Positions 1-64,000 of a stretch of 64,000 bases of DNA are shown here, piece by piece. Within the stretch, counting starts at the first letter, position 1. Every line of letters begins with the position of its first letter. Made by a program: the position numbers and the translations under genes. Location of the stretch: the IMG/VR virus record IMGVR_UViG_3300023184_000083, positions 1 through 64,000 of that record. The stretch is one strand, 5' to 3'. Origin of the DNA: a virus. The notes under the pieces are model-generated. The model had not been told where the DNA came from. It saw nothing but the letters and a program-made list of their open reading frames with translations, and ran no database searches.

Positions 1-233
1 GTGGAGCAGGCGGTGCAGGCGGTGCAGGTGGAGCAGGCGGTTCAGGCGGAGCAGGTGGAAGTAGTTCTGGTTCAAGCGGTAAACGCGGCGGCGCAGGTGG
101 CGGTGGCGCTATCCTTGTCGTTACCGATTCTATTGCTGGTACTATTACTTACGATACTCGTGCAGGATTAACTGCAGATTCAGATAACTACTCGGCATCA
201 TCTGGTGCCGCATATGTTCTCATTAATACATAG
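1..233 (+). CDS. 3' end of a Gly-rich (GGA-repeat) tail fibre-like protein, 5'-truncated by the window edge
   Basis: Frame from nt 3 reads GAGGAGGAGG...GGAGGGGAILVVTDS...YVLINT to TAG at 231-233. Confidence 0.6.
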   Translation, partial: GAGGAGGAGGAGGSGGAGGSSSGSSGKRGGAGGGGAILVVTDSIAGTITYDTRAGLTADSDNYSASSGAAYVLINT

Positions 234-242
234 GAGAAAATA

Positions 243-473
243 ATGGACCTTGGTCTTACAAATGAACAAAAAACAGCGGCTCTTCGGGGTCAAAAAGTTG
301 GCATACAAGGAGAAGTTTATAACTTGCTTGTACGCATGAACGTTGACCCAGACGATTTTGACCCAACCGCACCATTGGCTTCAAACGATTCATTTGTTGG
401 TGAACTAACACGGCTTTCATACTTGCTTGAGTCGTTGAATCTTATTGAAAGTAAATTAGCCGAACTATCGTGA
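243..473 (+). CDS. Hypothetical protein, paralogue of 10391..10672
   Basis: SD GGAG upstream. Shares KTAAL...DPDxxD with the 10391 ORF. Confidence 0.7.
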   Translation: MDLGLTNEQKTAALRGQKVGIQGEVYNLLVRMNVDPDDFDPTAPLASNDSFVGELTRLSYLLESLNLIESKLAELS

Positions 474-889
474 AGCGATTTGTCTATGTCCCCGTTGACT
501 CATTAGTAAACGGCGATATTCCAAAAGAAGCATTAGATTTATCTCTAGAATCAACACTCAGCATTAGAATGCAAGAGCCTAATGATGGGATAAATAGAAA
601 AGAAATACACATTGCTTCTTTTCCAGAAAAGAATATTATTCAATGTAGGCAGACAGTAAAACTAGGGTTTATACATTCAATTGATTTAACCAACGATTTT
701 GTAGATTTTGACAAAAGTGCTGTTTTAAAAATAAAAAATGCGGACTTGAGCGAGCAAATAATTCAACCAAGTCTAAGAGAAAAGCATGTATTAAAATTTA
801 GGTCCAGGTTTGATTCTTTAGGCAAAAAGTTATATTTGATTGAAAATGACACTAAAGTAATTTATTCAGGAGTAATAGAAGTTATATGA
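470..889 (+). CDS. Hypothetical protein
   Basis: 139-aa ORF with 4-nt overlaps to both neighbours. Confidence 0.65.
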   Translation: MKRFVYVPVDSLVNGDIPKEALDLSLESTLSIRMQEPNDGINRKEIHIASFPEKNIIQCRQTVKLGFIHSIDLTNDFVDFDKSAVLKIKNADLSEQIIQPSLREKHVLKFRSRFDSLGKKLYLIENDTKVIYSGVIEVI

Positions 890-1470
890 AAATTAAAAAA
901 TTAGCAACATGTGTTTCTCTTTACGAAGATGTATTTAACCCTGAAGACGCAGAGTATTTTTTACAAAAACTAGAAGAAGATATAAAAGATGAGTGGAATG
1001 ATTTAACTTGGTCAAATTCTGGTGTAGGCAACCAAGGAACCGTAACTGACTATAGGACATCATTATCATGCTCTCTTATTCCCCTAATGAAGCCATATCC
1101 TCCAACGGAACTATCTGAATTTTTTAATCTTAATATTCGCGAGCATGTAGATGCCGTAGTAGAGGATTACCGCAATGAGAATATGCTTCCCAACGCTTTT
1201 CAAGAACCGTTTGGCGTATTAAAATATCTACCAGAGTCAGAGTATCATGCGCACTACGACCACTTTAGAGATAATGCAAGGGTTTTTAGTATGGTTGGAA
1301 CATTGAAAGAACCTGAAGAAGGTGGAGAATTAGAGTTCCCTACGATAGGATTAACAGTTCCACCCAAAGTGGGTTCAGTTATTTTGTTTCCATCTAACTT
1401 TCCCTATATCCATATTGCTCACCCCGTATCTAAGGGAATTAAATTTTCTATGGTGACATGGTACTCATAA
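886..1470 (+). CDS. 2OG-Fe(II) oxygenase (prolyl-4-hydroxylase-like)
   Basis: HxD (HYD)...EGGELEF...G.VILFPS...H.V motif set. Confidence 0.9.
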   Translation: MKIKKLATCVSLYEDVFNPEDAEYFLQKLEEDIKDEWNDLTWSNSGVGNQGTVTDYRTSLSCSLIPLMKPYPPTELSEFFNLNIREHVDAVVEDYRNENMLPNAFQEPFGVLKYLPESEYHAHYDHFRDNARVFSMVGTLKEPEEGGELEFPTIGLTVPPKVGSVILFPSNFPYIHIAHPVSKGIKFSMVTWYS

Positions 1471-1489
1471 GAAGGATAGACTATTCAGC

Positions 1490-3028
1490 ATGCAAACAGA
1501 TAAAGACTTAATTGAATTTCGTCAAGTTAAATCACAAAAACCAATATCGTTTGGGATTGTTGGTTCAGGAACAGCAGGGCTTATTGCTGCTCTTATTTTA
1601 AGAAAAGCATTTCCTCATTCTGACATTACTGTTATTTCATCTTCGCAAATAGGAATTATTGGCGTTGGAGAGGGAAGTACTGAGCATTGGAAACAATTTA
1701 TGGACCTATGCGATGTTCCTTTGGAAGAAATGCTTGTAGCAACTGCCGCTACACATAAATACGGTATCCGTTATGAAAACTGGACAACACATACACCAGA
1801 TTACTTTCATAGCGTTGGACAACCAGATGATATTTATGCCTTTGGTCTTTTTGCTTCATACATGGGCTGGGTTGAACAAGGAAAATTGTTTACTACGCAA
1901 ACATCTAGCGTGGGCCTCGTAAGAGACAAAATCAGGCGTGAGCACATGCATAAGGGAACTAATCAATTTCATTTTGATACAAACAAACTTAACGAATATT
2001 TTATGTCTCTAGCATTTAATAGAACAGTCAAGTTTGTTGACGGAATTGTAGAAACAATAGGAATAAACTCCGAGAACGGAATTATAGAATCTGTAACTAC
2101 CAAAGCGGAAGATATTATTGTTGCAGACTTCTGGTTTGATGCAAGCGGTTTTAATCGGGTATTAATGAATAAACTGGATGCCAATGATTGGGTATCCTTT
2201 GATAATCACCTATTGTGTGATACTGCCATTCCCTTCCCTACCGAATCAGACCCAAATGGCAAAATTCACGGATACACCCGTGCTCGGGCTGCATCTGCTG
2301 GATGGATTTGGGAAATACCAACACAAGAGCGACGTGGCAATGGTTATGTTTTTTCTTCTCAATTCATTAGTCAAGATGAAGCAGTTCATGAAGCAGAAGA
2401 AATGTCTGGATACAAGATTGATAATCCGCGTGTAATTAAATTTGATGCTGGATATTTAAAAAATGTTTGGGTAAAAAACTGCTGCGCCATTGGATTGGCT
2501 TCAGCATTTGTTGAGCCTTTAGAGGCAACGAGCATTGGTTCAACAATCCAACAGATAAAACAAATTGTTCCCTATATCGCGTCATATCAACCATCCAATA
2601 CTGCATCACAAAAGCATTTTAATAATGGATTTACCAAGGTAATGCGCAATATTTTAACAATGATTCGTCTTCATTATTATTCAGATAGGCAAGACACTCC
2701 TTTTTGGAAGGCAATGTCAAACATGCCGCTGAATGAAGAACTTCAGGACCTAATTGAACTTTGGTCTGAGCGGCCTCCTTCCCGTTATGACTTTGAAGGT
2801 AATTCAGGTGAATTATTTCTAACACCTCACCTTGCCCATGTTGGACAAGGACAAGGAATTATTAATCCTAAAGCATGCACTCAGGCATTAGATTCTCTTG
2901 TTATTCGTGAATCAGTATTTAAAGAAATTGATACATATAGACATAACCGTCATGCTGGCGAACTTGTTGACCACGCAGCAGCATTGCGAGAGATTTCGCA
3001 AATTGACAATGAATGGATAGCAAGATGA
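1490..3028 (+). CDS. Tryptophan halogenase-like flavin-dependent enzyme (PrnA/RebH family)
   Basis: GSGTAG FAD motif, IGVGEGS, WIWEIP (WxWxIP), FVEPLEATS. Confidence 0.9.
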   Translation: MQTDKDLIEFRQVKSQKPISFGIVGSGTAGLIAALILRKAFPHSDITVISSSQIGIIGVGEGSTEHWKQFMDLCDVPLEEMLVATAATHKYGIRYENWTTHTPDYFHSVGQPDDIYAFGLFASYMGWVEQGKLFTTQTSSVGLVRDKIRREHMHKGTNQFHFDTNKLNEYFMSLAFNRTVKFVDGIVETIGINSENGIIESVTTKAEDIIVADFWFDASGFNRVLMNKLDANDWVSFDNHLLCDTAIPFPTESDPNGKIHGYTRARAASAGWIWEIPTQERRGNGYVFSSQFISQDEAVHEAEEMSGYKIDNPRVIKFDAGYLKNVWVKNCCAIGLASAFVEPLEATSIGSTIQQIKQIVPYIASYQPSNTASQKHFNNGFTKVMRNILTMIRLHYYSDRQDTPFWKAMSNMPLNEELQDLIELWSERPPSRYDFEGNSGELFLTPHLAHVGQGQGIINPKACTQALDSLVIRESVFKEIDTYRHNRHAGELVDHAAALREISQIDNEWIAR

Positions 3029-3807
3029 AAAAATTACCAAAAGTAAAACCGGGTAATATAAGGTTCACGCCGTCAGATAATAGGCTAATGGAATCTCCCC
3101 CATTCGTAAATGCCATCACAAATCCTCCAACATGGTTTCAGCGCATTAAAAAAGGTGAAGGCTCTCTTCGCAAGTGCGCTGGAACTATAGATTTGCTGGC
3201 TGCTGGTGTGACATTACCAATGTGGACAAACTATCGTTTTCGCCCAAACCCGCAAGGTGGGTGGGAAACTGGTGGAGATGATTTTAGTCCACAGGCTGGT
3301 GTAAATGCTGTTATGGGGTTTAATTTTGACTCAACTGGTCAATGCCCAATGACGGACATCAGAAAAATTGAAAATGGACAATATCCAAAGATTGTAAATC
3401 CTTGGCGCTTTGAGACTGCACCAGGTTGGTCAACTCTTCTCTTGCCCATGTATTGGGAACCCAATGAAAACTACTCAGTAATTCCAGCAATTGTTCATAC
3501 AGATTTTTATCACCTGGCTAATATTGTTTTAAATATTACTGGTGATTCTCCTTTTACAATTAAATATGGAACCCCAATTGCGCAGTTTATTCCTTTTAAA
3601 CGTGATTCTGACTTTACCGAAATTGAATTTAATGACGAGTCGCACTTTAAGTATGTTGCTAGTACTGGGTTTGGAATGGGCCATGTTGCTCCACACGATG
3701 GAACGGCAGGACCCTATCGCCGCCACAAATTGGTAGTAGATAAAGCATTGCAGGACTCCATTATTCCTAGTACCAGTTTTATTAAAAAAATTATTAATAG
3801 AAGATAA
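3013..3807 (+). CDS. Conserved hypothetical phage protein of the type often found in halogenase/oxygenase clusters
   Basis: KIVNPW...TAPGWS...VHTD...GTPIAQFIPFKR pattern. Confidence 0.6.
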   Translation: MDSKMKKLPKVKPGNIRFTPSDNRLMESPPFVNAITNPPTWFQRIKKGEGSLRKCAGTIDLLAAGVTLPMWTNYRFRPNPQGGWETGGDDFSPQAGVNAVMGFNFDSTGQCPMTDIRKIENGQYPKIVNPWRFETAPGWSTLLLPMYWEPNENYSVIPAIVHTDFYHLANIVLNITGDSPFTIKYGTPIAQFIPFKRDSDFTEIEFNDESHFKYVASTGFGMGHVAPHDGTAGPYRRHKLVVDKALQDSIIPSTSFIKKIINRR

Positions 3808-3809
3808 AA

Positions 3810-4925
3810 ATGAACAATACATCAGAAATAAATCCATCTTTATACGGTTGTTACTATGTTTATGAATCACTATACGACTTTAAACTTTATTTGAGATATC
3901 CAGATGGTGACATTGAATATACCGAATATGATTCATTTATTGCAGATGATAAAACAATCATTGCTTTTAAAGACTTTAATGTATCAAAAGTTGACTACAA
4001 CTATGTTTTGATTTCTAATCAAAAAGAATCAATCATCCAGTGGTCATGCTATGAGTTTGTTTATGACCAACTTCATCAAGATTCAATTGACCCTTCTGAT
4101 GCATATTGTATTTTAAACTCTGTTTCTATGCCAAATTTAATGGCTACAAACTATGACCCTCTTTTATCTTATGAATCACGCTGCGACACCAATACATACG
4201 GCGTCACACCATACGCATTAACTGATGGGCAAAAACCAGCGCCCGTTGACAGTGAAAAATTTAACGGCCAAACAATAAAGTCAATAGTTCCATTCATAAA
4301 TGTTTGCGGTGCTTCACATATTGAGTATTTTAAGGTAGACGGGCTTGGTTCTTCTTATAAAGATTGGCCCGCCGTATCTGGTGTTGCAAAAACTTTAATG
4401 GGGGCAATGAAACTTATTATTGAGTGGGCTTCTCTTAACAATGAACCTTTTAATATTAATGATGAGATTGTTGTTGACTCTAAGAATTTTATGGAGTCAT
4501 TAGAACTTGGACAAGATATTGTTAATGAAATTAATGAACATCAAGAAGATATGCCCGTATACAGATATCTTAAAAATGTAAACAACGCTCGGACGGACTT
4601 TGATGAGACAACAACAGTCGGCCCGTTATTGTTTGCGTGGCTTTGTAAAAAATTACGGTATGTTTCATTGAATGCTTTAGTCGCTAATCACCCAGAAAAT
4701 ATAAATATTGATTCAGAAGTTTTGGCAACAGAAAAAACAATAATAGAAACTGTAATTTATGAAGTATGCGAAAAACTAGAGTTAAATAGCAAAAACTTGA
4801 CAGCAAAAGAAGTAATTCAATTTGTTAATAATCAATCTGACCCTTCTTTGCCACAACCGAGCCTTAGATACTCGGAACAAATTAAAGCAAAAAAGGCTCT
4901 TCTTGCTTACATAGCGTACAACTAG
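3810..4925 (+). CDS. Hypothetical protein, paralogue of 9680..10390
   Basis: Shared RCD...KTL...EW...EPFN...DM...(Y/F)LK blocks. Confidence 0.75.
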   Translation: MNNTSEINPSLYGCYYVYESLYDFKLYLRYPDGDIEYTEYDSFIADDKTIIAFKDFNVSKVDYNYVLISNQKESIIQWSCYEFVYDQLHQDSIDPSDAYCILNSVSMPNLMATNYDPLLSYESRCDTNTYGVTPYALTDGQKPAPVDSEKFNGQTIKSIVPFINVCGASHIEYFKVDGLGSSYKDWPAVSGVAKTLMGAMKLIIEWASLNNEPFNINDEIVVDSKNFMESLELGQDIVNEINEHQEDMPVYRYLKNVNNARTDFDETTTVGPLLFAWLCKKLRYVSLNALVANHPENINIDSEVLATEKTIIETVIYEVCEKLELNSKNLTAKEVIQFVNNQSDPSLPQPSLRYSEQIKAKKALLAYIAYN

Positions 4926-4926
4926 T

Positions 4927-5139
4927 ATGTTTGAAGAATATATGGGTAAAACAGATAATTTAACCCTTCCAAATACGCTTAAAGAGTGGGAAGCATTTCA
5001 TTGGAAACTTCATTTTCTTGGTGGAGCATCTATACGATTTGTTCATCATTTACTAGCAAATGAAAAGAAAGCACGGAGAGATGCTGAAAAAAGTAATTCA
5101 AGCAACGAAGACAATGTCTCACAAGGGGTATTGGACTAA
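4927..5139 (+). CDS. Hypothetical protein
   Basis: 70-aa ORF directly following the previous gene. Confidence 0.5.
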   Translation: MFEEYMGKTDNLTLPNTLKEWEAFHWKLHFLGGASIRFVHHLLANEKKARRDAEKSNSSNEDNVSQGVLD

Positions 5140-5365
5140 ACCAAACATCGTAGAGGCGTGGGGATTTGCCACCAAAATCGCTATCATCTTTCCCGGTTTG
5201 CTTTTGGGCTACCAGTGGTGGTGGGTTTACATCTTCGCTATCGCCTCAAGCATTGCTCTCATTTGGTCATCTACTGAAAAGACGCTCCCCACAATCATTC
5301 TCTTCAATATGGCTTGGGTGATTCTGGCTAGTCTTTCAATCATTAAGCACTTCTGGTGGTTTTAG
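5114..5365 (+). CDS. Small multi-pass membrane protein
   Basis: Three hydrophobic segments. Start placed at ATG 5114. Confidence 0.6.
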   Translation: MSHKGYWTKPNIVEAWGFATKIAIIFPGLLLGYQWWWVYIFAIASSIALIWSSTEKTLPTIILFNMAWVILASLSIIKHFWWF

Positions 5366-5392
5366 TCCTTTTTGGGTTTAGAATAAATTTAT

Positions 5393-6145
5393 ATGCTTCC
5401 TAACACGCTTATAGTTCAATGCAGGGGGAATCAGTTCCTCATCTTTGATAAGCCTGACGTTATTAGCGACGGACTTAGGTCAGGTGTTGGTCACGATACA
5501 TGGCTTGAATATTATTCAACAATCTTGGTTGGAGATAACAAGGACGGGGTAATTCTAGATATCGGAAGCAATGTCGGAACCTATATTGTTCCTTTGGCTA
5601 AACGATTCCCCGGTATTGAGTTCTACGGTTTTGAACCACAGAGGATAGTTTTCTATCAGTTGTGCGCCAATGTTGTTTTGAACGGCTTAGAGAATGTTTA
5701 TTTAACCAACAAAGGTCTCGGGGAGACTGCAACCGAGATTGAAATATTTACCCCTGATTATTCGGTTGAAGTAAATATCGGCGCATTCAGTCTTGATGCT
5801 GGAGTCCACGAAAACAATAATCAGTGCGCTAGTCAGGGCAGGCTAGAAAAGATACAGATTGACCGACTGGACGATTACGGATTCCAGAACATCAGACTCA
5901 TCAAGATAGATGTTGAAGGTCTTGAGTTGGCCGTCATTAAGGGCGGTCTAGAAACCCTCAAGGCAAACAACTATCCACCCATTATTTTTGAGACTTGGAG
6001 CATTATGGACTGGTACCAAGAACGGCGTAAGGAAATTCTTACCTATGTTGAATCGCTTGGGTACAGCATCACCTCAATTGCCGACAACTGCATTGCGCAA
6101 CACACAAGCAAAAAAGTCATTCAGTGGGCCAAAACCAATCAATAG
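5393..6145 (+). CDS. FkbM-family SAM-dependent methyltransferase
   Basis: LDIGSNVG, FEPQ, IKIDVEGLE motifs. Confidence 0.92.
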   Translation: MLPNTLIVQCRGNQFLIFDKPDVISDGLRSGVGHDTWLEYYSTILVGDNKDGVILDIGSNVGTYIVPLAKRFPGIEFYGFEPQRIVFYQLCANVVLNGLENVYLTNKGLGETATEIEIFTPDYSVEVNIGAFSLDAGVHENNNQCASQGRLEKIQIDRLDDYGFQNIRLIKIDVEGLELAVIKGGLETLKANNYPPIIFETWSIMDWYQERRKEILTYVESLGYSITSIADNCIAQHTSKKVIQWAKTNQ

Positions 6146-6163
6146 CCCTGATAGTATTCCAGC

Positions 6164-7225
6164 ATGAGATTTCATGTTGTAGGTCTTCCTCACGCAAATA
6201 CAACCCTAGATTTCACCGCTTGCGCTTTTACTGAAAATGTTCGTAAATTTGCAATAATGATGAAATCCCTCAATCATGAGGTTTTTCTTTATGGTGGGGA
6301 ATTTACTGACGCTCCCTGTGATGAGAACATCATGTGCATCTCAGAACAAGAGCGCCTTGACTCCCTAGAAGGCAAGCATTACTCCCTTGCTTCTTTTGAT
6401 TACGCCCTACCTCATTGGGTAAAGTTCAACAACACCGCTATTGAAGAAATGGCTAAGCGAATTCAGCCTAAAGACTTCATTTGTGTAATTGGTGGACGAG
6501 CACACAAGGTAATCGCTGACGCATTCCCAGAGAACATGACTGTGGAGTTTGAGGTTGGATATGGCGGAACTTTTGCCAAGTACAAGGTATTTGAATCCTA
6601 TGCATGGATGCATGTTGTTTATGGGGCAGCGGCTGGCAATCCCAACGACGTAGACGGTCAGTTTTATGACGATGTAATTCCAGGCCATGTAGACATAAAG
6701 GACTTCCCTTTTAGAGAGACACCCGATGACTACTATCTCTTCATAGGACGGCTTATTGACCGTAAGGGCTATCAGGTGGCCGTAGATGTCTGTAGACACC
6801 TAGGAAAGCGTCTCATAGTGGCTGGACAAGGAACTGTGCCCGATTACGGCGAGTACGTAGGAGTCGTTGGAACAGAAGAGCGAGCCAGACTGATGGGTGG
6901 CGCAATCGCATCATTTGTCCCAACTATTTACACAGAGCCATTTGGGTTGGTCGTAGCCGAAGCGATGGCGTGTGGAACTCCTGTAATCACGACAGACTGG
7001 GGCGCTTTTCCTGAAAACGTAATCCAGGGAGTAAATGGTTTTCGTTGCCGCACATTGCAACAATTTATTGATGCCGCACGAGATGCTCCGAACCTTGACC
7101 GCAAAGCAATTAGAGAGTACGCAGTTGAACGTTTTGGATTAGATGCAAACGCTTTACTATACGACAAGTACTTCAAGCGTCTTTTGACTCTTTGGGGCAA
7201 AGGTTTTTACGAACTTTCTAACTAA
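6164..7225 (+). CDS. Glycosyltransferase family 4 (GT-B)
   Basis: GRL..RKG and EPFGLVVAEAMACGTPVI (Ex7E) motifs. Confidence 0.92.
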   Translation: MRFHVVGLPHANTTLDFTACAFTENVRKFAIMMKSLNHEVFLYGGEFTDAPCDENIMCISEQERLDSLEGKHYSLASFDYALPHWVKFNNTAIEEMAKRIQPKDFICVIGGRAHKVIADAFPENMTVEFEVGYGGTFAKYKVFESYAWMHVVYGAAAGNPNDVDGQFYDDVIPGHVDIKDFPFRETPDDYYLFIGRLIDRKGYQVAVDVCRHLGKRLIVAGQGTVPDYGEYVGVVGTEERARLMGGAIASFVPTIYTEPFGLVVAEAMACGTPVITTDWGAFPENVIQGVNGFRCRTLQQFIDAARDAPNLDRKAIREYAVERFGLDANALLYDKYFKRLLTLWGKGFYELSN

Positions 7226-7299
7226 TCCTTTACAGTGCAATACCCACAAGCACAGTAAAATTACTTAGTAAATGTATCTTTCTATTATAAGAGGTTGTC

Positions 7300-8229
7300 A
7301 TGGCCGGACTCGGCGTTAAAAATTTCAGTGCAGGCGACATCCTCACAGCAGCCGATGTAAATGGCTACTTCATGGCCCAATCAGTTGGACACTATGACGA
7401 CGCAGTAGCAAGAAGCGCCTTCTTTGGAGCAAACCCAGCCCTTCTTTTTGAAGGACGCTTGACGTACCTCAGAGATACGAACTCTATTTGGATTTATGAC
7501 GGAGCCAACTGGAACGAACAAACGGCAATCATTGCTGATGGCAGCATAACCGCAACCAAACTTGGCACTGGCGCTGTAACCGCAACCAAAATTGGAACTG
7601 GTGCTGTAACTGAAAACAAAATTGGCACAGAGGCTGTCACTTCAGACAAGATTAAAAACTTAACTATTGTTGATGGTGACATTAGTGCGTCTGCTTCTAT
7701 TGCTCTAAGCAAACTAGCAACCGGTGCATTGCCTTCTGGAATCACTGTTGCTTCTACAAACATCACAAACCTTACGCTCAAGACAGAAGATATTGAAGAC
7801 GGCGCTGTAAGTTCTGACAAACTTGGAAGTAACTTATCGCTCACGGGCACAACAAAAATTGAAGAAATATTTGAAAAAGCGAGCATATCCAACGCATCGC
7901 TTAGTTCACCACTGACAGTTGCAATCACTGACGGCGCTGTTTACTATTACACCGCTTCCACAACAACCAACATTACGTTAGACATAACAACAACAGGAAT
8001 GGCCGACCAAAGTGCTGTAACTGTTTTGGTGGCTATCACTTCAGGGTCTGCCGCTGGAAAAATATCTCTCATAAAAGTAAACAATGCCACACCTTTTGCT
8101 ATTAAATGGTTTGGTGGAAACGCTTATCCTGCTGGCTCAAGTTCTGGAGCGGTAGACGCGTACACGGTTACGGTATTTAGAAATGGTGCTCAGTACACGG
8201 TATTCGCTAGCCAGTCAAAGTTTGCATAA
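7300..8229 (+). CDS. Tail fibre / minor tail protein
   Basis: N-terminal FSAGDILTAADVN. 10-aa repeats (GAVTATKIGT). C-terminal beta domain (W.GG..P...VDAY). Confidence 0.7.
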   Translation: MAGLGVKNFSAGDILTAADVNGYFMAQSVGHYDDAVARSAFFGANPALLFEGRLTYLRDTNSIWIYDGANWNEQTAIIADGSITATKLGTGAVTATKIGTGAVTENKIGTEAVTSDKIKNLTIVDGDISASASIALSKLATGALPSGITVASTNITNLTLKTEDIEDGAVSSDKLGSNLSLTGTTKIEEIFEKASISNASLSSPLTVAITDGAVYYYTASTTTNITLDITTTGMADQSAVTVLVAITSGSAAGKISLIKVNNATPFAIKWFGGNAYPAGSSSGAVDAYTVTVFRNGAQYTVFASQSKFA

Positions 8230-9683
8230 TGCCATTTCTTGCTGGAAGAGGTCAGTCCTCTAGAGGTTATTTTGGAGGAGGAACGACGCCTGACGCACCG
8301 ACTTCTCTTGTGTCCACAAAAGGCAACGGACAAATATCTGTAGCGTTTTCTGCTCCAGCCTTTAATGGTGGACTAGAAATAACAACCTACCAGTACGCCC
8401 TTTCTACAGACTCGTACGCAACATGGACAACTCGGGCTACAGGGACTACTGCTTCTCCTTTAGTTATAACTGGCTTATCAAACGGAACTTCTTACGGAGT
8501 TAAACTAAGAGCAGTGAACGCTCTTGGTGCTGGAACTGCATCAAGCGCCGCAACCGCAGTAACACCTTCTACTGTTCCAAATGCGCCGACAGGTGTTTCT
8601 GGGACAGCAAACGGAGTGACATCATCAACCGTGTCATGGACTGCCCCAGCAAATACAGGTTCTCCGCTTCCAGATGGAGGCTCAGCGATAACTGGTTATA
8701 ACGTTGCATACGCTCCATCGCCTTATACAGATTATGTAGTTTTTAATGCTGACACCGGAAATACTAATACTTCAATATTGGTAACTGGATTAACCAACGG
8801 TGGGTCGTACAAGTTTAAAATTACAGCAAAGAATGAAAACGGTTATGGTGACACAGCGGGTGAATCCGGAGTCGTAGTTACAAACATTGTTCCTGCCGCT
8901 CCAACCATAGGAGCCATGACTCATGGTACCGAGGACAGTGTCACCGAGGACACACTGGCATGGACCGCTCCTACAGCAAATGGTGGTAGCGCAATTACTG
9001 GATACGTTTATCAGACAACAACTAATGATGGTTCTACTTTTGCAGGTGCTGTGTCAACAGGCTCTACTGCCGTTTATAAAACTTTTGACCCTGGCTATAC
9101 AAGTACCACAACTAAAGTAAGAGTAGCAGCGGTTAACAGTCTTGGTACTGGTCCGTACAGCGAAATATCGGCGGTCGGTTATGGCGGTTGGACGTCTCAG
9201 TCTGGCGCTGTTCCTTGTTCTTGTGCTAACGATACGGCTTGCCCTTGTTCGTGTGGTACTGCCACGTATAGCGGAGATACGAGTTCTAAAACTTGCTACA
9301 GGTGGACAAGAGACAATTTTACAACTGGCTACAGTTACAATTCAAACAGCACGGATGCATGTACTGCTGCTTGTTCGGCATGTACGGGTGGGTCCTGTTC
9401 GGGTTGTTCTGGTTCATGGACCCCTACCACATATACTAATTCGTTTGTTTACGACGGGAATACGTACACTAAATTTGCAGAAACCAACAGTGCAGGAAAT
9501 GGAACAGGAAATTTCTATTACTACATAAGTCAAGCAGTAGACCAGTACTTTGGATGTGGATGTTATGAACATATCTCATATACCGCAGAGTATTGCTACG
9601 TTGATGACAAGTACAGGGCTACCTATACAGGCGGGTGTAAATACTACAGAAGCACTAGTTCTTGCGGCGGCGGCGGCAGTTAG
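8229..9683 (+). CDS. Fibronectin type III repeat virion protein with Cys-rich C-terminus
   Basis: Three FN3 units (P.AP...GG..IT.Y...A.N..G) followed by a Cys-dense tail. Confidence 0.8.
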   Translation: MPFLAGRGQSSRGYFGGGTTPDAPTSLVSTKGNGQISVAFSAPAFNGGLEITTYQYALSTDSYATWTTRATGTTASPLVITGLSNGTSYGVKLRAVNALGAGTASSAATAVTPSTVPNAPTGVSGTANGVTSSTVSWTAPANTGSPLPDGGSAITGYNVAYAPSPYTDYVVFNADTGNTNTSILVTGLTNGGSYKFKITAKNENGYGDTAGESGVVVTNIVPAAPTIGAMTHGTEDSVTEDTLAWTAPTANGGSAITGYVYQTTTNDGSTFAGAVSTGSTAVYKTFDPGYTSTTTKVRVAAVNSLGTGPYSEISAVGYGGWTSQSGAVPCSCANDTACPCSCGTATYSGDTSSKTCYRWTRDNFTTGYSYNSNSTDACTAACSACTGGSCSGCSGSWTPTTYTNSFVYDGNTYTKFAETNSAGNGTGNFYYYISQAVDQYFGCGCYEHISYTAEYCYVDDKYRATYTGGCKYYRSTSSCGGGGS

Positions 9684-10390
9684 ATTTGTAATTCCATTAA
9701 TCTGTCATTTGTAGACTTAAATGGATTTTCTAGTAATTTCTCTTTAATCCAATTTTTTATTTCATCAGACATTTGTGGTAATTCAATTTGACTATTTCTA
9801 TGGTCTTCGTCACCTTTTAGAAACCTAGCAAGATGCATGTCGGGGAAAGCGTCAAGTTCGTCAAACACCCATTGTGGAGTTTCTAGTTTATCAAAAGCAA
9901 GTTTTGAGTAAATTGCCATCGGATGGTCCGAGTTAAATGGTTCCTCCAACATGAACGTCCATTCTCTCATGTTCTTTAAAAGTTCTATTAAGGTTTTACC
10001 AAACCACAATATGGATGGAGAATTACTATGATGAATATCTGGAGCATATTCATATTCGCCACCATCTGTATTCTTGTGTACAAACTTTAAATATGTAAAA
10101 CAAAAATATGGAGTAAAATCTAAAATGACAGCCCAATCATAGACACTGCTAATCCCTAGGCTAAAATCATCCCACTTAGATTTGGACCCAACATAAATGC
10201 CTTCATCCTCATAGGGGGTTCCGTGAACCGGAAGGTCAACATTGTAAGACAGGTTGTCGCATCTGTACGTTCTTGGCACGTTCTTGCCGTCAACTATAAA
10301 CATAGATTTATGAAGTATGAATACGCCTTCATTGGCAGGCAATGTTGGGCGAAGCACTAAACTTTCGGGGAGATAATTGTATTCTGTCAT
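9680..10390 (-). CDS. Hypothetical protein, paralogue of the C-terminal part of 3810..4925
   Basis: Sequence similarity by eye. Confidence 0.7.
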   Translation of the reverse strand: MTEYNYLPESLVLRPTLPANEGVFILHKSMFIVDGKNVPRTYRCDNLSYNVDLPVHGTPYEDEGIYVGSKSKWDDFSLGISSVYDWAVILDFTPYFCFTYLKFVHKNTDGGEYEYAPDIHHSNSPSILWFGKTLIELLKNMREWTFMLEEPFNSDHPMAIYSKLAFDKLETPQWVFDELDAFPDMHLARFLKGDEDHRNSQIELPQMSDEIKNWIKEKLLENPFKSTNDRLMELQI

Positions 10391-10672
10391 TTAGGATGCT
10401 TTTCCTATTTTTTCGTCAATTATTTTTAAAGAATTACAATATCTGTCTATCACTTTGTAAAGATGATAAATACCCACATTGTCGTTTGACAGCACTGGGA
10501 GTTCCCATGTTTCGTAATCCATTAAATCGGGGTCAATTTGTGCTTTGATACAAAACCCAAACAACTCCCTGAAAGTTTCATTTCTAAGTTCTTCTAGTGC
10601 GGCCGTCTTGTCTTCTGCGTTTAAAAAATCACCTAAAGGCATCTTTGTCCATCCTGTTGTGTTGAAAACCAA
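10391..10672 (-). CDS. Hypothetical protein, paralogue of 243..473 (start may be ATG 10642)
   Basis: KTAAL...IDPD motif. Confidence 0.6.
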   Translation of the reverse strand: MVFNTTGWTKMPLGDFLNAEDKTAALEELRNETFRELFGFCIKAQIDPDLMDYETWELPVLSNDNVGIYHLYKVIDRYCNSLKIIDEKIGKAS

Positions 10673-10777
10673 AACAACTGTTGTAAAGGTTTATTCTAAT
10701 TACTATTGGTTGCAATGCTTCGGAAGTAATCAACAGAATCATACCATTATGAATTACTGTTTTGATATAATCTCAAA

Positions 10778-11023
10778 ATGAGTACGGCATGGCAAGAGTG
10801 GAAAAAACGCAACGCAGATAAACAGCAGGCAGGAATAGTATCCCCTTTGGATTTCATTAACCCCGAGACAGAATACGCATCGGTTGAAGAAGCACAAAGC
10901 AGAATGGAACTCTGTGAAGGCTGCGAACACTACCTTGCAACAAAACAATGTTCACAATGTGGCTGTTTCATGCCTTTAAAGACAAAACTACTTCATGCGG
11001 TGTGTCCAGTAAATAAGTGGTAA
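10778..11023 (+). CDS. Small Cys-rich protein (DUF6171-like)
   Basis: R...C..C......QC..CGC....K......CP..KW. TATAAT lies 6 nt before the ATG. Confidence 0.75.
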   Translation: MSTAWQEWKKRNADKQQAGIVSPLDFINPETEYASVEEAQSRMELCEGCEHYLATKQCSQCGCFMPLKTKLLHAVCPVNKW

Positions 11024-11066
11024 CACCGCTTTTCCCTTATGGTAAAATTGTCATGCGGGGGGTCGC

Positions 11067-13810
<2,744 letters not shown>

Positions 13811-13814
<4 letters not shown>

Positions 13815-13996
13815 TTTTAAGACTAGTAAAGAAGTTGTTGAAAGAAGCGCATAATCTTGCGTGGACTCTTGCCGGTACGGCGCTTGTTCTGATTACTCTT
13901 TCTGGAGACGTAAAGAAGATTGGTATCTGGATTAGTGGCGTCACATTAACCATCCATCTATTAGGTATTCTGCTTACTCCCAATAACGAAGAATGA
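13811..13996 (+). CDS. Small 2-TM membrane protein
   Basis: Two hydrophobic helices. Overlaps the stop of the previous gene. Confidence 0.65.
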
Positions 13997-14030
13997 TAAA
14001 ATTGACTATTCGCTTTTAAAAGGAATTGTC

Positions 14031-14561
14031 ATGGCCAGAAAATATTCTTATTACCCCAGTTTTGACGGAAAAGGTGCAAAGCCTGGAACTGAAAAACTCG
14101 CAGAACTCTGCAACAAGAGATGGAAAGCCTCTAATATGGGGATTTACCAGGCCAGATTGATGCGAAACTCTCACACCGAAGGTAAGAAGATTGGCGACCC
14201 TGGTATGGAAAAGTGGATGTCCGTTCATGCCACCGGTGCTGCTGTTGACCTTGGATACGAAGACCGCAAAGTTGGAGTTGAAATGTGGGATTGGTTATTG
14301 GCACACACAGCCGAACTCGGTATTGAAGAAATTCACGATTACTCATTTGACAAAGATGCCAAAGACGGCAAGCCTGGCTATGGAAGAGGCTTCCGCTGTT
14401 CAAGAGGTGAAAATTCTGCAGGGGTAAAATTGTTTACTGTTGATGACAATGCTGGAAGTTTTGGCGGCAAGTGGTTGCATGTAGAACTTTCTCCAGAGAT
14501 GGCAAAAGATGCTGCAAAGTTTGAAGCAGCATGGCGTGCACTTCCTAAGCCTGGTGCATAG
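14031..14561 (+). CDS. Endolysin-like Zn peptidase (M15/LAS fold)
   Basis: SVHATGAAVD (SxHxxGxAxD) and a downstream LHVE. Sits next to holin-like genes. Confidence 0.75.
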   Translation: MARKYSYYPSFDGKGAKPGTEKLAELCNKRWKASNMGIYQARLMRNSHTEGKKIGDPGMEKWMSVHATGAAVDLGYEDRKVGVEMWDWLLAHTAELGIEEIHDYSFDKDAKDGKPGYGRGFRCSRGENSAGVKLFTVDDNAGSFGGKWLHVELSPEMAKDAAKFEAAWRALPKPGA

Positions 14562-14564
14562 TTC

Positions 14565-14792
14565 GTGGAAGCAATTACAGTTGCCATCATCACTATGGTT
14601 GGTGCAGTCATTGTTGCTCTTGTTGAAAAAGGGCGACGCGAGAACAAAGCAGACCACGGCGTTGTTTCAGGCAAATTAGACCTTATTGGAAAGAGCCTTG
14701 GCCGCTCTATTGACCGCGTTGAAGAAACAGTTATTCGTAATGAAGTAAAACTTGACCAACACATTCGTGACCACGTAAAGGGAGATGCCTGA
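14565..14792 (+). CDS. Membrane protein of the lysis cassette (1 TM plus coiled coil)
   Basis: N-terminal TM and LDQHIRDH tail. Confidence 0.6.
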   Translation: MEAITVAIITMVGAVIVALVEKGRRENKADHGVVSGKLDLIGKSLGRSIDRVEETVIRNEVKLDQHIRDHVKGDA

Positions 14793-14998
14793 TGGCCGGC
14801 AAAAAACCAGCAAAACCAATGGCAGGACAAACTAAGCAAGCAATCCTTGACCCTTCTGTTTATGGAACTCAAATTAGATATTACGGAACCAAGGGCGCAT
14901 CGGCAAAATGCCCTTCATGCGGTAAAGAAACAATCAAAGGGATGGTTCGTATCAAGAACGACCTTTTCTACTGTTCTTTGGTTTGCGTTAGTAAATAA
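14792..14998 (+). CDS. Small zinc-finger protein
   Basis: CPSC...YCSLVC. Confidence 0.55.
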   Translation: MAGKKPAKPMAGQTKQAILDPSVYGTQIRYYGTKGASAKCPSCGKETIKGMVRIKNDLFYCSLVCVSK

Positions 14999-15021
14999 AT
15001 AAATCATGCTGGGGGGCATTC

Positions 15022-15252
15022 ATGAAAACATTGTTACTTAGAATTCTTGCAGTTTTTGCTGCGTCTGGATTAAGCGTTATTGGTGCTGGAGCAATCGCCG
15101 GCGTTGAGTTATGGAAAGCATGTATGATGGCAGGGATAGCCGGAGTAGCAACAGTTATTGAAGGACTTTCTAGGGCTTTTCTTGATGATGGAAAATTATC
15201 CCTGCAAGAAATCAATGAAGTTTTCAACAAGGTTGACAAGAAGGCTGGCTGA
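15022..15252 (+). CDS. Holin-like membrane protein
   Basis: Two TM helices and a charged tail (DDGKLS..EINE). Confidence 0.6.
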   Translation: MKTLLLRILAVFAASGLSVIGAGAIAGVELWKACMMAGIAGVATVIEGLSRAFLDDGKLSLQEINEVFNKVDKKAG

Positions 15253-15360
15253 AAAATAGTAAAATATACATAGCGGGAATTGCATTTTCCCTGTATAGAG
15301 ATAAGCCACTAAATCTAAATCTATCCAATAATCAGATTGGGATTGAGATAGTGTGAATCC

Positions 15361-15693
15361 ATGAGCCTCACAAATGAAATGGTCTGGCACAACGACGGCC
15401 ACGTAATCCATTTAAAAATCAACAAATCTGAACTAGAAGTAGTTGAAGTTTTTTGTCCGAATGAAGATGTCGGCGAATGCAAAAATGAATGGTACGGCTG
15501 TGTCGTTAAGTGGTTTATTGACAGTTTTGGCATGGAGTGCAACGTTGGCTCATGCCCTGCTTTACCAGAAATGGAAATTTGTTGGACAATGTCTGGAGAT
15601 GGGCGCGAGATAGAAACTGGTCAACTGTGGTTTATGCCTCTTGCTGACGAAGTTTTTAATGCTTGGTTTATAAGCAGGGTGAAACCTGAATAA
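15361..15693 (+). CDS. Hypothetical protein
   Basis: 110-aa ORF. TAGTGT lies 6 nt before the ATG. Confidence 0.65.
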   Translation: MSLTNEMVWHNDGHVIHLKINKSELEVVEVFCPNEDVGECKNEWYGCVVKWFIDSFGMECNVGSCPALPEMEICWTMSGDGREIETGQLWFMPLADEVFNAWFISRVKPE

Positions 15694-16005
15694 TTAATCT
15701 TGGGCAAGGACTGAGCGTCTAGACGCAAAGTCATAAATCTGCTGTAGTCCTACTGGAGTGACTATCCAAGATGTTTCGGTAACTTTTTTAATAGAGCCGT
15801 TTTTTAACAAAACCTCTATTGCCCTATTAACGTCACGACTATTACTTATCTTTGATGTGAACCCTAAAACGTTTTCCACCGTAAAAGGTGCTTTTTTTAT
15901 CTTTGCGTAAGCCAGGACTACATACGAACTTCCACCATATTTAAAGGTAGGAGCCTTCATTACTGGCTTCATCTTGGCTTTGGCTATGTGTCTACTAGGC
16001 ATCAT
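15694..16005 (-). CDS. Putative winged-helix protein
   Basis: RDVNRAIEVLLKNGSIKKV...W.VTP.G pattern. Confidence 0.5.
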   Translation of the reverse strand: MMPSRHIAKAKMKPVMKAPTFKYGGSSYVVLAYAKIKKAPFTVENVLGFTSKISNSRDVNRAIEVLLKNGSIKKVTETSWIVTPVGLQQIYDFASRRSVLAQD

Positions 16006-16015
16006 TAGAGTCTAT

Positions 16016-16453
16016 CTAAAATGGCTCATCTTCCTCGGTGACCACCGGCACGTTAAGCCTGTTTACCGCACTGATAACACTCTGAAGACGACGTATATCA
16101 GGGTGGTTTTTTATTTTTGAAGCATTGAAGGCGTAGACGTTTTTGCGTTCGTATTTTGTCTTTGTAATTAACCCTTGTTCTATAAGGGTTTTAATCGTTC
16201 GCTCAATCATATTTTCACTTAAATCTAAATAGACAGCAAGTGCGCGATGGGTAATTGTTGGGTCTTCCATCAAGGTGTAAAGAACCCTTCCTGGAGTAGA
16301 GAACAAATCAACCTCGCCGGCCGTTGAATAATGAAGGAGTCTTTGAGTATCTAGAAGCCTCATAACTTCTTCAACTAAATTCTTATTTCCTTTGACACCC
16401 TCAAGCCCGCTCAACGCTAGATGTACTTCTGCTGATTTACTTTCATTCTTCAC
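16016..16453 (-). CDS. Winged helix-turn-helix DNA-binding protein (MarR/AsnC-like)
   Basis: DPTITHRALAVYLDLSENMIERTIKTLIEQGLI. GTG 16453 is preceded by GGAGG. Confidence 0.75.
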   Translation of the reverse strand: MKNESKSAEVHLALSGLEGVKGNKNLVEEVMRLLDTQRLLHYSTAGEVDLFSTPGRVLYTLMEDPTITHRALAVYLDLSENMIERTIKTLIEQGLITKTKYERKNVYAFNASKIKNHPDIRRLQSVISAVNRLNVPVVTEEDEPF

Positions 16454-16548
16454 AGGTTCCTCCGATAGACACAGACGAAAGACTAGCATTCTTGCATGCT
16501 GTGGAAATTGCATGTAAGTTATCCACAACCACTAGGGAGGAAAGCCTA

Positions 16549-16815
16549 ATGCTCAAAGAAAAACTACTTGAACTAAACAAGCCATCCGCAGGAAAGAAGT
16601 GCACTGTGTGTACCTATTATGAAGCAATGGATACCGAGACAAAGGCCGCTTTTGCAAGCATTATGACTGGTACAACAATATCAAATCGCCGCATTGCTGT
16701 CCTGTTAACCTCAGAAGGATTGCGCGTTAGTGAAAACACTATTAACCGTGTACGCAAGACCTGCTTTGCTGATGGACTTATTGCTGGATGTTTAACTGGA
16801 GAAAATAATGTCTGA
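16549..16815 (+). CDS. Hypothetical Cys-containing HTH-like protein
   Basis: SD GGGAGG. C..C and SNRRIA...VSENTINR. Confidence 0.6.
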   Translation: MLKEKLLELNKPSAGKKCTVCTYYEAMDTETKAAFASIMTGTTISNRRIAVLLTSEGLRVSENTINRVRKTCFADGLIAGCLTGENNV

Positions 16816-17986
16816 TAAAAAAACACTTGTTGAAAAACTTACTGAAGTTTCGTCTGCTGAAGCAAAAGGCGAAATAAAGAAGAAAATGCTTGGAACTCTA
16901 GCGGACATGCTAGAGCGAAAAAATATTGACATTACGGAGATTGGTGACATCAAGCGTATCTCTCTCTATCAGTCAATGATTAAAGACGACCAAGGCGAGG
17001 CTCAGATTCATGACCTTGCGGCTATCCAGTTCTCTCCTAGTTGGGAGTCTGGTCCAGAATGGCCAGTAGTGCAACAAGGGCCTTCCGTACAACTACCAAA
17101 GTTAACGACAAAAGCATCCGAGCCAAAACAGTTCAAAACGTGCGTCGTAGTGCCTGATATACAGATAGGTTTCTACCGAAATCAAGACGGAACACTAGAA
17201 CCAACCCACGATGAAAAGGCTATTTCTATCTGTTTAGCGATGATTAAGCAGTTAAAACCAGATGTTGTGGCTTGTGTTGGGGATAACTTAGACCTTCCGG
17301 AGATGGGAAAGTACCTCACTTACCCAGCATACGCTCAAACTACTCAGGCATCTATTGACAGAGCCACTGTATTTTGTGCAGAAATGCGTGCTGCTGCCCC
17401 TAATGCCAAGATTGTTTGGCTTGCCGGAAACCATGAAGAGCGCATGCCTAAGTATCTTTTGACCAACGCCGGCGCTGCCTATGGGTTGCGTAAAGGAAAC
17501 ACCCCAGAATCCTGGCCGGTGCTATCAGTGCCATATCTTTGCCGAATGGACGAGTATGGCGTTGAATACAAGCCTGGATACCCTGCGGCAGACCTTTGGA
17601 TTAATAATAAACTCAAGATTATTCACGGTGACCGCGTTAAGTCTTCTGGCTCAACCGCACATGTATATCTCAACAATGAAAAGGCTTCGGTAATCTATGG
17701 ACACATTCACCGCATTGAGACGGCGTTTAAAACACGTGAAGACTACGATGGTGCTCGGACAATCATGGCTGCATCTCCTGGGTGTCTTGCTCGTATTGAT
17801 GGCGCTATACCTAGTACAAGAGGTGGGGTAGACCTAGACGGTCGCCCTTTGACTCGTATTGAAAACTGGCAGCAAGGTGTTGGCGTAGTTACTTACGAAG
17901 ACGACGGAGACCACAAGTTCTCCTACGAAGTCGCCACCATCTATAACGGTTGGGCAATGTTCCGTGGCAAGGAATACGTAGCATAG
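16808..17986 (+). CDS. Calcineurin-like metallophosphoesterase
   Basis: PDIQ, GDNLD, GNHE, HGD, GHIH motifs. Confidence 0.88.
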   Translation: MSDKKTLVEKLTEVSSAEAKGEIKKKMLGTLADMLERKNIDITEIGDIKRISLYQSMIKDDQGEAQIHDLAAIQFSPSWESGPEWPVVQQGPSVQLPKLTTKASEPKQFKTCVVVPDIQIGFYRNQDGTLEPTHDEKAISICLAMIKQLKPDVVACVGDNLDLPEMGKYLTYPAYAQTTQASIDRATVFCAEMRAAAPNAKIVWLAGNHEERMPKYLLTNAGAAYGLRKGNTPESWPVLSVPYLCRMDEYGVEYKPGYPAADLWINNKLKIIHGDRVKSSGSTAHVYLNNEKASVIYGHIHRIETAFKTREDYDGARTIMAASPGCLARIDGAIPSTRGGVDLDGRPLTRIENWQQGVGVVTYEDDGDHKFSYEVATIYNGWAMFRGKEYVA

Positions 17987-18615
17987 TGACAACACTGGTA
18001 GGAATACAGGGAGACGGGTACGCAGTTATCGGCTGCGATACTCAGATATCGTCTTTTGACGACTCTGGAAGTTCCTATCAGATTTCCACACTAGGAACAG
18101 GCTCAGCAAAGATTGCCATTAACAGCAAGTATTTGCTAGGTGCTGCTGGGGACATGAGGGCAATTAACATCCTTCATCACGTATTCCAGCCACCTATTCC
18201 TACTCCTGGTTTAAGAGGAAAGAAACTAGATGCATTCATTACTGCTAAATTTATCCCGTCTTTAAGAGCGTGTTTTGATTCTCAGGGATACTCACCTCCA
18301 GACGGTAAGGATAAAGAACACTCAGCAGAGCAGGGCTCGTCAATTGTTGTAGTTATTAATGCTTCTATCTACCTAGTAGAGCATGACTACAGTTGGACTT
18401 CCGAGGCTAATTGCATGTACGCAACTGGGTCTGGGTCTTCATACGCACTAGGGGCGATGCAAGCCCTTGCTTCTGGCAAGAAACTAACCATTCAACAGGC
18501 TAAGACCACATGCCTAAAGGCGTTGAGTATCGCCGGCAAGTTTGACGCCTATACCGGCGCACCGTTTCAGACGTTTACACAGGAAGTTCCTAAGAAGAAA
18601 ACTACTCCTGAATGA
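17986..18615 (+). CDS. Proteasome beta-subunit / HslV-like Ntn protease
   Basis: GTG start gives (M)TTLVG with an N-terminal Thr nucleophile. Also D.Q.S, GSGS.YA.GA, D.YTG. Confidence 0.85.
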   Translation: MTTLVGIQGDGYAVIGCDTQISSFDDSGSSYQISTLGTGSAKIAINSKYLLGAAGDMRAINILHHVFQPPIPTPGLRGKKLDAFITAKFIPSLRACFDSQGYSPPDGKDKEHSAEQGSSIVVVINASIYLVEHDYSWTSEANCMYATGSGSSYALGAMQALASGKKLTIQQAKTTCLKALSIAGKFDAYTGAPFQTFTQEVPKKKTTPE

Positions 18616-18742
18616 ACGACGCGCGCTTATATGTGAGCCATGTTCCCGAACAAGGTGTAAAGAACACCGTAGGGGAAGAGACAACTAACAAGGGACGGAG
18701 AGACTATCTGTTTGCTCCCTGTAAGGCTCAGGAAGGCTTCTT

Positions 18743-19078
18743 ATGACCGTTAATAACAATACCCAGAAAAAAGTTGCCCAACCAGAAGGATTACTGGATA
18801 TACCCAAAAAGGACTGGTTTGACCACGCAGCATGCAAAGGAAAGACCCTACTAATGTTCCCCAAAGAACATAAGGATATTACCTACATCGCACAGGCAAG
18901 AGCCATCTGCAAAGGATGCCCAGTAAGAGACCACTGTTTAGAGTACGCATTAGAGTTTCCACCTGCAGATATGCATGGAGTATGGGCAGGGCTTACATCA
19001 AGACAACTAGCCGCAGAGCAAAGACGTAGGGGAGTTAAGCCAGTAAGGCCAACCCTTAGTCAACTGTGGAGTATCTAG
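18743..19078 (+). CDS. whiB: WhiB-family transcription factor
   Basis: Four Cys (AAC...C..CPV...C) and GVWAG. Confidence 0.92.
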   Translation: MTVNNNTQKKVAQPEGLLDIPKKDWFDHAACKGKTLLMFPKEHKDITYIAQARAICKGCPVRDHCLEYALEFPPADMHGVWAGLTSRQLAAEQRRRGVKPVRPTLSQLWSI

Positions 19079-19416
19079 CCGATTCGGAATGAACAGGTGC
19101 GACAGAACTCGGCGTTATCAAAAGTCACTATCTTCATATCGCACTCTTCCTTGCCACAGGGCATCAGAATCTTTTCACCTAGAAGGTAACTACGCAGATA
19201 CTCATCGGGTGTGGGTTTGGGATGAGGAGCAGGACCCGCTGGGAGACCCTTTGCTTGCTGGCAATAGTCAAAAATGGTCCAGTCTAAGAAAGCCGAGAGC
19301 GTCATTCCTTGAGACTCTGCTGCTTTTATTAAGAGATTCTTTTGGGCTCCGGTCACCTTTACGGTGATGACGTGAATAGCCTTTGGGGTTCTTGATTGTT
19401 TAGGTTTACGCCCCAT
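19075..19416 (-). CDS. Ribbon-helix-helix protein with C-terminal Zn-binding motif
   Basis: ITVKV...K..L..AA...GMTLS.F, followed by CxxxxC...CxxC. Confidence 0.6.
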   Translation of the reverse strand: MGRKPKQSRTPKAIHVITVKVTGAQKNLLIKAAESQGMTLSAFLDWTIFDYCQQAKGLPAGPAPHPKPTPDEYLRSYLLGEKILMPCGKEECDMKIVTFDNAEFCRTCSFRIG

Positions 19417-19573
19417 CGCGTTCCACCAGAAGAGTTATATATTCGGTAAGGGTCATACCGATGGCTTCGGACTGATTCATAAGGCGGATTTTGAAGGCTG
19501 CAGGGATACGCAGAGTCAAGGTGACTACTGGTTTCGTAGGAAGAGAAGGCGGTCTACCTGTATTGTTCTTCAC
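19406..19573 (-). CDS. Small ribbon-helix-helix protein (not in the ORF track)
   Basis: Translates MKNNTGRPPSLPTKPVVTLTLRIPAAFKIRLMNQSEAIGMTLTEYITLLVERDGA. Confidence 0.65.
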   Translation of the reverse strand: MKNNTGRPPSLPTKPVVTLTLRIPAAFKIRLMNQSEAIGMTLTEYITLLVERDGA

Positions 19574-19836
19574 TTGGTCTCCATTCGGTTACGGGCGAAC
19601 TCGCCACACCAATAATCAGACTCTACTACTTCTTCTTTAGGGAAGCGGTGACAGATACCAGAGTCAGTTCCAGGGATAGCGTCGTAGTAGACACACTCTG
19701 GGCAGTTACGGGAAGGCTTAGTCCAGTCAGTCCACGTGACCTCTATCCGAGCAGGATTGGAAGTCTTTACTGGGTAAGGAGAGATGCTTTTTGATACATC
19801 CTCTACTTGCGGTTCGTATTTGGTATTTTCGGTCAT
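19570..19836 (-). CDS. Hypothetical Cys-rich protein
   Basis: C.EC.YY...G.CHRFP...YWCGEF. Confidence 0.6.
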   Translation of the reverse strand: MTENTKYEPQVEDVSKSISPYPVKTSNPARIEVTWTDWTKPSRNCPECVYYDAIPGTDSGICHRFPKEEVVESDYWCGEFARNRMETK

Positions 19837-20318
19837 TTTGCTTGCTCCTGTGCTTTCTTTTCTGGAATTTCGTAGAGTTGTCGTTGTAGGCCGGCGACTA
19901 CGGATTCGTAAACTCGGATAAAGTTCTTCTGCGCTTCCCATCCGTCTATGTTCCACGCAGCGTCCCCAAGTAGATTAATCGTCTCTTGTACCCCAACTGG
20001 AATTGGGGCTTCGTTTGCTACTCCGGAATTAACCTTCTTCACGACCCCAACTAAAATTGCCCAAGCAACTTGGGGTAACGGTTGTTCCCCAACTTTATTC
20101 AGGGTATCCATATAGGTACGTCGGATGTCTGCTGGCTTCGGCATGAACTTGTCAGTCGCTACGATTCGCAGGAATGCTTGCTTGGCGTCTCGGTACTCCA
20201 CATCATGGAGGATGTCAAACCATGCGCGTAAGACAACCTTCTTATCTGTCTCGTAAAGAGTTTGGTTGTATGATGCAAATACTTGCATTACCAGTTCTTC
20301 TAGTTCAGGCTTGGTCAC
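19833..20318 (-). CDS. Replicative helicase loader/inhibitor (SPP1 G39P-like)
   Basis: W..IL.DV.Y..A..A......KF.P.PADIR. Lies next to the initiator-like gene. Confidence 0.65.
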   Translation of the reverse strand: MTKPELEELVMQVFASYNQTLYETDKKVVLRAWFDILHDVEYRDAKQAFLRIVATDKFMPKPADIRRTYMDTLNKVGEQPLPQVAWAILVGVVKKVNSGVANEAPIPVGVQETINLLGDAAWNIDGWEAQKNFIRVYESVVAGLQRQLYEIPEKKAQEQAK

Positions 20319-20677
20319 CAGTCTGTTCCCTTCTCACGTTTGTCGTATAAGTCCAGAAAGCGCTCTATGTGTTCTGCATCCCTAAGGATGAGACTAACAT
20401 CGTCGTACTTCTTGTTTGCGCGGTTGCGTCCCATGTGGAAGTCAGAGAAGGTACAGCCCTCTATGGCGTTTTGTACTCTCTCTAATCCATAGTCATGAAT
20501 TGCGGCTCCTATACATTGCCGACGTTTATCATCAAGAATTGGCCGCGACTTCTCCAGCATGTTGGTCCAGAAGTTAAACGCGTTGATGATGTCTTCTTCC
20601 GCCACCGCTGCAGTCTTTGAGGCTTGAGACATTTTGTGAGCAGACTTACGTCTACCCCTCTTAGTAGGTTCTGTCAT
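20315..20677 (-). CDS. Phage replication initiator-like protein (C-terminal domain type)
   Basis: YG.E....AI......FH.G.N....Y.D...ILR pattern. Confidence 0.55.
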   Translation of the reverse strand: MTEPTKRGRRKSAHKMSQASKTAAVAEEDIINAFNFWTNMLEKSRPILDDKRRQCIGAAIHDYGLERVQNAIEGCTFSDFHMGRNRANKKYDDVSLILRDAEHIERFLDLYDKREKGTDW

Positions 20678-20987
20678 AGTTTCACTATACCGTTCAATCG
20701 GTAATTAGAGCAATGTCTTAAAGAAATAACGTTACTAACAATTTAGTGTCACTAACCCCTTTGAAGGGGGTCCGGGGGAAACTTTACGAAATTCAATTTG
20801 AATTCCGCGCAGCACAAAAAGGATTCCATTTTTCAGGAATGTTTTTTGTAGATGCTTGGCGCGCCATCTGTTGTGTCTCCGAAGTTACCATCAAAAGTCC
20901 CGAGACGCAAGTCAAGGAGAAAAATATTTTTATTCCGTGTGGGGAACAGTACCCTGTGGATAACTACTTGTAGTGTAGTCTAGTCGG

Positions 20988-21086
20988 CAGCCGGGGCATT
21001 TCCTCCTTTCGTACCGGCTACGTTCCCGGGTGTGTAGCAGATGTAGAAGTAGGTGGCTCATCCGTCTCCGCCCGGGAACACTTTCG
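20988..21086 (+). ncRNA. Candidate two-hairpin sRNA with an anti-Shine-Dalgarno loop
   Basis: TAGTCT -10 at 20976-81. Stem AGCCGG(20989-94)/CCGGCT(21014-19) encloses CCTCCTTTC (21002-10). Second stem GTTCCCGGG/CCCGGGAAC at 21022-79. Confidence 0.45.
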
Positions 21087-21123
21087 CATTCCTTTCCACC
21101 ACCGTCGCTGCTTACGATAAATT

Positions 21124-21654
21124 TTACGCCGACGCCGGCGATTCAAAATCCTCCAGCGGTAGTAGGAACGTATCTGTTTCCCACAAAATTCCAACAGCCG
21201 CGTAACCGATGACGTCCATAAAGTTGTCAATCATGGATTCGTTCCAGGGGTTCTTGAGATTTGATGTCAAGTTCTCCAGGCGTGCAATCTTGTCGTGCAT
21301 TCGGACGACGAGGCCGGTAGTCCCGAATCTCGCGATGTTCTCTGGACCATAGTCTGACTGCTTACGAATCAGTGTCTTGAGTAGCAGGTCGTCTTCCTGG
21401 AGGTAGTTTTCAAATTGGCAATCGGATTGCGTATGCCCCGCGTGCATCCCCAGGGCCCCCAGTTCAATCCAACATTTTTCACGATTTTCTTTAGACATGG
21501 CCGCCGGCCCTTGAGGCTGCATGATTATGTCAATAAATTTATCTAAACATTCTCGCACGTCGTAGAGTTTTACTTCTTCAGCCATCTCTGCCGCGCGCCA
21601 ATAAATCTTCTGCACCGCAAAGCGCGCTGCCTCGTTCCAAGTTTTCATAGCCAT
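21124..21654 (-). CDS. DUF1599-like nucleotide-modification-associated domain protein
   Basis: RKQSDYG...GLVVRMHDKIARL...ESM.DN..D..GYA. Confidence 0.75.
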   Translation of the reverse strand: MAMKTWNEAARFAVQKIYWRAAEMAEEVKLYDVRECLDKFIDIIMQPQGPAAMSKENREKCWIELGALGMHAGHTQSDCQFENYLQEDDLLLKTLIRKQSDYGPENIARFGTTGLVVRMHDKIARLENLTSNLKNPWNESMIDNFMDVIGYAAVGILWETDTFLLPLEDFESPASA

Positions 21655-22073
21655 TTCTCCCAGTTAATCTTCGGTAGAGGGTTGCCCTCCAACATTTCCA
21701 CAACAGTTTCCAGCATCCTGCCTAGAATCTTTTGCCAGATGTAATCTCTGTAGTCTTTTTCGTAGTTGTTTTCTAATTTTTCCATGATGGCTGTTACCAG
21801 AGAATCTGGGAACGCTGCGATTATTTGTCCTTTTTCAGTTCCTGGGAAAAGGTTGGGGCAAACCGTCATGTCCAACGCGCTGTCTTTATAATGCATTCCC
21901 TGGATGACGACATCTGGTCCGGCACCTACGAAGAGTAAGGAACCCATTTCGTCAGGAGTTATTTCTCTGATGGCCTTAGACGTGGCAGGGTATTTTTTTG
22001 AGAATTCGCGCAGCGCCTCAAGGGCCTGTTCCGCTGTTTCATATTCAGAAATTTCGTAGGGTTCGTCTGTCAT
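21645..22073 (-). CDS. Hypothetical protein
   Basis: 142-aa ORF in the leftward gene run. Confidence 0.65.
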   Translation of the reverse strand: MTDEPYEISEYETAEQALEALREFSKKYPATSKAIREITPDEMGSLLFVGAGPDVVIQGMHYKDSALDMTVCPNLFPGTEKGQIIAAFPDSLVTAIMEKLENNYEKDYRDYIWQKILGRMLETVVEMLEGNPLPKINWEKWL

Positions 22074-22194
22074 GATTGCTTTCCGCCACCGTAGCGGCTT
22101 GGGGAGTGTTTTGTCAAGTGCTGAAGAAAAAGATTTTTTAAAAAATCCTATTTCCTTCGCGCTCGTTGTATTTTGTTGTAATAAAGTTCACTCC

Positions 22195-22566
22195 ATGGAT
22201 AACACTACACGTTTTGAACTTTATATCCGAGCCTTGGAACAATTCGCCGGACGTGAGGGTCATACCAGAGTCCCGGCCGTTCACGTTGAGAACGTTGACG
22301 GCACTGATGTGCATGTCGGGGCTTGGGTGGGTTACACTAGACAGCGTCGCAAGAAGGGATTCCTTCCCGCGGAACGAATCCAAAAACTTGAAAATTTGCG
22401 TGAATGGACGTGGGGCCCTCTGAAGCCAGGGCCGGCGACCAATAATAATAGAAATTCTGAGATTCTTGGGATGCGCAGCCAGGGGATGACGCTTCGTCAA
22501 ATTGCAGATTCGTTTGACTTGAGCCGTCAGCGCATTCACCAGATTGTGAAGAAAACTAATGCCTGA
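22195..22566 (+). CDS. Helicase-associated (HA) domain fused to a sigma70 region-4-like HTH
   Basis: F..REGH..VP...G.WV...R...L...RI..L, then G.TLRQIA..F.LSRQRIHQI. Confidence 0.75.
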   Translation: MDNTTRFELYIRALEQFAGREGHTRVPAVHVENVDGTDVHVGAWVGYTRQRRKKGFLPAERIQKLENLREWTWGPLKPGPATNNNRNSEILGMRSQGMTLRQIADSFDLSRQRIHQIVKKTNA

Positions 22567-22816
22567 CTGGGGACCTCCCGATTGGGATGAAGACTTCGGC
22601 GATGTGGATGATTTAGATTTTACTGCTGTACGCACGGGTTTGTATTTCTTTTTAATTGGAACGTTCTTCCAGGCGGCCGGCGCTTTTGCAATTTTTAAAA
22701 TTTTGCATAATGCAGATGTTATATCTGGTGCTCCGGGATGGCGGGCTTGCTACGTAGCGGTCTTGTCACTGAATATTTTGCGACTTTTTGACCGTGTCTT
22801 CTGGCGTCGTCGCTGA
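22559..22816 (+). CDS. Small membrane protein
   Basis: Two hydrophobic segments. Confidence 0.55.
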   Translation: MPDWGPPDWDEDFGDVDDLDFTAVRTGLYFFLIGTFFQAAGAFAIFKILHNADVISGAPGWRACYVAVLSLNILRLFDRVFWRRR

Positions 22817-22818
22817 GA

Positions 22819-23025
22819 TTAATTAACTCTATTGCGGACAGGCCACTGGTCTACCGGTTCACACGCTGTGCCGGCGAAGTTAATCATTGCTTCTTCAACA
22901 CCGCACGCTGAGCAAATCTCAGTTTTATTATCGGAACGCGATATCGCTCCAGGGTATTCCGCTGGCTGTTCATTATTTGGAATCCACGAGTCAGCGCAAC
23001 GTGGACAAATGTGAGGGACGTTCAT
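22819..23025 (-). CDS. Small zinc-finger protein
   Basis: CPRC...AISRSDNKTEICSACG. Confidence 0.7.
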   Translation of the reverse strand: MNVPHICPRCADSWIPNNEQPAEYPGAISRSDNKTEICSACGVEEAMINFAGTACEPVDQWPVRNRVN

Positions 23026-23183
23026 AAGTCTTCTCCTTTAGTAAGTGGTTTAAGTTTATCGCCGGCAATTAGTTTTGCCAACCTCTTCCGCCACCGTCGC
23101 ACGTTGTAAACACTTACCACGTAGCGCAGCGGCGCTGTTGTTTTTTTCATTTTTTTTGATGACCCCTGGAGGTCTGGGGGAGA

Positions 23184-23238
23184 AAAGCCAGTGCCCCTTG
23201 GCCGTGAGCCGAAAGAACTCACAACCAAAGGGCTGGCT
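23184..23238 (-). terminator. Long hairpin terminator after the vWA gene
   Basis: AGCCAG/CTGGCT outer stem with inner CCTTGG and GTGAG stems. T-run follows on the minus strand. Confidence 0.55.
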
Positions 23239-23283
23239 ACACACATGCTGGGGGGCAGTTCACGTGTGCGAACGTTTTTCACT

Positions 23284-24777
23284 TTAGCGCACCTCATCGT
23301 CGGCTAGTGAAACACCTTGCTTATCTTGCCAAGTGCGCTTAAACATATGTCCCCACTGGCGACGAGCAGACTGTCCACGCTGGAGAGCCTTCAACTGAAC
23401 TAGTGCTTCTTCAACATGAGGAAGAACGATGATGCGGTTTTTCTTGCAGTAGTTGATGCATTGCATCGCCAGCATTTCAGAGAACCCTTGGTTAGGTCCG
23501 CAGACGCCACCATCGGTCACCCACACCACTGGAGCGTTAGAGCGTTGCCGATGCTTCACTGCCCATTCAAGTGCAGGGAAGTCAACGGAGTTGCCACCAC
23601 CCACTGCTGGGAGTTCGTCAACCATTTTGCCTTTATCAGCGACTATCCACATGTTCGTACCACCAGCCGAGTAATCCATGTCGGCGTAAATTGCGACAGT
23701 TGCACCGGGGGAGGCTTCAACGATTTGACGAATTTGGTCATGAGTAAATGACATTGAACCTGAACCGTCAATAACAACAACGCCACCGAGACCACGAGAC
23801 ACCTTGTCAAAGATGCGCTTGTCAGGGTCGGTGAGCATGCGATGTAAACGACGAGGAGAGCGACCAACATTAGAAGCAACACGCTTCTTACCGATGTTCC
23901 CACGAGTCTGTTTTGGCATTGGCAACTTTTCAATTACTAGTTCAGCCCAATAAGGGACGTTGCTATGCATTGAATCGGGGGTGATGTTCTTAAAGCGTTC
24001 AGACTCTTCTGCCTCTGTCTTTGGTGACACGCCTTTGTTGGAGTGTTCACGCTTAGAAGATTTATCTTCACCCTTTGTTGCGAGTGATGATTCTTCCGAT
24101 GAAGATTCTTGTTCTTCTTGTTCGTCAGGTGCAGGCATTCCTGCAAGACGGTCTACCCATTCAGCAATTTTTTCTGTATAGACAAAGCCTGATGGAGCAA
24201 GTTTAATTTGAGTGTGAACGCTAGTTGAAGCGAGACGACCAGTACGGTATGCCTTTTCCATTTCCTTTACTGCTCGCTTAGAGATATCAGCAAGTACTTT
24301 GCCCCACAAACGATTATGACGACGAACGCCATTAAGGTATGCCTTGTTAGACGCAGTGCCAGCAGTGGTGATTGCCATATGAACAGCAGTCTGCCAGTTG
24401 TTTTGTGCAGTGATGCGTTCTCCGTCAGCAGTTTCTCCACCGTCCGTAAGATGTTCCATTACTGGAAAGCCAGCCTTACCACACAGAAAGTTGACACGAA
24501 GTTCTTCTACAACAGTGAGCGCTTGGATGGAAGCGATTCCACGCTTCTGCCATTGCTCCCACTCTCCAGCAGGAGAAACTTTTGCATGCATCATTTCGTG
24601 CGCACGAACACAGCGTTCCATTTCGTTGTTCGCAGTCGGTACACGCATTGCACGACCGACGATTGAAGTCGCTGGAATACCACGGCGTGGCTCACACGAT
24701 TCAACGAGCCACTGTCCGTGTTCCGTGTCCTTGCGAGAAAGCCATTCAGGCTCCGCAATGATTTGGATATCAGTCAT
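23284..24777 (-). CDS. vWA-domain protein with N-terminal HExxH (CobT-like partner of the AAA+ ATPase)
   Basis: HEMMH, MIDAS DGSGS, VTDG. Confidence 0.8.
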   Translation of the reverse strand: MTDIQIIAEPEWLSRKDTEHGQWLVESCEPRRGIPATSIVGRAMRVPTANNEMERCVRAHEMMHAKVSPAGEWEQWQKRGIASIQALTVVEELRVNFLCGKAGFPVMEHLTDGGETADGERITAQNNWQTAVHMAITTAGTASNKAYLNGVRRHNRLWGKVLADISKRAVKEMEKAYRTGRLASTSVHTQIKLAPSGFVYTEKIAEWVDRLAGMPAPDEQEEQESSSEESSLATKGEDKSSKREHSNKGVSPKTEAEESERFKNITPDSMHSNVPYWAELVIEKLPMPKQTRGNIGKKRVASNVGRSPRRLHRMLTDPDKRIFDKVSRGLGGVVVIDGSGSMSFTHDQIRQIVEASPGATVAIYADMDYSAGGTNMWIVADKGKMVDELPAVGGGNSVDFPALEWAVKHRQRSNAPVVWVTDGGVCGPNQGFSEMLAMQCINYCKKNRIIVLPHVEEALVQLKALQRGQSARRQWGHMFKRTWQDKQGVSLADDEVR

Positions 24778-25502
24778 TACGACACTCCGTTGATTGCGAT
24801 TGCGTCAAGGATTGATTCTGCACGGTCACGAAAGACGATTTGAGCAGCACGTTCTTTACCGAGCGTCTTGCGCATTTGGTCAAACGCCATGAAGGCACGA
24901 AGCGACAAGCGACGAGCGCCAGCGTCAGCCATTTTCACAGCGTAGTCACGAAGGTCAGGAGACAAACGAGCGAGAGCGTTCGGGTGAGGCTGATTAATGC
25001 GAACACGAATTGGGAAACGGTCAGTCAGCGCAGTTGGCAACTCTTCCATGTTTTCCACATTAGTCGTCATAACAACAGAGAAGCCTTGGCGAGGACGATG
25101 CATACGACCAGTCTCAGGGTTTTCCCATGATGCTGATTCAGGAGAGTCCATCATTGCTAAGAGCGTTGACGACACATCGCCCGACGCCTTGTCAATTTCG
25201 TCAGCGACGAGACGACCACCAATGATGCCGTTGCCTTCCCAAGCCTTTAAAGCGGCTCCAGCGACCCAAGAGAATTTACCTTCTCCGTCAGGCATGAAAG
25301 CGCCAGTGACGTCCATGTTGGTCATATCTTCTGTGCAGACCATGCGAAACGCACCGCCTTGTGTATCTCCAGTAGTGAGACCAGCGAATGTCTTGCCAGT
25401 TCCTGGAGGACCGAACAGGATGACACGGTCAATGCCAGCGTCCATGCAGTCTTGTACTTCTTGCCAACAGTCGGGCAATGGGGTTGATGTTGAGTTTTCC
25501 AC
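24777..25502 (-). CDS. MoxR/CbbQ-type AAA+ ATPase
   Basis: GPPGTGKT, DEIDKA, TTN, ALTDRF. Confidence 0.9.
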   Translation of the reverse strand: MENSTSTPLPDCWQEVQDCMDAGIDRVILFGPPGTGKTFAGLTTGDTQGGAFRMVCTEDMTNMDVTGAFMPDGEGKFSWVAGAALKAWEGNGIIGGRLVADEIDKASGDVSSTLLAMMDSPESASWENPETGRMHRPRQGFSVVMTTNVENMEELPTALTDRFPIRVRINQPHPNALARLSPDLRDYAVKMADAGARRLSLRAFMAFDQMRKTLGKERAAQIVFRDRAESILDAIAINGVS

Positions 25503-25583
25503 GGTAGTAATCCCTTTCGGATGTGGTTGTTTATTACATGTACCAAGTTATCCGTTATTAAGAACAACGACAACCTTGGTTAG

Positions 25584-26081
25584 TTATTTTTTTTCTGCTT
25601 TTCTATCAGCCTTCTCGTCACGAATTTCCCACAAGCCTTTTTTAACTTTGCGGAATGTCTGTGACTCGGAAACAAACTTAAGTGTCGTCTGATAAGAGAA
25701 GCCAGCAATTTCTGTCAGTTGTTCTGTAGTGAACTGTTCAAACAAGTGGTCTTTAGTCCACTCCAAGAAGGCGTCGTACTTATCTGCACGTTTCGGAATC
25801 GGGGTTATGACTACGCCATCTTCAAGGGTCTCGTCACAAAACTGAGGTACCAGTTCTTCAATGATGTCTGTAGGTATCCCATACGACCCAAGGAAGCGAG
25901 AAGCCTTGCCACGACCGTCCCATACCTGTAAACAATAGAGGGCACGAACACGACTAGATATGGAGAACGTGACAGTGCGGGGCACGGAGAACACGTCTCC
26001 GTACTCTTGTTTTGCTTCGTCCCACAAAGACTTATGTGTCTCTAGTATCTCTGTATCTGTAATCATTTTCTTTAATGCCAT
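25584..26081 (-). CDS. Hypothetical protein with a possible C-terminal HTH
   Basis: Directly preceded by motif A. Confidence 0.75.
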   Translation of the reverse strand: MALKKMITDTEILETHKSLWDEAKQEYGDVFSVPRTVTFSISSRVRALYCLQVWDGRGKASRFLGSYGIPTDIIEELVPQFCDETLEDGVVITPIPKRADKYDAFLEWTKDHLFEQFTTEQLTEIAGFSYQTTLKFVSESQTFRKVKKGLWEIRDEKADRKAEKK

Positions 26082-26261
26082 ACCTTTAACCTATCCGTTA
26101 TTAACCATAATGACAACCCGCAGTATTAAATATTCGCATATTTTTTTACACTCTGGCAGCAAGTGAGGCATCATTCAACCCTTTATTAGGGCCGGCTGCA
26201 ACCTGAGCCCCGAGATAATGTTAGAATTTTAAGACAATCTTTCACCAGAACGGGACTCGTC

Positions 26262-26516
26262 ATGAAAAAGAAAAGCCAACTTCACGCACCAGTAGAAGCA
26301 ATCTCATATCTCTTGGAGCCTTCTCCGATTGTTGAAGGAGTTCAAATGGGAGCCCCGGCGGCACCGGCGGCAGAAGAGCCAAAGAAGAAGCCAAAGAAGG
26401 TTGAAGAACCAGTAGCCGAAGCAGTGGTAGAGCCAGTGGTTGAAGCAGCAGCAGAAGTTGTTGCAGAGCCAGTCGCAGAAGTAGTAGAAGCAGCAGCAGA
26501 ACCCGCTGCTGAATAA
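26262..26516 (+). CDS. Glu/Pro/Ala/Val-rich low-complexity protein
   Basis: EPVAE repeats. Followed by a terminator. Confidence 0.55.
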   Translation: MKKKSQLHAPVEAISYLLEPSPIVEGVQMGAPAAPAAEEPKKKPKKVEEPVAEAVVEPVVEAAAEVVAEPVAEVVEAAAEPAAE

Positions 26517-26524
26517 ATAAACGT

Positions 26525-26596
26525 AAAAAGGCAGGGTCTTCCGCCACCGTCGCCGCTTTCAATGAGCAGCAGACGGGGCCAAGGGCCCTGCTTTTT
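26525..26596. terminator. Bidirectional terminator hairpin with a motif B copy inside
   Basis: AAAAAGGCAGGGTCTT...AAGGGCCCTGCTTTTT between convergent genes. Confidence 0.65.
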
Positions 26597-26599
26597 GTT

Positions 26600-26860
26600 T
26601 TAGTAAGTTACGTCGCGCTCGTCAGCGCATTTTAAACAACATGCGTATTTGACCGGTACATCTTGAGAGTCAATTGCATATTCCCAGATGGGCTCATCGT
26701 CTACAAACTCGTCTACGCACCAAGCGCAGTATCCGGAGTCCCGCCCCCAGACGATTTGAATCGGGGACGCCTCAGCACAGGAGGGACACTGTTCATCTTC
26801 GTTAACCCATCCAGTCTTCTTGCAAGTGAAGCAATCTTCCAGTGCGTTCATCTCAGGCAT
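26600..26860 (-). CDS. Cys-rich hypothetical protein
   Basis: Four CxxC-type pairs. Confidence 0.6.
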   Translation of the reverse strand: MPEMNALEDCFTCKKTGWVNEDEQCPSCAEASPIQIVWGRDSGYCAWCVDEFVDDEPIWEYAIDSQDVPVKYACCLKCADERDVTY

Positions 26861-27131
26861 CGGCTTCCTCTGTGAATTCAACGACGATTTCGTCATGCAT
26901 CCCAGCGAGAGCGTTACCGTCAATGAACATGTCTTGGTCATTAGTGATTTCAAAGAAACCTTTGGTCCAGTAGCCGTTGTCGTTTAGGAAGTCGTACTTG
27001 TCGTTCCAAGTTAGGTCTACCCAGTTTTCAGGGAGCACCGATGTGTCGGGGACCGAGAAGTAATCCCATTTCAGGGGCATCTCGCCAATCATCTTGGGAT
27101 AGCGAAGTTCTGTGCAGGTGCGGTAGTTCAT
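26853..27131 (-). CDS. Hypothetical protein
   Basis: Motif A abuts the ATG. Confidence 0.75.
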   Translation of the reverse strand: MNYRTCTELRYPKMIGEMPLKWDYFSVPDTSVLPENWVDLTWNDKYDFLNDNGYWTKGFFEITNDQDMFIDGNALAGMHDEIVVEFTEEADA

Positions 27132-27140
27132 ACATTCAAC

Positions 27141-27383
27141 CTAACCGTTATTAGGGTCAATGACAACCTCTGAGTGGTCAATGATTGCATCAGCGAGCCA
27201 GTTGCAGATGTCACGGTCAGAGCCTTCCCATTCTTCAAACTCTTTTACGACGCGAGCCCAGCCTTCGTTGGTGAGTTCAAGTTCGTCGTTCCAGAATACT
27301 TCTGGTTTTTCCCAGAACAGAACCATCAGTTCGTCGTCTGGGTTCATACCCTCAACGAGGTGGCGTAGTTGTGAGACTTTCAT
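27141..27383 (-). CDS. Hypothetical protein
   Basis: C-terminus EVVIDPNNG is encoded by a motif A copy. Confidence 0.65.
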   Translation of the reverse strand: MKVSQLRHLVEGMNPDDELMVLFWEKPEVFWNDELELTNEGWARVVKEFEEWEGSDRDICNWLADAIIDHSEVVIDPNNG

Positions 27384-27577
27384 TCAGCCTGCTCCCACGC
27401 CATGTAGTCGCCGTCCATGTCACGACAGATGCCAGTGACCCAGAAAGGTTTAGGGTGTGGAGCCTCAGGGTCTTCCCCGATTGCTTCACGAACCTTAATG
27501 AGTGCTTTAGTCATGGCTTCACCATCTGTGAGGGCGTCTACATCAACGCCAACTTGTACTTGTACACGGTAAGTCAT
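27380..27577 (-). CDS. Hypothetical protein
   Basis: Overlapping stop/start with neighbours. Confidence 0.6.
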   Translation of the reverse strand: MTYRVQVQVGVDVDALTDGEAMTKALIKVREAIGEDPEAPHPKPFWVTGICRDMDGDYMAWEQAE

Positions 27578-27834
27578 TACTGCTCCATAAATTCTAGTGA
27601 TTCAACCAAGTCAATAAACCATTCCTTGTTTACGGAATAGACGTCACGAGACTCCTCAATAGCCTTTAGAAGACCTTTCGCTTCATCATCAGTGAAGTAG
27701 TAGAAAGTTTCTAGGTCTGATGGAGTGTCAAACTCCTCAGGTTGAAACGAGATGAAAACATCGTTGTAGCCGTCAGGTGAGTCTGTCCAAGTAACGGCAC
27801 ACTCAACCCCTTTATATTTATCTGAAATACTCAT
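27577..27834 (-). CDS. Hypothetical protein
   Basis: Motif A abuts the ATG. Confidence 0.75.
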   Translation of the reverse strand: MSISDKYKGVECAVTWTDSPDGYNDVFISFQPEEFDTPSDLETFYYFTDDEAKGLLKAIEESRDVYSVNKEWFIDLVESLEFMEQ

Positions 27835-27843
27835 ACCTTCAAG

Positions 27844-28305
27844 TTATCCCTTATTACCCTTAATGACAACCTCAGTGAAGTAATAAAAAAGATTGCTTGT
27901 GAAGATGGTGCGATATCCGTTCCATGCGTCGTCAGTCCCGATGCATAGTTCTCCGATTGTCTTCAACTCTTCGTCGGTGGCTTCGGTAGTAACCCACTTG
28001 AGCCAACCCATCAGACGTTCTTCTGTCGTGTCGTACTCAAGTTCTAGAAGAACCTCAGCCTCGTCGCGCAGAGCCCCGGGAGAATATGACACAGATGTAA
28101 AGCGTGTTACTTCTCCGTACAGAGTGTCTTCCATGATTTTGAGAACGCTCTTGCCTGTGCGAACTGCCATCTGAGATATTTCAGAGTCGCTCGCAACATC
28201 TAAAAAATGTGCGTCGTTTTCATCTAGTTCAGATAAATCTACGACATAGCAGTAATCCAGCGGGACTACCGTCCCAGACTGGGAGTCAATAATAACTTTC
28301 GTCAT
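27844..28305 (-). CDS. Hypothetical protein
   Basis: ATGA overlap with the upstream gene. C-terminus EVVIKGNKG is encoded by motif A. Confidence 0.65.
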   Translation of the reverse strand: MTKVIIDSQSGTVVPLDYCYVVDLSELDENDAHFLDVASDSEISQMAVRTGKSVLKIMEDTLYGEVTRFTSVSYSPGALRDEAEVLLELEYDTTEERLMGWLKWVTTEATDEELKTIGELCIGTDDAWNGYRTIFTSNLFYYFTEVVIKGNKG

Positions 28306-28919
28306 TTCGCCATCTCCTCTGCCCAAAACTTTAGAAGCAGTGCTTCCACCTTGTCTTGCTCTTGTTCGTTCCAGTTTTCGTGCTCTGCTTCTTGCTCATC
28401 GTAGTCAAATGGGTTTTCACACGGTTCGTACATCGCCTCAAAGACGATGGAGCCGTTACGAAAGACATGGTATCCAGCAAAGAAGCCAGCCTCTTCATCG
28501 TAAGAGAACTGAAAGGACAGTTCAGGAAACAACTCTGAGATTTTTAGCCATGCCTTATCGGCTGGTCCCCATGCAGTAGTGAAGTTTATGAGCGCAGTGC
28601 CATCGGCACGGTCAAGAAGTTCAGTGTCGCAGTCGCCCCACTTGGTGCCCCAAGTGTCGTACTCCCACTCGTACCAGTCCGAGTAACCGAACTTAGCGAT
28701 GTTCTCTTCCTTTTGTTTTAGCCATGTCTCGTGCTCAGGGTTATCTGAAGACATTGACCCTGAAAGGATTTTGAGTTCCTCAGGGCAAGGCAAAAGAGAC
28801 GGGATGATGTTTAGTTTTTCATTACCGTTTTCGTCTTTTACAGTAGAGGCAGTTAGGAACCTTTGTAGTTCCTGCTCGTCTCCAGTGATTGACGCTGATG
28901 TATGAACCCAGTTGGGCAT
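28302..28919 (-). CDS. DUF1281/YubB ferredoxin-like domain protein
   Basis: MPNW...WY.W...WGTKW...F.TAW.P...FP.L.F. Confidence 0.8.
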   Translation of the reverse strand: MPNWVHTSASITGDEQELQRFLTASTVKDENGNEKLNIIPSLLPCPEELKILSGSMSSDNPEHETWLKQKEENIAKFGYSDWYEWEYDTWGTKWGDCDTELLDRADGTALINFTTAWGPADKAWLKISELFPELSFQFSYDEEAGFFAGYHVFRNGSIVFEAMYEPCENPFDYDEQEAEHENWNEQEQDKVEALLLKFWAEEMAK

Positions 28920-28994
28920 GATTACCTTCTTTCGGTGATAGTAAATCCGATAAGTAAAACTCTATCCGTTATTAGGGATAGTGACAACCTTACT

Positions 28995-29315
28995 CTAAAG
29001 TTTTTGTTCACTCCAGTGAGTAGCAAATGTCTTTGCGTAGGTGTCGGCGATGTGTGCTGCCGGCAGTCCCGCGACTGGGTCGCTGTGAAGAGTTACATTC
29101 TTGAACTCTGTCCATCGCTCGCCACTACCTGAAACAGGAACGACAAGGAAGTCCAAGTGTCCATAACGACGGCGTGTATCTACAATGCGCACATCAACGA
29201 CGAGTCCCGTTTCTTCTACGGACGCCGTGAGACCTTTGTAAATCTCATAGTCAATTTTCCCGTCACTTGTAAGTGCGTAACGGCTTTTATCTGGTTTGGG
29301 TGTATCTACCAACAT
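28995..29315 (-). CDS. Hypothetical protein
   Basis: V.IVD....YG..D.LV.PV.GSGE.W. Degenerate motif A upstream. Confidence 0.7.
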   Translation of the reverse strand: MLVDTPKPDKSRYALTSDGKIDYEIYKGLTASVEETGLVVDVRIVDTRRRYGHLDFLVVPVSGSGERWTEFKNVTLHSDPVAGLPAAHIADTYAKTFATHWSEQKL

Positions 29316-29411
29316 GGTGAATAACTTTCTTTGTAGGGGGTTTGTTTTCAGCGTAGCGGTTATTATCCATAATCACAACGCCAAACTTGGTCACACTCAG
29401 AGCGACGGGGC

Positions 29412-29669
29412 CTACTCGGCTGGGAAACACCCTGCTATGAAATAGTGTCCGTTTTCGTCCTTGCTAATGCGCCACTCTAAATGTGAGTAGCGATAGCGAA
29501 GGCGGTGGACAACTGAACTAGCACTCACGTAAGTCTTGTATTCTCCGTCTTTGAAACGGTGGGATACCGCCCACGTCCCTTTCGGTTGTTCTGAAAGTTC
29601 GTTTACTAGGTTGCGGATACGATATCCGGGACTAGCGACTGCTGGGGTGGGGACGATTTCTAATGCCAT
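29412..29669 (-). CDS. Hypothetical protein
   Basis: 85-aa ORF in the leftward operon. Confidence 0.6.
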   Translation of the reverse strand: MALEIVPTPAVASPGYRIRNLVNELSEQPKGTWAVSHRFKDGEYKTYVSASSVVHRLRYRYSHLEWRISKDENGHYFIAGCFPAE

Positions 29670-29673
29670 GTTG

Positions 29674-30141
29674 TTACCAAGAACTTTGATATGTAAAGTC
29701 GTAGTCGGTTGGGACGTTCACTAGTGCCTCATTTATCATGAGCACCGTATCTTCTAGGTCACCGAAGTAGAACTCGTCATACTGTGTGCTTCCAAAAAAG
29801 AAACCACTAGCGGTTGGTAGTAACTCATCAGCGAGCCCGTGGTCGGCGAGAACCTTCTGACAGATGTCACGAAGTGCAATTAGATGGTCACGAGACACAT
29901 AAGCCTCACGACAATCGTCTACGCCGTCTTGGCAGTTATCTACAAACCATTGGTGAACTTGGTTTGACTTGCGCCATTGTCCGACCTTGATTTGTATTTG
30001 TGCGCTAGGCATCTCTTTGGTCATGAACTTCTGTGCGCCAGTTGCTTCCACAACTTTTTCAAACAGTTCTGTTCGCTCTTTTCCGAGCCAATCGCCAGAA
30101 CTTGTGTAGCACTTGGCATAGAGGTATTGGTCTAATCCCAT
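29674..30141 (-). CDS. Conserved hypothetical phage protein
   Basis: MGLD.YL...WRK.N..H.WF...LLPT.SGFFFG...Y.SSW. SD AGGAG. Confidence 0.8.
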   Translation of the reverse strand: MGLDQYLYAKCYTSSGDWLGKERTELFEKVVEATGAQKFMTKEMPSAQIQIKVGQWRKSNQVHQWFVDNCQDGVDDCREAYVSRDHLIALRDICQKVLADHGLADELLPTASGFFFGSTQYDEFYFGDLEDTVLMINEALVNVPTDYDFTYQSSW

Positions 30142-30413
30142 AGTGGGTGTACTCCTTTGTTAGTAGTGATAGAAACTCTATCCGTTATTAGCAATAGACA
30201 CAACCTTTGTTTTGTATTTCCTTTCCGCCACCGTCACTGCTTGAGAAACACCATACACCTCTTGCGTTTTGTGATTTCACAAATGGGTGTGTCATGGTTA
30301 TTTGAACCTTGCAAATAGGGGTAAAAGGGTCTAAAAATAATCTTTGGGGGCGAGTTGTCATTGTTCCTAATAACGGATAACTTGAAGGTATCGCAAGTGT
30401 TAGGAGAAACACA

Positions 30414-30803
30414 ATGTCCACAATCCAAGAAAAGGTAGCCATTCAGTACCTCGCCGCAAAGCAGGCAGTTGAAATGGCAGATAAAGCAATGGCAACAGCC
30501 AAGCAGTTGCTTGAAGAGACCTACGCCGAAATGGGCGTGACTGATGTCGTCATTGACGGGGTTAAGGTCGCAATCGTTGAGGCAACTCGTCGCAACTTTG
30601 ATACAGAGGCTCTAAAGGGTCTCATTGTCGCTACAGCGTTTGAGGCAGTCACTAAGACCTCGGTTGAGCCGAAGGCATTTGATAAGGCTATTAAGGCTGG
30701 CACAATCGCCCCCGAAGTAGAAGCACAAGTCGTTACAGGCACATCGTACACTCGCATTACAACCCTAGAGGTTGAAGCGGTTGCTGTCGCTGTCGCCTCT
30801 TAG
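30414..30803 (+). CDS. Hypothetical protein
   Basis: Motif A plus SD AGGAG. Confidence 0.75.
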   Translation: MSTIQEKVAIQYLAAKQAVEMADKAMATAKQLLEETYAEMGVTDVVIDGVKVAIVEATRRNFDTEALKGLIVATAFEAVTKTSVEPKAFDKAIKAGTIAPEVEAQVVTGTSYTRITTLEVEAVAVAVAS

Positions 30804-30815
30804 GGAAGGAACCCA

Positions 30816-31226
30816 ATGGAACAACACGAAATCGCAGAACTCGCTAAGAGGGTAGAGGGCGCACTTGCTCACGACATGATGTTAGAGGACTCGTACGCTT
30901 TCGGACTTTCCGACGGTGCCGAAGTCCCGGTGATGATGGCAGAGTGTGCAGATGTCTACGACTTACTAGACGACCCGATGACCCCGATGACTCTTGACCT
31001 GTTCGGTCATGTGGCTATCGTTTCGCACGGTTGGGCGCAAGACATGACTGACCACAAAGCACCGCCAGTTCGTGTACGCCTACTTGTTGCTGTGTCTCGC
31101 AACGGGGCTCGCTCGTCGGTTGTTCGCTTCATGGACGATACTGACCATGTTCTCTATGACGAACAAGGTGAAGGTAACGGTACTCTCGCTGACGCAATCC
31201 TCGCTCTCTGTGAAAACGGGGAGTAG
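30816..31226 (+). CDS. Hypothetical protein, paralogue of 35369..35788
   Basis: GWA...V.L...F.D...G.G.LA.AI shared. Confidence 0.75.
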   Translation: MEQHEIAELAKRVEGALAHDMMLEDSYAFGLSDGAEVPVMMAECADVYDLLDDPMTPMTLDLFGHVAIVSHGWAQDMTDHKAPPVRVRLLVAVSRNGARSSVVRFMDDTDHVLYDEQGEGNGTLADAILALCENGE

Positions 31227-31264
31227 AGGTTGTCATTGTCGCTAATAAAGGATAACTTGAAGGT

Positions 31265-31612
31265 ATGACATCACAAGTAGAAGCAGTAGCAGATAGCAAC
31301 GCAAAGACGGAGCCTGAGTATCAGGTTATTTGCGAGGGTCTGCCAATGGAATACGGCGAGGACGAGTTTGTCCGAGTTCGTAGATACCACAAAATCCGTG
31401 AACGAGTGAAGGGCGACACCTACGCCACTTGGGAAGTCTTGTGTGAACGAGACCACTACAGCAAAGACGAACTCGTTCTCCACCCCTTCATCGTGTGGAC
31501 ACTTGTAGCCCGCCCCGATGGTTGGTCGTTCGCTGGTGGAGAGTATTACAAAACTTACGAAGAGGCTCTAAAAAACTACAAGAAAAGGACTCTAGGTGCA
31601 ACTGATATCTGA
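31265..31612 (+). CDS. Hypothetical protein
   Basis: Motif A abuts the ATG. Confidence 0.75.
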   Translation: MTSQVEAVADSNAKTEPEYQVICEGLPMEYGEDEFVRVRRYHKIRERVKGDTYATWEVLCERDHYSKDELVLHPFIVWTLVARPDGWSFAGGEYYKTYEEALKNYKKRTLGATDI

Positions 31613-31827
31613 ACTCATAGCAAAAGAAGTTGAGAAACTGGCTGCTGCCGGGGCTGGCGTGACCTGCACCTACTGTGCCAAGCCGTTCCATGATGACGAA
31701 GGCGACTGGAACCAAGTGTTCCTAACAACTGGCACGCTCACCGAGTGGGTGTGTTACGAGTGTTACGAGGAGTGAAATCTTTTTTACCGAGGTTGTCATT
31801 GCTACTAATAAAGGATACATTGAAGGT

Positions 31828-32196
31828 ATGAACAAAGCACTTATTATTCCAGCAAAAGGTACGCCATACACGACTATGGTTGCTCACCCCGAAGGCGACT
31901 TCATCAACAAGACCGTAGGTGGTTGGTTTGACTGTGTTCGCTCTGAGACATTTCATGGCTATGTAAACGATGAAGGACTACTTATCGGTCTTGAACTCAA
32001 CCCCGTTGCCTCTATCATGTTCGGACAGATACTCGCAGGCGACTGCATCGTGTTCGGCTCGTGTAACGCACAGGGCGAGTATGACGGTTACGAACACACC
32101 ATTGACCCCTCTGTTGTTGTAATGGCTAATCACTTTAACTTCCTATGGGAGACACAGCCTGAAAACTTCCGTGTCGGCATGAAGGAGACAATCTAA
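31828..32196 (+). CDS. DUF3846-like protein
   Basis: VGGW...YVNDEGL..GL..N..AS...L.GD. Confidence 0.75.
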   Translation: MNKALIIPAKGTPYTTMVAHPEGDFINKTVGGWFDCVRSETFHGYVNDEGLLIGLELNPVASIMFGQILAGDCIVFGSCNAQGEYDGYEHTIDPSVVVMANHFNFLWETQPENFRVGMKETI

Positions 32197-32302
32197 TGTT
32201 GGCTTTATTAGCGTTCGTGCTGGGCTTCTACATCGCTAAACACGACTGGTCTGACCTGTGGCAAGACGAAATTGACTGCACTCATGCGTGGCGTGACGAC
32301 CA

Positions 32303-32533
32303 TTGTTTCGTCTGTGGAATGGACAAGTAATGCCTCTAGACCTGAAAGCAAGTGCTTGTGACTGGTTTGTGTGCCTGTGTGGCAACAGCCCTGCAAGCGA
32401 TGGGTTTGAAACCTGCAGCCCCGATGGCAAGGTTGTTGAGCCAATCGTAAAAGCGTGGGACGGTATTCACTACCTATGCTTGCGCTGTGATGCTGTCTAC
32501 AACCAAGACACGATGGACGAAGTAACTCTCTGA
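32303..32533 (+). CDS. Small Cys-rich protein
   Basis: C.CGN.P..DGF..C...G...YLC.RC. Confidence 0.6.
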   Translation: MFRLWNGQVMPLDLKASACDWFVCLCGNSPASDGFETCSPDGKVVEPIVKAWDGIHYLCLRCDAVYNQDTMDEVTL

Positions 32534-32633
32534 GTCTTCCGCCACCGTCGCCACTTCAGAAACACTTTTGACCCCCGCCCCCCGGGGCTAGTAAACACGT
32601 TCAGAAAAACGTTCTCTGTACCCAGTCCGAATG

Positions 32634-32647
32634 TTAGGCATACCTAA
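32634..32647. promoter_or_regulatory. TTAGG-N4-CCTAA palindrome (DtxR/IdeR/SirR-like dimer site)
   Basis: TTAGGCATACCTAA, 1 nt before the parS. Confidence 0.45.
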
Positions 32648-32648
32648 T

Positions 32649-32664
32649 TGTTTCACGTGAAACA
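32649..32664. promoter_or_regulatory. parS: parS centromere site (perfect consensus)
   Basis: TGTTTCACGTGAAACA, a 16/16 match to the canonical chromosomal parS. Intergenic. Confidence 0.85.
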
Positions 32665-32712
32665 TTCCTTGATGAGGTTGTCATTGTGCCTAATAAAGGA
32701 TACATTGGAGTT

Positions 32713-32883
32713 ATGAGTTACGAAGAGTACATTATCCAAACCCACCTAGACATCCGCAAAGCCATTGAGGCTTATAAAATGTTGCCCGACCTAATCCCTG
32801 CACAAGTTAAAAAGGACTTGTGGCAAGGCATCGTTGAGGCACTTAACTTGGTACAAAACGAGATGGCAAAACTTCCTGCCTAG
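32713..32883 (+). CDS. Hypothetical protein
   Basis: Start reassigned to the ATG abutting motif A. Confidence 0.7.
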   Translation: MSYEEYIIQTHLDIRKAIEAYKMLPDLIPAQVKKDLWQGIVEALNLVQNEMAKLPA

Positions 32884-32922
32884 CAGGTTGTCATTGTCCC
32901 TAATAAAGGATAGATTGAAAGT

Positions 32923-33126
32923 ATGAAAGAACCAAAGTATCCCGATATAACAGTCCCCCTATTTGGGGAAGACGGTAACGCCTTCTCTATTCTTGGTCGG
33001 GTCATGCGAGCCATGCGACGCAACGGAATCTACACAAACAAGTGGGACGAGTTCCACGCCGAAGCCACAGCAGGTGATTACGATAATCTGCTCGCCACGG
33101 TGATGACATGGTTCTCGGTCGTATGA
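32923..33126 (+). CDS. Conserved small phage protein
   Basis: L.G.DGNAF.ILG.V..A.....A..GDY..LL. Preceded by motif A. Confidence 0.8.
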   Translation: MKEPKYPDITVPLFGEDGNAFSILGRVMRAMRRNGIYTNKWDEFHAEATAGDYDNLLATVMTWFSVV

Positions 33127-33243
33127 TGCGCCCTGAACAGCCCCGGGACCACGAAAGCAAGTGCCCCTGCAACGAGTGTGAAACTTGGGCGTGGGCATTG
33201 CTTGATTGGGAAGACGCAGAACGCAAGGAAGGGCGTGACCCAC

Positions 33244-33456
33244 ATGACCGTAATCGTTGAACTCATAAATACCTCAGACCCGCACACGGGGCTAAAAGCC
33301 GGCGATAGAGGACTGCTCGTTCGTCGTCGCCAAGACCCTTGGGGTGAAGTCATAGACGTAGCGTGGGATAGTGGCTCAACGCTCTCACTCGTGAAAGGTG
33401 AGGACTCATGGACTGAGCGAGCCCCGCACCCCGACGACGACTTCATGTACGACTAA
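33244..33456 (+). CDS. DUF4314-like protein
   Basis: VEL....DP...L..GDRG......D......V.WD.GS.L.L..GED. Confidence 0.75.
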   Translation: MTVIVELINTSDPHTGLKAGDRGLLVRRRQDPWGEVIDVAWDSGSTLSLVKGEDSWTERAPHPDDDFMYD

Positions 33457-33510
33457 AAGTTTGTTTGTTCTAATGTTGTTATTGCGTCTAATAAAGGATA
33501 GTATGAACAT

Positions 33511-33651
33511 ATGAAGAAACGCACAATAACCTCATGGTCTGATGAAGACCGTCAGGCATTTGCTGACCGCAACATTCTAAAAGCGCAACGCATACCTGAC
33601 AAAAAAAAGCAACAGTCTCGCAACGCTTGTCGTCAGGTTCGCTTCGCATGA
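33511..33651 (+). CDS. Small basic protein, 46 aa (not in the ORF track)
   Basis: Motif A abuts the ATG. MKKRTITSWSDEDRQAFADRNILKAQRIPDKKK... Confidence 0.65.
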   Translation: MKKRTITSWSDEDRQAFADRNILKAQRIPDKKKQQSRNACRQVRFA

Positions 33652-33815
33652 TATTTATTCTCGTCATGCTTGCTGGGCTTCTGCTCGGACTGGTCGCACG
33701 GTTTTTTCCTGCCGATAAAGGTTGGGGAAAAGATGATGACTAAGGTTGTCATTATCACTAATAACGGATAGAGTGATACTACCAAATACTAATTCCCACC
33801 GAAAGGGGAAATCAA

Positions 33816-34244
33816 GTGGCTAATACTAGCAAGTCCATAAATGTAAAGGTGACTACATCTAAAGTCATCACCGCCTTAGAAAAGGCTCTCGCTGACCGCC
33901 AGACGGAAATCGCCGACTACGCAAAAGCGAAAAAGGAATACCAAAAGGAAGTTAAAGACTTCCAAGACACTCTTGCTGAGTTGTTTCGTTCAGGTAAAGG
34001 AAAAGTAACAGATGTTTCTAAGTACAACACCTATCGTCACGATGACGAAAAGAACAAGTACCAAATCACCGTTGAGTTCCCTGCTTCCATAAAGTCGCCA
34101 GTAGAACCTGAACAGAACCATAATGACTGGGCTATTAAGTCCGACATTGAGGAACTAGAAAACGCTATCGCTCTGCTTAAAATGACAGACGAGGAGTATG
34201 TATCCACTTCTACCTATAAGGGTGTGGCTCGCCTCATTAAGTAG
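33816..34244 (+). CDS. Hypothetical coiled-coil protein
   Basis: Motif A and a purine-rich SD upstream. Confidence 0.75.
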   Translation: MANTSKSINVKVTTSKVITALEKALADRQTEIADYAKAKKEYQKEVKDFQDTLAELFRSGKGKVTDVSKYNTYRHDDEKNKYQITVEFPASIKSPVEPEQNHNDWAIKSDIEELENAIALLKMTDEEYVSTSTYKGVARLIK

Positions 34245-34310
34245 GCAAACCAAGAACAAAACGATAGTGTGGGGTGGGGAAACTCACCCCATTACTACGG
34301 AGAGGAATAA

Positions 34311-34553
34311 ATGATTATTCAACCAAGTCTCACGGAGGCTTTTCTTCGGGGCTCCCGTCTCGGGAAACAAGATAGGTCTTTGGACATTTCTAACTACGAA
34401 CCACTCAACAGTTCATGGGAAGGTAAGACCGCCTATCAAATTATTGACGAACTGCTTAGTGGTGGTGAAGTAGAACAGTTTTACCATGAGTTATGCGACA
34501 CTTTCTGTGCTGGTTACTTTGAGGGAAACAGGAAGCCCCGTGTCTCTCTTTAG
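34311..34553 (+). CDS. Hypothetical protein
   Basis: SD GGAGAGG. Confidence 0.6.
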   Translation: MIIQPSLTEAFLRGSRLGKQDRSLDISNYEPLNSSWEGKTAYQIIDELLSGGEVEQFYHELCDTFCAGYFEGNRKPRVSL

Positions 34554-34914
34554 TTGCGAAATCTGCGGGAACACAGTAGACCCCAAAGGCAAAAGCACGG
34601 TTCAACTAGTGAACGCTTGGATACGGGGCGGCTCACGTGCGCTGTTCTCTATTGAAGATAGAACTTATCGCTATCGCCACGAAGTGTGTTGCGCTAGACC
34701 TGACGATAACGGACAACAGGAGTCACTGTTCGGATGAGTAAAATAATTACCGCTTGGGCGGCTCTAATATCCGCACCTTTAATGTTCCTGCTTCCGCCGG
34801 GGCTCCAGATGTACGCCGTTCTGGTTTTTGCTTTTTCGTTGCTGAAATTGTTTGTAGTCAAATAATCTTTTGCTCAAGGTTGTCATTGTTACTAATAATG
34901 GATAACTTGAAGGT

Positions 34915-35145
34915 ATGACATATTTTGAAACATTCCAAGGCTTGCTTGATAGCGAGTATTACTCTATTGGCGTGACGGGCGCAGAAGCCCTCGTGAACAT
35001 GCTTGACGACCTGAACCAAGGTCGTCTCGTGGAGTTCTTCTTAGAACAAGAAGTCACCGAAGCCGAGTTCCTGATGACCGTGAACCGTCTCGCTGTTAAG
35101 TGGGCTTCCGAAAACGTACTTAACGTAGTCGTAGGGGTGAAGTGA
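34915..35145 (+). CDS. Hypothetical protein
   Basis: Motif A abuts the ATG. Confidence 0.7.
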   Translation: MTYFETFQGLLDSEYYSIGVTGAEALVNMLDDLNQGRLVEFFLEQEVTEAEFLMTVNRLAVKWASENVLNVVVGVK

Positions 35146-35333
35146 TGGGACAAGCCCCGGCTATTGACAAGCAATGTTTCAAGCACCTGATGCTGATGTT
35201 GTGGAACGCCTACCTGATGCTACTGCTACCCTCGGGGCTGCTGTTCGTCGTGCCGATGGCGTTTAGCGCATACCACGCATACCACGCACTAAAACTTCTT
35301 CTGAAGGTTGGCATTACGCCTAATAACAGATAG
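35142..35333 (+). CDS. Small membrane protein
   Basis: Hydrophobic. C-terminus KVGITPNNR is encoded by motif A. Confidence 0.5.
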   Translation: MMGQAPAIDKQCFKHLMLMLWNAYLMLLLPSGLLFVVPMAFSAYHAYHALKLLLKVGITPNNR

Positions 35334-35368
35334 AGTGTAACTATCAACTACTACCGAGAGGAAATCTC

Positions 35369-35788
35369 ATGACCCCTATCCAATACGCAACAGAATTACT
35401 AACTAAATCAGGTGACACTTGGGAAATCCCTACGCCACTTTTGTACGGAGTTACAGACGCAGGTGAGTTCCAACTTCTTTCTTCTGACATTGCCGACATT
35501 TATGAAGCCATTGACGAAGTCACAATCCCTACCTACATGGTTGCGTTCGGCGTAGTCACGACTGGCTGGGCTGCGCCACTCAACGCAGATGGCACAATGG
35601 AAGGCGCACCTTCTAAGCACGCTCAACGCCGTCGTGTGAAGTTGGTATCGGTCATAAACGACAACGGTGCTGGCTCGGCTATGTCTTTCGCAGACGAACC
35701 CGAAGATGTAATCACAGATGAAGGTAGTGCTACTGGCTCACTCGCAGAGGCAATCACCGAAGCGTGGGAAAACAAGGCAACAGCCTAA
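35369..35788 (+). CDS. Hypothetical protein, paralogue of 30816..31226
   Basis: See paralogue entry. Confidence 0.75.
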   Translation: MTPIQYATELLTKSGDTWEIPTPLLYGVTDAGEFQLLSSDIADIYEAIDEVTIPTYMVAFGVVTTGWAAPLNADGTMEGAPSKHAQRRRVKLVSVINDNGAGSAMSFADEPEDVITDEGSATGSLAEAITEAWENKATA

Positions 35789-35948
35789 GTGTTCGCTACG
35801 AGGGGTGGGGATACCTGCCCCTCACAGCACATTGGTGGCCCCGTGCATTTGCTATCCGCCACCGTCGCTACTTGAGAAAAGCGCACACCCAAGCCCCCGG
35901 GGCTCACGCGTCGCATTTTGACTTTGTTATGTGTTTATGTCTGTCTCT

Positions 35949-35981
35949 TTTTCCACAACCTGTGGATAATTCTGTGGATAA
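35949..35981. promoter_or_regulatory. Cluster of three DnaA boxes
   Basis: TTTTCCACA 35949-57. TGTGGATAA 35961-69 and 35973-81. Confidence 0.75.
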
Positions 35982-36034
35982 GTTTTCTTGTTGGCGAGGT
36001 TGGCATTATGCCTAATAACGGATAACTTGAAGGT

Positions 36035-36304
36035 ATGAAGTTCACAGACATCACCACCCCATCAGGCATAGTAACCATTGACCAGACAGACGGTTACATG
36101 ACCTCTACTCCAAACTCCGAGGCTGTCACTCGTTGGTCTTTCTTTCCTAAATATGATTATCTCCATGTGACTTGGGGGCAGACAAAGTACATCTATTCGG
36201 GTGTGCCGTTCTCTGTTATCGCTCGTCTCTTGGCAACAGATAGCGTTGGTCGCTTCCTTAACACGGAAGTTAAGCCGAACTACGAAGTAACAAAGGTGGA
36301 CTAA
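36035..36304 (+). CDS. KTSC-domain protein
   Basis: L.V......Y.Y.GVP......L...DS.G.F.N..VK..Y. Confidence 0.75.
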   Translation: MKFTDITTPSGIVTIDQTDGYMTSTPNSEAVTRWSFFPKYDYLHVTWGQTKYIYSGVPFSVIARLLATDSVGRFLNTEVKPNYEVTKVD

Positions 36305-36386
36305 TGAAAACACTGCTCGCAATTATCCTTAGCCTGCCTCTCGGGGCTGTAGTCTTCATGGCTGTCGTTCTTGCAGGGGGTGACAA

Positions 36387-36767
36387 ATGACGCCTGCCGA
36401 GTGTCGCTCTCGTTTGTTTGGCTATGTCCTAGCGAACCATAGGTACGGAGACTTCCACCCATCTCGTGTGTTTGTAGAGTTAGCCCTCATTGCTGGAGAG
36501 AACGCCTTTGACGACTCTGACCTCATCATGGAGTTCGTTGACGGGGCTCTCGCCGGCTATAACCCCAACACTGTTGTCGTAGACCCACCCTCTCTCATGG
36601 CTGGCTTTGACGCACTTCACCAAGACGCTTGGCTTGCTGGTCTAGCATGGGGCGAGAAGAAGGACTCCGAACAACACGAGTGGGATAAGTTGCCCACCTA
36701 CGATGAGTTCCGTGAATGGTTAAACTCTCCGTTTGACGAGGAAGAAGAAGAACTTGAAATGCTGTGA
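36387..36767 (+). CDS. Hypothetical protein
   Basis: 126-aa ORF with a G-rich SD. Confidence 0.6.
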   Translation: MTPAECRSRLFGYVLANHRYGDFHPSRVFVELALIAGENAFDDSDLIMEFVDGALAGYNPNTVVVDPPSLMAGFDALHQDAWLAGLAWGEKKDSEQHEWDKLPTYDEFREWLNSPFDEEEEELEML

Positions 36768-37170
36768 TAACTGCGGGGTTGAAGCCCCGGACTCCCAACA
36801 ACAGGGAGGCTATATTGACTACGGCTGGTCGTTGAACTGGCTTGCACTCGGTCACTACGGTGGTTTTACGGACTGTGTTCCCGAACGAGACTACGAAGTA
36901 GATAGTCCTCGTTACCTCGCTCATCTCTGTCACGACTGCTGTATTAAACTCCTGAACGTGCTGCCGGGACTCGCAAAGTTGATTTTCCCACAAGAAGGTG
37001 GGGGTCACCCGAACATCAACGAACACGATGCAGACGATGGAACCTTGACTCCACCCTGCTGTCAGTGGGCGTGGACGTGGAAACGTAGCCCCGCTGGCGC
37101 ACCGAACGCTGGTCAGTACGAGACATACTTTGCTACGGCTGATGGTGGCTGGAAAAAAATTAACGACTAA
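36733..37170 (+). CDS. Cys-rich hypothetical protein (start uncertain)
   Basis: CDNC...GHYGGFTD...LCHDC. Confidence 0.65.
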   Translation: MTRKKKNLKCCDNCGVEAPDSQQQGGYIDYGWSLNWLALGHYGGFTDCVPERDYEVDSPRYLAHLCHDCCIKLLNVLPGLAKLIFPQEGGGHPNINEHDADDGTLTPPCCQWAWTWKRSPAGAPNAGQYETYFATADGGWKKIND

Positions 37171-37208
37171 GGGTTGTCATTACCCTTAATAACGGATAGT
37201 CTGAAGGT

Positions 37209-37430
37209 ATGAGTGAATACGAAATACCAGAAATGCCCGACTACTGCCATTGTAGTAGCAACGGAGAGTGCGCCTACTGCCTCTCCCAAGACGAACTAGA
37301 ACTAAAGGTTTCCTTCCATGTTCAGAACGCAGGAAAAGAAGTGCTGTTCACAGGGTCGCTTGCGCAGTGTAGAGCCTTCATGGAGAAGAACGAAATTGCC
37401 CGTAGAGAGTTGCTGTGGGTTAAACAGTAA
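37209..37430 (+). CDS. Small Cys-containing protein
   Basis: Motif A abuts the ATG. Terminator follows. Confidence 0.7.
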   Translation: MSEYEIPEMPDYCHCSSNGECAYCLSQDELELKVSFHVQNAGKEVLFTGSLAQCRAFMEKNEIARRELLWVKQ

Positions 37431-37443
37431 CGTCACAAGAATT

Positions 37444-37470
37444 ACCCCTGCCTTCGGGTGGGGGTTTTTT
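37444..37470 (+). terminator. Intrinsic terminator
   Basis: ACCCCTGCC-TTCG-GGTGGGGGT followed by a T-run. Confidence 0.8.
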
Positions 37471-37481
37471 ATTGCCCGAAC

Positions 37482-37745
37482 TCAGTCCGCCGCGGGACTG
37501 CCGGAAGAACGACGTATCTTCATTACTTGACTGTAGACAGACATCATGGCATCGTTGAGTTCTTTGTTGTTGTCAGAAGCAACGAACTTCATGTCGGCTC
37601 TTGTCCAACACGTGACGTTCCAACGCCCCGCTTGCCGGAGTATTTCAAAGTCAAGGTTCATTAGGTCAAACCACTTCGTAAACTGGGCGATGTCGTTCCC
37701 TGATGTGGCGAGTTTCTTTTCTTCTGTTCCCCAAGATGATGGCAT
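37482..37745 (-). CDS. Hypothetical protein
   Basis: ORF convergent on the terminator. Confidence 0.5.
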   Translation of the reverse strand: MPSSWGTEEKKLATSGNDIAQFTKWFDLMNLDFEILRQAGRWNVTCWTRADMKFVASDNNKELNDAMMSVYSQVMKIRRSSGSPAAD

Positions 37746-37840
37746 GCTTTTACTGTAGTGCATCGGGACCCCTGGCCGGCCGCACAAACAAACCAAACAT
37801 GCAGGTTGTGATAAGCCCTAATAAGGGATAGAGTGTAAGT

Positions 37841-38048
37841 ATCGGTAAAGGACACCGAGTGGAAACCAAAGACTGAGTAATCTCCTAAGGCAACTCGGCG
37901 ATTGGGAGTGCCACAAATATGCAGAGAAGCCCTACCTGCTGGATTGTTTCACGACTAATAACCTCGTTCTTCTCTCAGAGCGTCAATGGTGAATCACAGA
38001 GAACTAGAACCCCATCACAGTCTGGCGATTGTGTTGGGGTTCTTTTTT
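37841..38048 (+). ncRNA. Candidate structured ncRNA of about 205 nt
   Basis: Has its own motif A promoter (37803-35) and terminator (38006-48). No convincing ORF inside. Several complementary segments. Confidence 0.6.
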
Positions 38049-38260
38049 GTCCCCTACCGGCCGCAGCCCCGTCGTTGTCTTCTTGGGTCTAGTTTTTCAT
38101 AGCCTTTCCGCCACCGTCACTGCTTCAGGAAACAACAACACTCCGCTGCGGCGGGGCTAGGGGCCCCAGACTGAGAGTCAGGATTTGGGTGGCAGGAAAG
38201 AAGATTTATTTCTTTCATTTTGACGTTGTAATAACGACTAATAATGGATAGATTGAAGAT

Positions 38261-38575
38261 ATGAACATTTCACTTGACAACGAAAACCTAAAGATAGATG
38301 GTCGTGTGGTTGCAAAAATAACCTCAAAGGCTTCATTTATCCTTCTTCGTGACACACTCCTAAAAACACTCCCACCAACCGAGGCTGTTTATTTGGCTCT
38401 CGCAATGATGGGAGAGTCTCGCACGACAGACATTGCTGACTTTACTGGACAGGATAAGTCAAACTGCCTTCGTCGCTTGGCTGAGTTGGAAGAAGCGGGG
38501 CGCATTGTGCTCACAGATAACGCTTACAACAACGGACTTCGTGGTCGCCCAACCCGTATGTGGGCAGTCGCCTAG
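38261..38575 (+). CDS. Winged-HTH DNA-binding protein
   Basis: T.DIA..TG..KSN..R.L..LE..G.I...GRP...W. Confidence 0.75.
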   Translation: MNISLDNENLKIDGRVVAKITSKASFILLRDTLLKTLPPTEAVYLALAMMGESRTTDIADFTGQDKSNCLRRLAELEEAGRIVLTDNAYNNGLRGRPTRMWAVA

Positions 38576-38732
38576 AGTCGTTCTCCCTCTTGTGTTGAGG
38601 TATCATCTTGGTACAACGACACGAGAGGGTAGTTATGACTAAGAAAGACGACGACGGGGCTGACAAGAAGCAAGAAAAGCCCAAGAAGCAGGAAAGACCA
38701 CGCTTCGTCCAACGAGTTTGGGGAAGTAATAA

Positions 38733-38999
38733 ATGCTGTGGGAGACCACCCGTATGATAGTCCCCATCTTTGTTCTGAACCGCATCCCCGAGACAACCTC
38801 TTTGTGGGTGTGTCAGAACTGCGAAGACTACTGGTGGGAGTCCCGAGATTGCGAAGTATGCAACGCAACGGGTGAACTGGTTGCTTCTCCAAAACAAACT
38901 GTCGGTTGCAACATGGGCGATATGTTCGGGGCTGATTTCTTGTTCCACAAGCAAATGAACAGACACATCAAGAAAAACATACTGTGGGCACCTTGGTAA
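38733..38999 (+). CDS. Cys-rich hypothetical protein
   Basis: CQNC...CEVC. Confidence 0.55.
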   Translation: MLWETTRMIVPIFVLNRIPETTSLWVCQNCEDYWWESRDCEVCNATGELVASPKQTVGCNMGDMFGADFLFHKQMNRHIKKNILWAPW

Positions 39000-39055
39000 A
39001 AAATCTTTTTTTGTCAGAGGTTGTCATTGTTCTTTATTAAGGATAGATTGAAGAT

Positions 39056-39340
39056 ATGAAAATACTTACAGACGACGATATGGAAGTTGTAGCCAACGCT
39101 AACGATGGCTTCGGTTCCTTATTCATCACACTCGCTGGTCTAATGGATAGACTCGGCATTAAGACACTAAAGTCAGCCCTCACCTATTTGCCTGAAGAAA
39201 TTGCAGGCGATGTAGAGATGGATAAAGCACTAAAGTGGGTTCGCTGGGCTATGGGTCAAAAAGGCGATTGCCCAACTCCTGAAATTGGAACGGCTTGTCA
39301 TCACTTTCTTGCTGTAGGATTGCTTGAGGAAACAGAATAA
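39056..39340 (+). CDS. Hypothetical protein
   Basis: Motif A abuts the ATG. Confidence 0.7.
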   Translation: MKILTDDDMEVVANANDGFGSLFITLAGLMDRLGIKTLKSALTYLPEEIAGDVEMDKALKWVRWAMGQKGDCPTPEIGTACHHFLAVGLLEETE

Positions 39341-39639
39341 TGGTCGGCAAAAACGCACCCAACTTTGACCCACAGCCAATGATGGATAGGCTCACACAGC
39401 CGATGTCATTTGACGAGTGGATTGTCATCGGCATGAACAGCGGTTGGTGTAGCCCACCGTTGTGTGAAACCCACGACGGGGTCCCGCAAACTAAAGCCGA
39501 AGAAGAGCAGTGGGAAGAAGGTGGCGACCCATGTATTCATGTGATTCGCCTGTTTGACTCACCCGAAGATAAGGCTGAGGCAGAAGAGGGTCACTCACCC
39601 TCGCAGTGGCGCAACCATTGGAAGCAGTCAGATGTCTGA
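39340..39639 (+). CDS. Conserved hypothetical phage protein
   Basis: F.EW...G...GWC.P..C.THDG.P....E......DPC.H..RL. Confidence 0.7.
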   Translation: MVGKNAPNFDPQPMMDRLTQPMSFDEWIVIGMNSGWCSPPLCETHDGVPQTKAEEEQWEEGGDPCIHVIRLFDSPEDKAEAEEGHSPSQWRNHWKQSDV

Positions 39640-39820
39640 GCACTCATACTTTCGTGCAGACTTAGAGAACGACATGAAGTTCCTCGTCGGTGCTGGGCTC
39701 ATAGAAGTCGCCGGCATTGACGAAGACGGGGACTGGCTGTACCAGCCGACTGCTAAAGGAAAAGCAATGTCACTAGAAATGATGCAACAAATGATTGAAG
39801 CCTCTGGGGAAGAAGAATGA
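39632..39820 (+). CDS. Hypothetical protein
   Basis: GLIEV.GI..DG.WLY..T.KG. Confidence 0.6.
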   Translation: MSEHSYFRADLENDMKFLVGAGLIEVAGIDEDGDWLYQPTAKGKAMSLEMMQQMIEASGEEE

Positions 39821-40050
39821 CCGTGGCCCCGTTGTTCAAAGAATTCGCATCAGCCGAGGAGTTTGAGGAAGCGGTTAAGTCTGCTTACGGACACCCATCA
39901 TGTACATTGCGTTACGGACAGTTGTACTTCAACATGCTTACAAAGTGTCGCCCTGAAATCGCTAAAGCGTTACAAGGCGGGGCACTAGACCCGTTCTACA
40001 AAGAGGGCGTATCAGACGCAACACGCAGTGTCGTAGAGTCTCGTTGGTAA
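39817..40050 (+). CDS. Hypothetical protein
   Basis: RYGQ..FN.L...RP..A.......DPFY. Confidence 0.65.
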   Translation: MTVAPLFKEFASAEEFEEAVKSAYGHPSCTLRYGQLYFNMLTKCRPEIAKALQGGALDPFYKEGVSDATRSVVESRW

Positions 40051-40087
40051 GGTTGCCATTGTTGCTAATAAGGGTTACACTGAAGTC

Positions 40088-40264
40088 ATGAACATACCAG
40101 CACCATTTAAAGGTACAGCAGAACAAGCGAAAGCAAACTTTGCAACTCATCGTTTTAGTAACGACGACGACTTTAGATGTGGTCAGTGCGACTGCAAACC
40201 ATGGCACATAACAGCCAGTTATCCGTGCGGTGAGGAACCACCTCGCATTTTCGTAAACGAATAA
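40088..40264 (+). CDS. Small Cys/His protein, 58 aa (not in the ORF track)
   Basis: Motif A abuts the ATG. RCGQCDCKPWH..ASYPCG.EPPR. Terminator at 40284-40315. Confidence 0.7.
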   Translation: MNIPAPFKGTAEQAKANFATHRFSNDDDFRCGQCDCKPWHITASYPCGEEPPRIFVNE

Positions 40265-40511
40265 ACCATCTCCACTCAGAGCGAAAGCCGGGACTCTTCG
40301 GGGTCCTGGCTTTTTCGCATTATGGGTTTGCTTTCCGCCACCGTCACTACTTGAGTAAACATTTGTTCCGGCTGCTGCCGGTCCCGCGCGCCATCTTCAG
40401 ATAATGAGTCAAACGGGGGGCAAAAAAGGCAAATAAAAAGTTTCTATTTAAGGTTGTGTTTACCCTTAATAACGGTTAGAGTGTTCTTATGAGTGGAGAG
40501 GGGGTGAAAAA

Positions 40512-40652
40512 ATGATGACAACCACGACTTGCTGGTTTTGCGGCGTACTGTGCCCAATCCAAGGTTCTGCGGAACTGCCCGAGGGCGGGGCCGAGCCTGC
40601 GGGTACTTGCCCTGCCTGCGAAGCGGAGCAGGCGCTAGAAGCACTACTCTAG
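40512..40652 (+). CDS. Small zinc-binding protein, 46 aa (not in the ORF track)
   Basis: CWFC...CPAC. Downstream of motif A. Confidence 0.55.
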   Translation: MMTTTTCWFCGVLCPIQGSAELPEGGAEPAGTCPACEAEQALEALL

Positions 40653-40706
40653 CCTTCCAACCCCCCAAAGCCCTCCGACAGGACAGGCTAGGGGTACGGG
40701 CGGGGC

Positions 40707-40937
40707 TCAGTTCTCCCAGGGGGTGCCATTCCAGTTGCCTAGCCGCTTAGCCATTGAGCCGAGCGTGTTCGCTCCGCCTTCCCATTTGATTTCCTTAGCC
40801 CCGGTTTCCATCAACTTAAGTTGACGCCTGATGTCTTCAAGCATTTGTTCAAGGAGACGCAAGCGCCCCTCCAGTCGCTTGATGCGCTGTTCGTGCAGTT
40901 CGTCAGGAAGTTCAGGGTTGTCGTTCTGTTCGCTCAT
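40707..40937 (-). CDS. Small coiled-coil protein
   Basis: SD GAGG and a heptad pattern. Confidence 0.55.
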   Translation of the reverse strand: MSEQNDNPELPDELHEQRIKRLEGRLRLLEQMLEDIRRQLKLMETGAKEIKWEGGANTLGSMAKRLGNWNGTPWEN

Positions 40938-41053
40938 TTCCTCAGACTACACGCAGCGGGACTCAACGTCGGGGGACACGCCCCCATAAAACCCCTCAAA
41001 ACTTTCTTGCTCATAATGTTGTAATTGTTACTAATAAAGGATAGAGTGTTCTT

Positions 41054-41182
41054 ATGAGTGGTGAGGAGGTGAATATGGGAATTGATTGCGAAGAAACTTG
41101 CAAGTGTGGTATTACTTACCAAACGTGGCTAGTTTACGACGTTGAGTGCATTGACGATAAAGTGCACGTGTGGGAAGACTAA
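41054..41182 (+). CDS. Small Cys-rich protein (alternative start 41075)
   Basis: Motif A upstream. Terminator at 41202-41234. Confidence 0.5.
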   Translation: MSGEEVNMGIDCEETCKCGITYQTWLVYDVECIDDKVHVWED

Positions 41183-41286
41183 ATAGTCACCCACAACAAA
41201 ATAACCCGTCTGTGCCCTCCGCAGACGGGTTTTTGTTTGCCCTGATTCACGTCGTATCTGGGGCCCCGCGATAGACTGAGAGCATC

Positions 41287-43203
41287 ATGATTCATCTCTA
41301 TCTGTCGGACGACCACCTTGTGTTTGACTTCCCGTATGACGCAGAGCAGGTTGCAGAGATAAAGCGCATCAAAGGGGCTAAATGGGACAAGGTTGCCCGA
41401 GTTTGGCGCTTGCCCATCACGGCGTTGGAGGAGAGTCGGGGCTTCGCCGGCCGCCACAACTTCGTCATCTCCTCAGAAGTCATGCTTTTTACGCTGCCCA
41501 AGCACAACAACTCCGAAACCAACGGCGTATATATCAAGGGCGATTGGGTATATCTTGCTTTTGACTACGACCCAGTACGTGTTCGTTCAGTAAAACAAAT
41601 TGCTGGCATCACTTGGCATGCGAAGACCAAGGCGTGGAGAGCCCCGATGGCGAGCATCTCCGAGGTAGTGGGTTGGGCAACCACCTTCAAGCAGCCTATT
41701 GAAAGCAATGTTACTGACATGCTCAACCAAATAGAGAGTTCTCTTACAGAACTAAAGGACGCATCACGAATGGTTGATGCTGAACTTGAAGTGGCGGGAC
41801 TACCGCTGCTGCCGTACCAGAGGGCTGGAGTTGCATACGCATCTAACGCACGGCGCACATTCATTGCCGATGAAATGGGATTGGGGAAAACTCTACAGGC
41901 GATTGCGACACTGGAGTATGTTTATGATTCCTACCCAGCAGTTGTCGTGTGTCCTGCAACGCTCGTTCTTAACTGGAAAGCCGAATACAACAGGTGGCTT
42001 CCTTCTCGCAAGGTCGCAGTAGTAACTGACCGCAAGGAATTTCCGACAGAATATGATGTAGTTGTTATAAGTTATTCTAACCTTAATCACTGGGAAAAGC
42101 AACTTCTAAATCACCAATCTTATGTTTTTGATGAAAGTCATTACTGCAAGACCCCAACAGCACAGCGAACGAAGTCAGCCGTGAAGATTGCACGGACAGC
42201 CCCGGCGGCGGGAATTGTCTTGTGTTTGACGGGGACACCAGTAACCAACCGACCAGCAGAATATGCAAGCCAACTTAGAATCATTGGTCAGTTAGACAAG
42301 TTCGGTGGGGAGTGGGGTTTCTACAGGAGATACTGCGCTGCGTTCAAAGACAAATGGGGACAATGGCATCTTGAGGGTCACTCTCATCTTGATGAACTCA
42401 ACGAACGACTGCGTTCTACTTGTTACATCAGGCGTACAAAAGAGCAGGTTCTTACTGATTTGCCACCCGTGATGCACGACCCCATCGTCGTTGACGGGAC
42501 TGCTGCCGGCCTACGTGAGTACAAAAAGGCAGAAGATGACATTGTTGAATACTTGGTACAGCGCGCTAAAGAGATTGCGTTGGAACTTGGTAAGTCTCCT
42601 AACTCGGCAGCGGTCGTAGCGAGAATCAAAGCCGAATCAAATCAACACCTCGTTCGTCTCTCAGTTTTGCGTCGCTTGTCAGCAAAAGCGAAGATGCCAG
42701 CAATTATTGACTGGGTAGAGTCCCGTGTGGCGGAGGGCCGCAAAGTCGTAATCGCCGCTCACCACAGAGATGTAGTTGATGAGTTAGCCAAGAAGTTCGG
42801 CAACTTGCGAATCCAAGGCGGCATGGACATTGAGGAGATTGAGAAGCAGAAGAACCTGTTCATGACTTTGCCGGCCGCAGAGGCCCCGTGCATCGTGCTG
42901 AGCATCCAAGCAGCCAAGACTGGTCACAACCTTCAGGTGGCTCAGGATGTGCTGTTCGTGGAACTCCCATGGACGCCTGCTGATGTAGACCAGACTTACA
43001 GTAGATGTCATAGATTGGGGCAGAAGTCGTCAGTCACGGCTACATACATGTTATGTGCTGGAACGATTGATGAAGAAATCTACTCGCTGATTGAACGTAA
43101 GCGGGGCGTAGTAAACCAAGCAGTTGATGGTGTTGCATACACAGAGTCAGATGCTGTGTCTGACTTGGTTATGAGTAGATTGTTTAAGGAAATTAACGAT
43201 TAA
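41287..43203 (+). CDS. SNF2-family helicase with two N-terminal HARP-like domains (annealing-helicase type)
   Basis: ADEMGLGKT, DESH, LTGTP, RCHRLGQ. Repeated F.YD......K.I.G..W....K.W. Confidence 0.9.
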   Translation: MIHLYLSDDHLVFDFPYDAEQVAEIKRIKGAKWDKVARVWRLPITALEESRGFAGRHNFVISSEVMLFTLPKHNNSETNGVYIKGDWVYLAFDYDPVRVRSVKQIAGITWHAKTKAWRAPMASISEVVGWATTFKQPIESNVTDMLNQIESSLTELKDASRMVDAELEVAGLPLLPYQRAGVAYASNARRTFIADEMGLGKTLQAIATLEYVYDSYPAVVVCPATLVLNWKAEYNRWLPSRKVAVVTDRKEFPTEYDVVVISYSNLNHWEKQLLNHQSYVFDESHYCKTPTAQRTKSAVKIARTAPAAGIVLCLTGTPVTNRPAEYASQLRIIGQLDKFGGEWGFYRRYCAAFKDKWGQWHLEGHSHLDELNERLRSTCYIRRTKEQVLTDLPPVMHDPIVVDGTAAGLREYKKAEDDIVEYLVQRAKEIALELGKSPNSAAVVARIKAESNQHLVRLSVLRRLSAKAKMPAIIDWVESRVAEGRKVVIAAHHRDVVDELAKKFGNLRIQGGMDIEEIEKQKNLFMTLPAAEAPCIVLSIQAAKTGHNLQVAQDVLFVELPWTPADVDQTYSRCHRLGQKSSVTATYMLCAGTIDEEIYSLIERKRGVVNQAVDGVAYTESDAVSDLVMSRLFKEIND

Positions 43204-43308
43204 GGAATTCCTTTCCGCCACCGTTGCCACTTCAGGAAAAACTATTCTGGGGTTCTCCTCCGGGGCTTTTGCTTTTAATATTTAATTTAATGCTTTTATA
43301 CCCTAAAG

Positions 43309-43342
43309 CGAACATACGTTCTGTTGATAAATCTGTGGATAA
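43309..43342. promoter_or_regulatory. LexA (SOS) box followed by two DnaA boxes
   Basis: CGAAC-ATAC-GTTCT 43309-22. TGTTGATAA 43322-30. TGTGGATAA 43334-42. Confidence 0.65.
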
Positions 43343-43393
43343 TTTTTTTGAATAAAGGTTGCAATTACCCTTAATAACAGATAACTTGAAGGT

Positions 43394-43597
43394 ATGAAAG
43401 AAGCAGTAAAGCAAGTAGTCCAAGCCGCAGAAGCCCTTACTCAGGCACTCAAGGCGCTAAACCCCGAAGGGGCTCTCCCTTCCTACTGGAACCCACACCC
43501 AACGGGCTGGTCGGACACGGCGCTCCCTTGGTCGGACACGCTGGTCTCCAACGCTCTCCACTACGCATCAGCGCTCACAACGGAAGAGGAAGAGTGA
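43394..43597 (+). CDS. Hypothetical protein
   Basis: Motif A abuts the ATG. Confidence 0.65.
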   Translation: MKEAVKQVVQAAEALTQALKALNPEGALPSYWNPHPTGWSDTALPWSDTLVSNALHYASALTTEEEE

Positions 43598-43679
43598 CGG
43601 CGGTCTAGTGCCGAGAGTTGCAATAAGTGACGGGTGCGGTGCTATGCTCGTTAGATAGATTTAACCGAGAGGCAAAGAT

Positions 43680-44705
43680 ATGGCACACGAACTTGAGATG
43701 ACCAGCAGCGGGGCTGCAAAGATAGCATATGCAGACCGAGAGGTTCCTTGGCACAGACTGGGGAAGCCGATGAAAGGCTTGCAGACAGCAGAGGCGATGC
43801 TAGAAGCCGCCGAAGCCGACTTTGATGTTGTGCTCACAAAGGTTGCATCAGTAGACGAAAATGGGAACTTCATTCGGAACCCAGATGGTAGTCCCGTCAT
43901 TGTTGAAGACAGCCGTGCAACGGTCAGGGTTAATCAAGATGGAACGTTTGATGGTTTAGCCACAGTTGGAACACGTTTCGTTGTTCAGCAAAACAAGGAG
44001 TGTTTAGAGCGAGCATTGTCTATCGTTGGCGCATCCAAGGGCGATGCTCTCGTAGACACTTGCGGTGTACTCAACGGCGGTCGTGAGTTCTTCGCCTGCC
44101 TTGACCTCGGTGCTTTGGTTATTGACCCCAAGGGTGTGAACGACAAGATTGAGCGATACATCCTCGTTCGCAACGGTCATGACGGCAAGACAGCAATCAC
44201 CTACGCAAACACGTCTATCCGTGCCGTTTGCAAGAACACCGTTATCTCCGGTCTCGGGGCCTCGTCACGTGTGTTCACAGCCAGACACACTCGTAATGCC
44301 GAATCAGCACTGGAAGACGCACACACGGTATTAAACATCTCCGTTGAATGGGCTTTAGAGTTTCAAAAAATGGCAGAGCAGATGCTTTCTATTCCCGTAT
44401 TGACAGGTTCACCACAACTTGATAAACTGATTTTCGGGATATTCCCCGAGAAGCCAAGCGAGACAGAACGTCAACGCAAGAACCGAGAAGAAGTACACCT
44501 TGCAGTTCGTGGCTTGTTCCTCAGCAATAAAAATGCTGGTGGTTACGGGTTTAACGGTTGGTCGGCATACAATGCAGTTGGTGAATACCTTGACCACTAC
44601 CGAGAAGCCCCGGTTAAAGATAGAGCAATGTCTTCAATGGACCTCAACTCGTGGGTGTCAAAGAAGAAGTTGGAAGCGCAAAGCCGTATCCTTGCGCTCG
44701 CATAA
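43680..44705 (+). CDS. DUF932-family protein
   Basis: MAHE...PWH.LG...VG.RF..QN...NGHDG...IRAVC.NT...RHT...W.AYNAV.EY.DH. Confidence 0.88.
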   Translation: MAHELEMTSSGAAKIAYADREVPWHRLGKPMKGLQTAEAMLEAAEADFDVVLTKVASVDENGNFIRNPDGSPVIVEDSRATVRVNQDGTFDGLATVGTRFVVQQNKECLERALSIVGASKGDALVDTCGVLNGGREFFACLDLGALVIDPKGVNDKIERYILVRNGHDGKTAITYANTSIRAVCKNTVISGLGASSRVFTARHTRNAESALEDAHTVLNISVEWALEFQKMAEQMLSIPVLTGSPQLDKLIFGIFPEKPSETERQRKNREEVHLAVRGLFLSNKNAGGYGFNGWSAYNAVGEYLDHYREAPVKDRAMSSMDLNSWVSKKKLEAQSRILALA

Positions 44706-44749
44706 CGGGCTCAAGTGGGACAATGGTATTGTCCTAGTAAGGAGGGGTT

Positions 44750-45178
44750 ATGGAACCCGATGATGAAGATTTTTTCTTTGGATTAGAAAATAACGTTCCA
44801 CCCGAAGTGTTGGCTGAGTTTATTAGCACCTTCATGAGTTCGGCATCCCTCGCTGAAGGGCTTTACCGCAGGGCGTTTTGCGATGTTGTTGCTGGTCGCA
44901 TTTACCACGACTTTGGTGCAGAAGGTCTTTGTGACCTGATGATTTCACTGGATAAACGGGGCTCGTGGATTTCAGACATTCTGTTTGAGTCGCCAGACCT
45001 AGAGGACATTGCCTTCAATAAGTACGGCGTATACGATGACGACATCACCATTAAGGCACGCAATACAAAAGCAATGCAAGAGATGAACGTCAAGATGTGG
45101 CGGTTACGTAAGAAGTATGCCAAGTTGATTGTTGATGAAATCATTGCCGGCGAATCTGGAGTCCCGAAGCCGCAATGA
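44750..45178 (+). CDS. Hypothetical protein
   Basis: SD AAGGAGG. Confidence 0.7.
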   Translation: MEPDDEDFFFGLENNVPPEVLAEFISTFMSSASLAEGLYRRAFCDVVAGRIYHDFGAEGLCDLMISLDKRGSWISDILFESPDLEDIAFNKYGVYDDDITIKARNTKAMQEMNVKMWRLRKKYAKLIVDEIIAGESGVPKPQ

Positions 45179-45459
45179 GCATTCGCTGGTGGATACATCA
45201 AGATTGGGTTCCCCCATTTAGCAAGCGGGTGGAAGAGGAGATGAAGAACTTCCTCAGTCACGAGTGGGAGAAGCGGTACATAACCAGCAACCCAAAGGCT
45301 ACTTTTGTCCCTTTCTACACAGCCTGCAAGAACTGCACCGCCGTTACTAGCGATGAGTCCCAGAAGTATCCGTGCGGGACTATCCCGCCAAAGGTTTCTT
45401 ACTCGGAGTACGCCTCACGAATGAAAGAACTTGGCAGAGAGTCAGAACTCCCCAAATAG
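45175..45459 (+). CDS. Hypothetical protein sharing C..C...YPCG..PP with 40088..40264
   Basis: Motif similarity. Terminator at 45463-45488. Confidence 0.6.
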   Translation: MSIRWWIHQDWVPPFSKRVEEEMKNFLSHEWEKRYITSNPKATFVPFYTACKNCTAVTSDESQKYPCGTIPPKVSYSEYASRMKELGRESELPK

Positions 45460-45497
45460 AAAAGCCAGCCCCCATTACGAGGCTGGCTCCCTATCGG

Positions 45498-45704
45498 TTA
45501 GACCGTTTGTAGTGGGATATGTACTGGAAGTCCCCATGTCTCGCACCAAATGTTTGCGAGGTTTTGAGCCTGAGTCTCGTCTAGGCAGGGGATTGTGTAG
45601 GTGAAGGAGTCTGATGCGTCTCCCGTGGGGGATGATACCCACACTTCTACTTGCTGTCCAATCGCTTGAACATGTACTGGTGTGCCTTTATATGCTGTTT
45701 TCAT
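45498..45704 (-). CDS. Hypothetical protein
   Basis: Motif A abuts the ATG. Confidence 0.7.
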   Translation of the reverse strand: MKTAYKGTPVHVQAIGQQVEVWVSSPTGDASDSFTYTIPCLDETQAQNLANIWCETWGLPVHIPLQTV

Positions 45705-45741
45705 ATCTTCAATCTATCCCTTATTAAGGGTAATTGCAACC

Positions 45742-46086
45742 TTATACAAGAGGATATTTTCGCCAACCGATGGGCATTCCATCCTCATCATCGGGCGCAT
45801 CATCGTCCCAGAAGGGAATCTCTCCAAGAAGTCCCGCTGCACGTGCAATATCTCCAAAGTTGGTGGAGCGATTTTCGTTAGTAAGCAAGTCTTCTAGGTT
45901 CTGCATCCAAGATGCTGCCCAAAACTCCTGCGAGTGAAACTTCATAGCGATAGGGAGTAGTTCACGCAGGCTCGCACGGAGTTGTCCAATTTGTTCTTCC
46001 TGATGGTGACTGTGTTGAATCCACCATTTTAGAGCCTTGCGTTGCTCTGCTGATTTTTCTGCTGGTGGCAGGTCAGGCATTTCCAT
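45742..46086 (-). CDS. Hypothetical protein
   Basis: 114-aa ORF with SD GGAG. Confidence 0.6.
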   Translation of the reverse strand: MEMPDLPPAEKSAEQRKALKWWIQHSHHQEEQIGQLRASLRELLPIAMKFHSQEFWAASWMQNLEDLLTNENRSTNFGDIARAAGLLGEIPFWDDDAPDDEDGMPIGWRKYPLV

Positions 46087-46366
46087 TATTTACTCCGTAG
46101 TATTTGTCGTGGTTTGTCATGAGTGTTTCCATGGTCTCTTTGCAAACGGGGCATCTCGGCGGCCGCCAGTCCAATGCGTGTGATGGCACTTCTCCGCACT
46201 GGCAGGAAAGTATTACTTCAACACCCCATGTGTCAGCAAGAGACTTGCGACTCACTTACGCTTCTTTTTAATTACATAGCCATTTGCTTTGAGGTCTTTG
46301 ATAATCATTTCAGGCATGCCGTGCCATAAAGGGATACCGCAACGAGTCAGTGAGCGAGCAATAATG

Positions 46367-46597
46367 TCAAGTTTTTTCTTTGAATGTAGAATCATTACGC
46401 CATTGTATTCCATTTTTTGCGTGAACACAACCGTAAGCAAGTGCTCCGAAGATGAATCCATACTGCTTGGTGACGATTGCGTAGACCATCCACAAGCACT
46501 CGTTAGTGAAAGCAATGCCCCAAGCCCACCAGTGCTTCTTTCCGACAAGCCAGAGTCCCGTGACACCCAGACCACTAAGTAGCCACGACCACCACAT
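46367..46597 (-). CDS. PnuC-like small membrane protein
   Basis: W.W.LS..G..GL...G.K..W.W......LW..YA....QYGF. Confidence 0.6.
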   Translation of the reverse strand: MWWSWLLSGLGVTGLWLVGKKHWWAWGIAFTNECLWMVYAIVTKQYGFIFGALAYGCVHAKNGIQWRNDSTFKEKT

Positions 46598-47298
46598 CAA
46601 GGGCAGACTTTGCCGTTTACTACCCACGCTTCGTAGGTGATTGGCATTATTTCAGCAAAAACATTCTCAATCTCATGGACATACTGACGGATGTCGTACT
46701 GAGCAGAGTTATCCGTACGCAGAGACAGAAAGTTCAGTAGCGACCTCGCATTGACTGTCCAGTAAAACTCGGTGTACATGCCGACAGGGAGCACTGTTCT
46801 AGCCAGTTCTTTTGCTACGCCCATCTGAAGCAGGGATAGATAAGAGGCATAAGCATGCTCGTTGGCATCTTTAATGACCTTGATAGCCGACTCAGCCAAC
46901 TCAGAATCAGTTTCATACATAGGTTCAAAGGAGTAAGAACCAGGCTTGCCAATCTGTGTTCGGACATCTTTGTACTCTGGAACAAAAAACGTATTCGGGG
47001 CCTCTGAATAACGTGCGGAGAATTCGTTGAAGGAGCCGATGCGGTGACGAAACCATTCACGGGCTACAAAGATTGGACACTTCACATGAAAGCGAAAGGC
47101 GTTGTGCTCAAACGGAGTTCCATGACGCTCACGCATCAAGAAGTTAATTAGGCCGATACCTGACTCGTCAAGTTCCTCAGATTTTTTACCAAAGGACACC
47201 CGTGCAGAGTTGACCACGGAAAGGTCGTCTGCTAAACAGCCGTCAAGCCTAATAAAACCATTACCAATATCTGCGTAGAAATGTTCGTAACTCTTCAT
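46597..47298 (-). CDS. thyX: Flavin-dependent thymidylate synthase
   Basis: H.TPFEH, RHRIGSFNEFSARY, ELAR.VLP. Start ATG 47298 lies 6 nt after TATGCT. Confidence 0.95.
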   Translation of the reverse strand: MKSYEHFYADIGNGFIRLDGCLADDLSVVNSARVSFGKKSEELDESGIGLINFLMRERHGTPFEHNAFRFHVKCPIFVAREWFRHRIGSFNEFSARYSEAPNTFFVPEYKDVRTQIGKPGSYSFEPMYETDSELAESAIKVIKDANEHAYASYLSLLQMGVAKELARTVLPVGMYTEFYWTVNARSLLNFLSLRTDNSAQYDIRQYVHEIENVFAEIMPITYEAWVVNGKVCP

Positions 47299-47317
47299 GA
47301 GAAGAGCATAGCGAATA

Positions 47318-48379
47318 TCAGCCTTTCCCGCTAGAGGTACTCCAGTTTTTAATGCCATCATCCGTGTTATCCATAAGGTATTTAGCGACCTTCAGGTTGC
47401 AGTTAACATTGAGTAGAGCAGTCATATCGCCGTACTTTGACTTGCACACATCTGATGTGACTGCCTTCCAAGAACTATTGATTTGTACCAGCCCATAGTC
47501 TCGTGAACCATTGGCGTTCGGCTTTGACACAATCTTTTCGTTGCAGCGGGACTCTCTCCATGCGATGTAAGAAAACTGCTCAACAGGAAGCCCATAAAAG
47601 CGAAACTTTGGTTCCCACTTGGAGCATCGCTTTGATTTGTCGCTTGGCACACCCGTGAGATATGATGGAAGCATCGGAACATTTGCTGTGTGAATGTTGT
47701 GCTTCTTTAGATAAGCAAGATGTGCTCCTCGTGTTTTCATCCCGTAATGACCGTCAGATGTTATTCGGAGATACTTTTGCAAGTCGCCCACCATGACACT
47801 CTTCTCATTGAAAGAGTAAGGCATGTCAAGAATCAGAGCAGGGTTGTAGTAGTAGGTATTGGGTCTGCCACCAGCGCAATGCAATGCTCCCCATCCATTG
47901 AAACCAACTGGGTCTTTTTTGTGTAAGTAGGTTGCAGGCACTCCGTGGATTCTGGCCCATTCGGGGTCCCGGGTTATCGTCGTTGAATAACCAAGCGTTG
48001 ACACACGCTGAGCAACTATGATTTGTTCTTCCTTGGTTGCTTTGTCAGGAGTAGGAGCAAACTCTTTTCCTCCCCAGTTTTCCCAAGTACCTTGATAGAT
48101 GCCTAAACCACCTGCAAACTTGCCACCGTTTTGCCAGTTGCTATTTGTTTCACACCTAGCGAGTTTGTCCCAGAAGATTCCGAACGCACGGGGCTTGTCA
48201 GTCCGGGGGAGATTGTTTTTGTCAGCAAGAGTTGGAACCGTCTTGGCTTCTTGTGCGGGTGCAACTGAAGCAGGCACCTCGGGCGATGCTTTACTTTTGC
48301 TCACCCCCAACAACATGAATATTGTTAGTAATGGCAATAAAGATAAAGCGGTAGCCCGAAGGCGCAAGTGGTTTCTCAA
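47318..48379 (-). CDS. Secreted dual muralytic enzyme: Rpf-like transglycosylase, peptidoglycan-binding-like linker and SLT/lysozyme-like domain
   Basis: Signal peptide. WDKLARCE...GGL....TW...A...EQI.VA. LQ..L....DG.YG..T. IAWRESR...DYGLVQIN. Confidence 0.85.
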   Translation of the reverse strand: MRNHLRLRATALSLLPLLTIFMLLGVSKSKASPEVPASVAPAQEAKTVPTLADKNNLPRTDKPRAFGIFWDKLARCETNSNWQNGGKFAGGLGIYQGTWENWGGKEFAPTPDKATKEEQIIVAQRVSTLGYSTTITRDPEWARIHGVPATYLHKKDPVGFNGWGALHCAGGRPNTYYYNPALILDMPYSFNEKSVMVGDLQKYLRITSDGHYGMKTRGAHLAYLKKHNIHTANVPMLPSYLTGVPSDKSKRCSKWEPKFRFYGLPVEQFSYIAWRESRCNEKIVSKPNANGSRDYGLVQINSSWKAVTSDVCKSKYGDMTALLNVNCNLKVAKYLMDNTDDGIKNWSTSSGKG

Positions 48380-48467
48380 GGGTGACTCCTGTGTTAGGCG
48401 GATAGGTCAACAGGCTTAGTAGTAGCGCCTGCCTATGTCATAACAGTTGTTTTAACTGGGTAATACA

Positions 48468-48495
48468 AGTTTATCAAACGGTCACTCGTTGTCAA
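48468..48495 (-). promoter_or_regulatory. SigA-type promoter of the Rpf gene
   Basis: TTGACA-16 nt-TAAACT on the minus strand. Confidence 0.6.
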
Positions 48496-48574
48496 CCACT
48501 TGGAAATGCTTGGTACATAAGGGGTTTATGAAAGCACCTCGGGAAACCCTTGTGCGGTAAGGGTTTAAAAACGG

Positions 48575-48826
48575 CTATTCGCCAATAATTTTATCCATAT
48601 ATTCATTGATGTCTGCAAGGCGCAATGTAGCCGTGATTAGCCCATTTTCATCAGTATTAAGTACGTTCAGGTCTAAACATCCGAGGAGATGCATAGCCAT
48701 GACCTTAAAGTCTCCAATAAGTTCTTCGTCAGGAATACCTTTAACATCGTCAGGGTCGGTCATGTTGAGCAACATCTCCGCCATGTGATTGATGATTCCG
48801 ATGCGTGTTTCAAATGTGTCAGCCAT
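48575..48826 (-). CDS. Hypothetical protein
   Basis: TAGATT lies 7 nt before ATG 48826. Confidence 0.6.
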   Translation of the reverse strand: MADTFETRIGIINHMAEMLLNMTDPDDVKGIPDEELIGDFKVMAMHLLGCLDLNVLNTDENGLITATLRLADINEYMDKIIGE

Positions 48827-48895
48827 GTGTTGCAATCTATCAGACGGGCATGTAGAGTTCAACCTCGGGAAACTAAAAGAGATAGAGGTAACTAG

Positions 48896-49333
48896 ATGTC
48901 ACAATCCCAGTCAACAATCATCGGTAACGTAACGCGGGACCCAGAACTCCAGTACACAACTGGTGGAACCGCAAAGTTGTCATTCAGCATTGCCAGCAAC
49001 TACGGCTTCAAGGATGCCGCAGGAGAATGGCAGGAGAAGGTTTCATACTTCAACGTTGTCGCATGGCGCTTTCTTGCAGAGGACACAGCCGCTGTCCTTG
49101 AAAAGGGCGTAGGAGTAATGGTCTCAGGTCGCTTGGAACAGCGTTCATGGGAGGACAAGGAAGGCGAGAAGCGCACCACTGTTGAACTCATCGCTGACTC
49201 TATTGGTATCCAAACTCGTTCAATTGAGTCATTTGCTCGTAAAGCACGCAAAGACGGAGATGCCGGTAAGTCTTCAGCCCCGAAGCGCACTGCACCAGCA
49301 GCAGCAATGGCACCCGAGGACGAGCCTTTCTGA
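48896..49333 (+). CDS. ssb: Single-stranded DNA-binding protein
   Basis: GNVTRDPEL.YT..G...V.GRL.QRSWE...EDEPF acidic tail. Confidence 0.95.
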   Translation: MSQSQSTIIGNVTRDPELQYTTGGTAKLSFSIASNYGFKDAAGEWQEKVSYFNVVAWRFLAEDTAAVLEKGVGVMVSGRLEQRSWEDKEGEKRTTVELIADSIGIQTRSIESFARKARKDGDAGKSSAPKRTAPAAAMAPEDEPF

Positions 49334-49404
49334 GCAAGCCCTAGAGGCAGTGTCCGAACATAGCCTCAAAGATAGAGAGCCCATCCCATTAGGGGTGGGC
49401 TTTT

Positions 49405-49689
49405 CTATTCCCCCTGAACCCAATCCCATGTGCCATCCATTGAAAGGATGACATCGTCAGGCTGACGACAGTCGTTAAGTGTCATGTTAGGGTTAAGTGA
49501 AGCAAAGTCATCTGCGTTCCATGTGAAGTTAAAGTTAAGGTGCACATCGCACTCGGGCTTATCACCCATCTCTGAAACTTTTATGACTCCGATTGTTAGA
49601 GCAGAGAGAATACATCCCCAAAATGCGAAGCGAACTGTAGAACGAATTGCGAAGTAGATAGGTGAGTGAGTGGTCTTTTTGTTCTTCAT
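49405..49689 (-). CDS. Small membrane-anchored protein
   Basis: Motif A before ATG 49689. One TM segment. Confidence 0.65.
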   Translation of the reverse strand: MKNKKTTHSPIYFAIRSTVRFAFWGCILSALTIGVIKVSEMGDKPECDVHLNFNFTWNADDFASLNPNMTLNDCRQPDDVILSMDGTWDWVQGE

Positions 49690-49740
49690 GTGTATCACTG
49701 TATCCGTTATTAGTAACAATTACAACATTAGGTAAGAAAA

Positions 49741-50160
49741 ATGTCAGGCTCAACAGAACATAGACGAGCGCCAAGAAGGCAGATAAAAGAGATACAAAAG
49801 GTCGGAACATGGGGAAACATTGAGTACCGCCATATTTTGTCATGTGGTCACATAGAGATTCGTCCACGTGCATCCAGAGCCCCGAAACTTGCATGTGCTT
49901 GGTGTTTGCGGGCAGAGGACAAGCAAATAGAAATGATTGCATTAGCACAACAGCCTCCACGCATTATTGACGACATAGAGTTTTCCAACGAAGAACAGGA
50001 AGTGCAGATGATTCGTGGTGCTATTGCTAAGAGACTAAATGTTTCTTCGGAAGCAGTTGATGTGGTAGTTCGTGATACTGGTGGTCGTCTAGAAATAATT
50101 AACGTCAGGGTATTTCTTTCTGCGTCTGAAGCACGTAGGATTGCGGGGCAGTCAGCCTGA
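49741..50160 (+). CDS. Hypothetical protein with a Zn-binding motif
   Basis: LSCGH...C.WC. Confidence 0.65.
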   Translation: MSGSTEHRRAPRRQIKEIQKVGTWGNIEYRHILSCGHIEIRPRASRAPKLACAWCLRAEDKQIEMIALAQQPPRIIDDIEFSNEEQEVQMIRGAIAKRLNVSSEAVDVVVRDTGGRLEIINVRVFLSASEARRIAGQSA

Positions 50161-50169
50161 GGAGGTCGC

Positions 50170-50529
50170 ATGGGGAACTTTGAGTTAGCACCAGATAACG
50201 GTTCATGCAAGGGTCATCCAGTTGATTGGTGGTTTCCAAACCTGTATGGACTCAATCGTGCAGACCTAATCAAAGCCCGTGCAAACATTAAAATGGCTAT
50301 AGATATTTGCAATACTTGTGAATGTATTAAAGAGTGTCTTGAGTATTCACTGCGACACGAGCCTTGGGGTATTTGGGGTGGACTCAATGAAGAAGAACGT
50401 GCTCGCTTGCGCTCCAAGAAGAGCATCTCGCTGTCCCGTGATGGCCGCATCAACTTCGCCGGCATAGGACTACGTAATGCAAATGGCAACTCAGTAAAGG
50501 ATGCGTCTAATGGCAATAGCATCCCATAG
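50170..50529 (+). CDS. whiB: WhiB-family transcription factor (second copy)
   Basis: C...C..C....C and GIWGG...ER. Confidence 0.9.
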   Translation: MGNFELAPDNGSCKGHPVDWWFPNLYGLNRADLIKARANIKMAIDICNTCECIKECLEYSLRHEPWGIWGGLNEEERARLRSKKSISLSRDGRINFAGIGLRNANGNSVKDASNGNSIP

Positions 50530-52255
50530 TCACACAGACGCCTTCTTGGCAAAACTAAATGGTGTTAAAGAGACCCCCAATGGATGGGAAGCCCGATGCC
50601 CATGTCGCAACGATGATGAAAACCCATCACTTGCTATCTCGGAAGATGACAGCAACGGCAATATTCTTGTTACTTGTCATCGTGGTAGTCCGTGTAACGC
50701 AAAAGAAATCTGCGAAGCGATGGGGACAACCATGGCTTCTCTGTTTCCCCCAAAGCAGGGCGAGAAAGAAAAGGACAAACTCACACTCGTTAAAGCGTAC
50801 GACTACACAGACGTAGATGGAACTCTTCTCTTCCAAAAGTGCCGGTATGTCAATCAGGACAATAAGAAGAAGTTTCTCCAACGCCGACCAGTAGGTAACG
50901 GCAAGTGGGATTACAAACTAGAGGACACTCCAAAGGTTCTTTACAACCTTCCAATGGTTGTCAAAGCCGTTAATGCCGGTCATCCAATATGGATTGTTGA
51001 AGGCGAGAAAGACTCAGACACTCTTACCGAGTTGGGGTACGTTGCAACCACTCCTCCTAATGGTGCTGGTAAGTGGTTACCAATACACACAAGCGTTCTC
51101 GCTGGAGCGACAGTAGACATCATTGCCGACAACGATGAGCCAGGTCGTGAACACGCACTAATGGTCGCACAGGAACTAATGAAGGTGAAGTGTGATGTTG
51201 CAGTGTGGGTGTCGCCTAAGTTTAAAGACATTACAGACCATCTTGCAGGTGGACTAACTTTCTCTGACTTAACAGCGCTTGATACGCCCGATGTAAAGGT
51301 TGAAGTGCATGATGAACCAGAAGCAGTCGGGGCCGAAGACACACCGGCAAATCAGTTCTCGGATGCAAAGTCAAAGATTGCAGAACTACTAACCCGTAGT
51401 GACCTGACTGCTGAACAAATAGTTCTCAAGTCATCCCAAATCATCACAAACATAAGCGCTGGTCGTCCTGTTGACTTCGGTCGTCTTGTTGTGTGGGAGG
51501 ACTTCATTAGAGAAGTTGACAAAGACACATACGAGTGGGTAATTGAAGGCTTGATTGAAAAAGGGGAACGTGTTATCGTTGTTGCTGCTGAGGGTGTTGG
51601 TAAGACGATGCTTGCACGACAAGTAGCAATCTGTTCTGCTGGTGGCATACATCCATTCACATATCAACGCATGAAGCCAGTGCGCACACTTACTGTTGAC
51701 CTTGAAAACCCTGAACGAATCATCAGGAAAACATCTCGTAATATAATTGGTGAAGTAAAGCGACTTAACGGCAACGCACCCATCAATGCTCAAGTCCTGA
51801 TTAAACCAAATGGTTTGAACCTACTCACCTCAGCAGACAGGATGGTCTTAGAGAAGGCGATAGAGGAATCAAAGCCCGAGTTGCTGGTGATGGGTCCCCT
51901 CTACAAGTCTTTCGTAGACCCAGGTGGTCGTACATCGGAAGCGATTGCTGTAGAGGTAGCAAAGTATCTTGACGATATCCGTACCACCTATCAGTGCGCC
52001 CTGTGGTTAGAGCATCACGCTCCTCTTGGAACAACAATGTCTACCCGAGACCTTCGTCCGTTTGGTTCTGCTGTGTGGTCCCGTTGGCCAGAGTTCGGTA
52101 TCTCTCTCACTCCAGACCCCTCTGCTGTGGGACAATATGTTTACGATGTTAAACACTTCAGAGGTGCACGTGATGAGCGTCAATGGCCTACTAAAATGAA
52201 GCGTGGTAGTAGGCTTCCGTTTGAAGTCTTGGAATTCATGAAAGTCTCCACATGA
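50510..52255 (+). CDS. Primase-helicase (Zn finger, TOPRIM, RecA-like AAA_25 helicase)
   Basis: CPC..D..PSL...CH, VEGEKD, DND.PG, AEGVGKT, LEHH, RPFGS..W. Confidence 0.88.
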   Translation: MAIASHSHTDAFLAKLNGVKETPNGWEARCPCRNDDENPSLAISEDDSNGNILVTCHRGSPCNAKEICEAMGTTMASLFPPKQGEKEKDKLTLVKAYDYTDVDGTLLFQKCRYVNQDNKKKFLQRRPVGNGKWDYKLEDTPKVLYNLPMVVKAVNAGHPIWIVEGEKDSDTLTELGYVATTPPNGAGKWLPIHTSVLAGATVDIIADNDEPGREHALMVAQELMKVKCDVAVWVSPKFKDITDHLAGGLTFSDLTALDTPDVKVEVHDEPEAVGAEDTPANQFSDAKSKIAELLTRSDLTAEQIVLKSSQIITNISAGRPVDFGRLVVWEDFIREVDKDTYEWVIEGLIEKGERVIVVAAEGVGKTMLARQVAICSAGGIHPFTYQRMKPVRTLTVDLENPERIIRKTSRNIIGEVKRLNGNAPINAQVLIKPNGLNLLTSADRMVLEKAIEESKPELLVMGPLYKSFVDPGGRTSEAIAVEVAKYLDDIRTTYQCALWLEHHAPLGTTMSTRDLRPFGSAVWSRWPEFGISLTPDPSAVGQYVYDVKHFRGARDERQWPTKMKRGSRLPFEVLEFMKVST

Positions 52256-52866
52256 GCGATGATAGAAATAACAAGGCGGTGTCAAGGGAGTTCCTTGCAG
52301 AACGTGACCTTCGTATTTTCAAGATGCGTCAGGCTGGTGTCTCAACTACTGAAATAGCAAGACGCTTTGGTATCACGTCAAGCGTGGTGAATAGGGCTGT
52401 ACAGAGGCAGTTGTCTAGACTGAACAGCGAAGCATTGTTGGCTTATCCCGAGGTGCTTCGTATGGAACTGGAGAGACTGGACAATCTACAGCAGGCTATT
52501 TGGCCCATGACTCAGCATCGCAAGGTGACTATGGACGACGGGACTGAAGTAGCGGTTGAACCAGACTTGAAGGCAATCCAACAGGTTTTGTCAATTATGG
52601 ACAGGCGTTCCAAACTCTTGGGTATGGAGCAGCAGACAGTGAATGTCAACATGGATGTTCGTGACATGAACCCAATCAAGGCAACTCTTGCTGGTGAAGC
52701 AAGCACGGCTAGGGCTCTTTCGGACTTTGATGCCGAGGGAGAGGCTAGACAACTTCTTGAGATTATGGGCTCTTCTGGAGTGCTTCCTTCTGATACTGTG
52801 AGAGCAATCCTCGGACAAGGGGAAATCGTAGATGCTGAAGTCGTGGAGACAGAACAAGATGAATGA
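52252..52866 (+). CDS. HTH protein, possibly terminase small subunit-like
   Basis: R.AG.S..EIA..., ELERLD.LQ...W, I..VL.I.DRR.KLLG. Confidence 0.6.
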   Translation: MSDDRNNKAVSREFLAERDLRIFKMRQAGVSTTEIARRFGITSSVVNRAVQRQLSRLNSEALLAYPEVLRMELERLDNLQQAIWPMTQHRKVTMDDGTEVAVEPDLKAIQQVLSIMDRRSKLLGMEQQTVNVNMDVRDMNPIKATLAGEASTARALSDFDAEGEARQLLEIMGSSGVLPSDTVRAILGQGEIVDAEVVETEQDE

Positions 52867-53221
52867 AGAAAAAGAACTTAAGAATCTCGCAGACTCTATT
52901 ATGTACCAGCCTCAGGACAACCTAAGGGCTGCCATGGACAAAGAAGTAGAAACAACTCTGAAAGACATGGCTGTATCAACGGCGCTATCCGATGGGGATG
53001 GACCCGCAGATAAGCAAGTTTTGATTCGTGCTACAGAGACAGACAAAGAGAGATGGAAGCGTGCTGCTGAAGTAAAAGGGCTAACTATGTCTGACTTCAT
53101 CAGGGGAGTGCTTAACGATGCTGCTGCAGGGACGCTTGACTGCAATCACCCAATCAATCAACGTCGTTACTACCCGTGGGCAGAGTTCTGCTTGGCGTGT
53201 GACGTACGTTTGCGTGGCTAA
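52859..53221 (+). CDS. Ribbon-helix-helix protein with C-terminal Zn motif
   Basis: QVLIR.T..DKE.WK.AA...G.TMSDFIR. Confidence 0.65.
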   Translation: MNEEKELKNLADSIMYQPQDNLRAAMDKEVETTLKDMAVSTALSDGDGPADKQVLIRATETDKERWKRAAEVKGLTMSDFIRGVLNDAAAGTLDCNHPINQRRYYPWAEFCLACDVRLRG

Positions 53222-53223
53222 CA

Positions 53224-53397
53224 ATGTGGAAGCCCAAGAAGAAGGAAGATGACTCCTTCTCACCCGTAGATAGGTATCTCATCTGTAGAGAGTGTGAACA
53301 CTTCTACGCACCAACTCGTCAGTGTAAAGAGTGTGGCTGCTTCTTAGCCCTAAAAGTTAAGTCAAAGTCTCAGTCATGCCCGATTGGTAAATGGTGA
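53224..53397 (+). CDS. Small Cys-rich protein (DUF6171-like), paralogue of 10778..11023 (not in the ORF track)
   Basis: RYLICRECEHF...QCKECGCF...K......CPIGKW. Confidence 0.75.
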   Translation: MWKPKKKEDDSFSPVDRYLICRECEHFYAPTRQCKECGCFLALKVKSKSQSCPIGKW

Positions 53398-53400
53398 GGC

Positions 53401-56400
53401 TCAAGAACCTCTGAGGTTTTTTCCCATTGTACGAGGCTTTCTCTTTGTAGATTCTTTATCGCTTCTACTACGCCCGATGACTGTTCTTTTATTCTTTTTT
53501 GCTTGCGAACGATTGCTAATACCGTTAATACCGGCGTCAGAATAACGGCGACTACCGTTACTAGTCTCTTGTGAACGTGCATACCTCTCACGGCTCCATC
53601 TCTTAATTGACCTATTGGTAGAGCGTAGTGTGCCACGGAAGCCTCCACCAGCATCCTTATACATCTTGATAAGTATCTGTTGTTTGCGCGCTGTCCACTC
53701 GCCGGCCTTGCCACCATCTTCACCTTTGAGAATGTTCTTTCTCATCTCTTTCCATAGTTCAGGAGAGTCTTGTTCTAGTGACTTCTGTTGTGGGGCGTTG
53801 TCTAAGAAACTCTTAGTAACAACAGCAACCCATGGGAGGGTCTTTGTATCAGGCTGTTTTATTGGTTTTCCTCTGACGTATCCTACGAACGAGGAGTGTG
53901 CCTTGCGTGTCTTCGTGATGTTGTTGTCTATGAGCGAATGTATATACGCAGTCGCTCTCGTTTTAGGGGGTTCTTGAAGTAGGGATTTGTTTTGAACAGG
54001 GCTATAAGTGTCAGGGTTATCCAGTTGTAGGATTTGCCTCATTGTTTCCACGTCTATGGTCATGTTGTCAGATGCTTTATGTATTTTTTCCAACAGTCTT
54101 AAAGCCTCTTTTGCTGTTGAGATTCCTCGCTTCTCATCAGCCTCTTCCCAAGTCCTAAGTTGCATTATCATGATTCTACGAAATAAATCAAAAGGAAGAG
54201 CGTCCTTATATTCAGGATTGTCTGCATAAATGTTTTGACTCGTATGAACCATTGCTAAAAAGTTTGCCCACTCTCCGTGTCTGTCAAACCCACGACCCGT
54301 TCCAAGATGACCAATAATGTCATGCATGACCTGTATATAGGAACCCTGGTCTTGCTCCTGAATCATCATCGCATCGGATGGAACCCTTAAGAACCTCTCG
54401 TACAGGGTGTCAAATGAGTCCATAGAGCCTCCTGGGGTGTACTCTGCGCCAAGAGATTCACGCAAGTTGTTATATGCGCTACGAGAGATTAATAAGGAAT
54501 CAGCGGCGTCACTTAGTTTTTCTCCGAATGTTTCGGAATAATCCGTGTATCCCAGTCCGGGTGTTGGCTCTCTCAAGTTGTCTAGAATGGATTGATACAT
54601 TCTGATTCTTGCTTCAGAAGATGGAATTCTCACATGAGAGAAGTCTCCATCAAAGCCAATAATCTTTTGAAATTCTGGAACCGGTGGAGCAATCATGGTG
54701 AATATGCCATCCGGTGATGGCTCTATGCGAATCTGGTTAACAAGTTCTCTTATTCTTTCTTCTGTCCACATGCCTTGTGGTGTTACGTTTCTATTGCGCA
54801 TGCGACTGAATAGTTCAGGGTCTCCGCCTGCCAACTTAAATATGACTTCAGGTATTTTTTCGGGAGCCAAATCATACAGAGATGGGTCTTTTACTAGAGC
54901 GTCAATTACTTCTATTGCTGCTTGTTGAGAGGCAAGACCATGCGTGTGTATGGCGTCCTGTTTAGCAACTGCTTGTACGTCTGTCCTAGTTGCACCATTT
55001 AATGGTTTACCTGAACGCAATCCACTAATTGGTGAACCATCATTGTTAAGTACCTGTGTTCTGTCGGAGTCGTCAAGCATGTCAATGACAGTTTGAATGT
55101 CACCCGTGTATCCATAAATCCAGTTGTTCCACTGTCCTCCATCCATGTCTTCATCGTATTTATCACCGAAACCAGTGCCATAAGTTTGTTCAATACGTGA
55201 CATCGCAAATCTAGTAAGCACGCTTCTCTTAACGGCTTCTTTTTCGTCAGGGGTGAAGTCGTCAAATATTGGATTATCAAGCATTGTAATTACTGCTAAT
55301 GGGTTAGCCCATTCGCCATGTCTATCAAACCCTCTACCAATACCCGCATGACCAAAAGCATCATGTACGCCTGATTCCACACTGCCGGAACCATCAGCGA
55401 AGGAACTTCTGATAGGGTTAGACAAGCCTGATAGGTAGAGACTCAACCAACCAGAGCCCACCGAATCACCGATATCTTCTTTTGGTGCACCTTCTGTTAG
55501 TGATTCAACTAGTCCTATTAATCTGTTGCTGAATCTTTCTTCTAGGCGCTCATAGTTTCTGCCGAAGAGACTCTGCCTAGTATCCTCATCATTAAAAATT
55601 GCTTCGGATTGGTTTTCTTTTATGTGTTTTGCTGCTGCTTTGACTGTCGCACGCTTAGGTACCCGTACCTTAGACCAGTCTCGTTTGTCTGGAATGAATT
55701 GAAACATGAGTGGGTTCGGGTCCGCCATCATCATTGGGATGCCATCATCATCAACTTCAACACGAATGGAATCCAATAGACGCTTCTTGAATTGTTCTAT
55801 TGCTGAATGTATTGGTCTCTTTGCTAGTTCTCCACTAGTCACTTCATCCATACGTTGAGTAAGTTCGTCCTCTGCTATGGATACTTCTTTATCTGATAGT
55901 TCTAATTCTTTTGATATCTGACCAAAGTCTTTACCCATGATGGTTGCTGAACGAGAGGCAAGACCACTTACGTTGCGTTCCCATGGTTTATCAGGAGTGC
56001 CACCGGTACTGGTGTGTTTGCCTCTGGTCTCACCCGTGACTGTTATGCCTGACAAACGAGCAAGAGTGCTCCTAAAAGCGTCACTAACAAGCATGTTGTT
56101 TACGTTTGCGTGAGGTGAAGTAACAGCAGCAAAGCCTTCTGCAAATGTCTCCTGTGGGTCTGACAATGCATAACCCGAAAAGACAACTGGATAACCTTGA
56201 CCAGCAAGGTCAAAGAAATGAAACGGGTCAAAGTGTTTGTTTTCTACTAACCTGCCTCTTGTCACGCTGTCATACATGGAAGAAATAGGCTTACTTACTA
56301 ATGGGTCACCAAGAGCCCACCCTTTTTTGGCATTAAACAGGTCTCTTAATTCTGCCTTGTTTGCCAGTATCTGACTTTCTGTCATTCCTAGTGTTTGTAA

Positions 56401-58365
56401 TTGTGTCCTTGCAGAGCGTCTTGTTAGTTTCCAGTAAAGGAAGTGCCCGTACTCATGTCTAAGAGTAGATGACATGTCTCCTTGTACACCCCATGGAAGG
56501 TTTAGTTCTTCGTCTGCATTTTGAAAAACCTTCCATAACGTTATCTCTCCTGGTTTTGAATCAGGCTTGTACTTTTTTAAATAATCTCTTAGTTCAAGGT
56601 TGAACGTTATGCCGCTTGTTAGTTCCTCACCTAATGGACGAAACCATGCGCCCGCTTGGCTCTCACCAGGGGCTCCACCTATAGTGCCAGTAACATTACC
56701 TCTAAGCCTTGCTTCACTTGCTGACTTACTAGTGGTAACAGTAATCGGAGGCAAACCAAACGTGCGTACATACCATGCGAATGCTGGGTCCTTCAGTGCT
56801 TCTCTTACTATGTCCTGTGCTTCTTTGATTCCTTCTGGTGAAAAGTCAATACCATCTGCTTGTAGTAGTGTCAGGGTGTGAGGTAGCATTGCCTGTGATT
56901 CCATGTGCTGTTCAGCCCGTGAGAGTTTATTCCAGTCCTCACCTATTGCTAACTGTGCAATGTATGTTGCCCAATCCATTGCGGAACGAACTACTACCAA
57001 CTCTGCTATCTCATCATCAGAGGCATCTTTAAGCCAGTCTGGTGAGGTGGGTGCAATACCTATGTTGGTATGGCGTGTTTCGTATGGGTTGTTAGGGTCG
57101 CTTAGGTTGGGTGTCAGAAAGAATGATGGCATCTGTACATTGCCACCCGTGGGTGTTGTTGGCTTCTGTGATGAGCGTAGTCCTATCGCATTGCGCTCCT
57201 CCGCTCTCTTGCGTGGGGTGACAGTGCGTATGGGGTGTCCTAGTACCTCTTGGATATGCGCTTTGAGTACAGGGTTCAGTAGGTTGTGTATGTCCTCGTC
57301 ATCACTAAGGTATGCACTTACACCTTCTGCGAACATCTCTGATGGGTTGGTCTGACCGTACTGTGTACCTACAAAGGGTGCACCATCAGGCATGTCCTTG
57401 TTGTTCTCAATGGCATCTACTAAGTCTTTCCATTGACCACTGAGTCTCTTGAGTTCTTCATCATCTATGCCTAGTGTGTTCATTAGGAATTCAGTGGACT
57501 CCCAATCATCTAGTGCATAGTAAGAAGCGAGTGCCATCTGACGGCTACCTAGTGGTGCTGTCTCTAAGGCAATGTCATTGAGGTAGTGACCAAACTCATG
57601 ACGGAAGTAATCAGATACCTCTACACCTGCCAATTGTTTCTTAGTACCTTTGGCACCAAAGCCATTGACAAAGAACTTACTTGTGTTCATTCTCTTCTTG
57701 ATGTTCTGTATTGCACCAGTAGAGAATGTATTGGGATTGAATGACATCCAGTTATGTTCATACTCATAGGCAGCACCTACTAGGCGTGTCATGGCACCTT
57801 TCTTAAACATCACGACAGGTGGCATACCGAAGCGACCTACCTCATCATGGAATGATGGGCTATCAGTGAGTGCCTTCTCTAGTGCTACCCGTAGCACCTT
57901 TACGGCTTGAGGTGAGAAGTCAAAGGGTTCAGTGCTACCTAAGTTGTCTAAGAGGTCCTTTGAGAAGGACTCTAGGTACTGTGCATTGGTGAGGTCATCA
58001 CGCCTCTTGTGCTGTAGTAGTTGCTCTACGAACCTCTGTGGTGAGTCAGGTACTGCCTTCTCTGCTACCTCTTTAGGTGTCAGGTTGGCATAGCCTCTAC
58101 CCGAATAGTCACCCGTGACGCTCCTGAGACCATAGGGGATGCCGACATTGAGAGGTACTGATGGTCTCTCAAACTCGGATGCGTCTTGGACTAGACCATC
58201 ACCATCACCATCAAAGGCCTTGGGGTCAAACCTTTCCTTTGCTATGCGCATACCGAGTCCCTTGACCTCTTGACCATCAAGGGTCTTGACCTCTAAGGGT
58301 GACTCTTTGCGTCGTCTTAGAGAGCGAGCAGAGTCATCAGGGTTGATGTGGAAAGTGAATGGCAT
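53401..58365 (-). CDS. Large polyvalent protein: DGDGDG motif, two HExGH zincin-like domains, two HDxxGH domains, C-terminal DUF5872-like domain
   Basis: RHEFGH..EMFAE and RHEYGH..ETFAE. HD..GH.G.GRGFDRHGEWAN twice. GGKAGEWTARK.Q.....YK.AGGGF. Confidence 0.8.
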   Translation of the reverse strand: MPFTFHINPDDSARSLRRRKESPLEVKTLDGQEVKGLGMRIAKERFDPKAFDGDGDGLVQDASEFERPSVPLNVGIPYGLRSVTGDYSGRGYANLTPKEVAEKAVPDSPQRFVEQLLQHKRRDDLTNAQYLESFSKDLLDNLGSTEPFDFSPQAVKVLRVALEKALTDSPSFHDEVGRFGMPPVVMFKKGAMTRLVGAAYEYEHNWMSFNPNTFSTGAIQNIKKRMNTSKFFVNGFGAKGTKKQLAGVEVSDYFRHEFGHYLNDIALETAPLGSRQMALASYYALDDWESTEFLMNTLGIDDEELKRLSGQWKDLVDAIENNKDMPDGAPFVGTQYGQTNPSEMFAEGVSAYLSDDEDIHNLLNPVLKAHIQEVLGHPIRTVTPRKRAEERNAIGLRSSQKPTTPTGGNVQMPSFFLTPNLSDPNNPYETRHTNIGIAPTSPDWLKDASDDEIAELVVVRSAMDWATYIAQLAIGEDWNKLSRAEQHMESQAMLPHTLTLLQADGIDFSPEGIKEAQDIVREALKDPAFAWYVRTFGLPPITVTTSKSASEARLRGNVTGTIGGAPGESQAGAWFRPLGEELTSGITFNLELRDYLKKYKPDSKPGEITLWKVFQNADEELNLPWGVQGDMSSTLRHEYGHFLYWKLTRRSARTQLQTLGMTESQILANKAELRDLFNAKKGWALGDPLVSKPISSMYDSVTRGRLVENKHFDPFHFFDLAGQGYPVVFSGYALSDPQETFAEGFAAVTSPHANVNNMLVSDAFRSTLARLSGITVTGETRGKHTSTGGTPDKPWERNVSGLASRSATIMGKDFGQISKELELSDKEVSIAEDELTQRMDEVTSGELAKRPIHSAIEQFKKRLLDSIRVEVDDDGIPMMMADPNPLMFQFIPDKRDWSKVRVPKRATVKAAAKHIKENQSEAIFNDEDTRQSLFGRNYERLEERFSNRLIGLVESLTEGAPKEDIGDSVGSGWLSLYLSGLSNPIRSSFADGSGSVESGVHDAFGHAGIGRGFDRHGEWANPLAVITMLDNPIFDDFTPDEKEAVKRSVLTRFAMSRIEQTYGTGFGDKYDEDMDGGQWNNWIYGYTGDIQTVIDMLDDSDRTQVLNNDGSPISGLRSGKPLNGATRTDVQAVAKQDAIHTHGLASQQAAIEVIDALVKDPSLYDLAPEKIPEVIFKLAGGDPELFSRMRNRNVTPQGMWTEERIRELVNQIRIEPSPDGIFTMIAPPVPEFQKIIGFDGDFSHVRIPSSEARIRMYQSILDNLREPTPGLGYTDYSETFGEKLSDAADSLLISRSAYNNLRESLGAEYTPGGSMDSFDTLYERFLRVPSDAMMIQEQDQGSYIQVMHDIIGHLGTGRGFDRHGEWANFLAMVHTSQNIYADNPEYKDALPFDLFRRIMIMQLRTWEEADEKRGISTAKEALRLLEKIHKASDNMTIDVETMRQILQLDNPDTYSPVQNKSLLQEPPKTRATAYIHSLIDNNITKTRKAHSSFVGYVRGKPIKQPDTKTLPWVAVVTKSFLDNAPQQKSLEQDSPELWKEMRKNILKGEDGGKAGEWTARKQQILIKMYKDAGGGFRGTLRSTNRSIKRWSRERYARSQETSNGSRRYSDAGINGISNRSQAKKNKRTVIGRSRSDKESTKRKPRTMGKNLRGS

Positions 58366-58369
58366 GATA

Positions 58370-58795
58370 ACTATTGTAAGTGAAGGGTGATGTGTGATGA
58401 GACACTATCGCATTGGCATTCATTGAGTGAGACACTAAGGTCATCATGAGGTGGCATTAGGGGTCATGAGAGAGCCTCTGAGAGCCTCTAAGAGGACATG
58501 GGTCATGATGTGGTCTCTCTATGGGGTGCTGTCAAGGGGTGCCCTATGAGGCGAGGGGTAGGCATGCCTAACAGAACAGGTGTTCGTGATAGGTCAGCCT
58601 AACAGAACAGGTGTTCGGCCTGTGGATAAAGGGTGTGGATAACCACTAAAAGTGGTCAAAAGGGGTCAAAAACCACTATCCATAGTCATTTCTCGGGGCT
58701 TTTTCCACAGGGGTCTCAGGGCTGTGGGGAGCAACATACTAATAAATGAAGTTTCCCCACTCTTCAAATAGATTTATCCAACCCCTTCGTATGCG
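58370..58795. promoter_or_regulatory. Repeat-rich control or origin-like region with LexA boxes, IdeR-like sites and DnaA boxes
   Basis: 21-bp direct repeat at 58566-86 and 58597-617. TGTGGATAA at 58621 and 58634. TTTTCCACA at 58701. TGAGACACTA twice, GAGAGCCTCT twice, GGTCAAAA twice. Confidence 0.7.
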
Positions 58796-59278
58796 TTACC
58801 AGTTCGTCGTCAACTGCGACCGGTGGAGGAGTCGTGTCGTGTCTGGTGCGTAATGTGCTGGTTGTGCCAAGTCCCAAGCGGCGTCGTAGTTTATCCATCC
58901 CCAGATGTCTACTGTCGTGAACTCGGGCGGTTCTGGTTGTGCGGCGAATAGTACTAACCCTTTACCTAGTTGGTGTTTGCGTACTGCGACTGTTTCCCCC
59001 TTGCGGATTCGGCGGACTTCTATATTGCTGCCTACATCAGGGACGTCTTTGTACTTCTTATGGTCCTCTTTAGGCCATACATGGCCACTCCAAAAGCGGT
59101 TTGTCGCTTTCGCTACGGCTAATTCGCAGATTGCTGCTGCAACAGTTGCGGTTCGGTCGTCTTCCATTAGTTCTTTTTTGTAGTGAGGCGCGTCTTGTTT
59201 TCCCCAGTTGGCTGCAAAGCGGGCAATACCTACATGTGATGCGTGCACATATTCCCAGGGCTCTAGATTAATAATCAC
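58796..59278 (-). CDS. Hypothetical protein, possibly PD-(D/E)xK-like
   Basis: CELAVAK...PDVG.NIEVR. Confidence 0.65.
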   Translation of the reverse strand: MIINLEPWEYVHASHVGIARFAANWGKQDAPHYKKELMEDDRTATVAAAICELAVAKATNRFWSGHVWPKEDHKKYKDVPDVGSNIEVRRIRKGETVAVRKHQLGKGLVLFAAQPEPPEFTTVDIWGWINYDAAWDLAQPAHYAPDTTRLLHRSQLTTNW

Positions 59279-59552
59279 GTCTTTGCTTTCTAGTTAGATT
59301 TAACTAATTGGTTGTTGCGATTGTCGTTATTCGCTACTAGCGTATCGGTACGAGGTGTAAATACACAAATAGTCGTCCTGTTGTGCAGATAGATTTATCT
59401 AAACTTCATGGATATCGGGAACCCGAAAGGTTAAGCAATGTCTCTAAGCACGTTATATTTAATCTCACTATTGTCAGTAACGGGAATGTGCATTGCTGTA
59501 CTTGCGGTTGCCTATATGGCGCTTACACAAAGTAATTAATTAAGGAATACAA

Positions 59553-59858
59553 ATGAAACCCCGTATATGCCAATCAAAAAAGAAAGACGGAAACCCCTGT
59601 AAAGGAAATGCATTAGGTGGCGGCTATTTCTGCTATGTACATCAAAACTCCAAAGACCCAATATTAATTAGAGACCCGTTACTAGAAGCAACGCGAGAAT
59701 GGCACAACTCAATAGTAGCCCTCATTGACTGGCACTACCGCACAGGCGGAGATGTCTCTGAAATTTTCGGAAAATATGTTCCGCCCCCAGAAAAAAACCC
59801 TTATCGCAAACAGGCAAACTTCAACAAACGCGACACTTCGCCAAAACAAGGAATATAA
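59553..59858 (+). CDS. Hypothetical protein with a C-C-C-H zinc-finger-like N-terminus
   Basis: C...KKDG.PC..N......C..H. Confidence 0.6.
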   Translation: MKPRICQSKKKDGNPCKGNALGGGYFCYVHQNSKDPILIRDPLLEATREWHNSIVALIDWHYRTGGDVSEIFGKYVPPPEKNPYRKQANFNKRDTSPKQGI

Positions 59859-60062
59859 ATGTCTTACGATTTTTCATCAGACGGAATCAAGATTAAGGGC
59901 GACGACTCTTTCCATGTAATGAAGTTGACTGACGTAGACGAGTGGATTCTGCTTCGTCTTCGCAACGGAATCTCTTATAAGGCTGCATCGTTTGTGTCTC
60001 CAGACGAGGCACGGGCGTTCGCTCACTCAATGGGGCTGGAACTCACTAGAAAAGAACAATAA
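59859..60062 (+). CDS. Hypothetical protein
   Basis: Adjacent ORF with SD AAGGA. Confidence 0.55.
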   Translation: MSYDFSSDGIKIKGDDSFHVMKLTDVDEWILLRLRNGISYKAASFVSPDEARAFAHSMGLELTRKEQ

Positions 60063-60067
60063 GTATT

Positions 60068-60673
60068 GTGTATAAGTTACTAACAGTTGCACTGCTCTCT
60101 TTATTCCCCGCCTCTTCACATACGGCATGCTCAAACATTGTTCATGTAGGAGATTCGGTGACTCTTCACTCCATGAAGTACCAGTATTTGGAATATAAAA
60201 AAATTGGATACAAGAAGGCGGTTATTTCTGCTGCCGGAAGTCGGTCTATTTTTACAAAAATGCCGAATGACAACTTCACTGGTTTAGAAGCCGTAAAACA
60301 TTATAAAAAGCATTCGGATAAAAATACATGCTGGGTTATTGCTCTTGGAACAAACGACTCAGGACTGATTAAGTACTGGAGCGCCAAGTCGGCAATTATG
60401 GCGATAGTTCATGAGATACCGAACGCCAACATACTGTGGATAAATATTTGGAAGAGCAGTAGCAAGCACAATGGCCCTAGTGCTACTGAGTGGAACGATG
60501 CGCTTGACACAATTTCGGGTAATTACGAAAATATGATGGTCCTAGACTGGGCAAAAATAGCATCAAAACATAGGAAATGGTTGAATCCAGATGGAGTTCA
60601 CTACAATATGCTCGGTTCTCAGAATCGCGCAAGGATTGTTGCTAGGGAAGTTAATAGTCTTTGGGGAAACTAG
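60068..60673 (+). CDS. Exported SGNH/GDSL hydrolase (resembles the OatA C-terminal domain)
   Basis: Signal peptide, GDS, LGTND, DW, DGVH. Confidence 0.8.
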   Translation: MYKLLTVALLSLFPASSHTACSNIVHVGDSVTLHSMKYQYLEYKKIGYKKAVISAAGSRSIFTKMPNDNFTGLEAVKHYKKHSDKNTCWVIALGTNDSGLIKYWSAKSAIMAIVHEIPNANILWINIWKSSSKHNGPSATEWNDALDTISGNYENMMVLDWAKIASKHRKWLNPDGVHYNMLGSQNRARIVAREVNSLWGN

Positions 60674-61155
60674 GACTTGCCGGCGATGTAGGCAATAAGT
60701 TCATCCATGCTTCGCAGGTCACGTTTGTTGACAATATAGAAGTTGTCTGTTAACTCCTGTTTTTTGTCGTAAAGATTCTTCTGCCCCCATCTATCTTTTG
60801 AAGACGGTCCGACAGCCAGCATTGCTCCTGTTTTTTTGCTTCGCAGAATATAAGCAAGCGGCTTTTGTTGTTTGTCTTCGTAACTGTTTACGGTATCAAC
60901 GATGGTTGTAGGGAAAGGAAAGTCTTTTGGGTCCCATCCAAACTCTATGCTGACGTTCTTCACCTCTAGAACATGTGGAATTAAGTCCAGAACGATGTCT
61001 TTTTCTGTAAGGGTCATATGGCGACGCTCGCTACTGTTTTTGGCTATCTGAAGTTCTGGGACAGTGCACGGTATGCCGTTATCAATCAGATATTGCGCAA
61101 CTATTTTGTTGTAGGAGTGACCTTCTGTAAAAGCCTTCACATAGTCGTAACTCAT
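60670..61155 (-). CDS. PD-(D/E)xK nuclease-like protein
   Basis: EKDI......LEVK. Confidence 0.55.
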   Translation of the reverse strand: MSYDYVKAFTEGHSYNKIVAQYLIDNGIPCTVPELQIAKNSSERRHMTLTEKDIVLDLIPHVLEVKNVSIEFGWDPKDFPFPTTIVDTVNSYEDKQQKPLAYILRSKKTGAMLAVGPSSKDRWGQKNLYDKKQELTDNFYIVNKRDLRSMDELIAYIAGKS

Positions 61156-61207
61156 TGTTACCCTTCTTGCATGTTTGAGATAGTCGGGCTAGATTAAACC
61201 AATATAA

Positions 61208-61280
61208 GCCCTCGTGGCGCAGTGGATAGCGCAACGGACTTCTAATCCGCAGGTCGTTGGTTCAAATCCAACCGAGGGCG
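61208..61280 (+). tRNA. tRNA-Arg(UCU), CCA not encoded
   Basis: Acceptor GCCCTCG/CGAGGGC, anticodon loop CTTCTAA, T-arm GTTGG-TTCAAAT-CCAAC. Confidence 0.93.
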
Positions 61281-61532
61281 CTGAGTGGAAAATTTTTTTC
61301 CTTGAGTAGTGATACGTATCGCTCTAGGTATTTTGGGGTCAACTTCAATAAAACCTGCTATCACGCATTTGTTTAATACTTTATAGGCTGTAGCAGATGA
61401 CCGTAAATCAAGCGCATCTGAAATATTTCTGATAGACGGTGGATAACCCTTTTCAGTTATGTAGGAGGAGATGAAAGAAACAGTCTTCTTTACTTCCTTG
61501 TCAAAGTCGTAAGTGTGTTTAGGCGGTTTCAC
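61242..61532 (-). CDS. LexA-type DNA-binding domain protein without a peptidase domain
   Basis: FI..Y....GYPPSIR.I...L.L.S......L......G.I..DP..PRAI. The 3' end runs antisense into the tRNA-Arg gene. Confidence 0.75.
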   Translation of the reverse strand: MKPPKHTYDFDKEVKKTVSFISSYITEKGYPPSIRNISDALDLRSSATAYKVLNKCVIAGFIEVDPKIPRAIRITTQGKKFSTQRPRLDLNQRPAD

Positions 61533-61836
61533 TTTTCTTCTTCTTTCGTAGGTTTGCAGTCTTTGTTCTGTCGTATTCGCGCTTGCGTAAGAACTCAGCA
61601 TCACAAGCGAAGTAGTACTCCATCCCCCAGATAGCAGAGGGGTGTAGCCCGAGGGAGTCAGACATATCTTCCGCCCTATGAATGGGTACTCCAGAGGTGC
61701 GCCAAGTTATCAGTGCTCTCCTGCCGCATCCACACATTGCTGCGATATGTTCCCATCCAATGTCTGCATCTGCAAATAGTTCAATAACGGGCTCAAGAGG
61801 GAGCGTTATTGGCTTTAGGTGTTCAGGAGCAATCAT
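61519..61836 (-). CDS. HTH protein (Ner-like)
   Basis: IA..CG..RR....WR...LGLHPSAIWG. Confidence 0.6.
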   Translation of the reverse strand: MIAPEHLKPITLPLEPVIELFADADIGWEHIAAMCGCGRRALITWRTSGVPIHRAEDMSDSLGLHPSAIWGMEYYFACDAEFLRKREYDRTKTANLRKKKKSETA

Positions 61837-61920
61837 TCTTGCCTTTAATGAGGCCGGCAAAGAATCCAACAAAAAACCCAATTAGAATCCCGGCAAAATA
61901 TAGATAGAATCTTTGAAACA

Positions 61921-62148
61921 TTATTTTTCCTTCCAAAGAGGGTCAAGTTCAACACCGTACAACTTGCGAAAATCGGAGTAAATAGCCTTTATTGATTTGG
62001 GCGTTCCGTGAGTTGAGTAAATTCTACCAGGAATGTGTTTTGGTGGCGTTATTTTGAAGGTGTTGTTAACGTGACGAACAGAGAAACCAAGTTTCTCTAT
62101 CTCTCTTAGAAGGTTTTTTACTTCTTTGCTTCCGTGGGCACGTGCCAT
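61921..62148 (-). CDS. HicA-like (dsRBD fold) protein
   Basis: K.LL..IE..GF.V......K..PP......HGTP. SD AGGAG. Degenerate motif A upstream. Confidence 0.55.
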   Translation of the reverse strand: MARAHGSKEVKNLLREIEKLGFSVRHVNNTFKITPPKHIPGRIYSTHGTPKSIKAIYSDFRKLYGVELDPLWKEK

Positions 62149-62325
62149 TTGGGTGCTTCTCCTTATTAGTAATACCCGCTTATGGGGTATAAGAGAAAGA
62201 TACCCGTAATTGGCAATTTTGACAACCTATTGTTGAAATAAAATTCAAAGTGAGGGTTGGTGATTTTTTAAAGACTCCGTATATTGGTCTTACACCTATT
62301 GTCTACCTGCAAAGGATTGCTAATT

Positions 62326-62541
62326 ATGACTAACTACAACGAACTCAAGCGCTCAGGGCTAGGACGTGGACGACCGCGACTTTCTGATGAAGACAAAGCA
62401 GAGCGCAAGCGTACAAATGCTATTCGTCAAGAGGCGAGGCGTCGTGCGCATATTGTTTTACAACATCGCCATAGCGATGAGTACGAACAACTGTTTAATG
62501 AAGAGTTGTTTAATCTTCTAGGAACAGAAGAAAACGATTAA
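62326..62541 (+). CDS. Small AT-hook-containing basic protein
   Basis: GRGRPR and a helical Arg-rich segment. Confidence 0.65.
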   Translation: MTNYNELKRSGLGRGRPRLSDEDKAERKRTNAIRQEARRRAHIVLQHRHSDEYEQLFNEELFNLLGTEEND

Positions 62542-62846
62542 CTGCGAATAAAAGCGCGAATACGGGCAATAATTCCCTTTTTGGCTTCATTGACATTCTT
62601 GTCAAAAAAGTCTTCCGCAAACGCAAGAACGTGCTCAACGTTTTGCTCAACAGTATTATCGTCAAAACCAAGCAAGTCGGCGACGTCCTTGACTGCCTTT
62701 GGTGCAGCCTTCTTTGATGCGGCCTTCTTTGGTGCGGTCTTCTTCTTAACGGGAGCCTTCTTTGCTGCTGCTTTTTTCTTTGCAGGAGCCTTTTTTGCAG
62801 GAGCCTTCTTCGCTTTTGTCTTCTTTTTTTGTGGTTCTTTTGCCAT
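62538..62846 (-). CDS. Histone-like Lys/Ala-rich protein
   Basis: KKAPA-type repeats. Confidence 0.7.
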   Translation of the reverse strand: MAKEPQKKKTKAKKAPAKKAPAKKKAAAKKAPVKKKTAPKKAASKKAAPKAVKDVADLLGFDDNTVEQNVEHVLAFAEDFFDKNVNEAKKGIIARIRAFIRS

Positions 62847-62924
62847 GGCGGAAATACTAATACATTGTTGTAACCATCGGCGGAACTTCCATATTTTTAC
62901 GAGTCCTTATACTAGGATTTTTTT

Positions 62925-63560
62925 ATGGAAGACATTTATATTGATGACCTTCAAAAATTAGCATTAACATTGACTTCGGCGCAATTGGCAAAAAGAGCCT
63001 TTGTATCGGATATGGGCATCGGTGAAGATATTGCTTTCAACTTTTTTGGATGGCAGAACAACAGAATTGCGCTTATAGCGCAGTTAAACAGGCCTTTAAT
63101 GAGTCTCAAGCCAGAACAGAGGTTTGGCGTCTGTGCTGACCTATGCATGGCTATGCGGACATATTGGGGGGTGGATGCCATTTCTATGGTCGCAGAGGGC
63201 TGGATTTCAAAAGACCCCGAAAAGACCAAGGGTTTAGACCTTCAGAAGGCTTTTGCTAAAAAAGACAGCGAAGTAAGGGAGTGCATCACTATTACTCACG
63301 CTGAACTTGATGAAGATGGCGAGACTTCAGTTCAATTACTGGCTTGCCCATACGAATACGAATTGGGAAGAAAAGTAAATTTCAAAGATGTTGTTTACTA
63401 CCGGGATGGTGCCGTCAAGATTATTAGAGATAAAAAATTTCCCGCAATGATGATTAAGTGCTTGATGGCAGAGGTTGTGGATAACGTCCCAAGAAATTTA
63501 ATTGATGATGTAATTCTTGACTTTCAAGACAAAGGAATTTTCACGCAAGAATTTGCCTAG
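62925..63560 (+). CDS. Hypothetical protein
   Basis: 211-aa ORF. TAGGAT lies 6 nt before the ATG. Confidence 0.7.
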   Translation: MEDIYIDDLQKLALTLTSAQLAKRAFVSDMGIGEDIAFNFFGWQNNRIALIAQLNRPLMSLKPEQRFGVCADLCMAMRTYWGVDAISMVAEGWISKDPEKTKGLDLQKAFAKKDSEVRECITITHAELDEDGETSVQLLACPYEYELGRKVNFKDVVYYRDGAVKIIRDKKFPAMMIKCLMAEVVDNVPRNLIDDVILDFQDKGIFTQEFA

Positions 63561-63632
63561 TACCCCCGGGTGGAATTGAACCACCTTAACGACCTTATAA
63601 GAGTCGCGTCTTAACCAGTAGACGACGAGGGC
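63561..63632 (-). tRNA. tRNA-Ile(UAU), CCA not encoded
   Basis: Acceptor GCCCTCG/CGGGGGT, D-stem GTCT/AGAC, anticodon arm CGACT-CTTATAA-GGTCG, T-arm GGTGG-TTCAATT-CCACC. Confidence 0.88.
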
Positions 63633-63648
63633 GTGATAAAATCAAAGT

Positions 63649-63948
63649 ATGTACGGAGACGAGCCAGTAAGACTATTTGATGGCGTTACGCTCCTTAGGG
63701 CAACAAGACAGCCTTGCCCTGTCTGTGGACAAGCGAATGGTGATTGTATTGGTACTTCTGCACCTCCGTCACATATTTCTGGCATGGGTGGAGTTTATGA
63801 GTCCCAAAAAGAAATTGCAACAATGCTTGTTGAAAAAGATATTTTTGAGGAAAGACAAATAAATCCTTATTTCAAAACACGTGTTTTGCTTCACCCTAAG
63901 GGTTCTTACATCACTGTTGAGCAGGCTAAAAATTTAGGACTACTTTAG
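63649..63948 (+). CDS. Hypothetical protein
   Basis: CPVCG...C. TAAAAT lies 6 nt before the ATG. Confidence 0.65.
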   Translation: MYGDEPVRLFDGVTLLRATRQPCPVCGQANGDCIGTSAPPSHISGMGGVYESQKEIATMLVEKDIFEERQINPYFKTRVLLHPKGSYITVEQAKNLGLL

Positions 63949-64000
63949 ACGCTTTCACTATTTGTTGATACGGTATCATCTACTACTCACCTTAAAAAAT

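Follow-up and report, generated by a model that had tools for sequence, protein, structure and literature searches.

DnaA boxes and a parS site before promoters of a large lake actinobacteriophage: candidate inputs from the host chromosome cycle

Consensus sites of bacterial chromosome-cycle proteins are found in front of promoters in the 64,000-nucleotide stretch of phage DNA analysed here (the window). In the reading that we favour, with a probability of roughly 60% and on the basis of sequence, selected phage promoters and one control hub take input from host DnaA, probably ParB and perhaps LexA. As the sites occupy fixed positions before phage promoters and in that single hub, they would be regulatory inputs rather than decoys. 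The phage would have incorporated operator sites of host type in its control regions, putatively including that of its own initiator/helicase-loader operon, upstream of which one DnaA box is situated. In a minority of its promoter cassettes, mainly the first after a terminator-like module, the upstream slot is occupied by a chromosome-cycle site of host type, either two DnaA boxes that face the promoter, with centres near -57 and -69, or a parS fused to a 14-bp palindrome with its centre near -55. These sites would be bound by DnaA of the host, probably also by its ParB and, with less confidence, by LexA, and binding would raise or lower downstream transcription depending on the replication, segregation or damage state of the host. 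The sites, their enrichment, geometry and recurrence in relatives, as well as the same box pair at actinobacterial oriC and nrdR, are observed directly, and from them we infer the identity of the binding protein and the direction of its effect.

The source is a large uncultured lake phage of actinobacteria, present in lake and freshwater metagenomes with no RNA dataset among the datasets listed. The 77.7-kb contig is ~49% complete (CheckV), so half of the genome is unseen; genome size is ~155 kb, of which the window covers about half. Its phage genes include a minor tail protein, a primase-helicase, an SNF2 helicase and an O-like initiator with a helicase loader. HTH proteins are encoded in the window at 16016-16528 and 52252-52866. 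The actinobacterial host phylum named in the original prediction agrees with the two whiB genes (Table 1), which outweigh the halogenase gene and the 45% GC that would fit a cyanobacterial host. Searching genome contigs with WhiB returned only a weak match, in a Microthrixaceae MAG that served solely as an entry point for sampling the phylum. As the host is identified to phylum only, the "host consensus" DnaA box is the consensus of the sampled Actinobacteriota genomes and may not be that of the host itself. A transglycosylase search showed relatives at 97% and 86%, and four sequence runs compared over 43-63 kb contain relatives that are ~95% identical and in which 43252-43637, the P43356 module, is broken or replaced; near and distant DNA searches of a phage collection, queried with the 41-49 kb region and the 58.5-kb hub, gave no match.

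Table 1. Positions of host-type sites, promoter cassettes and the host-marker gene in the window
Positions	Strand	Feature	Context
16519..16527	+	perfect DnaA box	22 nt before ATG with GGGAGG ribosome site
18743..19078	+	WhiB-family gene, host marker	second copy at 50170-50529
20955..20963	-	perfect DnaA box	within 446-nt region upstream of phage replication operon
20964..20978	+	CTACTTGTAGTGTAG, earlier called "NrdR-like"	directly beside box 20955
32634..32647	.	14-bp palindrome TTAGGCATACCTAA, 4-nt centre	fused to parS
32649..32664	.	perfect parS, exact 16-mer	ends 12 nt before GTTG of P32675 -35 region
32675..32715	+	promoter cassette P32675 (TTGTCA-17-TACATT)	ATG 32713 at predicted +1 (leaderless); 56-aa gene
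35949..35981	-	TTTTCCACA, then two perfect DnaA boxes (35961, 35973)	12-bp pitch
35997..36037	+	promoter cassette P35997	predicted leaderless 89-aa KTSC-domain gene 36035-36304
40357..40368	.	one-mismatch SOS-like site (AAAC-N4-GTTC)	upstream of P40451
43309..43322	.	SOS-box-like CGAACATACGTTCT	~35 nt upstream of P43356 -35 region
43322..43342	-	degenerate box TGTTGATAA and perfect DnaA box TGTGGATAA (43334)	12-bp pitch
43356..43396	+	promoter cassette P43356	predicted leaderless 67-aa gene 43394-43597, then DUF932 gene
58559..58617	+	two tandem 31-bp units	each a TAGG-N4-CCTAA palindrome and SOS-like AGAACAGGTGTTCG
58621..58642	-	two perfect DnaA boxes (58621, 58634)	13-bp pitch
60435..60443	-	perfect DnaA box	in ORF 60068-60673
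63476..63484	-	perfect DnaA box	in ORF 62925-63560

Exact matches to the DnaA box TTATCCACA number nine in the window against 0.52 expected, with a maximum of two in 100 shuffles, and thus the claim that they lie far above chance holds. Seven of the nine are intergenic or at gene boundaries in a mechanical ORF map, as had been stated; the two inside ORFs count against the favoured reading, and ORF 62925-63560 has a weak DnaB_2/DnaD-like match (E 0.0026). Perfect boxes are grouped by two at most anywhere in the window, and the other 13.7 kb of the contig contain none. An unbiased 9-mer scan of the contig also finds TGTGGATAA over-represented (9 versus 0.67), ranked below the promoter-cassette words, CCGCCACCG, GCCGGCGA and GCCGGGGCT. 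Box 16519 is located in a divergent region adjoining a winged-helix (MarR-like) gene (16016-16528, -), and a half-match to TGTGGAAAT lies 20 nt upstream of it. The operon near box 20955 comprises the O-like initiator (20315-20677, -) and the helicase loader (19833-20318, -). Additionally, different site types are indeed packed edge to edge as originally described.

The early region (25538..49728) contains 27 strong copies of one promoter cassette on both strands, scoring 31-52 bits where the shuffled maximum is 7. They were called as TTGTCA-17-TAGATT-type promoters in a consensus scan, and the layout of TTGnnn, 17 nt, TAnnnT, 6 nt and ATG is predicted to be that of a sigma-70-type, mostly leaderless promoter. 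The ATG stands exactly 38 nt from the cassette start in 17 of the 27 copies; since it follows TAnnnT by 6 nt, most transcripts should start on the start codon. Promoters for a phage RNA polymerase were ruled out because the cassette fits sigma-70 geometry exactly. Upstream of P35997 the last box ends 17 nt before GTTG, and upstream of P43356 the perfect box ends 15 nt before it. Within the window, the slot holds DnaA boxes at only two of the 27 cassettes and parS at one, which counts against the favoured reading. Gene content changes at the cassette borders.

This geometry is repeated in related phages, in accordance with the expectation that the DnaA and parS sites are conserved among them. 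In the family set (family loci and G000, 1.66 Mb), perfect DnaA boxes number 126 compared with 13 for a reversed control, and a DnaA-type box is present upstream of 38 of 265 distinct cassettes. Two gap lengths to the -35 region predominate in the 57 boxes that face a promoter, with 32 boxes at 15-17 nt and 20 at 27-29 nt, and these boxes come as pairs at 12-bp pitch; the 11 boxes of opposite orientation at the same cassettes are scattered in position. An unbiased 8-mer scan of the 70-nt slot upstream of the cassettes ranks the DnaA box first (41 versus 0.82) and parS second (11 versus 0.46). Furthermore, of the 401 Actinobacteriota genomes sampled, 36 contain the exact pair at 12-bp pitch and none contains the reversed control. 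The pair lies 200-300 bp downstream of dnaA, in the oriC region, in the five genomes checked, and between the NrdR box and the nrdR start in eight low-GC actinobacterial genomes; the pitch and the spacers (ACC, GTC) of the phage pairs equal those of these oriC and nrdR sites. The decorated promoter differs between relatives, which counts against the favoured reading, and relatives with 55% primase identity have DnaA boxes at chance level only and no parS, so the feature is dispensable and lineage-specific.

The parS at 32649 is as perfect as had been reported: an exact 16-mer, expected ~1e-5 times per 64 kb by arithmetic, and the only match in the window even with three mismatches allowed. parS-like sites are found upstream of 16 distinct promoters among the 265 distinct cassettes. 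Moreover, the composite of palindrome and parS upstream of a promoter is conserved in at least eight relatives (seen in G000, L033, L035, L038, L039, L044, L046, L048 and L114).

The remaining site types of the original prediction fared less evenly. The SOS-like boxes exist, including the weaker one at 40357, which is possibly a chance match, but they are not significant alone: GAAC-N4-GTTC occurs three times in the window against 1.16 expected, a count of at least three is reached in 11 of 100 shuffles, and copies 58574 and 58605 are both part of a single 31-bp tandem duplication. The centre of box 43309 is ~78 nt upstream of the predicted start. At the family level 20 copies of CGAAC-N4-GTTCG were counted, compared with 4.2 on average for permuted half-sites, and the boxes are mainly arranged in arrays within hubs; only two of 265 promoter slots hold such a box, with no overlap of core promoters, and one box in L078 abuts TTGACA. 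The three TAGG-N4-CCTA palindromes are confirmed (0.41 expected; three reached in 3 of 100 shuffles), two of them lying inside the 31-bp tandem duplication. Their labelling as IdeR/DtxR-like was not upheld, as no 19-bp iron box of the TTAGGTTAGGCTAACCTAA type matches within three mismatches and the element is a 14-bp palindrome. It matches no known host site, TTAGGCATGCCTAA is absent from 13 genomes of the order carrying the nrdR box pair, and its half-site begins with TGTT like that of parS. The "NrdR-like" name must likewise be withdrawn: CTACTTGTAG is present at 20964 and is at most a half-site of the NrdR box (a 16-bp palindrome, acaCwAtATaTwGtgt, usually tandem), with no second box. TGTAGTG is the sole part that it shares with the NrdR boxes preceding nrdR in L129-L136, and the word ACTTGTAGTGT recurs beside parS and DnaA boxes in relatives L042 and L052.

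The 58.5-kb hub is a separate element, either a control region of the 1654-aa gene (53401-58365, -) or a replication origin. It is a 430-nt gene-free region upstream of that gene, and its two DnaA boxes together with TTTTCCACA at 58701-58709 constitute a 13-nt inverted repeat. No relative was returned when the N-terminus of the 1654-aa protein was used as a query, and the composite pattern of the hub, sought in viral contigs, matched only unrelated phages. It is possible, if rather doubtful, that the DnaA boxes outside promoter slots mark one or more phage replication origins at this hub and perhaps in the 20.9-kb region, where host DnaA would help to melt the DNA or to load the primase-helicase of the phage, with the SOS-like repeats serving as iterons or in damage control. 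Such an origin is compatible with the favoured reading of the promoter-slot boxes. It would suit a gene-free hub made of direct and inverted repeats and devoid of a consensus promoter, as well as the adjacency of box 20955 to the initiator and loader genes. SOS-like arrays combined with DnaA-box arrays also recur in distant relatives; L078 has five SOS-like boxes and at least nine DnaA-type boxes in 270 nt, and SOS-like arrays occur in L103 and L070 too. In G413, a complete relative, the nine perfect boxes all fall within 7.5 kb, and the hub is 2-3 kb away from the minimum of the cumulative GC skew (104 kb), although the skew amplitude is small. However, the window hub has only two perfect boxes and one relaxed box, no clear AT-rich unwinding element and no GC-skew turn at 58.5 kb, and with an initiator of its own the phage may do without DnaA. 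PHROG searches of the genes near the L078 hub gave no replication function. That the closest long relative lacks the hub at the syntenic position counts against both an origin and the favoured reading.

Whether the sites are read by host proteins at all has to be weighed against recognition by a phage DNA-binding protein, either an HTH protein or, for the palindromes, the ParB_N protein. The likeness of TGTGGATAA, parS or TTAGG-N4-CCTAA to host sites would then be convergence or mimicry, an explanation that we regard as unlikely. Candidates exist in the two HTH proteins of the window and in a ParB_N protein encoded by every relative that is at least 69% complete, and the TTAGG palindrome, with its parS-like half-site and no known host match, also counts in favour of this explanation. 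Nevertheless, the C-terminal DNA-binding domain of DnaA (domain IV) was not found in 14 relatives, the array variants TGTGGAAAA and TGTGGACAA fit the relaxed DnaA consensus TTWTNCACA, and the agreement of pair pitch and spacers with actinobacterial oriC and nrdR speaks for host DnaA. The ParB_N protein matches the ParB_N domain only, with GNHQLE in place of the CTP-binding GERRxR and no HTH_ParB match; its structure model (mean pLDDT 55) is confident only in the N-terminal domain. Six relatives encoding it have no parS, and parS presence does not track the gene.

The proposal from which the analysis started, that the sites soak up DnaA, ParB or LexA or mimic the chromosome and thereby disturb host initiation, segregation or SOS, now appears quite improbable. 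Perfect boxes should have high affinity, their copies are multiplied by phage replication and a degree of titration would be physically feasible; relatives contain dense clusters of nine or more boxes, and neither the 77.7-kb contig, itself ~49% of the genome, nor the 14 relatives supply a phage dnaA. A sink, however, would work at any distance from a promoter and in either orientation, whereas 52 of the 57 boxes that face a promoter stand at two exact positions, and DnaA boxes and parS are arranged in one orientation before a repeated promoter, as operators are. Furthermore, perfect boxes in the window are at most paired and parS is single, with no dense promoter-independent cluster of the datA kind, and dense hubs exist in only some relatives. 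The sites also turn over between close relatives and are lacking in relatives with 55% primase identity. DnaA titration may be a side effect of phage replication.

The original prediction had also noted that no dnaA or parB gene lies in the window, which holds for the whole contig, where no such domain was found, and that phage copies elsewhere would reduce the system to plasmid-prophage maintenance; no DnaA DNA-binding domain emerged in the relatives, while ParB_N did, in a non-canonical form that does not co-occur with parS. That parS is a partition centromere and the DnaA boxes a plasmid-type origin of an extrachromosomal prophage is the least probable explanation, since its assets (the perfect parS, the ParB_N gene of relatives and the parallel with P1-type origins, where DnaA boxes are found together with iterons) are outweighed by a non-canonical ParB_N, the lack of a tyrosine integrase in the nine genomes searched, a ParA not found in parS-bearing relatives (ParA-like AAA_31 P-loop matches occur only in G001, G002 and G004, all without parS, ~77-85 kb from the ParB_N gene), a parS that is single-copy and in a promoter slot, and the direct terminal repeats and lytic-style layout of complete relatives. 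In terms of ParABS, the parS consensus is there, and a canonical ParB and a ParB-linked ParA were not found in the contig or the relatives searched.

If host DnaA and ParB do act on these promoters, the phage family would read the host chromosome cycle directly, a useful strategy in slow-growing lake actinobacteria whose state at infection varies widely. It would extend the transcription-factor role of DnaA to phage genomes and provide the first example of a lytic phage in which a chromosomal-type parS serves as promoter operator. In the literature searched, no paper joins "DnaA boxes" and "actinobacteriophage". More tentatively, the upstream slot might be a plug-in socket in which DnaA pairs, the parS-palindrome composite, CRP-like sites and others are swapped between relatives, with host ParB regulating transcription from the genome of a lytic phage and gene units timed by the replication and segregation state of the host.

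DnaA acts as a transcription factor at promoter-proximal boxes of E. coli dnaA, nrdAB and uvrB, in the regulons of B. subtilis and Caulobacter and in the stimulation of lambda pR (PMC6015884, PMC3985674). The phage arrangement resembles these in having consensus 9-mers at defined positions relative to a sigma-70-type promoter, shares with E. coli uvrB the combination of LexA and DnaA sites in one control region, and has a native counterpart in the box pair in front of low-GC actinobacterial nrdR. It differs in that the promoters belong to a phage, and form repeated cassettes with predicted leaderless starts; its pairs are upstream of -35 at 12-bp pitch, an activator-like placement, whereas the nrdR pair is downstream of -10. 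With oriC and datA it has in common consensus box clusters, the identical 12-bp-pitch pair in the actinobacterial dnaA-dnaN region and the relatives' hubs of at least nine boxes, but boxes in the window stand together in twos at most, most boxes of the family are promoter-locked and no unwinding element or IHF-type site was identified in the phage.

In plasmid RK2 (IncP), KorB acting at OB, with KorA at OA, is a ParB-family protein working as a promoter-proximal regulator, and OB abuts OA at some promoters. By analogy, the phage too has a ParB-type palindrome just upstream of -35 that abuts a second short palindrome; however, its site is the chromosomal parS consensus and not OB, no KorB- or KorA-like gene was identified, and the ParB_N protein of the family is without GERRxR. 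The LexA boxes of Actinobacteria and Firmicutes (TCGAAC-N4-GTTCGA) have a consensus that CGAACATACGTTCT and AGAACAGGTGTTCG fit. LexA operators usually overlap the core promoter, whereas the phage sites, not enriched in the window, are upstream of core promoters or in tandem arrays like iterons. Lastly, the PeSL-type cassettes of T4-like phages are likewise many near-identical host-type promoters, each heading a small early gene, and to this plan the lake phage adds an upstream slot with host-regulator sites.

The host-type sites in this phage DNA are genuine and not a product of chance, and the set positions that they take at promoters speak for host proteins regulating phage transcription. 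The contig is linear and comprises 77,724 nt (45% GC, about 49% complete), of which the window is the first 64,000 nt. It carries phage genes for a minor tail protein, a primase-helicase, an SNF2 helicase, and a transglycosylase with an Rpf-like domain, along with two tRNAs and an O-like replication initiator gene adjoining a helicase loader gene. It also encodes two WhiB-family proteins, a published marker for recognising actinophages (PMC10914622). The phage sequence was found in lake and freshwater metagenomes of several studies, a related helicase is encoded by 386 viral contigs, and complete relatives are 128–158 kb long with direct terminal repeats. Owing to the WhiB genes, the lake metagenomes, and the sizes and terminal repeats of these relatives, it is considered a large, lake-dwelling, apparently lytic phage of an actinobacterial host (phylum level). 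No tyrosine integrase was detected in nine genomes. At its left end, the contig has a segment of lower GC (38%) that contains a tryptophan halogenase gene (E 1e-98).

Features discussed in the text, in window positions
Feature	Position	Strand	Context
Tryptophan halogenase gene	1490-3028
DnaA box	16519		divergent region adjoining winged-helix gene
WhiB-family gene	18815-19006
DnaA box	20955		upstream of initiator and helicase-loader operon
Promoter P32675	32675		directly upstream: TTAGG palindrome and parS
Promoter P35997	35997		directly upstream: TTTTCCACA and two perfect DnaA boxes
Promoter P43356	43356		directly upstream: SOS-like box, degenerate DnaA box, perfect DnaA box
WhiB-family gene	50197-50409
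1654-aa ORF	53401-58365	-	no Pfam family
Hub	58366-58795		430 nt, gene-free, repeats
DnaA box	60435		within ORF
DnaA box	63476		within ORF

All nine perfect DnaA boxes (TTATCCACA) predicted for the window are present at the positions given, against 0.52 expected and never more than two in shuffles, and the other 13.7 kb of the contig has none. When all 9-mers of the contig are scanned without bias, the box is over-represented (9 vs 0.67 expected) and ranks below the promoter-cassette words, CCGCCACCG, GCCGGCGA and GCCGGGGCT. The 16-bp parS at 32649 is likewise an exact match and unique. GAAC-N4-GTTC is present but not significant alone (3 vs 1.16 expected), and the enrichment of TAGG-N4-CCTA (3 vs 0.41) is borderline; the two copies of each at 58.5 kb are not independent because they belong to one duplicated 31-bp unit. 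The 8-mer GCCGGCGA / TCGCCGGC is strongly over-represented, with 16 window copies mostly inside genes (e.g. 19890, 21134, 33298, 45146 and 60679; reverse copies 15095–53699), and is possibly a target tied to modification or restriction. Additionally, GGCCGGCGA occurs five times against 0.14 expected.

The promoters share one cassette (consensus AGGTTGTCATTGTnnCTAATAAnGGATAnnTTGAAGGTATG), found in 27 strong copies on both strands between 25538 and 49728 and read as a sigma-70-type promoter (TTGTCA, 17 nt, TAnnnT) with a conserved spacer (CTAATAA). As an ATG stands exactly at the predicted transcription start in 17 of them, leaderless mRNAs are predicted; the rest carry a ribosome site in a short leader. 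P32675, P35997, and P43356, named by start position, are each preceded by a module of gene stop, motif CTTTCCGCCACCGTC, and GC hairpin, and are read as the first promoters past a terminator-like element. The motif CTTTCCGCCACCGTCnCTnCTT has 11 copies within 20598–43238 (20598, 21096, 22082, 23087, 26540, 30224, 32538, 35855, 38107, 40334, and 43214), all on the + strand and just past the stops of + and - genes alike. It also occurs in relatives (five forward and one reverse in the complete genome G413) and is a putative strand-fixed DNA signal at gene ends.

The recurrence of the sites was assessed in 112 family loci plus the contig under study (1.66 Mb, some redundancy), where 126 perfect DnaA boxes are found and the reversed control gives 13. 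In some relatives, 20 kb contain 6–10 boxes. Cassettes were reduced to 265 distinct ones before counting sites in the slot, the 70 nt upstream. There, an unbiased 8-mer scan places the DnaA box first (41 vs 0.82), with its variants TGTGGAAAA and TGTGGACAA also surfacing, and parS second (11 vs 0.46); both recur in this phage family. DnaA-type boxes occur at 38 of the 265 cassettes. Among 57 promoter-facing boxes, 32 end 15–17 nt and 20 end 27–29 nt before the -35 region, two positions one 12-bp pitch apart with centres near -57 and -69, whereas the 11 oppositely oriented boxes are scattered. Similarly, parS-like sites (at most 2 mismatches) precede 16 distinct promoters, most commonly with a gap of 11–12 nt to the -35 region. 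The TTAGG-N4-CCTAA and parS composite is kept in the studied contig (G000) and in L033, L035, L038, L039, L044, L046, L048, and L114, and five scrambled controls gave zero matches. Slots are gained and lost quickly, since the decorated promoter differs from relative to relative, relatives with 55% primase identity lack parS and have no more DnaA boxes than chance would give, and strains about 95% identical have the 43.25–43.64 kb module broken or replaced. Contigs of such lake strains (X6, X7) break at or skip exactly this promoter and small-gene module (43252–43637), a pattern that fits cassette-level exchange.

Host DnaA and host ParB are the simplest putative binders, because no phage DnaA domain was found and the phage ParB_N protein is atypical and untracked by parS. 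The contig, about half of the genome, lacks both domains. The DnaA C-terminal domain was not found in 14 relatives either (seven at least 90% complete). Every relative at least 69% complete encodes a 250–325-aa protein, adjoining a RuvC-like gene, with ParB_N as sole domain match; it carries GNHQLE where ParB carries GERRxR. Six encoding genomes have no parS and G414 has four, while ParA-like P-loops are restricted to the parS-less group, distant from the ParB_N gene. In G414 (complete, 148 kb), a 16-kb stretch (114844–130470) contains three perfect parS sites and a fourth with a single mismatch; this genome has no ParA-like gene, and its sole, non-canonical ParB_N protein is encoded about 70 kb from the cluster.

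The remaining labels of the original prediction fared less well. The IdeR label fails, as the 19-bp iron box is unmatched within 3 mismatches; the TTAGG-N4-CCTAA element is a conserved 14-bp palindrome. The NrdR label fails too, a half-site-like word being all that is common to this site and the NrdR boxes of the actinobacterial loci L129–L136. The word ACTTGTAGTGT recurs beside parS in relatives. The SOS-like boxes match the actinobacterial consensus, and the full CGAAC-N4-GTTCG is enriched family-wide (20 vs mean 4.2). Promoter slots seldom contain them (2 of 265); they mostly form tandem arrays beside DnaA-box arrays, e.g. in L078, with more arrays in L103 and L070.

The hub contains no consensus promoter; it holds TGAGACACTA and GGGTCATGA twice each, two 31-bp units, two DnaA boxes, and an inverted TTTTCCACA. 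Replication origin function is possible: the similarly built L078 hub combines at least nine DnaA-type boxes with five SOS-like boxes and an inverted repeat of TGAGACA, and its complete genome has all nine perfect boxes inside 7.5 kb and a GC-skew minimum 2–3 kb from the hub, which fits an origin or master control region. However, the hub cassette is missing at the syntenic place in the closest long relative, and the window GC skew does not turn at the hub. The 1654-aa ORF is 91–97% conserved with L002 in its C-terminal half and diverged in its N-terminal half, for which a pattern search gave no relatives. DnaA titration may be a by-product of the sites; the proposed decoy or chromosome-mimicry function is unsupported, the sites holding fixed promoter geometry.

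No paper in the literature searched combines 'DnaA boxes' with 'actinobacteriophage'. Of the 401 Actinobacteriota genomes sampled, 36 contain the exact DnaA box pair, TGTGGATAA-NNN-TGTGGATAA (reversed control 0), and in five genomes checked it lies 200–300 bp downstream of dnaA, i.e. in the oriC region. Eight genomes of one small order (fetched loci 41–52% GC) have a single pair between a clear NrdR box and the nrdR start, in the order NrdR box, TATACT -10, perfect 12-bp-pitch DnaA box pair, nrdR (L129–L136), an arrangement suggesting that NrdR and DnaA jointly control nrdR in this lineage. These placements indicate that low-GC actinobacteria use the pair at origins and also as an operator for transcription; they do not mark this order as the phage host. 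The phage pair resembles the actinobacterial oriC and nrdR pairs in sequence, pitch, and spacers, ACC and GTC being common to both.

Follow-up and report, generated by a model that had tools for sequence, protein, structure and literature searches.

An uncultured freshwater actinobacteriophage (a lake phage) carries, in an early region whose genes run both ways, a short motif that keeps to a single strand, which raises the question of what a signal that ignores the direction of its neighbours might do. We analysed a stretch of 64,000 nt (the window), positions 1 to 64,000 of IMG/VR record IMGVR_UViG_3300023184_000083; the full record measures 77,724 bp and is only 49% complete. The window holds ten copies of YTTCCGCCACCGTCRCYRCTT (motif B), with 0–3 mismatches and every one on the + strand, against 0.01 matches expected from dinucleotide-preserving shuffles. 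The whole record gives 10 forward and 0 reverse matches, with none beyond these ten. The ten + strand copies had been listed in an initial annotation, and all were recovered. Its description of them as intergenic holds for most, but the copy at 23085 lies inside a small leftward open reading frame (ORF), where it appears to encode VRRWRKR both in the window and in G001, a syntenic relative with about 72% nucleotide identity. Similarly, the genes at 21–30 kb are mostly leftward, as claimed, except for rightward islands at 22195–22816 and 26262–26516. The reported SAGRAA extension is found in the six copies at 30–43 kb. The features of the locus are as follows.

20596–20616, + strand: decayed eleventh B (5 mismatches), inside leftward gene 20315–20677; the G001 orthologue at 6662 (reverse-complemented) has 2 mismatches.
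21093–21113, + strand: B copy (CCACCACC variant) with a leftward gene on either side; G001 and G006 have this variant at their orthologous sites.
22080–22100, + strand: B copy between divergent genes, 6 nt from the ATG of leftward gene 21645–22073, on its upstream side.
22195–22566, + strand: candidate reader gene (123 aa; HA plus sigma-70 region-4-like helix-turn-helix, by Pfam).
23085–23105, + strand: B copy with 3 mismatches, inside a small leftward ORF.
23121–23146, + strand: hairpin and T-run after the preceding B.
26538–26558, + strand: B copy at a convergent junction, 22 nt past rightward gene 26262–26516, within a long bidirectional hairpin.
30222–30242, + strand: B copy between divergent A promoters at 30205 (−) and 30353 (+).
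32536–32556, + strand: B copy 3 nt past a rightward stop codon; A promoter at 32676, 140 nt downstream.
35853–35873, + strand: B copy; A promoter at 35998 downstream.
35961–35981, + strand: exact tandem pair of DnaA boxes, TGTGGATAA, with a 12-nt period, 108 and 120 nt after B.
38105–38125, + strand: B copy; A promoter at 38224 downstream.
40286–40315, + strand: intrinsic-terminator-like hairpin and T-run, read from the sequence, immediately upstream of the next B; kept in G001.
40332–40352, + strand: B copy; A promoter at 40452 downstream.
43212–43232, + strand: B copy 9 nt past the SNF2 helicase stop codon; A promoter at 43357 downstream.
43322–43342, + strand: two DnaA boxes in tandem, 110 and 122 nt past B; one matches exactly, the other has 1 mismatch.

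Across the phage family, which has at least 386 relatives in IMG/VR, B resolves into two boxes at constant spacing, GCTTTCCGCCACCGT-N6-WTKAGRAA, about 29 bases in total (15 + 8 bp), with an N6 spacer that reads (C/A)A and then N4. The second box has A or T at +6 without exception, T at +7 at 74% of sites and then a purine-rich AGRAA; it differs between lineages, whereas the CCACCGT core is invariant. The 15-nt core is unchanged across lineages whose SNF2 proteins share 62–84% identity. Relatives carry 10–14 copies, mostly intergenic, located at operon or transcription-unit boundaries and restricted to one early-gene block of 20–25 kb in genomes of 128–148 kb (about 17% of the genome). One relative, G007, has seven copies inside 2.2 kb, mostly in short gaps separating leftward genes; there a GAAAC element directly abuts the core with the spacer missing, which counts against the explanation that we favour below. 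Footprinting of the window, G001 and G006 showed that the spacers keep nothing in common except the B core and the A promoter. A CRISPR-repeat scan of a B 16-mer against 185,579 species genomes, among which the host is possibly unsampled, returned single scattered hits, with no arrays among the matches listed. The phage was absent from the RNA runs searched.

The strand of B is a property of the genome. A family-wide scan placed B on the strand of the SNF2 helicase gene 207 times and on the opposite strand 6 times, and B is always upstream of this translocase gene and co-oriented with it. The split by strand in G001 is 11 to 0, at places orthologous to those in the window, and in five near-complete relatives all clustered copies share one strand. 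In the block of G008 nearly all genes point the other way, and its 12 copies of B sit on the SNF2 strand amid well-scoring opposite-strand genes. Between two oppositely oriented genes we counted 26 B sites, and inside such genes 8. Motif A, a sigma-70-like leaderless promoter (TTGTCA-17 bp-TAnnnT), flips with gene direction, unlike B. No minus-strand copies that track transcription exist in the record, and B is conserved in the relatives. The proposal of the initial annotation that polarity is tied to genome direction is thus upheld: the orientation of B is fixed to the genome backbone (the SNF2 strand), independent of neighbouring genes and local transcription.

B is not a host-type promoter. 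Sequence inspection and a promoter scan found no sigma-70 −35/−10 hexamer pair 16–18 bp apart in B, and TANNNT stands at +2/+3 at only 20% of sites. At one locus (L045) the order is B core-AA-TAGGAT-TAGGAA-ATG, with no A promoter, which mirrors the leaderless geometry of A promoters.

A candidate for the protein that reads B is encoded within the cluster. The 123-aa protein matches Pfam families PF03457 (HA domain; 4.9e-13) and PF04545 (Sigma70_r4; 26.3 bits, cut-off 24.1), and its gene heads the island at 22195–22816, the only rightward genes of the leftward dense cluster. A homologue lies on the B strand within the B cluster in the window and seven relatives, and in G001 by ORF comparison; nine of the nine genomes in which this placement was testable agree. 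In the recognition helix, LSRQRVHQI, the residues S, R, Q, R, H, Q and I are invariant in 41 homologues, although these share only 39–79% overall identity. An AF2 model of the protein (pLDDT 87.8) has two domains joined by a linker. A fold search with this model gave no significant match; the leading hits were weak and belonged to helix-turn-helix DNA-binding domains from serine recombinases and from regulators of the LuxR type. In the window (94 nt before the ATG, for the copy at 22080) and in G001, B precedes the gene by about 55–94 nt; in G005, G006, G007 and G011 it precedes the matched part by 87–300 nt. The association of gene and motif may be plain synteny; in G004, G010 and G008 no B stands immediately ahead of the gene. 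In G012, whose contig ends inside the B cluster, the gene was not detected. B is probably where a small DNA-binding protein of the phage docks.

Our best guess is that B is a directional transcription-control site, and we put the whole explanation, a two-box site with the 123-aa reader and a directional action on transcription, at a probability of roughly 0.3. B would be a DNA-level, asymmetric recognition site at the transcription-unit boundaries of an early-gene block of about 22 kb, read by the phage's own HA-linker-sigma4 protein, whose invariant helix may contact the invariant CCACCGT core while the other domain contacts the lineage-variable second box. Once bound, the site would influence transcription in one direction, most likely by serving as a rightward start that depends on the factor, which is the weakest step of the proposal. 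Rightward operons would gain a second promoter, differently timed, upstream of the host-type A promoters, and leftward early genes would face convergent or antisense transcription or have their 5′ ends occupied; a single protein could thus switch the bidirectional early region. Terminator-like hairpins with a T-run lie within 80 nt upstream of B at 26 of 97 co-oriented sites, which suits the start of a unit. Those found 40–160 nt downstream (37 of the 97) would be odd for a promoter unless attenuating, and fit a B in a 3′ untranslated region. Against a promoter also stand a −10-like hexamer that is weak and lineage-dependent and the seven copies among leftward genes in G007, which would require seven antisense promoters. 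Neither an RNA polymerase nor a sigma region-2 protein of the phage was found; PF00940 (T7-like RNA polymerase) had no match in the window's record (49% complete) or in five large relatives, though control genomes gave no hit either.

The same protein–DNA contact could instead make B a polar roadblock or insulator, at which the bound protein halts RNA polymerase or the replisome from one side only, sealing operon boundaries and silencing one transcription direction in the manner of Tus–Ter or of a genome-fixed stoperator. Such a role would suit an asymmetric site with a candidate helix-turn-helix protein that stands at operon boundaries beside terminators, on either side of them, and that in G007 and G008 stands in the spaces separating leftward genes and borders leftward promoter clusters. 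It would also suit the 10 of 45 antisense contexts in which the reverse complement of B overlaps the 5′ end of a leftward gene. A one-direction barrier, however, accounts for only half of the copies: whether it blocked rightward or leftward movement, many conserved sites would have nothing to halt, and many sites already have intrinsic terminators. We regard it as unlikely. At the RNA level, B might be the 5′ arm of a hairpin that pairs with a downstream CGGGGC, acting as a terminator, a processing site or an antiterminator of the nut type. The initial annotation had pointed to CGG(G/C)GC at 31 or 40–44 nt after the G of GCCACCG, and we recovered it at 26574, 32583, 35898, 38152 and 43261, with CGGCGC at 23130. 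A partner at that distance in six of ten copies is far above chance despite the 36 copies of CGGGGC on the + strand, most of them inside genes. GCC-A-CCG pairs with CGGGGC in 4 of 10 minimum-free-energy folds, several copies have hairpins with T-runs after them, and the bidirectional terminator described around one copy is reproduced (26520–26612; −45.1 kcal/mol, z = −5.6, with B in the stem). A conserved box followed by a lineage-specific hairpin also recalls boxA/boxB. Yet the fold z-scores at 9 of 10 copies lie between −2.5 and +1.3, a search of Rfam gave no match, and family-wide complementarity to the B core shows no excess (5.79 over 185 sites, against 5.78 and 5.82 for upstream and reversed-core controls). 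CGGGGC is one arm of GC-rich AGYCCCG...CGGGRCT inverted repeats; it and its reverse complement are both enriched near B at variable distances, and the repeats also occur in B-less promoter regions of another lineage (L061). The notion of a helically phased or RNA-pairing partner is not supported, an RNA role leaves the fixed polarity among leftward genes unexplained, and the RNA-level reading, to which we give very little credence, is largely refuted.

B could also be a replication element, an oriented loading or priming site or a transcription-activated origin that works with host DnaA and sets fork direction. The 1.39 Mb of family sequence contains 93 exact DnaA boxes on the + strand, of which 45 fall 75–175 nt after a B core, an enrichment of about 30-fold, usually as tandem pairs 12 nt apart on the strand of B, and in G008 about eight boxes lie just past one B. 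The GC-rich segment after B gives way to a mildly AT-rich stretch in the family, the candidate reader has a 'helicase-associated' domain, and genes for a primase/helicase and an SSB lie nearby. Only 19% of B sites have DnaA boxes, however; 10–14 origins within 22 kb are implausible; and boxes also immediately precede A promoters, where a plain role of DnaA in transcription control would suffice. We find this explanation doubtful. A guide or protection signal for a DNA translocase or nuclease, similar to Chi or KOPS, or a signal for DNA entry, was among the ideas of the initial annotation. It would agree with the gene-independent polarity, with the constant relation to the SNF2 translocase gene and with a G-rich reverse complement that contains GGTGG, as Escherichia coli Chi does. 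But Chi and KOPS are 5–8 nt long and genome-wide, whereas B spans 15 + 8 bp in its single block, and the 'terminal repeats' of G004 and G008 appear to lie at non-homologous places relative to that block; a genome-wide signal of this kind does not fit, and we regard a guide, protection or DNA-entry role as highly improbable. The only documented phage feature that shares the signature of B is the nickase site, which marks localized single-strand interruptions in the virion DNA of T5, phiKMV-like phages and Pseudomonas putida phage tf; B, as the putative target of a phage nickase, is similarly one-stranded, positionally conserved and bipartite. T5 nicks are dispensable, and the invariance of the 15-nt core implies a stronger constraint than dispensable nicks would. 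No nickase candidate was identified, and B is limited to its early block whereas the nicks of tf and T5 were mapped along the genome and are not described as confined to one block (PMC3517423). We consider B improbable as a nick site.

We suggest tentatively that B and its HA-sigma4 reader might constitute a genome-polar control system of a kind not described before, linked to host DnaA boxes. One small phage protein, bound at operon boundaries to about a dozen sites that all point the same way, would impose one direction on RNA polymerase or replisome traffic across the bidirectional early region, as a Ter-like or one-way-promoter switch that turns leftward early genes off and serves the rightward ones.

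Several known systems share parts of this pattern. In phage tf, where transcription is convergent, 14 nicks all lie in one top-strand consensus, at positions similar in relatives (PMC3517423), and the phiKMV nick consensus is a bipartite 19-mer (PMC3517423; bioRxiv 10.1101/619015). Nick sites of T5, phiKMV-like and tf/LUZ24-like phages are, like B, asymmetric, kept to one strand whatever the transcription, present in several copies and conserved in position; B is longer, almost always between genes and found in the early block only. With the promoters of single-subunit polymerases (T7 and SP6 type) and with factor-dependent middle promoters, for example the MotA-box promoters of T4, B shares a conserved block of about 25–29 bp, closed by an A/T-rich dinucleotide and a purine-rich start-like run, and about ten copies on one strand, with a sigma-region-4-like phage protein available as a factor; it differs in that no single-subunit polymerase gene was found, no −10 is consistent and many copies oppose the local genes. 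The reverse complement of B, which in 10 of 45 antisense contexts lies 1–14 nt ahead of a leftward start codon and whose T-variant reads GGAGGAA, resembles the start-associated sequences (SAS) of Cluster K mycobacteriophages, but most B copies are away from start codons and, in rightward blocks, on the wrong strand for an SAS role. Tus–Ter, Chi and KOPS sites are asymmetric, as B is, and their orientation follows the genome and not the genes. Ter sites, about ten in number, about 23 bp long and mostly intergenic, form two opposed groups, unlike B, and we know of no link between Tus–Ter, Chi or KOPS and either DnaA boxes or a sigma-4-like protein. The stoperators of L5 and Cluster A phages are, similarly to B, many short asymmetric sites in short intergenic gaps of actinobacteriophages, some of them within operons, and they are bound by a small phage helix-turn-helix protein, as B presumably is. 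L5-type stoperators are sites for the immunity repressor of a temperate phage; in the family of B, a search of the window's record and four large relatives detected no tyrosine integrase. The initial annotation had set B apart from a simple operator, a distinction that survives in part: B does look like an asymmetric protein site with a candidate reader, but unlike stoperators, whose orientation follows transcription, it points one absolute way in gene blocks of either direction.

We show that B is a conserved, asymmetric and bipartite DNA motif with genome-fixed polarity, which occurs where units of the early block meet and shows coupling to DnaA boxes. Family-wide, its core spans 15 nt (GCTTTCCGCCACCGT, about 1–2 bits per position) and is followed at fixed spacing by a second box: (C/A)A, four free positions and then W-T-K-A-G-R-A-A, in which the first position is only A or T and the next T occurs in 74%. 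Lineages differ in the sequence separating the two boxes and in the precise form of the second (CTTGAGAAAC in the window, GATTAGAAAC in the relative G006, TTTCAGGAAG and CCTAGACGA in loci L040 and L058). When orthologous spacers from the window, its syntenic relative G001 and G006 were footprinted, conservation was limited to the B core and the A promoter that follows it. A full-text literature search with the core string returned unrelated cloning primers only, Rfam gave just two sub-threshold chance matches across 19–46 kb, and a B 16-mer searched against 185,579 species genomes produced, among the matches listed, scattered single hits with no arrays and no host feature.

All ten copies listed in the initial annotation (starts 21093 to 43212) were recovered on the + strand, where 0.01 would be expected by chance, and the whole 77,724-bp record holds no minus-strand copy. 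We mapped the surrounding genes by ORF conservation against G001 (67–97% nucleotide identity) and with our own codon-usage caller:

19.1–20.7, 21.1–22.1, 22.8–26.1 and 26.6–30.1 kb, − strand, leftward genes
30.4–45.5 kb, + strand, rightward genes
22195–22816 and 26262–26516, + strand, rightward islands within the leftward block
21093, + strand, B flanked on both sides by leftward genes
23085, + strand, B within a leftward ORF
22080 and 30222, + strand, B in divergent gaps
26538, + strand, B at a convergent junction
Remaining five copies, + strand, B located 3′ of rightward genes

With opposed blocks and islands, B is therefore found in several transcription contexts. Most copies are intergenic, as first described; the one at 23085 is not.

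Motif A, the sigma-70-like leaderless promoter of the same phage (GGTTGTCATTnnnnCTAATAAcGGATAnn; TTGTCA, 17 bp, TAnnnT, then ATG about 7 nt on), serves as an internal control. It is commoner than B, with 26 copies of about 40 bp (18 on the + strand in the rightward block, 8 on the − strand in the leftward blocks), and is present at nearly every small early gene:

30353, 31228, 31791, 32676 and onwards to 43357, + strand, A promoters
25575, 26118, 27168, 27871, 28989, 30205, 45741 and 49727, − strand, A promoters

The orientation of A flips with the genes, whereas that of B is fixed. At six sites in the window an A promoter lies 119–145 nt downstream of B. The 17-bp spacer of A carries a conserved CTAATAAcGGA in the window and TAATAGCCnATA in G001, a lineage specificity that suggests a co-evolving phage factor for A.

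The same polarity holds in relatives, which considerably strengthens the observation. All 11 copies in G001 are at orthologous sites on the syntenic strand, and even the variant of the 21093 site (CCACCACC) is retained. Five relatives of 128–148 kb have 5–14 copies each, on one strand and in a single 20–25 kb block. A position-weight matrix for B, run over seven genome blocks plus another 74 SNF2 loci, placed 207 copies on the strand of SNF2 and 6 on the opposite one. Sorted by flanking genes, 114 sites lay between co-oriented genes, 30 at convergent and 9 at divergent junctions, 26 between two oppositely oriented genes and 8 within such genes. The clearest case is G008, where 12 copies have the SNF2 orientation and nearly all genes of the surrounding block, supported by strong coding scores, have the opposite one. 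Together, the relatives and the opposed gene blocks bear out the earlier proposal that B follows the genome rather than transcription; its polarity is real and independent of transcription.

Several genes near B differ between the window and G001. The 176-aa gene at 21124–21654 (−), which adjoins B 21093 and has a weak match to DUF1599 (nucleotide-modification-associated), is missing in G001 and thus an insertion. Two small leftward genes (29412–30141, −) share 98% protein identity with G001, against 50–80% for their neighbours, and adjoin the left side of the divergent promoter region containing B 30222. Three single early genes with their own A promoter (34915–35145, 38261–38575 and 41054–41182) belong to different B-delimited units in G001, and this differing membership points to cassette shuffling by recombination at the repeated promoter and B sequences.

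B is located at operon boundaries. Terminator-like hairpins with a T-run occur within 80 nt upstream of 26 of 97 co-oriented sites and 40–160 nt downstream of 37 of 97; in antisense contexts the right-side terminators are on the minus strand and belong to the leftward gene there. The initial annotation had paired B with a CGGGGC-type partner word, seen as a helically phased half-site or an RNA-pairing partner. Its positions were correct, but neither role held. CGGGGC, GCCCCG, AGYCCCG and CGGGRCT are all enriched 20–100 nt after B, and words of the AGYCCCG/CGGGRCT type build inverted repeats with loops of 10–40 nt. The same inverted repeats precede promoters in the L061 lineage, where there is no B, and downstream complementarity to the B core did not exceed that of upstream sequence or reversed-core controls. 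Because both orientations are enriched, B-less promoters have the repeats and complementarity stays at control level, the partner is an independent GC-rich hairpin element of spacers; complementarity at control level and enrichment in both orientations likewise led us to reject pairing of B with downstream sequence.

The window contains nine exact DnaA boxes (TGTGGATAA), where its length would predict about 0.5; they are often in tandem and directly upstream of A promoters:

20955, 35961/35973, 43322/43334, 58621/58634, 60435 and 63476, + strand, DnaA boxes (pairs 12–13 nt apart)
16519, − strand, DnaA box

In 1.39 Mb of sequence from the family, 45 of 93 exact + strand boxes sit 75–175 nt after a B core, a zone that by our estimate makes up about 1.5% of the sequence, so that the enrichment is approximately 30-fold. 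DnaA boxes are present at 32 of 169 unique B sites, and their strand bias (93 versus 26) matches that of B. G008 also has a cluster of about eight boxes, which may be an origin.

We infer that B is a protein site, with the following gene encoding its candidate reader:

22195–22566, + strand, 123-aa protein combining an HA (‘helicase-associated’) domain with a helix-turn-helix of the sigma-70 region-4 type

This is the first gene of the sole rightward island in the dense leftward cluster and starts 94 nt after B 22080. Homologues lie on the B strand within the B cluster in G001, G004–G008, G010 and G011. In the window and G001, B precedes the gene by about 55–94 nt, and in G005, G006, G007 and G011 it is 87–300 nt upstream of the matched part of the gene; no B is directly upstream in G004, G010 or G008, and plain synteny also ties gene and motif. 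In 41 homologues (39–79% identity), S, R, Q, R, H, Q and I of the recognition helix LSRQRVHQI are invariant, which parallels the invariant CCACCGT of B. The AlphaFold model (pLDDT 87.8) has two helical domains with a 17-residue linker between them; such a two-domain monomer would suit a two-box asymmetric site, a circumstantial argument. A fold search with this model gave no significant match, its weak top rows being helix-turn-helix domains of serine recombinases and LuxR-type regulators, with the Tc3 bipartite DNA-binding domain 47th. Searching deposited phages by tblastn found no match.

Our leading reading, held tentatively at a probability of about 0.3, is that B would control transcription directionally, most likely as a factor-dependent rightward start site. 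It is favoured by the A/T step at fixed spacing and ensuing purine run, the terminators upstream of B, the encoded sigma-4-like factor, the leaderless layout in L045 and the absence of an A promoter in the stretch from B to the reader gene. However, a −10 element is not seen consistently, many sites have a terminator shortly after B, and dense antisense arrays occur in G007 and G008. Profile searches of the record (49% complete) and five large relatives found no T7-like polymerase, although control genomes likewise gave no match, and a gene-family search found no sigma-70 region 2 protein. A DxDGD scan for multisubunit-type polymerases found just an N-terminal motif common to three large proteins. 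A leftward sigma-70 promoter was rejected as a general explanation, as it fits only the 22080 site and its orthologues: at 22074–22130 (−), TTGACA, 17/18 bp and a TACGGT that overlaps B 22080, created by the C-to-A variant of that copy, are conserved in G001 and G006 and would give gene 21645–22073 a leftward sigma-70-like promoter. A general ribosome-binding/SAS element was also rejected, fitting just 10 of 45 antisense contexts.

Three other readings are each about half as probable as a start site. B might be a polar barrier, or a replication element acting with DnaA. It might equally be a nick site: the phage tf nick consensus has exactly the polarity rule of B (PMC3517423), but B is restricted to one block. 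Among contigs from four DNA runs covering 24001–44000, a few of low coverage end near B (32582, 32594 and 40330), but contigs cannot reveal nicks or read ends. A translocase, nuclease or entry signal is improbable; the analogy with Chi and KOPS first drawn fails on a site of 15 + 8 bp confined to a single 20–25 kb block. We consider an RNA element the least probable of all. An integron attC-like or IS200/605-like element was discarded: there is no recombinase, and copies have B alone in common rather than whole-element similarity. Tyrosine integrases were absent from the window’s record and four large relatives. Physical genome ends could not be taken from the terminal repeats of G004 and G008, which are not homologously placed with respect to the B block.

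The window spans bases 1–64000 of a 77,724-bp IMG/VR record of estimated completeness 49% and has no close relative among 50,697 deposited phage genomes (megablast, 20–44 kb). Sequencing runs containing the phage come from lake and freshwater metagenomes, and those listed for 30101–40100 include no RNA run. An actinobacterial host is indicated by a WhiB-like gene, an encoded Rpf-type transglycosylase domain, leaderless-type promoters and SNF2 helicase relatives, the nearest cultured being from Arthrobacter and Gordonia phages (about 35% identity). For the SNF2 gene, IMG/VR contains at least 386 relatives, the longest of their contigs reaching 148 kb; large family genomes measure 128–148 kb. 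Further features of the window are:

41287–43203, SNF2 gene
50170–50529, WhiB-like gene
1490–3028, + strand, full-length tryptophan-halogenase-family protein (Pfam E = 1e-98) adjoining tail-fibre-like genes
53401–58365, − strand, 1654-aa ORF with no Pfam, PDB or Atlas relative
61208–61281, + strand, tRNA-Arg(TCT)
63560–63632, − strand, tRNA-Ile(TAT)

Within the 1654-aa ORF, 53828–55993 (2.2 kb) is 97% identical to G001 in DNA, against 63% overall protein identity, and so looks like recent recombination. Its N-terminal RFDPxAxDxDGDxxVQExxxF(E/Q) recurs at 70899–72641 (−) and 73029–76253 (−), outside the window in the same record, and may represent a shared virion or ejection-protein module.

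B is a long, sharply conserved genome-polar site in a very large family of uncultured freshwater actinobacteriophages, and it comes with a candidate reader encoded alongside and a statistical coupling to host DnaA boxes. Should it prove to be a directional switch, phages would have a new means of timing an early region that is read both ways; should it prove to be a nick site, actinobacteriophages would join the phages with localized nicking. Either way, both the defined 29-bp site and the 123-aa protein can be made synthetically and studied with no need for phage culture. Repeated regulatory sites in phages normally follow transcription. The few exceptions oriented with the genome (Chi, KOPS, Ter and nick sites) each led to a DNA-tracking machine, and B adds a new, well-defined variant to the genome-polar signals of phage DNA, a rare class.

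Follow-up and report, generated by a model that had tools for sequence, protein, structure and literature searches.

The window analysed here comprises 64,000 nucleotides (positions 1 to 64,000) of the IMG/VR record IMGVR_UViG_3300023184_000083 and is the early region of a large, uncultured, lytic phage of freshwater actinobacteria, of lake origin. The full genome of this phage, referred to as G000 in comparisons with related records, is probably ~140-155 kb. The actinobacterial host is deduced from the presence of a WhiB gene, since WhiB is a marker of actinophages (PMC6802176). No close DNA relative was found in the phage GenBank collection. Six junctions in the window share one layout, in which a short motif, B, is followed by a GC word, a variable stretch (the payload) and a second motif, A, with the cassette ending one base 5' of an ATG. 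These six cassettes and a degenerate seventh at 22080-22194 lie where an earlier note on this DNA had placed them, and at least three related phage records in IMG/VR show the same order of elements. The A core is 118-144 nt downstream of B in all six cassettes of the window. The earlier note had described the cassette as a single modular unit with two conserved ends. That description does not hold, as A and B occur independently of each other and the B-to-A distance in relatives ranges from 73 to 317 nt. The cassette consists of three independent layers, the A promoter, the payload sites and motif B, and is not one element.

Motif A, much commoner than B, occurs 27 times between 25549 and 49726, with nine copies on the minus strand (25549-30204, 45715 and 49701) and 18 on the plus strand (30354-43383). 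Its earlier reading as a promoter is borne out by the geometry of a sigmaA-type promoter (-35 TTGTCA, 17-nt spacer, -10 TAnnnT) and by the detection of 10 copies in a generic sigma-70 scan. In 17 of the 27 copies an ATG that opens an ORF of at least 42 aa is found exactly at the seventh base after TAnnnT; these copies run straight into the ATG, with no space for a Shine-Dalgarno site. Based on this geometry, the first base of the 17 transcripts is predicted to be the A of the ATG, and each small early gene would then be made as a leaderless mRNA. Eight other copies have leaders of 24-36 nt with a Shine-Dalgarno site. The cassette copies, all on the plus strand, are at 30352..30393 (24-nt leader with a Shine-Dalgarno site), 32675..32715 (leaderless ATG at 32713), 35997..36037 (leaderless ATG at 36035), 38223..38263 (leaderless ATG at 38261), 40451..40492 and 43356..43396 (leaderless ATG at 43394). 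Motif A shares its -10 form and start-codon distance with the leaderless sigmaA promoters of actinobacteria (TAnnnT, 6-7 nt, start codon). It differs from them in that the copies of one phage share a block of 40 nt, spacer included, which other phages have in a different form; in G001 and G005 the A geometry is retained with a different spacer sequence. Motif A is best read as the phage's own version of the host sigmaA promoter, and the host polymerase would then be used through a private, predicted leaderless promoter.

Comparison of strains, based on assembled contigs, links motif A to gene turnover. One lake strain lacks exactly 32668-32884, which corresponds to one A-plus-gene unit between two successive A copies and includes the cassette promoter at 32675..32715. 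In a lake strain, 43253-43636 is replaced by an A-like copy, the replacement beginning right after B and its companion box2; this is the only breakpoint at B in the strain comparison. The earlier note had proposed that the conserved ends serve to shuffle blocks of early genes, similar to the PeSL cassettes of T4-type phages. The loss of exactly one A-plus-gene unit indicates that PeSL-like shuffling holds for A, and the repeated copies do act as break points, with indels in lake strains ending at A. However, genes move singly and not as B-to-B blocks, the mobile unit being a single gene with its own A. The many A copies also provide the homology by which single promoter-plus-gene units are gained, lost and moved, with accessory-gene turnover driven by promoter repeats.

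The resemblance to PeSLs (PMC2839356, PMC4122927) includes a variable region in which many near-identical host-type early promoters are interspersed with small accessory genes, AT-rich sequence before the -35, a lineage-specific version in each phage, and indels between close relatives that end at the repeats. The sigma-70-type promoter and the indels at the elements are thus common to both, while the stem-loop and the Shine-Dalgarno end of PeSLs are not. Only six of the 18 plus-strand A copies are preceded by B and the other 12 have neither B nor a hairpin upstream, so most A copies are without a stem-loop. Motif A ends at a predicted leaderless ATG, whereas a PeSL ends at a Shine-Dalgarno site and start (PMC2839356, PMC4122927). 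The host here is actinobacterial, the phage group is unrelated, and a polar box such as B is unknown in PeSLs (PMC2839356, PMC4122927). That the whole cassette could still be one mobile PeSL-like regulatory unit, with its conserved ends mainly providing homology for block shuffling, would agree with the identical order in four phages and with the location of indels at repeats. This reading is largely refuted by the variable B-to-A spacing and the movement of single genes. In addition, B stays the same in phages whose GC content spans 45-59% and A does not, which places B under its own selection, and we regard the single-unit explanation as very improbable.

Between B and A, the payloads carry sites that resemble operators of host regulators, in agreement with the description in the earlier note. 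The first payload contains the palindrome TTTGTGA-TT-TCACAAA within a longer hairpin (30268..30283). The second (32634..32664) combines an IdeR-like palindrome, TTAGGCATACCTAA (32634-32647), with a perfect 16-bp parS (32649-32664), and is present in G001 and partly in G005; 34 of 35 bases of this block match in a phage whose remaining intergenic DNA fails to align. The third (35950..35981, plus strand) holds two perfect DnaA boxes, at 35961 and 35973, and an imperfect one, and the sixth (43309..43342, plus strand) has a LexA-like box, CGAAC-N4-GTTCT (43309-43322), together with a DnaA box at 43334. Perfect DnaA boxes number nine in the window against 0.68 expected; LexA boxes show no enrichment window-wide (three versus 1.8 expected). 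The DnaA boxes keep a constant distance 5' of A in G001, G004 and G005. No Rfam family was found in the cassettes. The operator-like sites (parS with the IdeR-like palindrome, DnaA, LexA-like) are conserved in relatives, and the earlier reading of the payloads as holding host-regulator sites is supported. They would serve as operators for host ParB, DnaA and LexA and for a factor resembling IdeR. Relative to the first A after each boundary they lie at about -45 to -90, where they probably either tune that promoter or recruit these proteins. The first promoter of each block would in this way be wired to ParB, DnaA and LexA, the cell-cycle and damage proteins of the host.

Motif B reads sCTT-TCCGCCACCGT, followed by N5-6 TTG, with an asymmetric core of 14-15 bp and, downstream, box2. 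Allowing at most one mismatch, there are 12 matches, all on the plus strand, compared to 0.82 expected; the one at 69942 falls within the capsid gene and is probably due to chance. Core plus box2 (CTTGAGAAAC) is found at 30224..30250, in the divergent junction that opens the plus-strand block, at 32538..32565 (4 nt past a stop codon), 35855..35882, 38107..38134 and 40334..40361, and at 43214..43250 (10 nt past the stop codon of a SNF2 helicase gene). The core is also present at 22082..22092, 8 nt from a minus-strand gene start, at 23087..23097, where it is flanked by two minus-strand genes and precedes a T-run hairpin, and at 26540..26550, past the plus-strand island gene 26262-26516 and ahead of a terminator-like hairpin at 26574-26590. 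Copies with one mismatch at 20598..20608 and 21095..21105 (TCCACCACCGT) are both syntenic with G001. All these copies are on the plus strand. Eleven copies were counted in G000 and 17 in G006, and 117 same-strand copies across 17 records, in which the core is invariant over 45-59% GC.

B is often accompanied by a GYCCCG word ~40 bp downstream, and the earlier note had listed CGGGGC as a part of the cassette. CGGGGC is present in four of the six cassettes, at +43 to +47 of B (32583, 35898, 38152 and 43261); the cassette at 40334 has the variant GTCCCG and that at 30224 has none. The word is not specific to cassettes, being scattered across the entire early region. Its orientation reverses between phages, and it is missing beside many B copies, chiefly in G003 and G005.

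B is private to these phages, judging from sequence comparisons. A search of 126 actinobacterial genomes found no enrichment of B, with 0-4 copies per genome, about the level of the reversed-pattern control, and B was rejected as a host regulon motif. The literature search for the B word returned primers and linkers only.

B is exclusively intergenic and sits against the border of the gene to its left. It occurs at tandem, divergent, convergent and minus-minus junctions alike, and it is never inverted between relatives although at least 14 orthologous genes are. Because it never flips and sits at tandem, divergent and convergent borders, B is best viewed as a DNA-level signal rather than a promoter, a terminator or an RNA element. 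Rather than the second regulatory end assumed in the earlier note, it is a polar boundary signal indifferent to the direction of transcription. A role in plus-strand transcription, whether as a small promoter that some unrecognised polymerase or factor uses or within the RNA of a terminator or antiterminator, might be suggested by the size of B plus box2, which is that of a single-subunit polymerase promoter, by the T-run hairpins that follow the copies at 23087, 26540 and 43214, and by the position of B in the plus-strand block, 4-70 nt downstream of stop codons. However, a plus-strand transcript would serve nothing at the minus-minus and convergent junctions, TAnnnT is absent after B, and no RNA polymerase or sigma gene was found in the complete relatives. 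A search for a T7-type polymerase also gave no match, a weak result since the control of that search gave none either. The sequences 3' of B share no common RNA fold (no consensus pairs), the hairpins are heterogeneous, with only two passing a terminator scan, and the GC partner flips between phages. We consider a transcriptional role quite unlikely. B was also evaluated as a leaderless-start promoter, as an ATG or GTG lies at +18 to +25 in seven of the 17 G006 copies. This was rejected: the ORFs are implausible, the TG is a part of box2, and the rate in all records equals that of the control (11/118 versus 7.9%).

Polar sites that mark each unit border and keep one orientation no matter how the genes run are also known from the attC sites of integron arrays, and B could be a recombination site of such an array, its direct repeats allowing excision or insertion of units with genes in either orientation. 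The lake-strain replacement that begins right after B and box2 (43252) is compatible with this, as are two alignments of G000 and G001 that stop just past B and the B copies present in only one of the two phages (30224 in G000, 16354 in G001). Unlike attC, B has neither folded inverted repeats nor a neighbouring integrase, and the units carry their own promoters; no integrase, resolvase, or tyrosine or serine recombinase was found in relatives that are 100% and 98% complete. G000 and G001 share ten B sites in synteny, while the genes within the units move singly, and the joints between strains in assembled contigs include zero B-to-B deletions. A homologous gene beside B has opposite orientations in G000 (32303-32533) and G003, indicating that B does not travel with the gene in a fixed relation. 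Recombination at B appears improbable.

Strict polarity independent of the genes would also be needed if B were read by something that travels along DNA in one direction, for example during stepwise genome entry, by a replication fork or primase, by a strand-specific nickase similar to the T5 type, or as a Chi-like signal for a DNA-end nuclease. In complete genomes the B array is limited to one region of 15-25 kb, and in G012 it is at the end of the record. The GC skew is positive throughout the window, so the polarity of B matches one direction of replication. On the other hand, a Chi or primase site has no need to be purely intergenic and to abut the left gene border, and the companions box2 and GYCCCG are typical of protein-binding sites. 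This explanation is unlikely to a degree comparable with that of recombination.

We hold, with slightly more confidence than doubt, that three separate signals, A, payload and B, adjoin at the junction that forms the cassette. B with box2, often with GYCCCG, marks intergenic regions on their left edge where transcription units border on each other, always facing one way. It is possible, if rather doubtful, that B, box2 and GYCCCG together make up a polar boundary system, not described before, by which large freshwater actinophages partition the early region into units, with orientation under selection while the surrounding genes invert, a new class of HA+HTH reader, and a mechanism unlike promoters, terminators, operators and known recombination sites. 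A strictly one-way DNA signal that is indifferent to gene direction has no good precedent. From the window as a whole, one can read how the early genes of abundant, uncultured lake phages are wired.

The best guess for the reader of B is a 123-aa protein with an HA domain and an HTH, encoded at 22195..22566 on the plus strand. Its gene is found in every record covering the region, in the same orientation as B, and a B copy lies 72-113 nt upstream of it in 11 of 12 records (113 nt in the window). Tentatively, and at somewhat less than even confidence, we propose that this protein binds B in one orientation and that B thereby delimits early units or switches them off. Across records the recognition helix hardly varies; that of G007 differs, yet B is unchanged there, which counts against the proposal. 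That the gene is linked to one B copy could reflect plain autoregulation or a coincidence of position, and a simple bound regulator alone leaves the fixed orientation of B across units of both directions unexplained.

A close parallel to such an arrangement is with the stoperators of cluster A mycobacteriophages (L5 gp71, TipsytheTRex repressor; PMC6550527, PMC9283540). Both are asymmetric sites of 13-15 bp (~13 bp for stoperators, 14-15 bp for the B core) with many copies in short intergenic regions of actinophages, and the proposed reader of B resembles the stoperator repressor in being a small monomeric two-domain HTH protein encoded inside the array. In contrast to B, stoperators follow the direction of transcription, are distributed genome-wide rather than confined to the early region, co-vary with their repressor where B does not change between divergent phages, and belong to temperate phages (PMC6550527, PMC9283540), while no integrase was found in the complete relatives here. 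Foldseek with the structure model of the HA+HTH protein gave no whole-protein match. The model itself is confident and has two domains, and a candidate reader makes the boundary box testable at the bench.

Repeat finding recovered two repeat families, motif A, a promoter-like block ahead of small early genes, and motif B, a one-way boundary box. The six cassettes described in the earlier note (B, a GC word, a variable payload and A; B cores at 30224, 32538, 35855, 38107, 40334 and 43214) were confirmed. Each starts 2 nt 5' of the B core and ends one base ahead of an ATG, with a B-to-A spacing of 118-144 nt, and the payload contents listed in that note are borne out. The cassette is a mere subset of the two families, as 12 plus-strand A copies lack B and five B copies lack a canonical A. 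This is a genuine finding, shared by a family of phages. A and the payloads, which make up most of it, are new variations on known things, and B is not among these.

In the record that contains the window, motif B reads cTT-TCCGCCACCGT, with 11 copies taken as real and a twelfth match probably due to chance, all on the plus strand (0.82 expected by chance). Many contigs matched B when IMG/VR was scanned for the pattern. In 17 records it recurs in multiple copies that without exception point one way (117 copies, 110 unique), with the consensus s-C-T-T-TCCGCCACCGT followed by 5-6 free bases and then TTG. The B core is identical in phages whose GC content spans 45-59%, and A is not. In complete genomes B is restricted to a single 15-25 kb early region. 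The element 3' of the core, box2, is lineage-specific (CTTSAGRAAAC in the window, CTTAGCGCAAAC in the related record G002, ATTAGAAAC in G004), and beyond box2, at +33 to +47, GCCCCG or CGGGGC is found in either orientation in the window record and both of these relatives. In gene maps, B occupies junctions of tandem, divergent and convergent genes as well as sites between two minus-strand genes; the copy at 23087 is flanked by two minus-strand genes, one for a zinc-ribbon protein (22819-23025) and one of 497 aa. The gene on the 5' side of B is always close, 4-14 nt from its stop codon or 5-12 nt from its minus-strand start. No fewer than 14 orthologous genes have opposite orientations in the window record and its relatives and not one B copy does, which argues that the polarity of B is kept by selection. 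Within a minus-strand block, the product of a plus-strand island gene (26262-26516) is an 84-aa repeat protein, rich in Glu, Ala and Val, that lacks homologues in the relatives; at the equivalent place, related records G001 and G005 have a plus-strand gene and then B.

A role of B in RNA or as part of a host regulon was considered. It is opposed by the absence of a shared RNA structure at B, the heterogeneity of the hairpins found there, the lack of TAnnnT 3' of B, and the lack of B enrichment in 126 actinobacterial genomes. On these four results, B is a phage-private, direction-dependent signal at the DNA level. It differs from the stoperators, the repressor sites of cluster A mycobacteriophages, in orientation, co-variation and lifestyle (PMC6550527).

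The candidate reader of B is a 123-aa protein (gene at 22195-22566) with an HA domain and a sigma-70 region-4-like HTH. Its gene is present in every B-bearing record covering the region, always in the same orientation as B, and in 11 of 12 records a B copy lies 72-113 nt upstream of the gene start. The 12 homologues share 31-73% identity, with the helix S-R-Q-R-V-H-Q-I almost invariant. An AlphaFold model (pLDDT 87) has two helical domains with a proline-rich linker between them, and likeness to solved structures is confined to the C-terminal HTH (e.g., resolvase, LuxR and KorA types). The TipsytheTRex repressor is a monomer with two DNA-reading domains and an asymmetric site (PMC9283540); by analogy, a two-domain monomer of this kind would suit the asymmetric B.

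The word CGGGRC/GYCCCG occurs about 90 times in the 20.9-51.4 kb region (20900-51400) versus four times in the other 46.7 kb of the genome. The related record G006 has 29 copies in its 25-kb early region; the other 113 kb has four instead of the roughly 35 expected. On these counts, the word is purged everywhere save the early region. The distribution resembles either avoidance of an asymmetric restriction-type site, with the early region spared, or a signal that only this region may carry. GATC, AGCT and GGCGCC have zero copies in the whole 77.7-kb genome; GATC is also missing from the relatives except G003, and G002 and G004 are without CCGG too. The missing palindromes represent strong avoidance of palindromic restriction sites.

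Motif A has 27 good copies with the approximate consensus aGGTTGTCATTG-N3-CTAATAA-N-GGATA-N3-TG-N4-T-ATG, nine of them minus-strand (at 25.5-30.2, 45.7 and 49.7 kb) and 18 plus-strand (30.35-43.4 kb). In its layout, TTGTCA (-35) and TAnnnT (-10) are separated by a 17-nt spacer. The predicted transcription start is the 7th base past the -10, exactly the site of the ATG in 17 of the 27 copies (chance rate, about 1 copy in 64), and the ORFs opened are 42-165 aa long. Eight other copies have leaders of 24-36 nt with a clear Shine-Dalgarno site. The arrangement in the 17 copies has the geometry of actinobacterial leaderless genes, and the messages from these copies should be leaderless. The -35, spacing, -10 and ATG are kept in relatives, and the spacer is private to each (CTAATAGCC-N-A in G001, CTTACTACC-N-A in G005); a phage factor or concerted evolution among the copies would account for this. 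Since neither a phage RNA polymerase nor a sigma region 2 was detectable in the complete relatives, A is most likely read by the host polymerase. The A promoters at 40449-40508 and 41014-41073 are 80% identical, and the likeness extends into the ORFs as far as codon seven (M-S-G-E-x-V-K).

Among the payloads, the single perfect 16-bp parS in the window (32649-32664) adjoins a 14-bp IdeR-like palindrome. This 35-nt block matches G001 at 34 positions, although the G001 intergenic DNA around it does not align, and a half parS is also located 5' of an A copy in G005. Perfect DnaA boxes number nine, against 0.68 expected. In the window record, G001, G004 and G005, DnaA boxes are located about 18-20 nt 5' of the GGTTG of an A copy. 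A LexA-like box stands beside a DnaA box at 43309-43342. The conservation in relatives and the DnaA box excess mark the payload sites as real operator-like sites ahead of the first promoter past a boundary, where they would act on that promoter. Outside the B array, at 58573-58642, a pair of LexA-like boxes (AGAACAGGTGTTCG) precedes a pair of perfect DnaA boxes, the same pairing as at 43309-43342.

Contigs of strains with 90-95% likeness, taken from two further lake studies, were compared over 26001-46000. One loss (32668-32884) removes exactly one A promoter and a 65-aa gene, from A copy to next A copy, and another (27127-27378) takes out a single minus-strand unit bounded by start codons. 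In place of 43253-43636 (payload, A and a 67-aa gene) there is a 44-nt A-like copy, whose left junction directly follows B and box2, and 31289-31594 is also replaced. Between the window record and G001, ten B sites are syntenic, and small genes have crossed them singly, each with its promoter. The earlier note had likened the cassette to the promoter-early stem-loop (PeSL) cassettes of T4-type phages. Given these indels and single-gene moves, the comparison holds for how A works; it does not extend to membership, as A departs from PeSL in the stem-loop and the Shine-Dalgarno site (PMC2839356, PMC4122927). The segment 40511-40662 is replaced in lake strains as well.

The window covers bases 1-64000 of its source record, a 77,724-bp IMG/VR virus record, about 49% complete by CheckV, carrying genes for an HK97-type capsid, RNR, ThyX, SSB, a primase-helicase and an SNF2 helicase. 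Matching DNA comes from lake and freshwater metagenomes. Complete or near-complete relatives are G006 (137.8 kb, with terminal repeats) and G012 (155.9 kb); no integrase or resolvase was found in them, so the phage is probably lytic. No Pfam family was assigned to a 1654-aa protein (53401-58365) or a 1074-aa protein (L142:10029-13253). The record also has a WhiB gene (18743-19078); WhiB genes are restricted to actinobacteria and serve to recognise actinophages in lakes (PMC6802176). The phage WhiB is 61-80% identical to WhiB on genome contigs L177-L182, whose MAG labels are Gammaproteobacteria, Thiobacillus, Planctomycetaceae, Phycisphaerae and Poseidoniaceae; these are probably phage contigs mis-binned into MAGs. 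True actinobacterial WhiB matches (Acidimicrobiales, Ilumatobacteraceae) are 40-52% identical to the phage protein.
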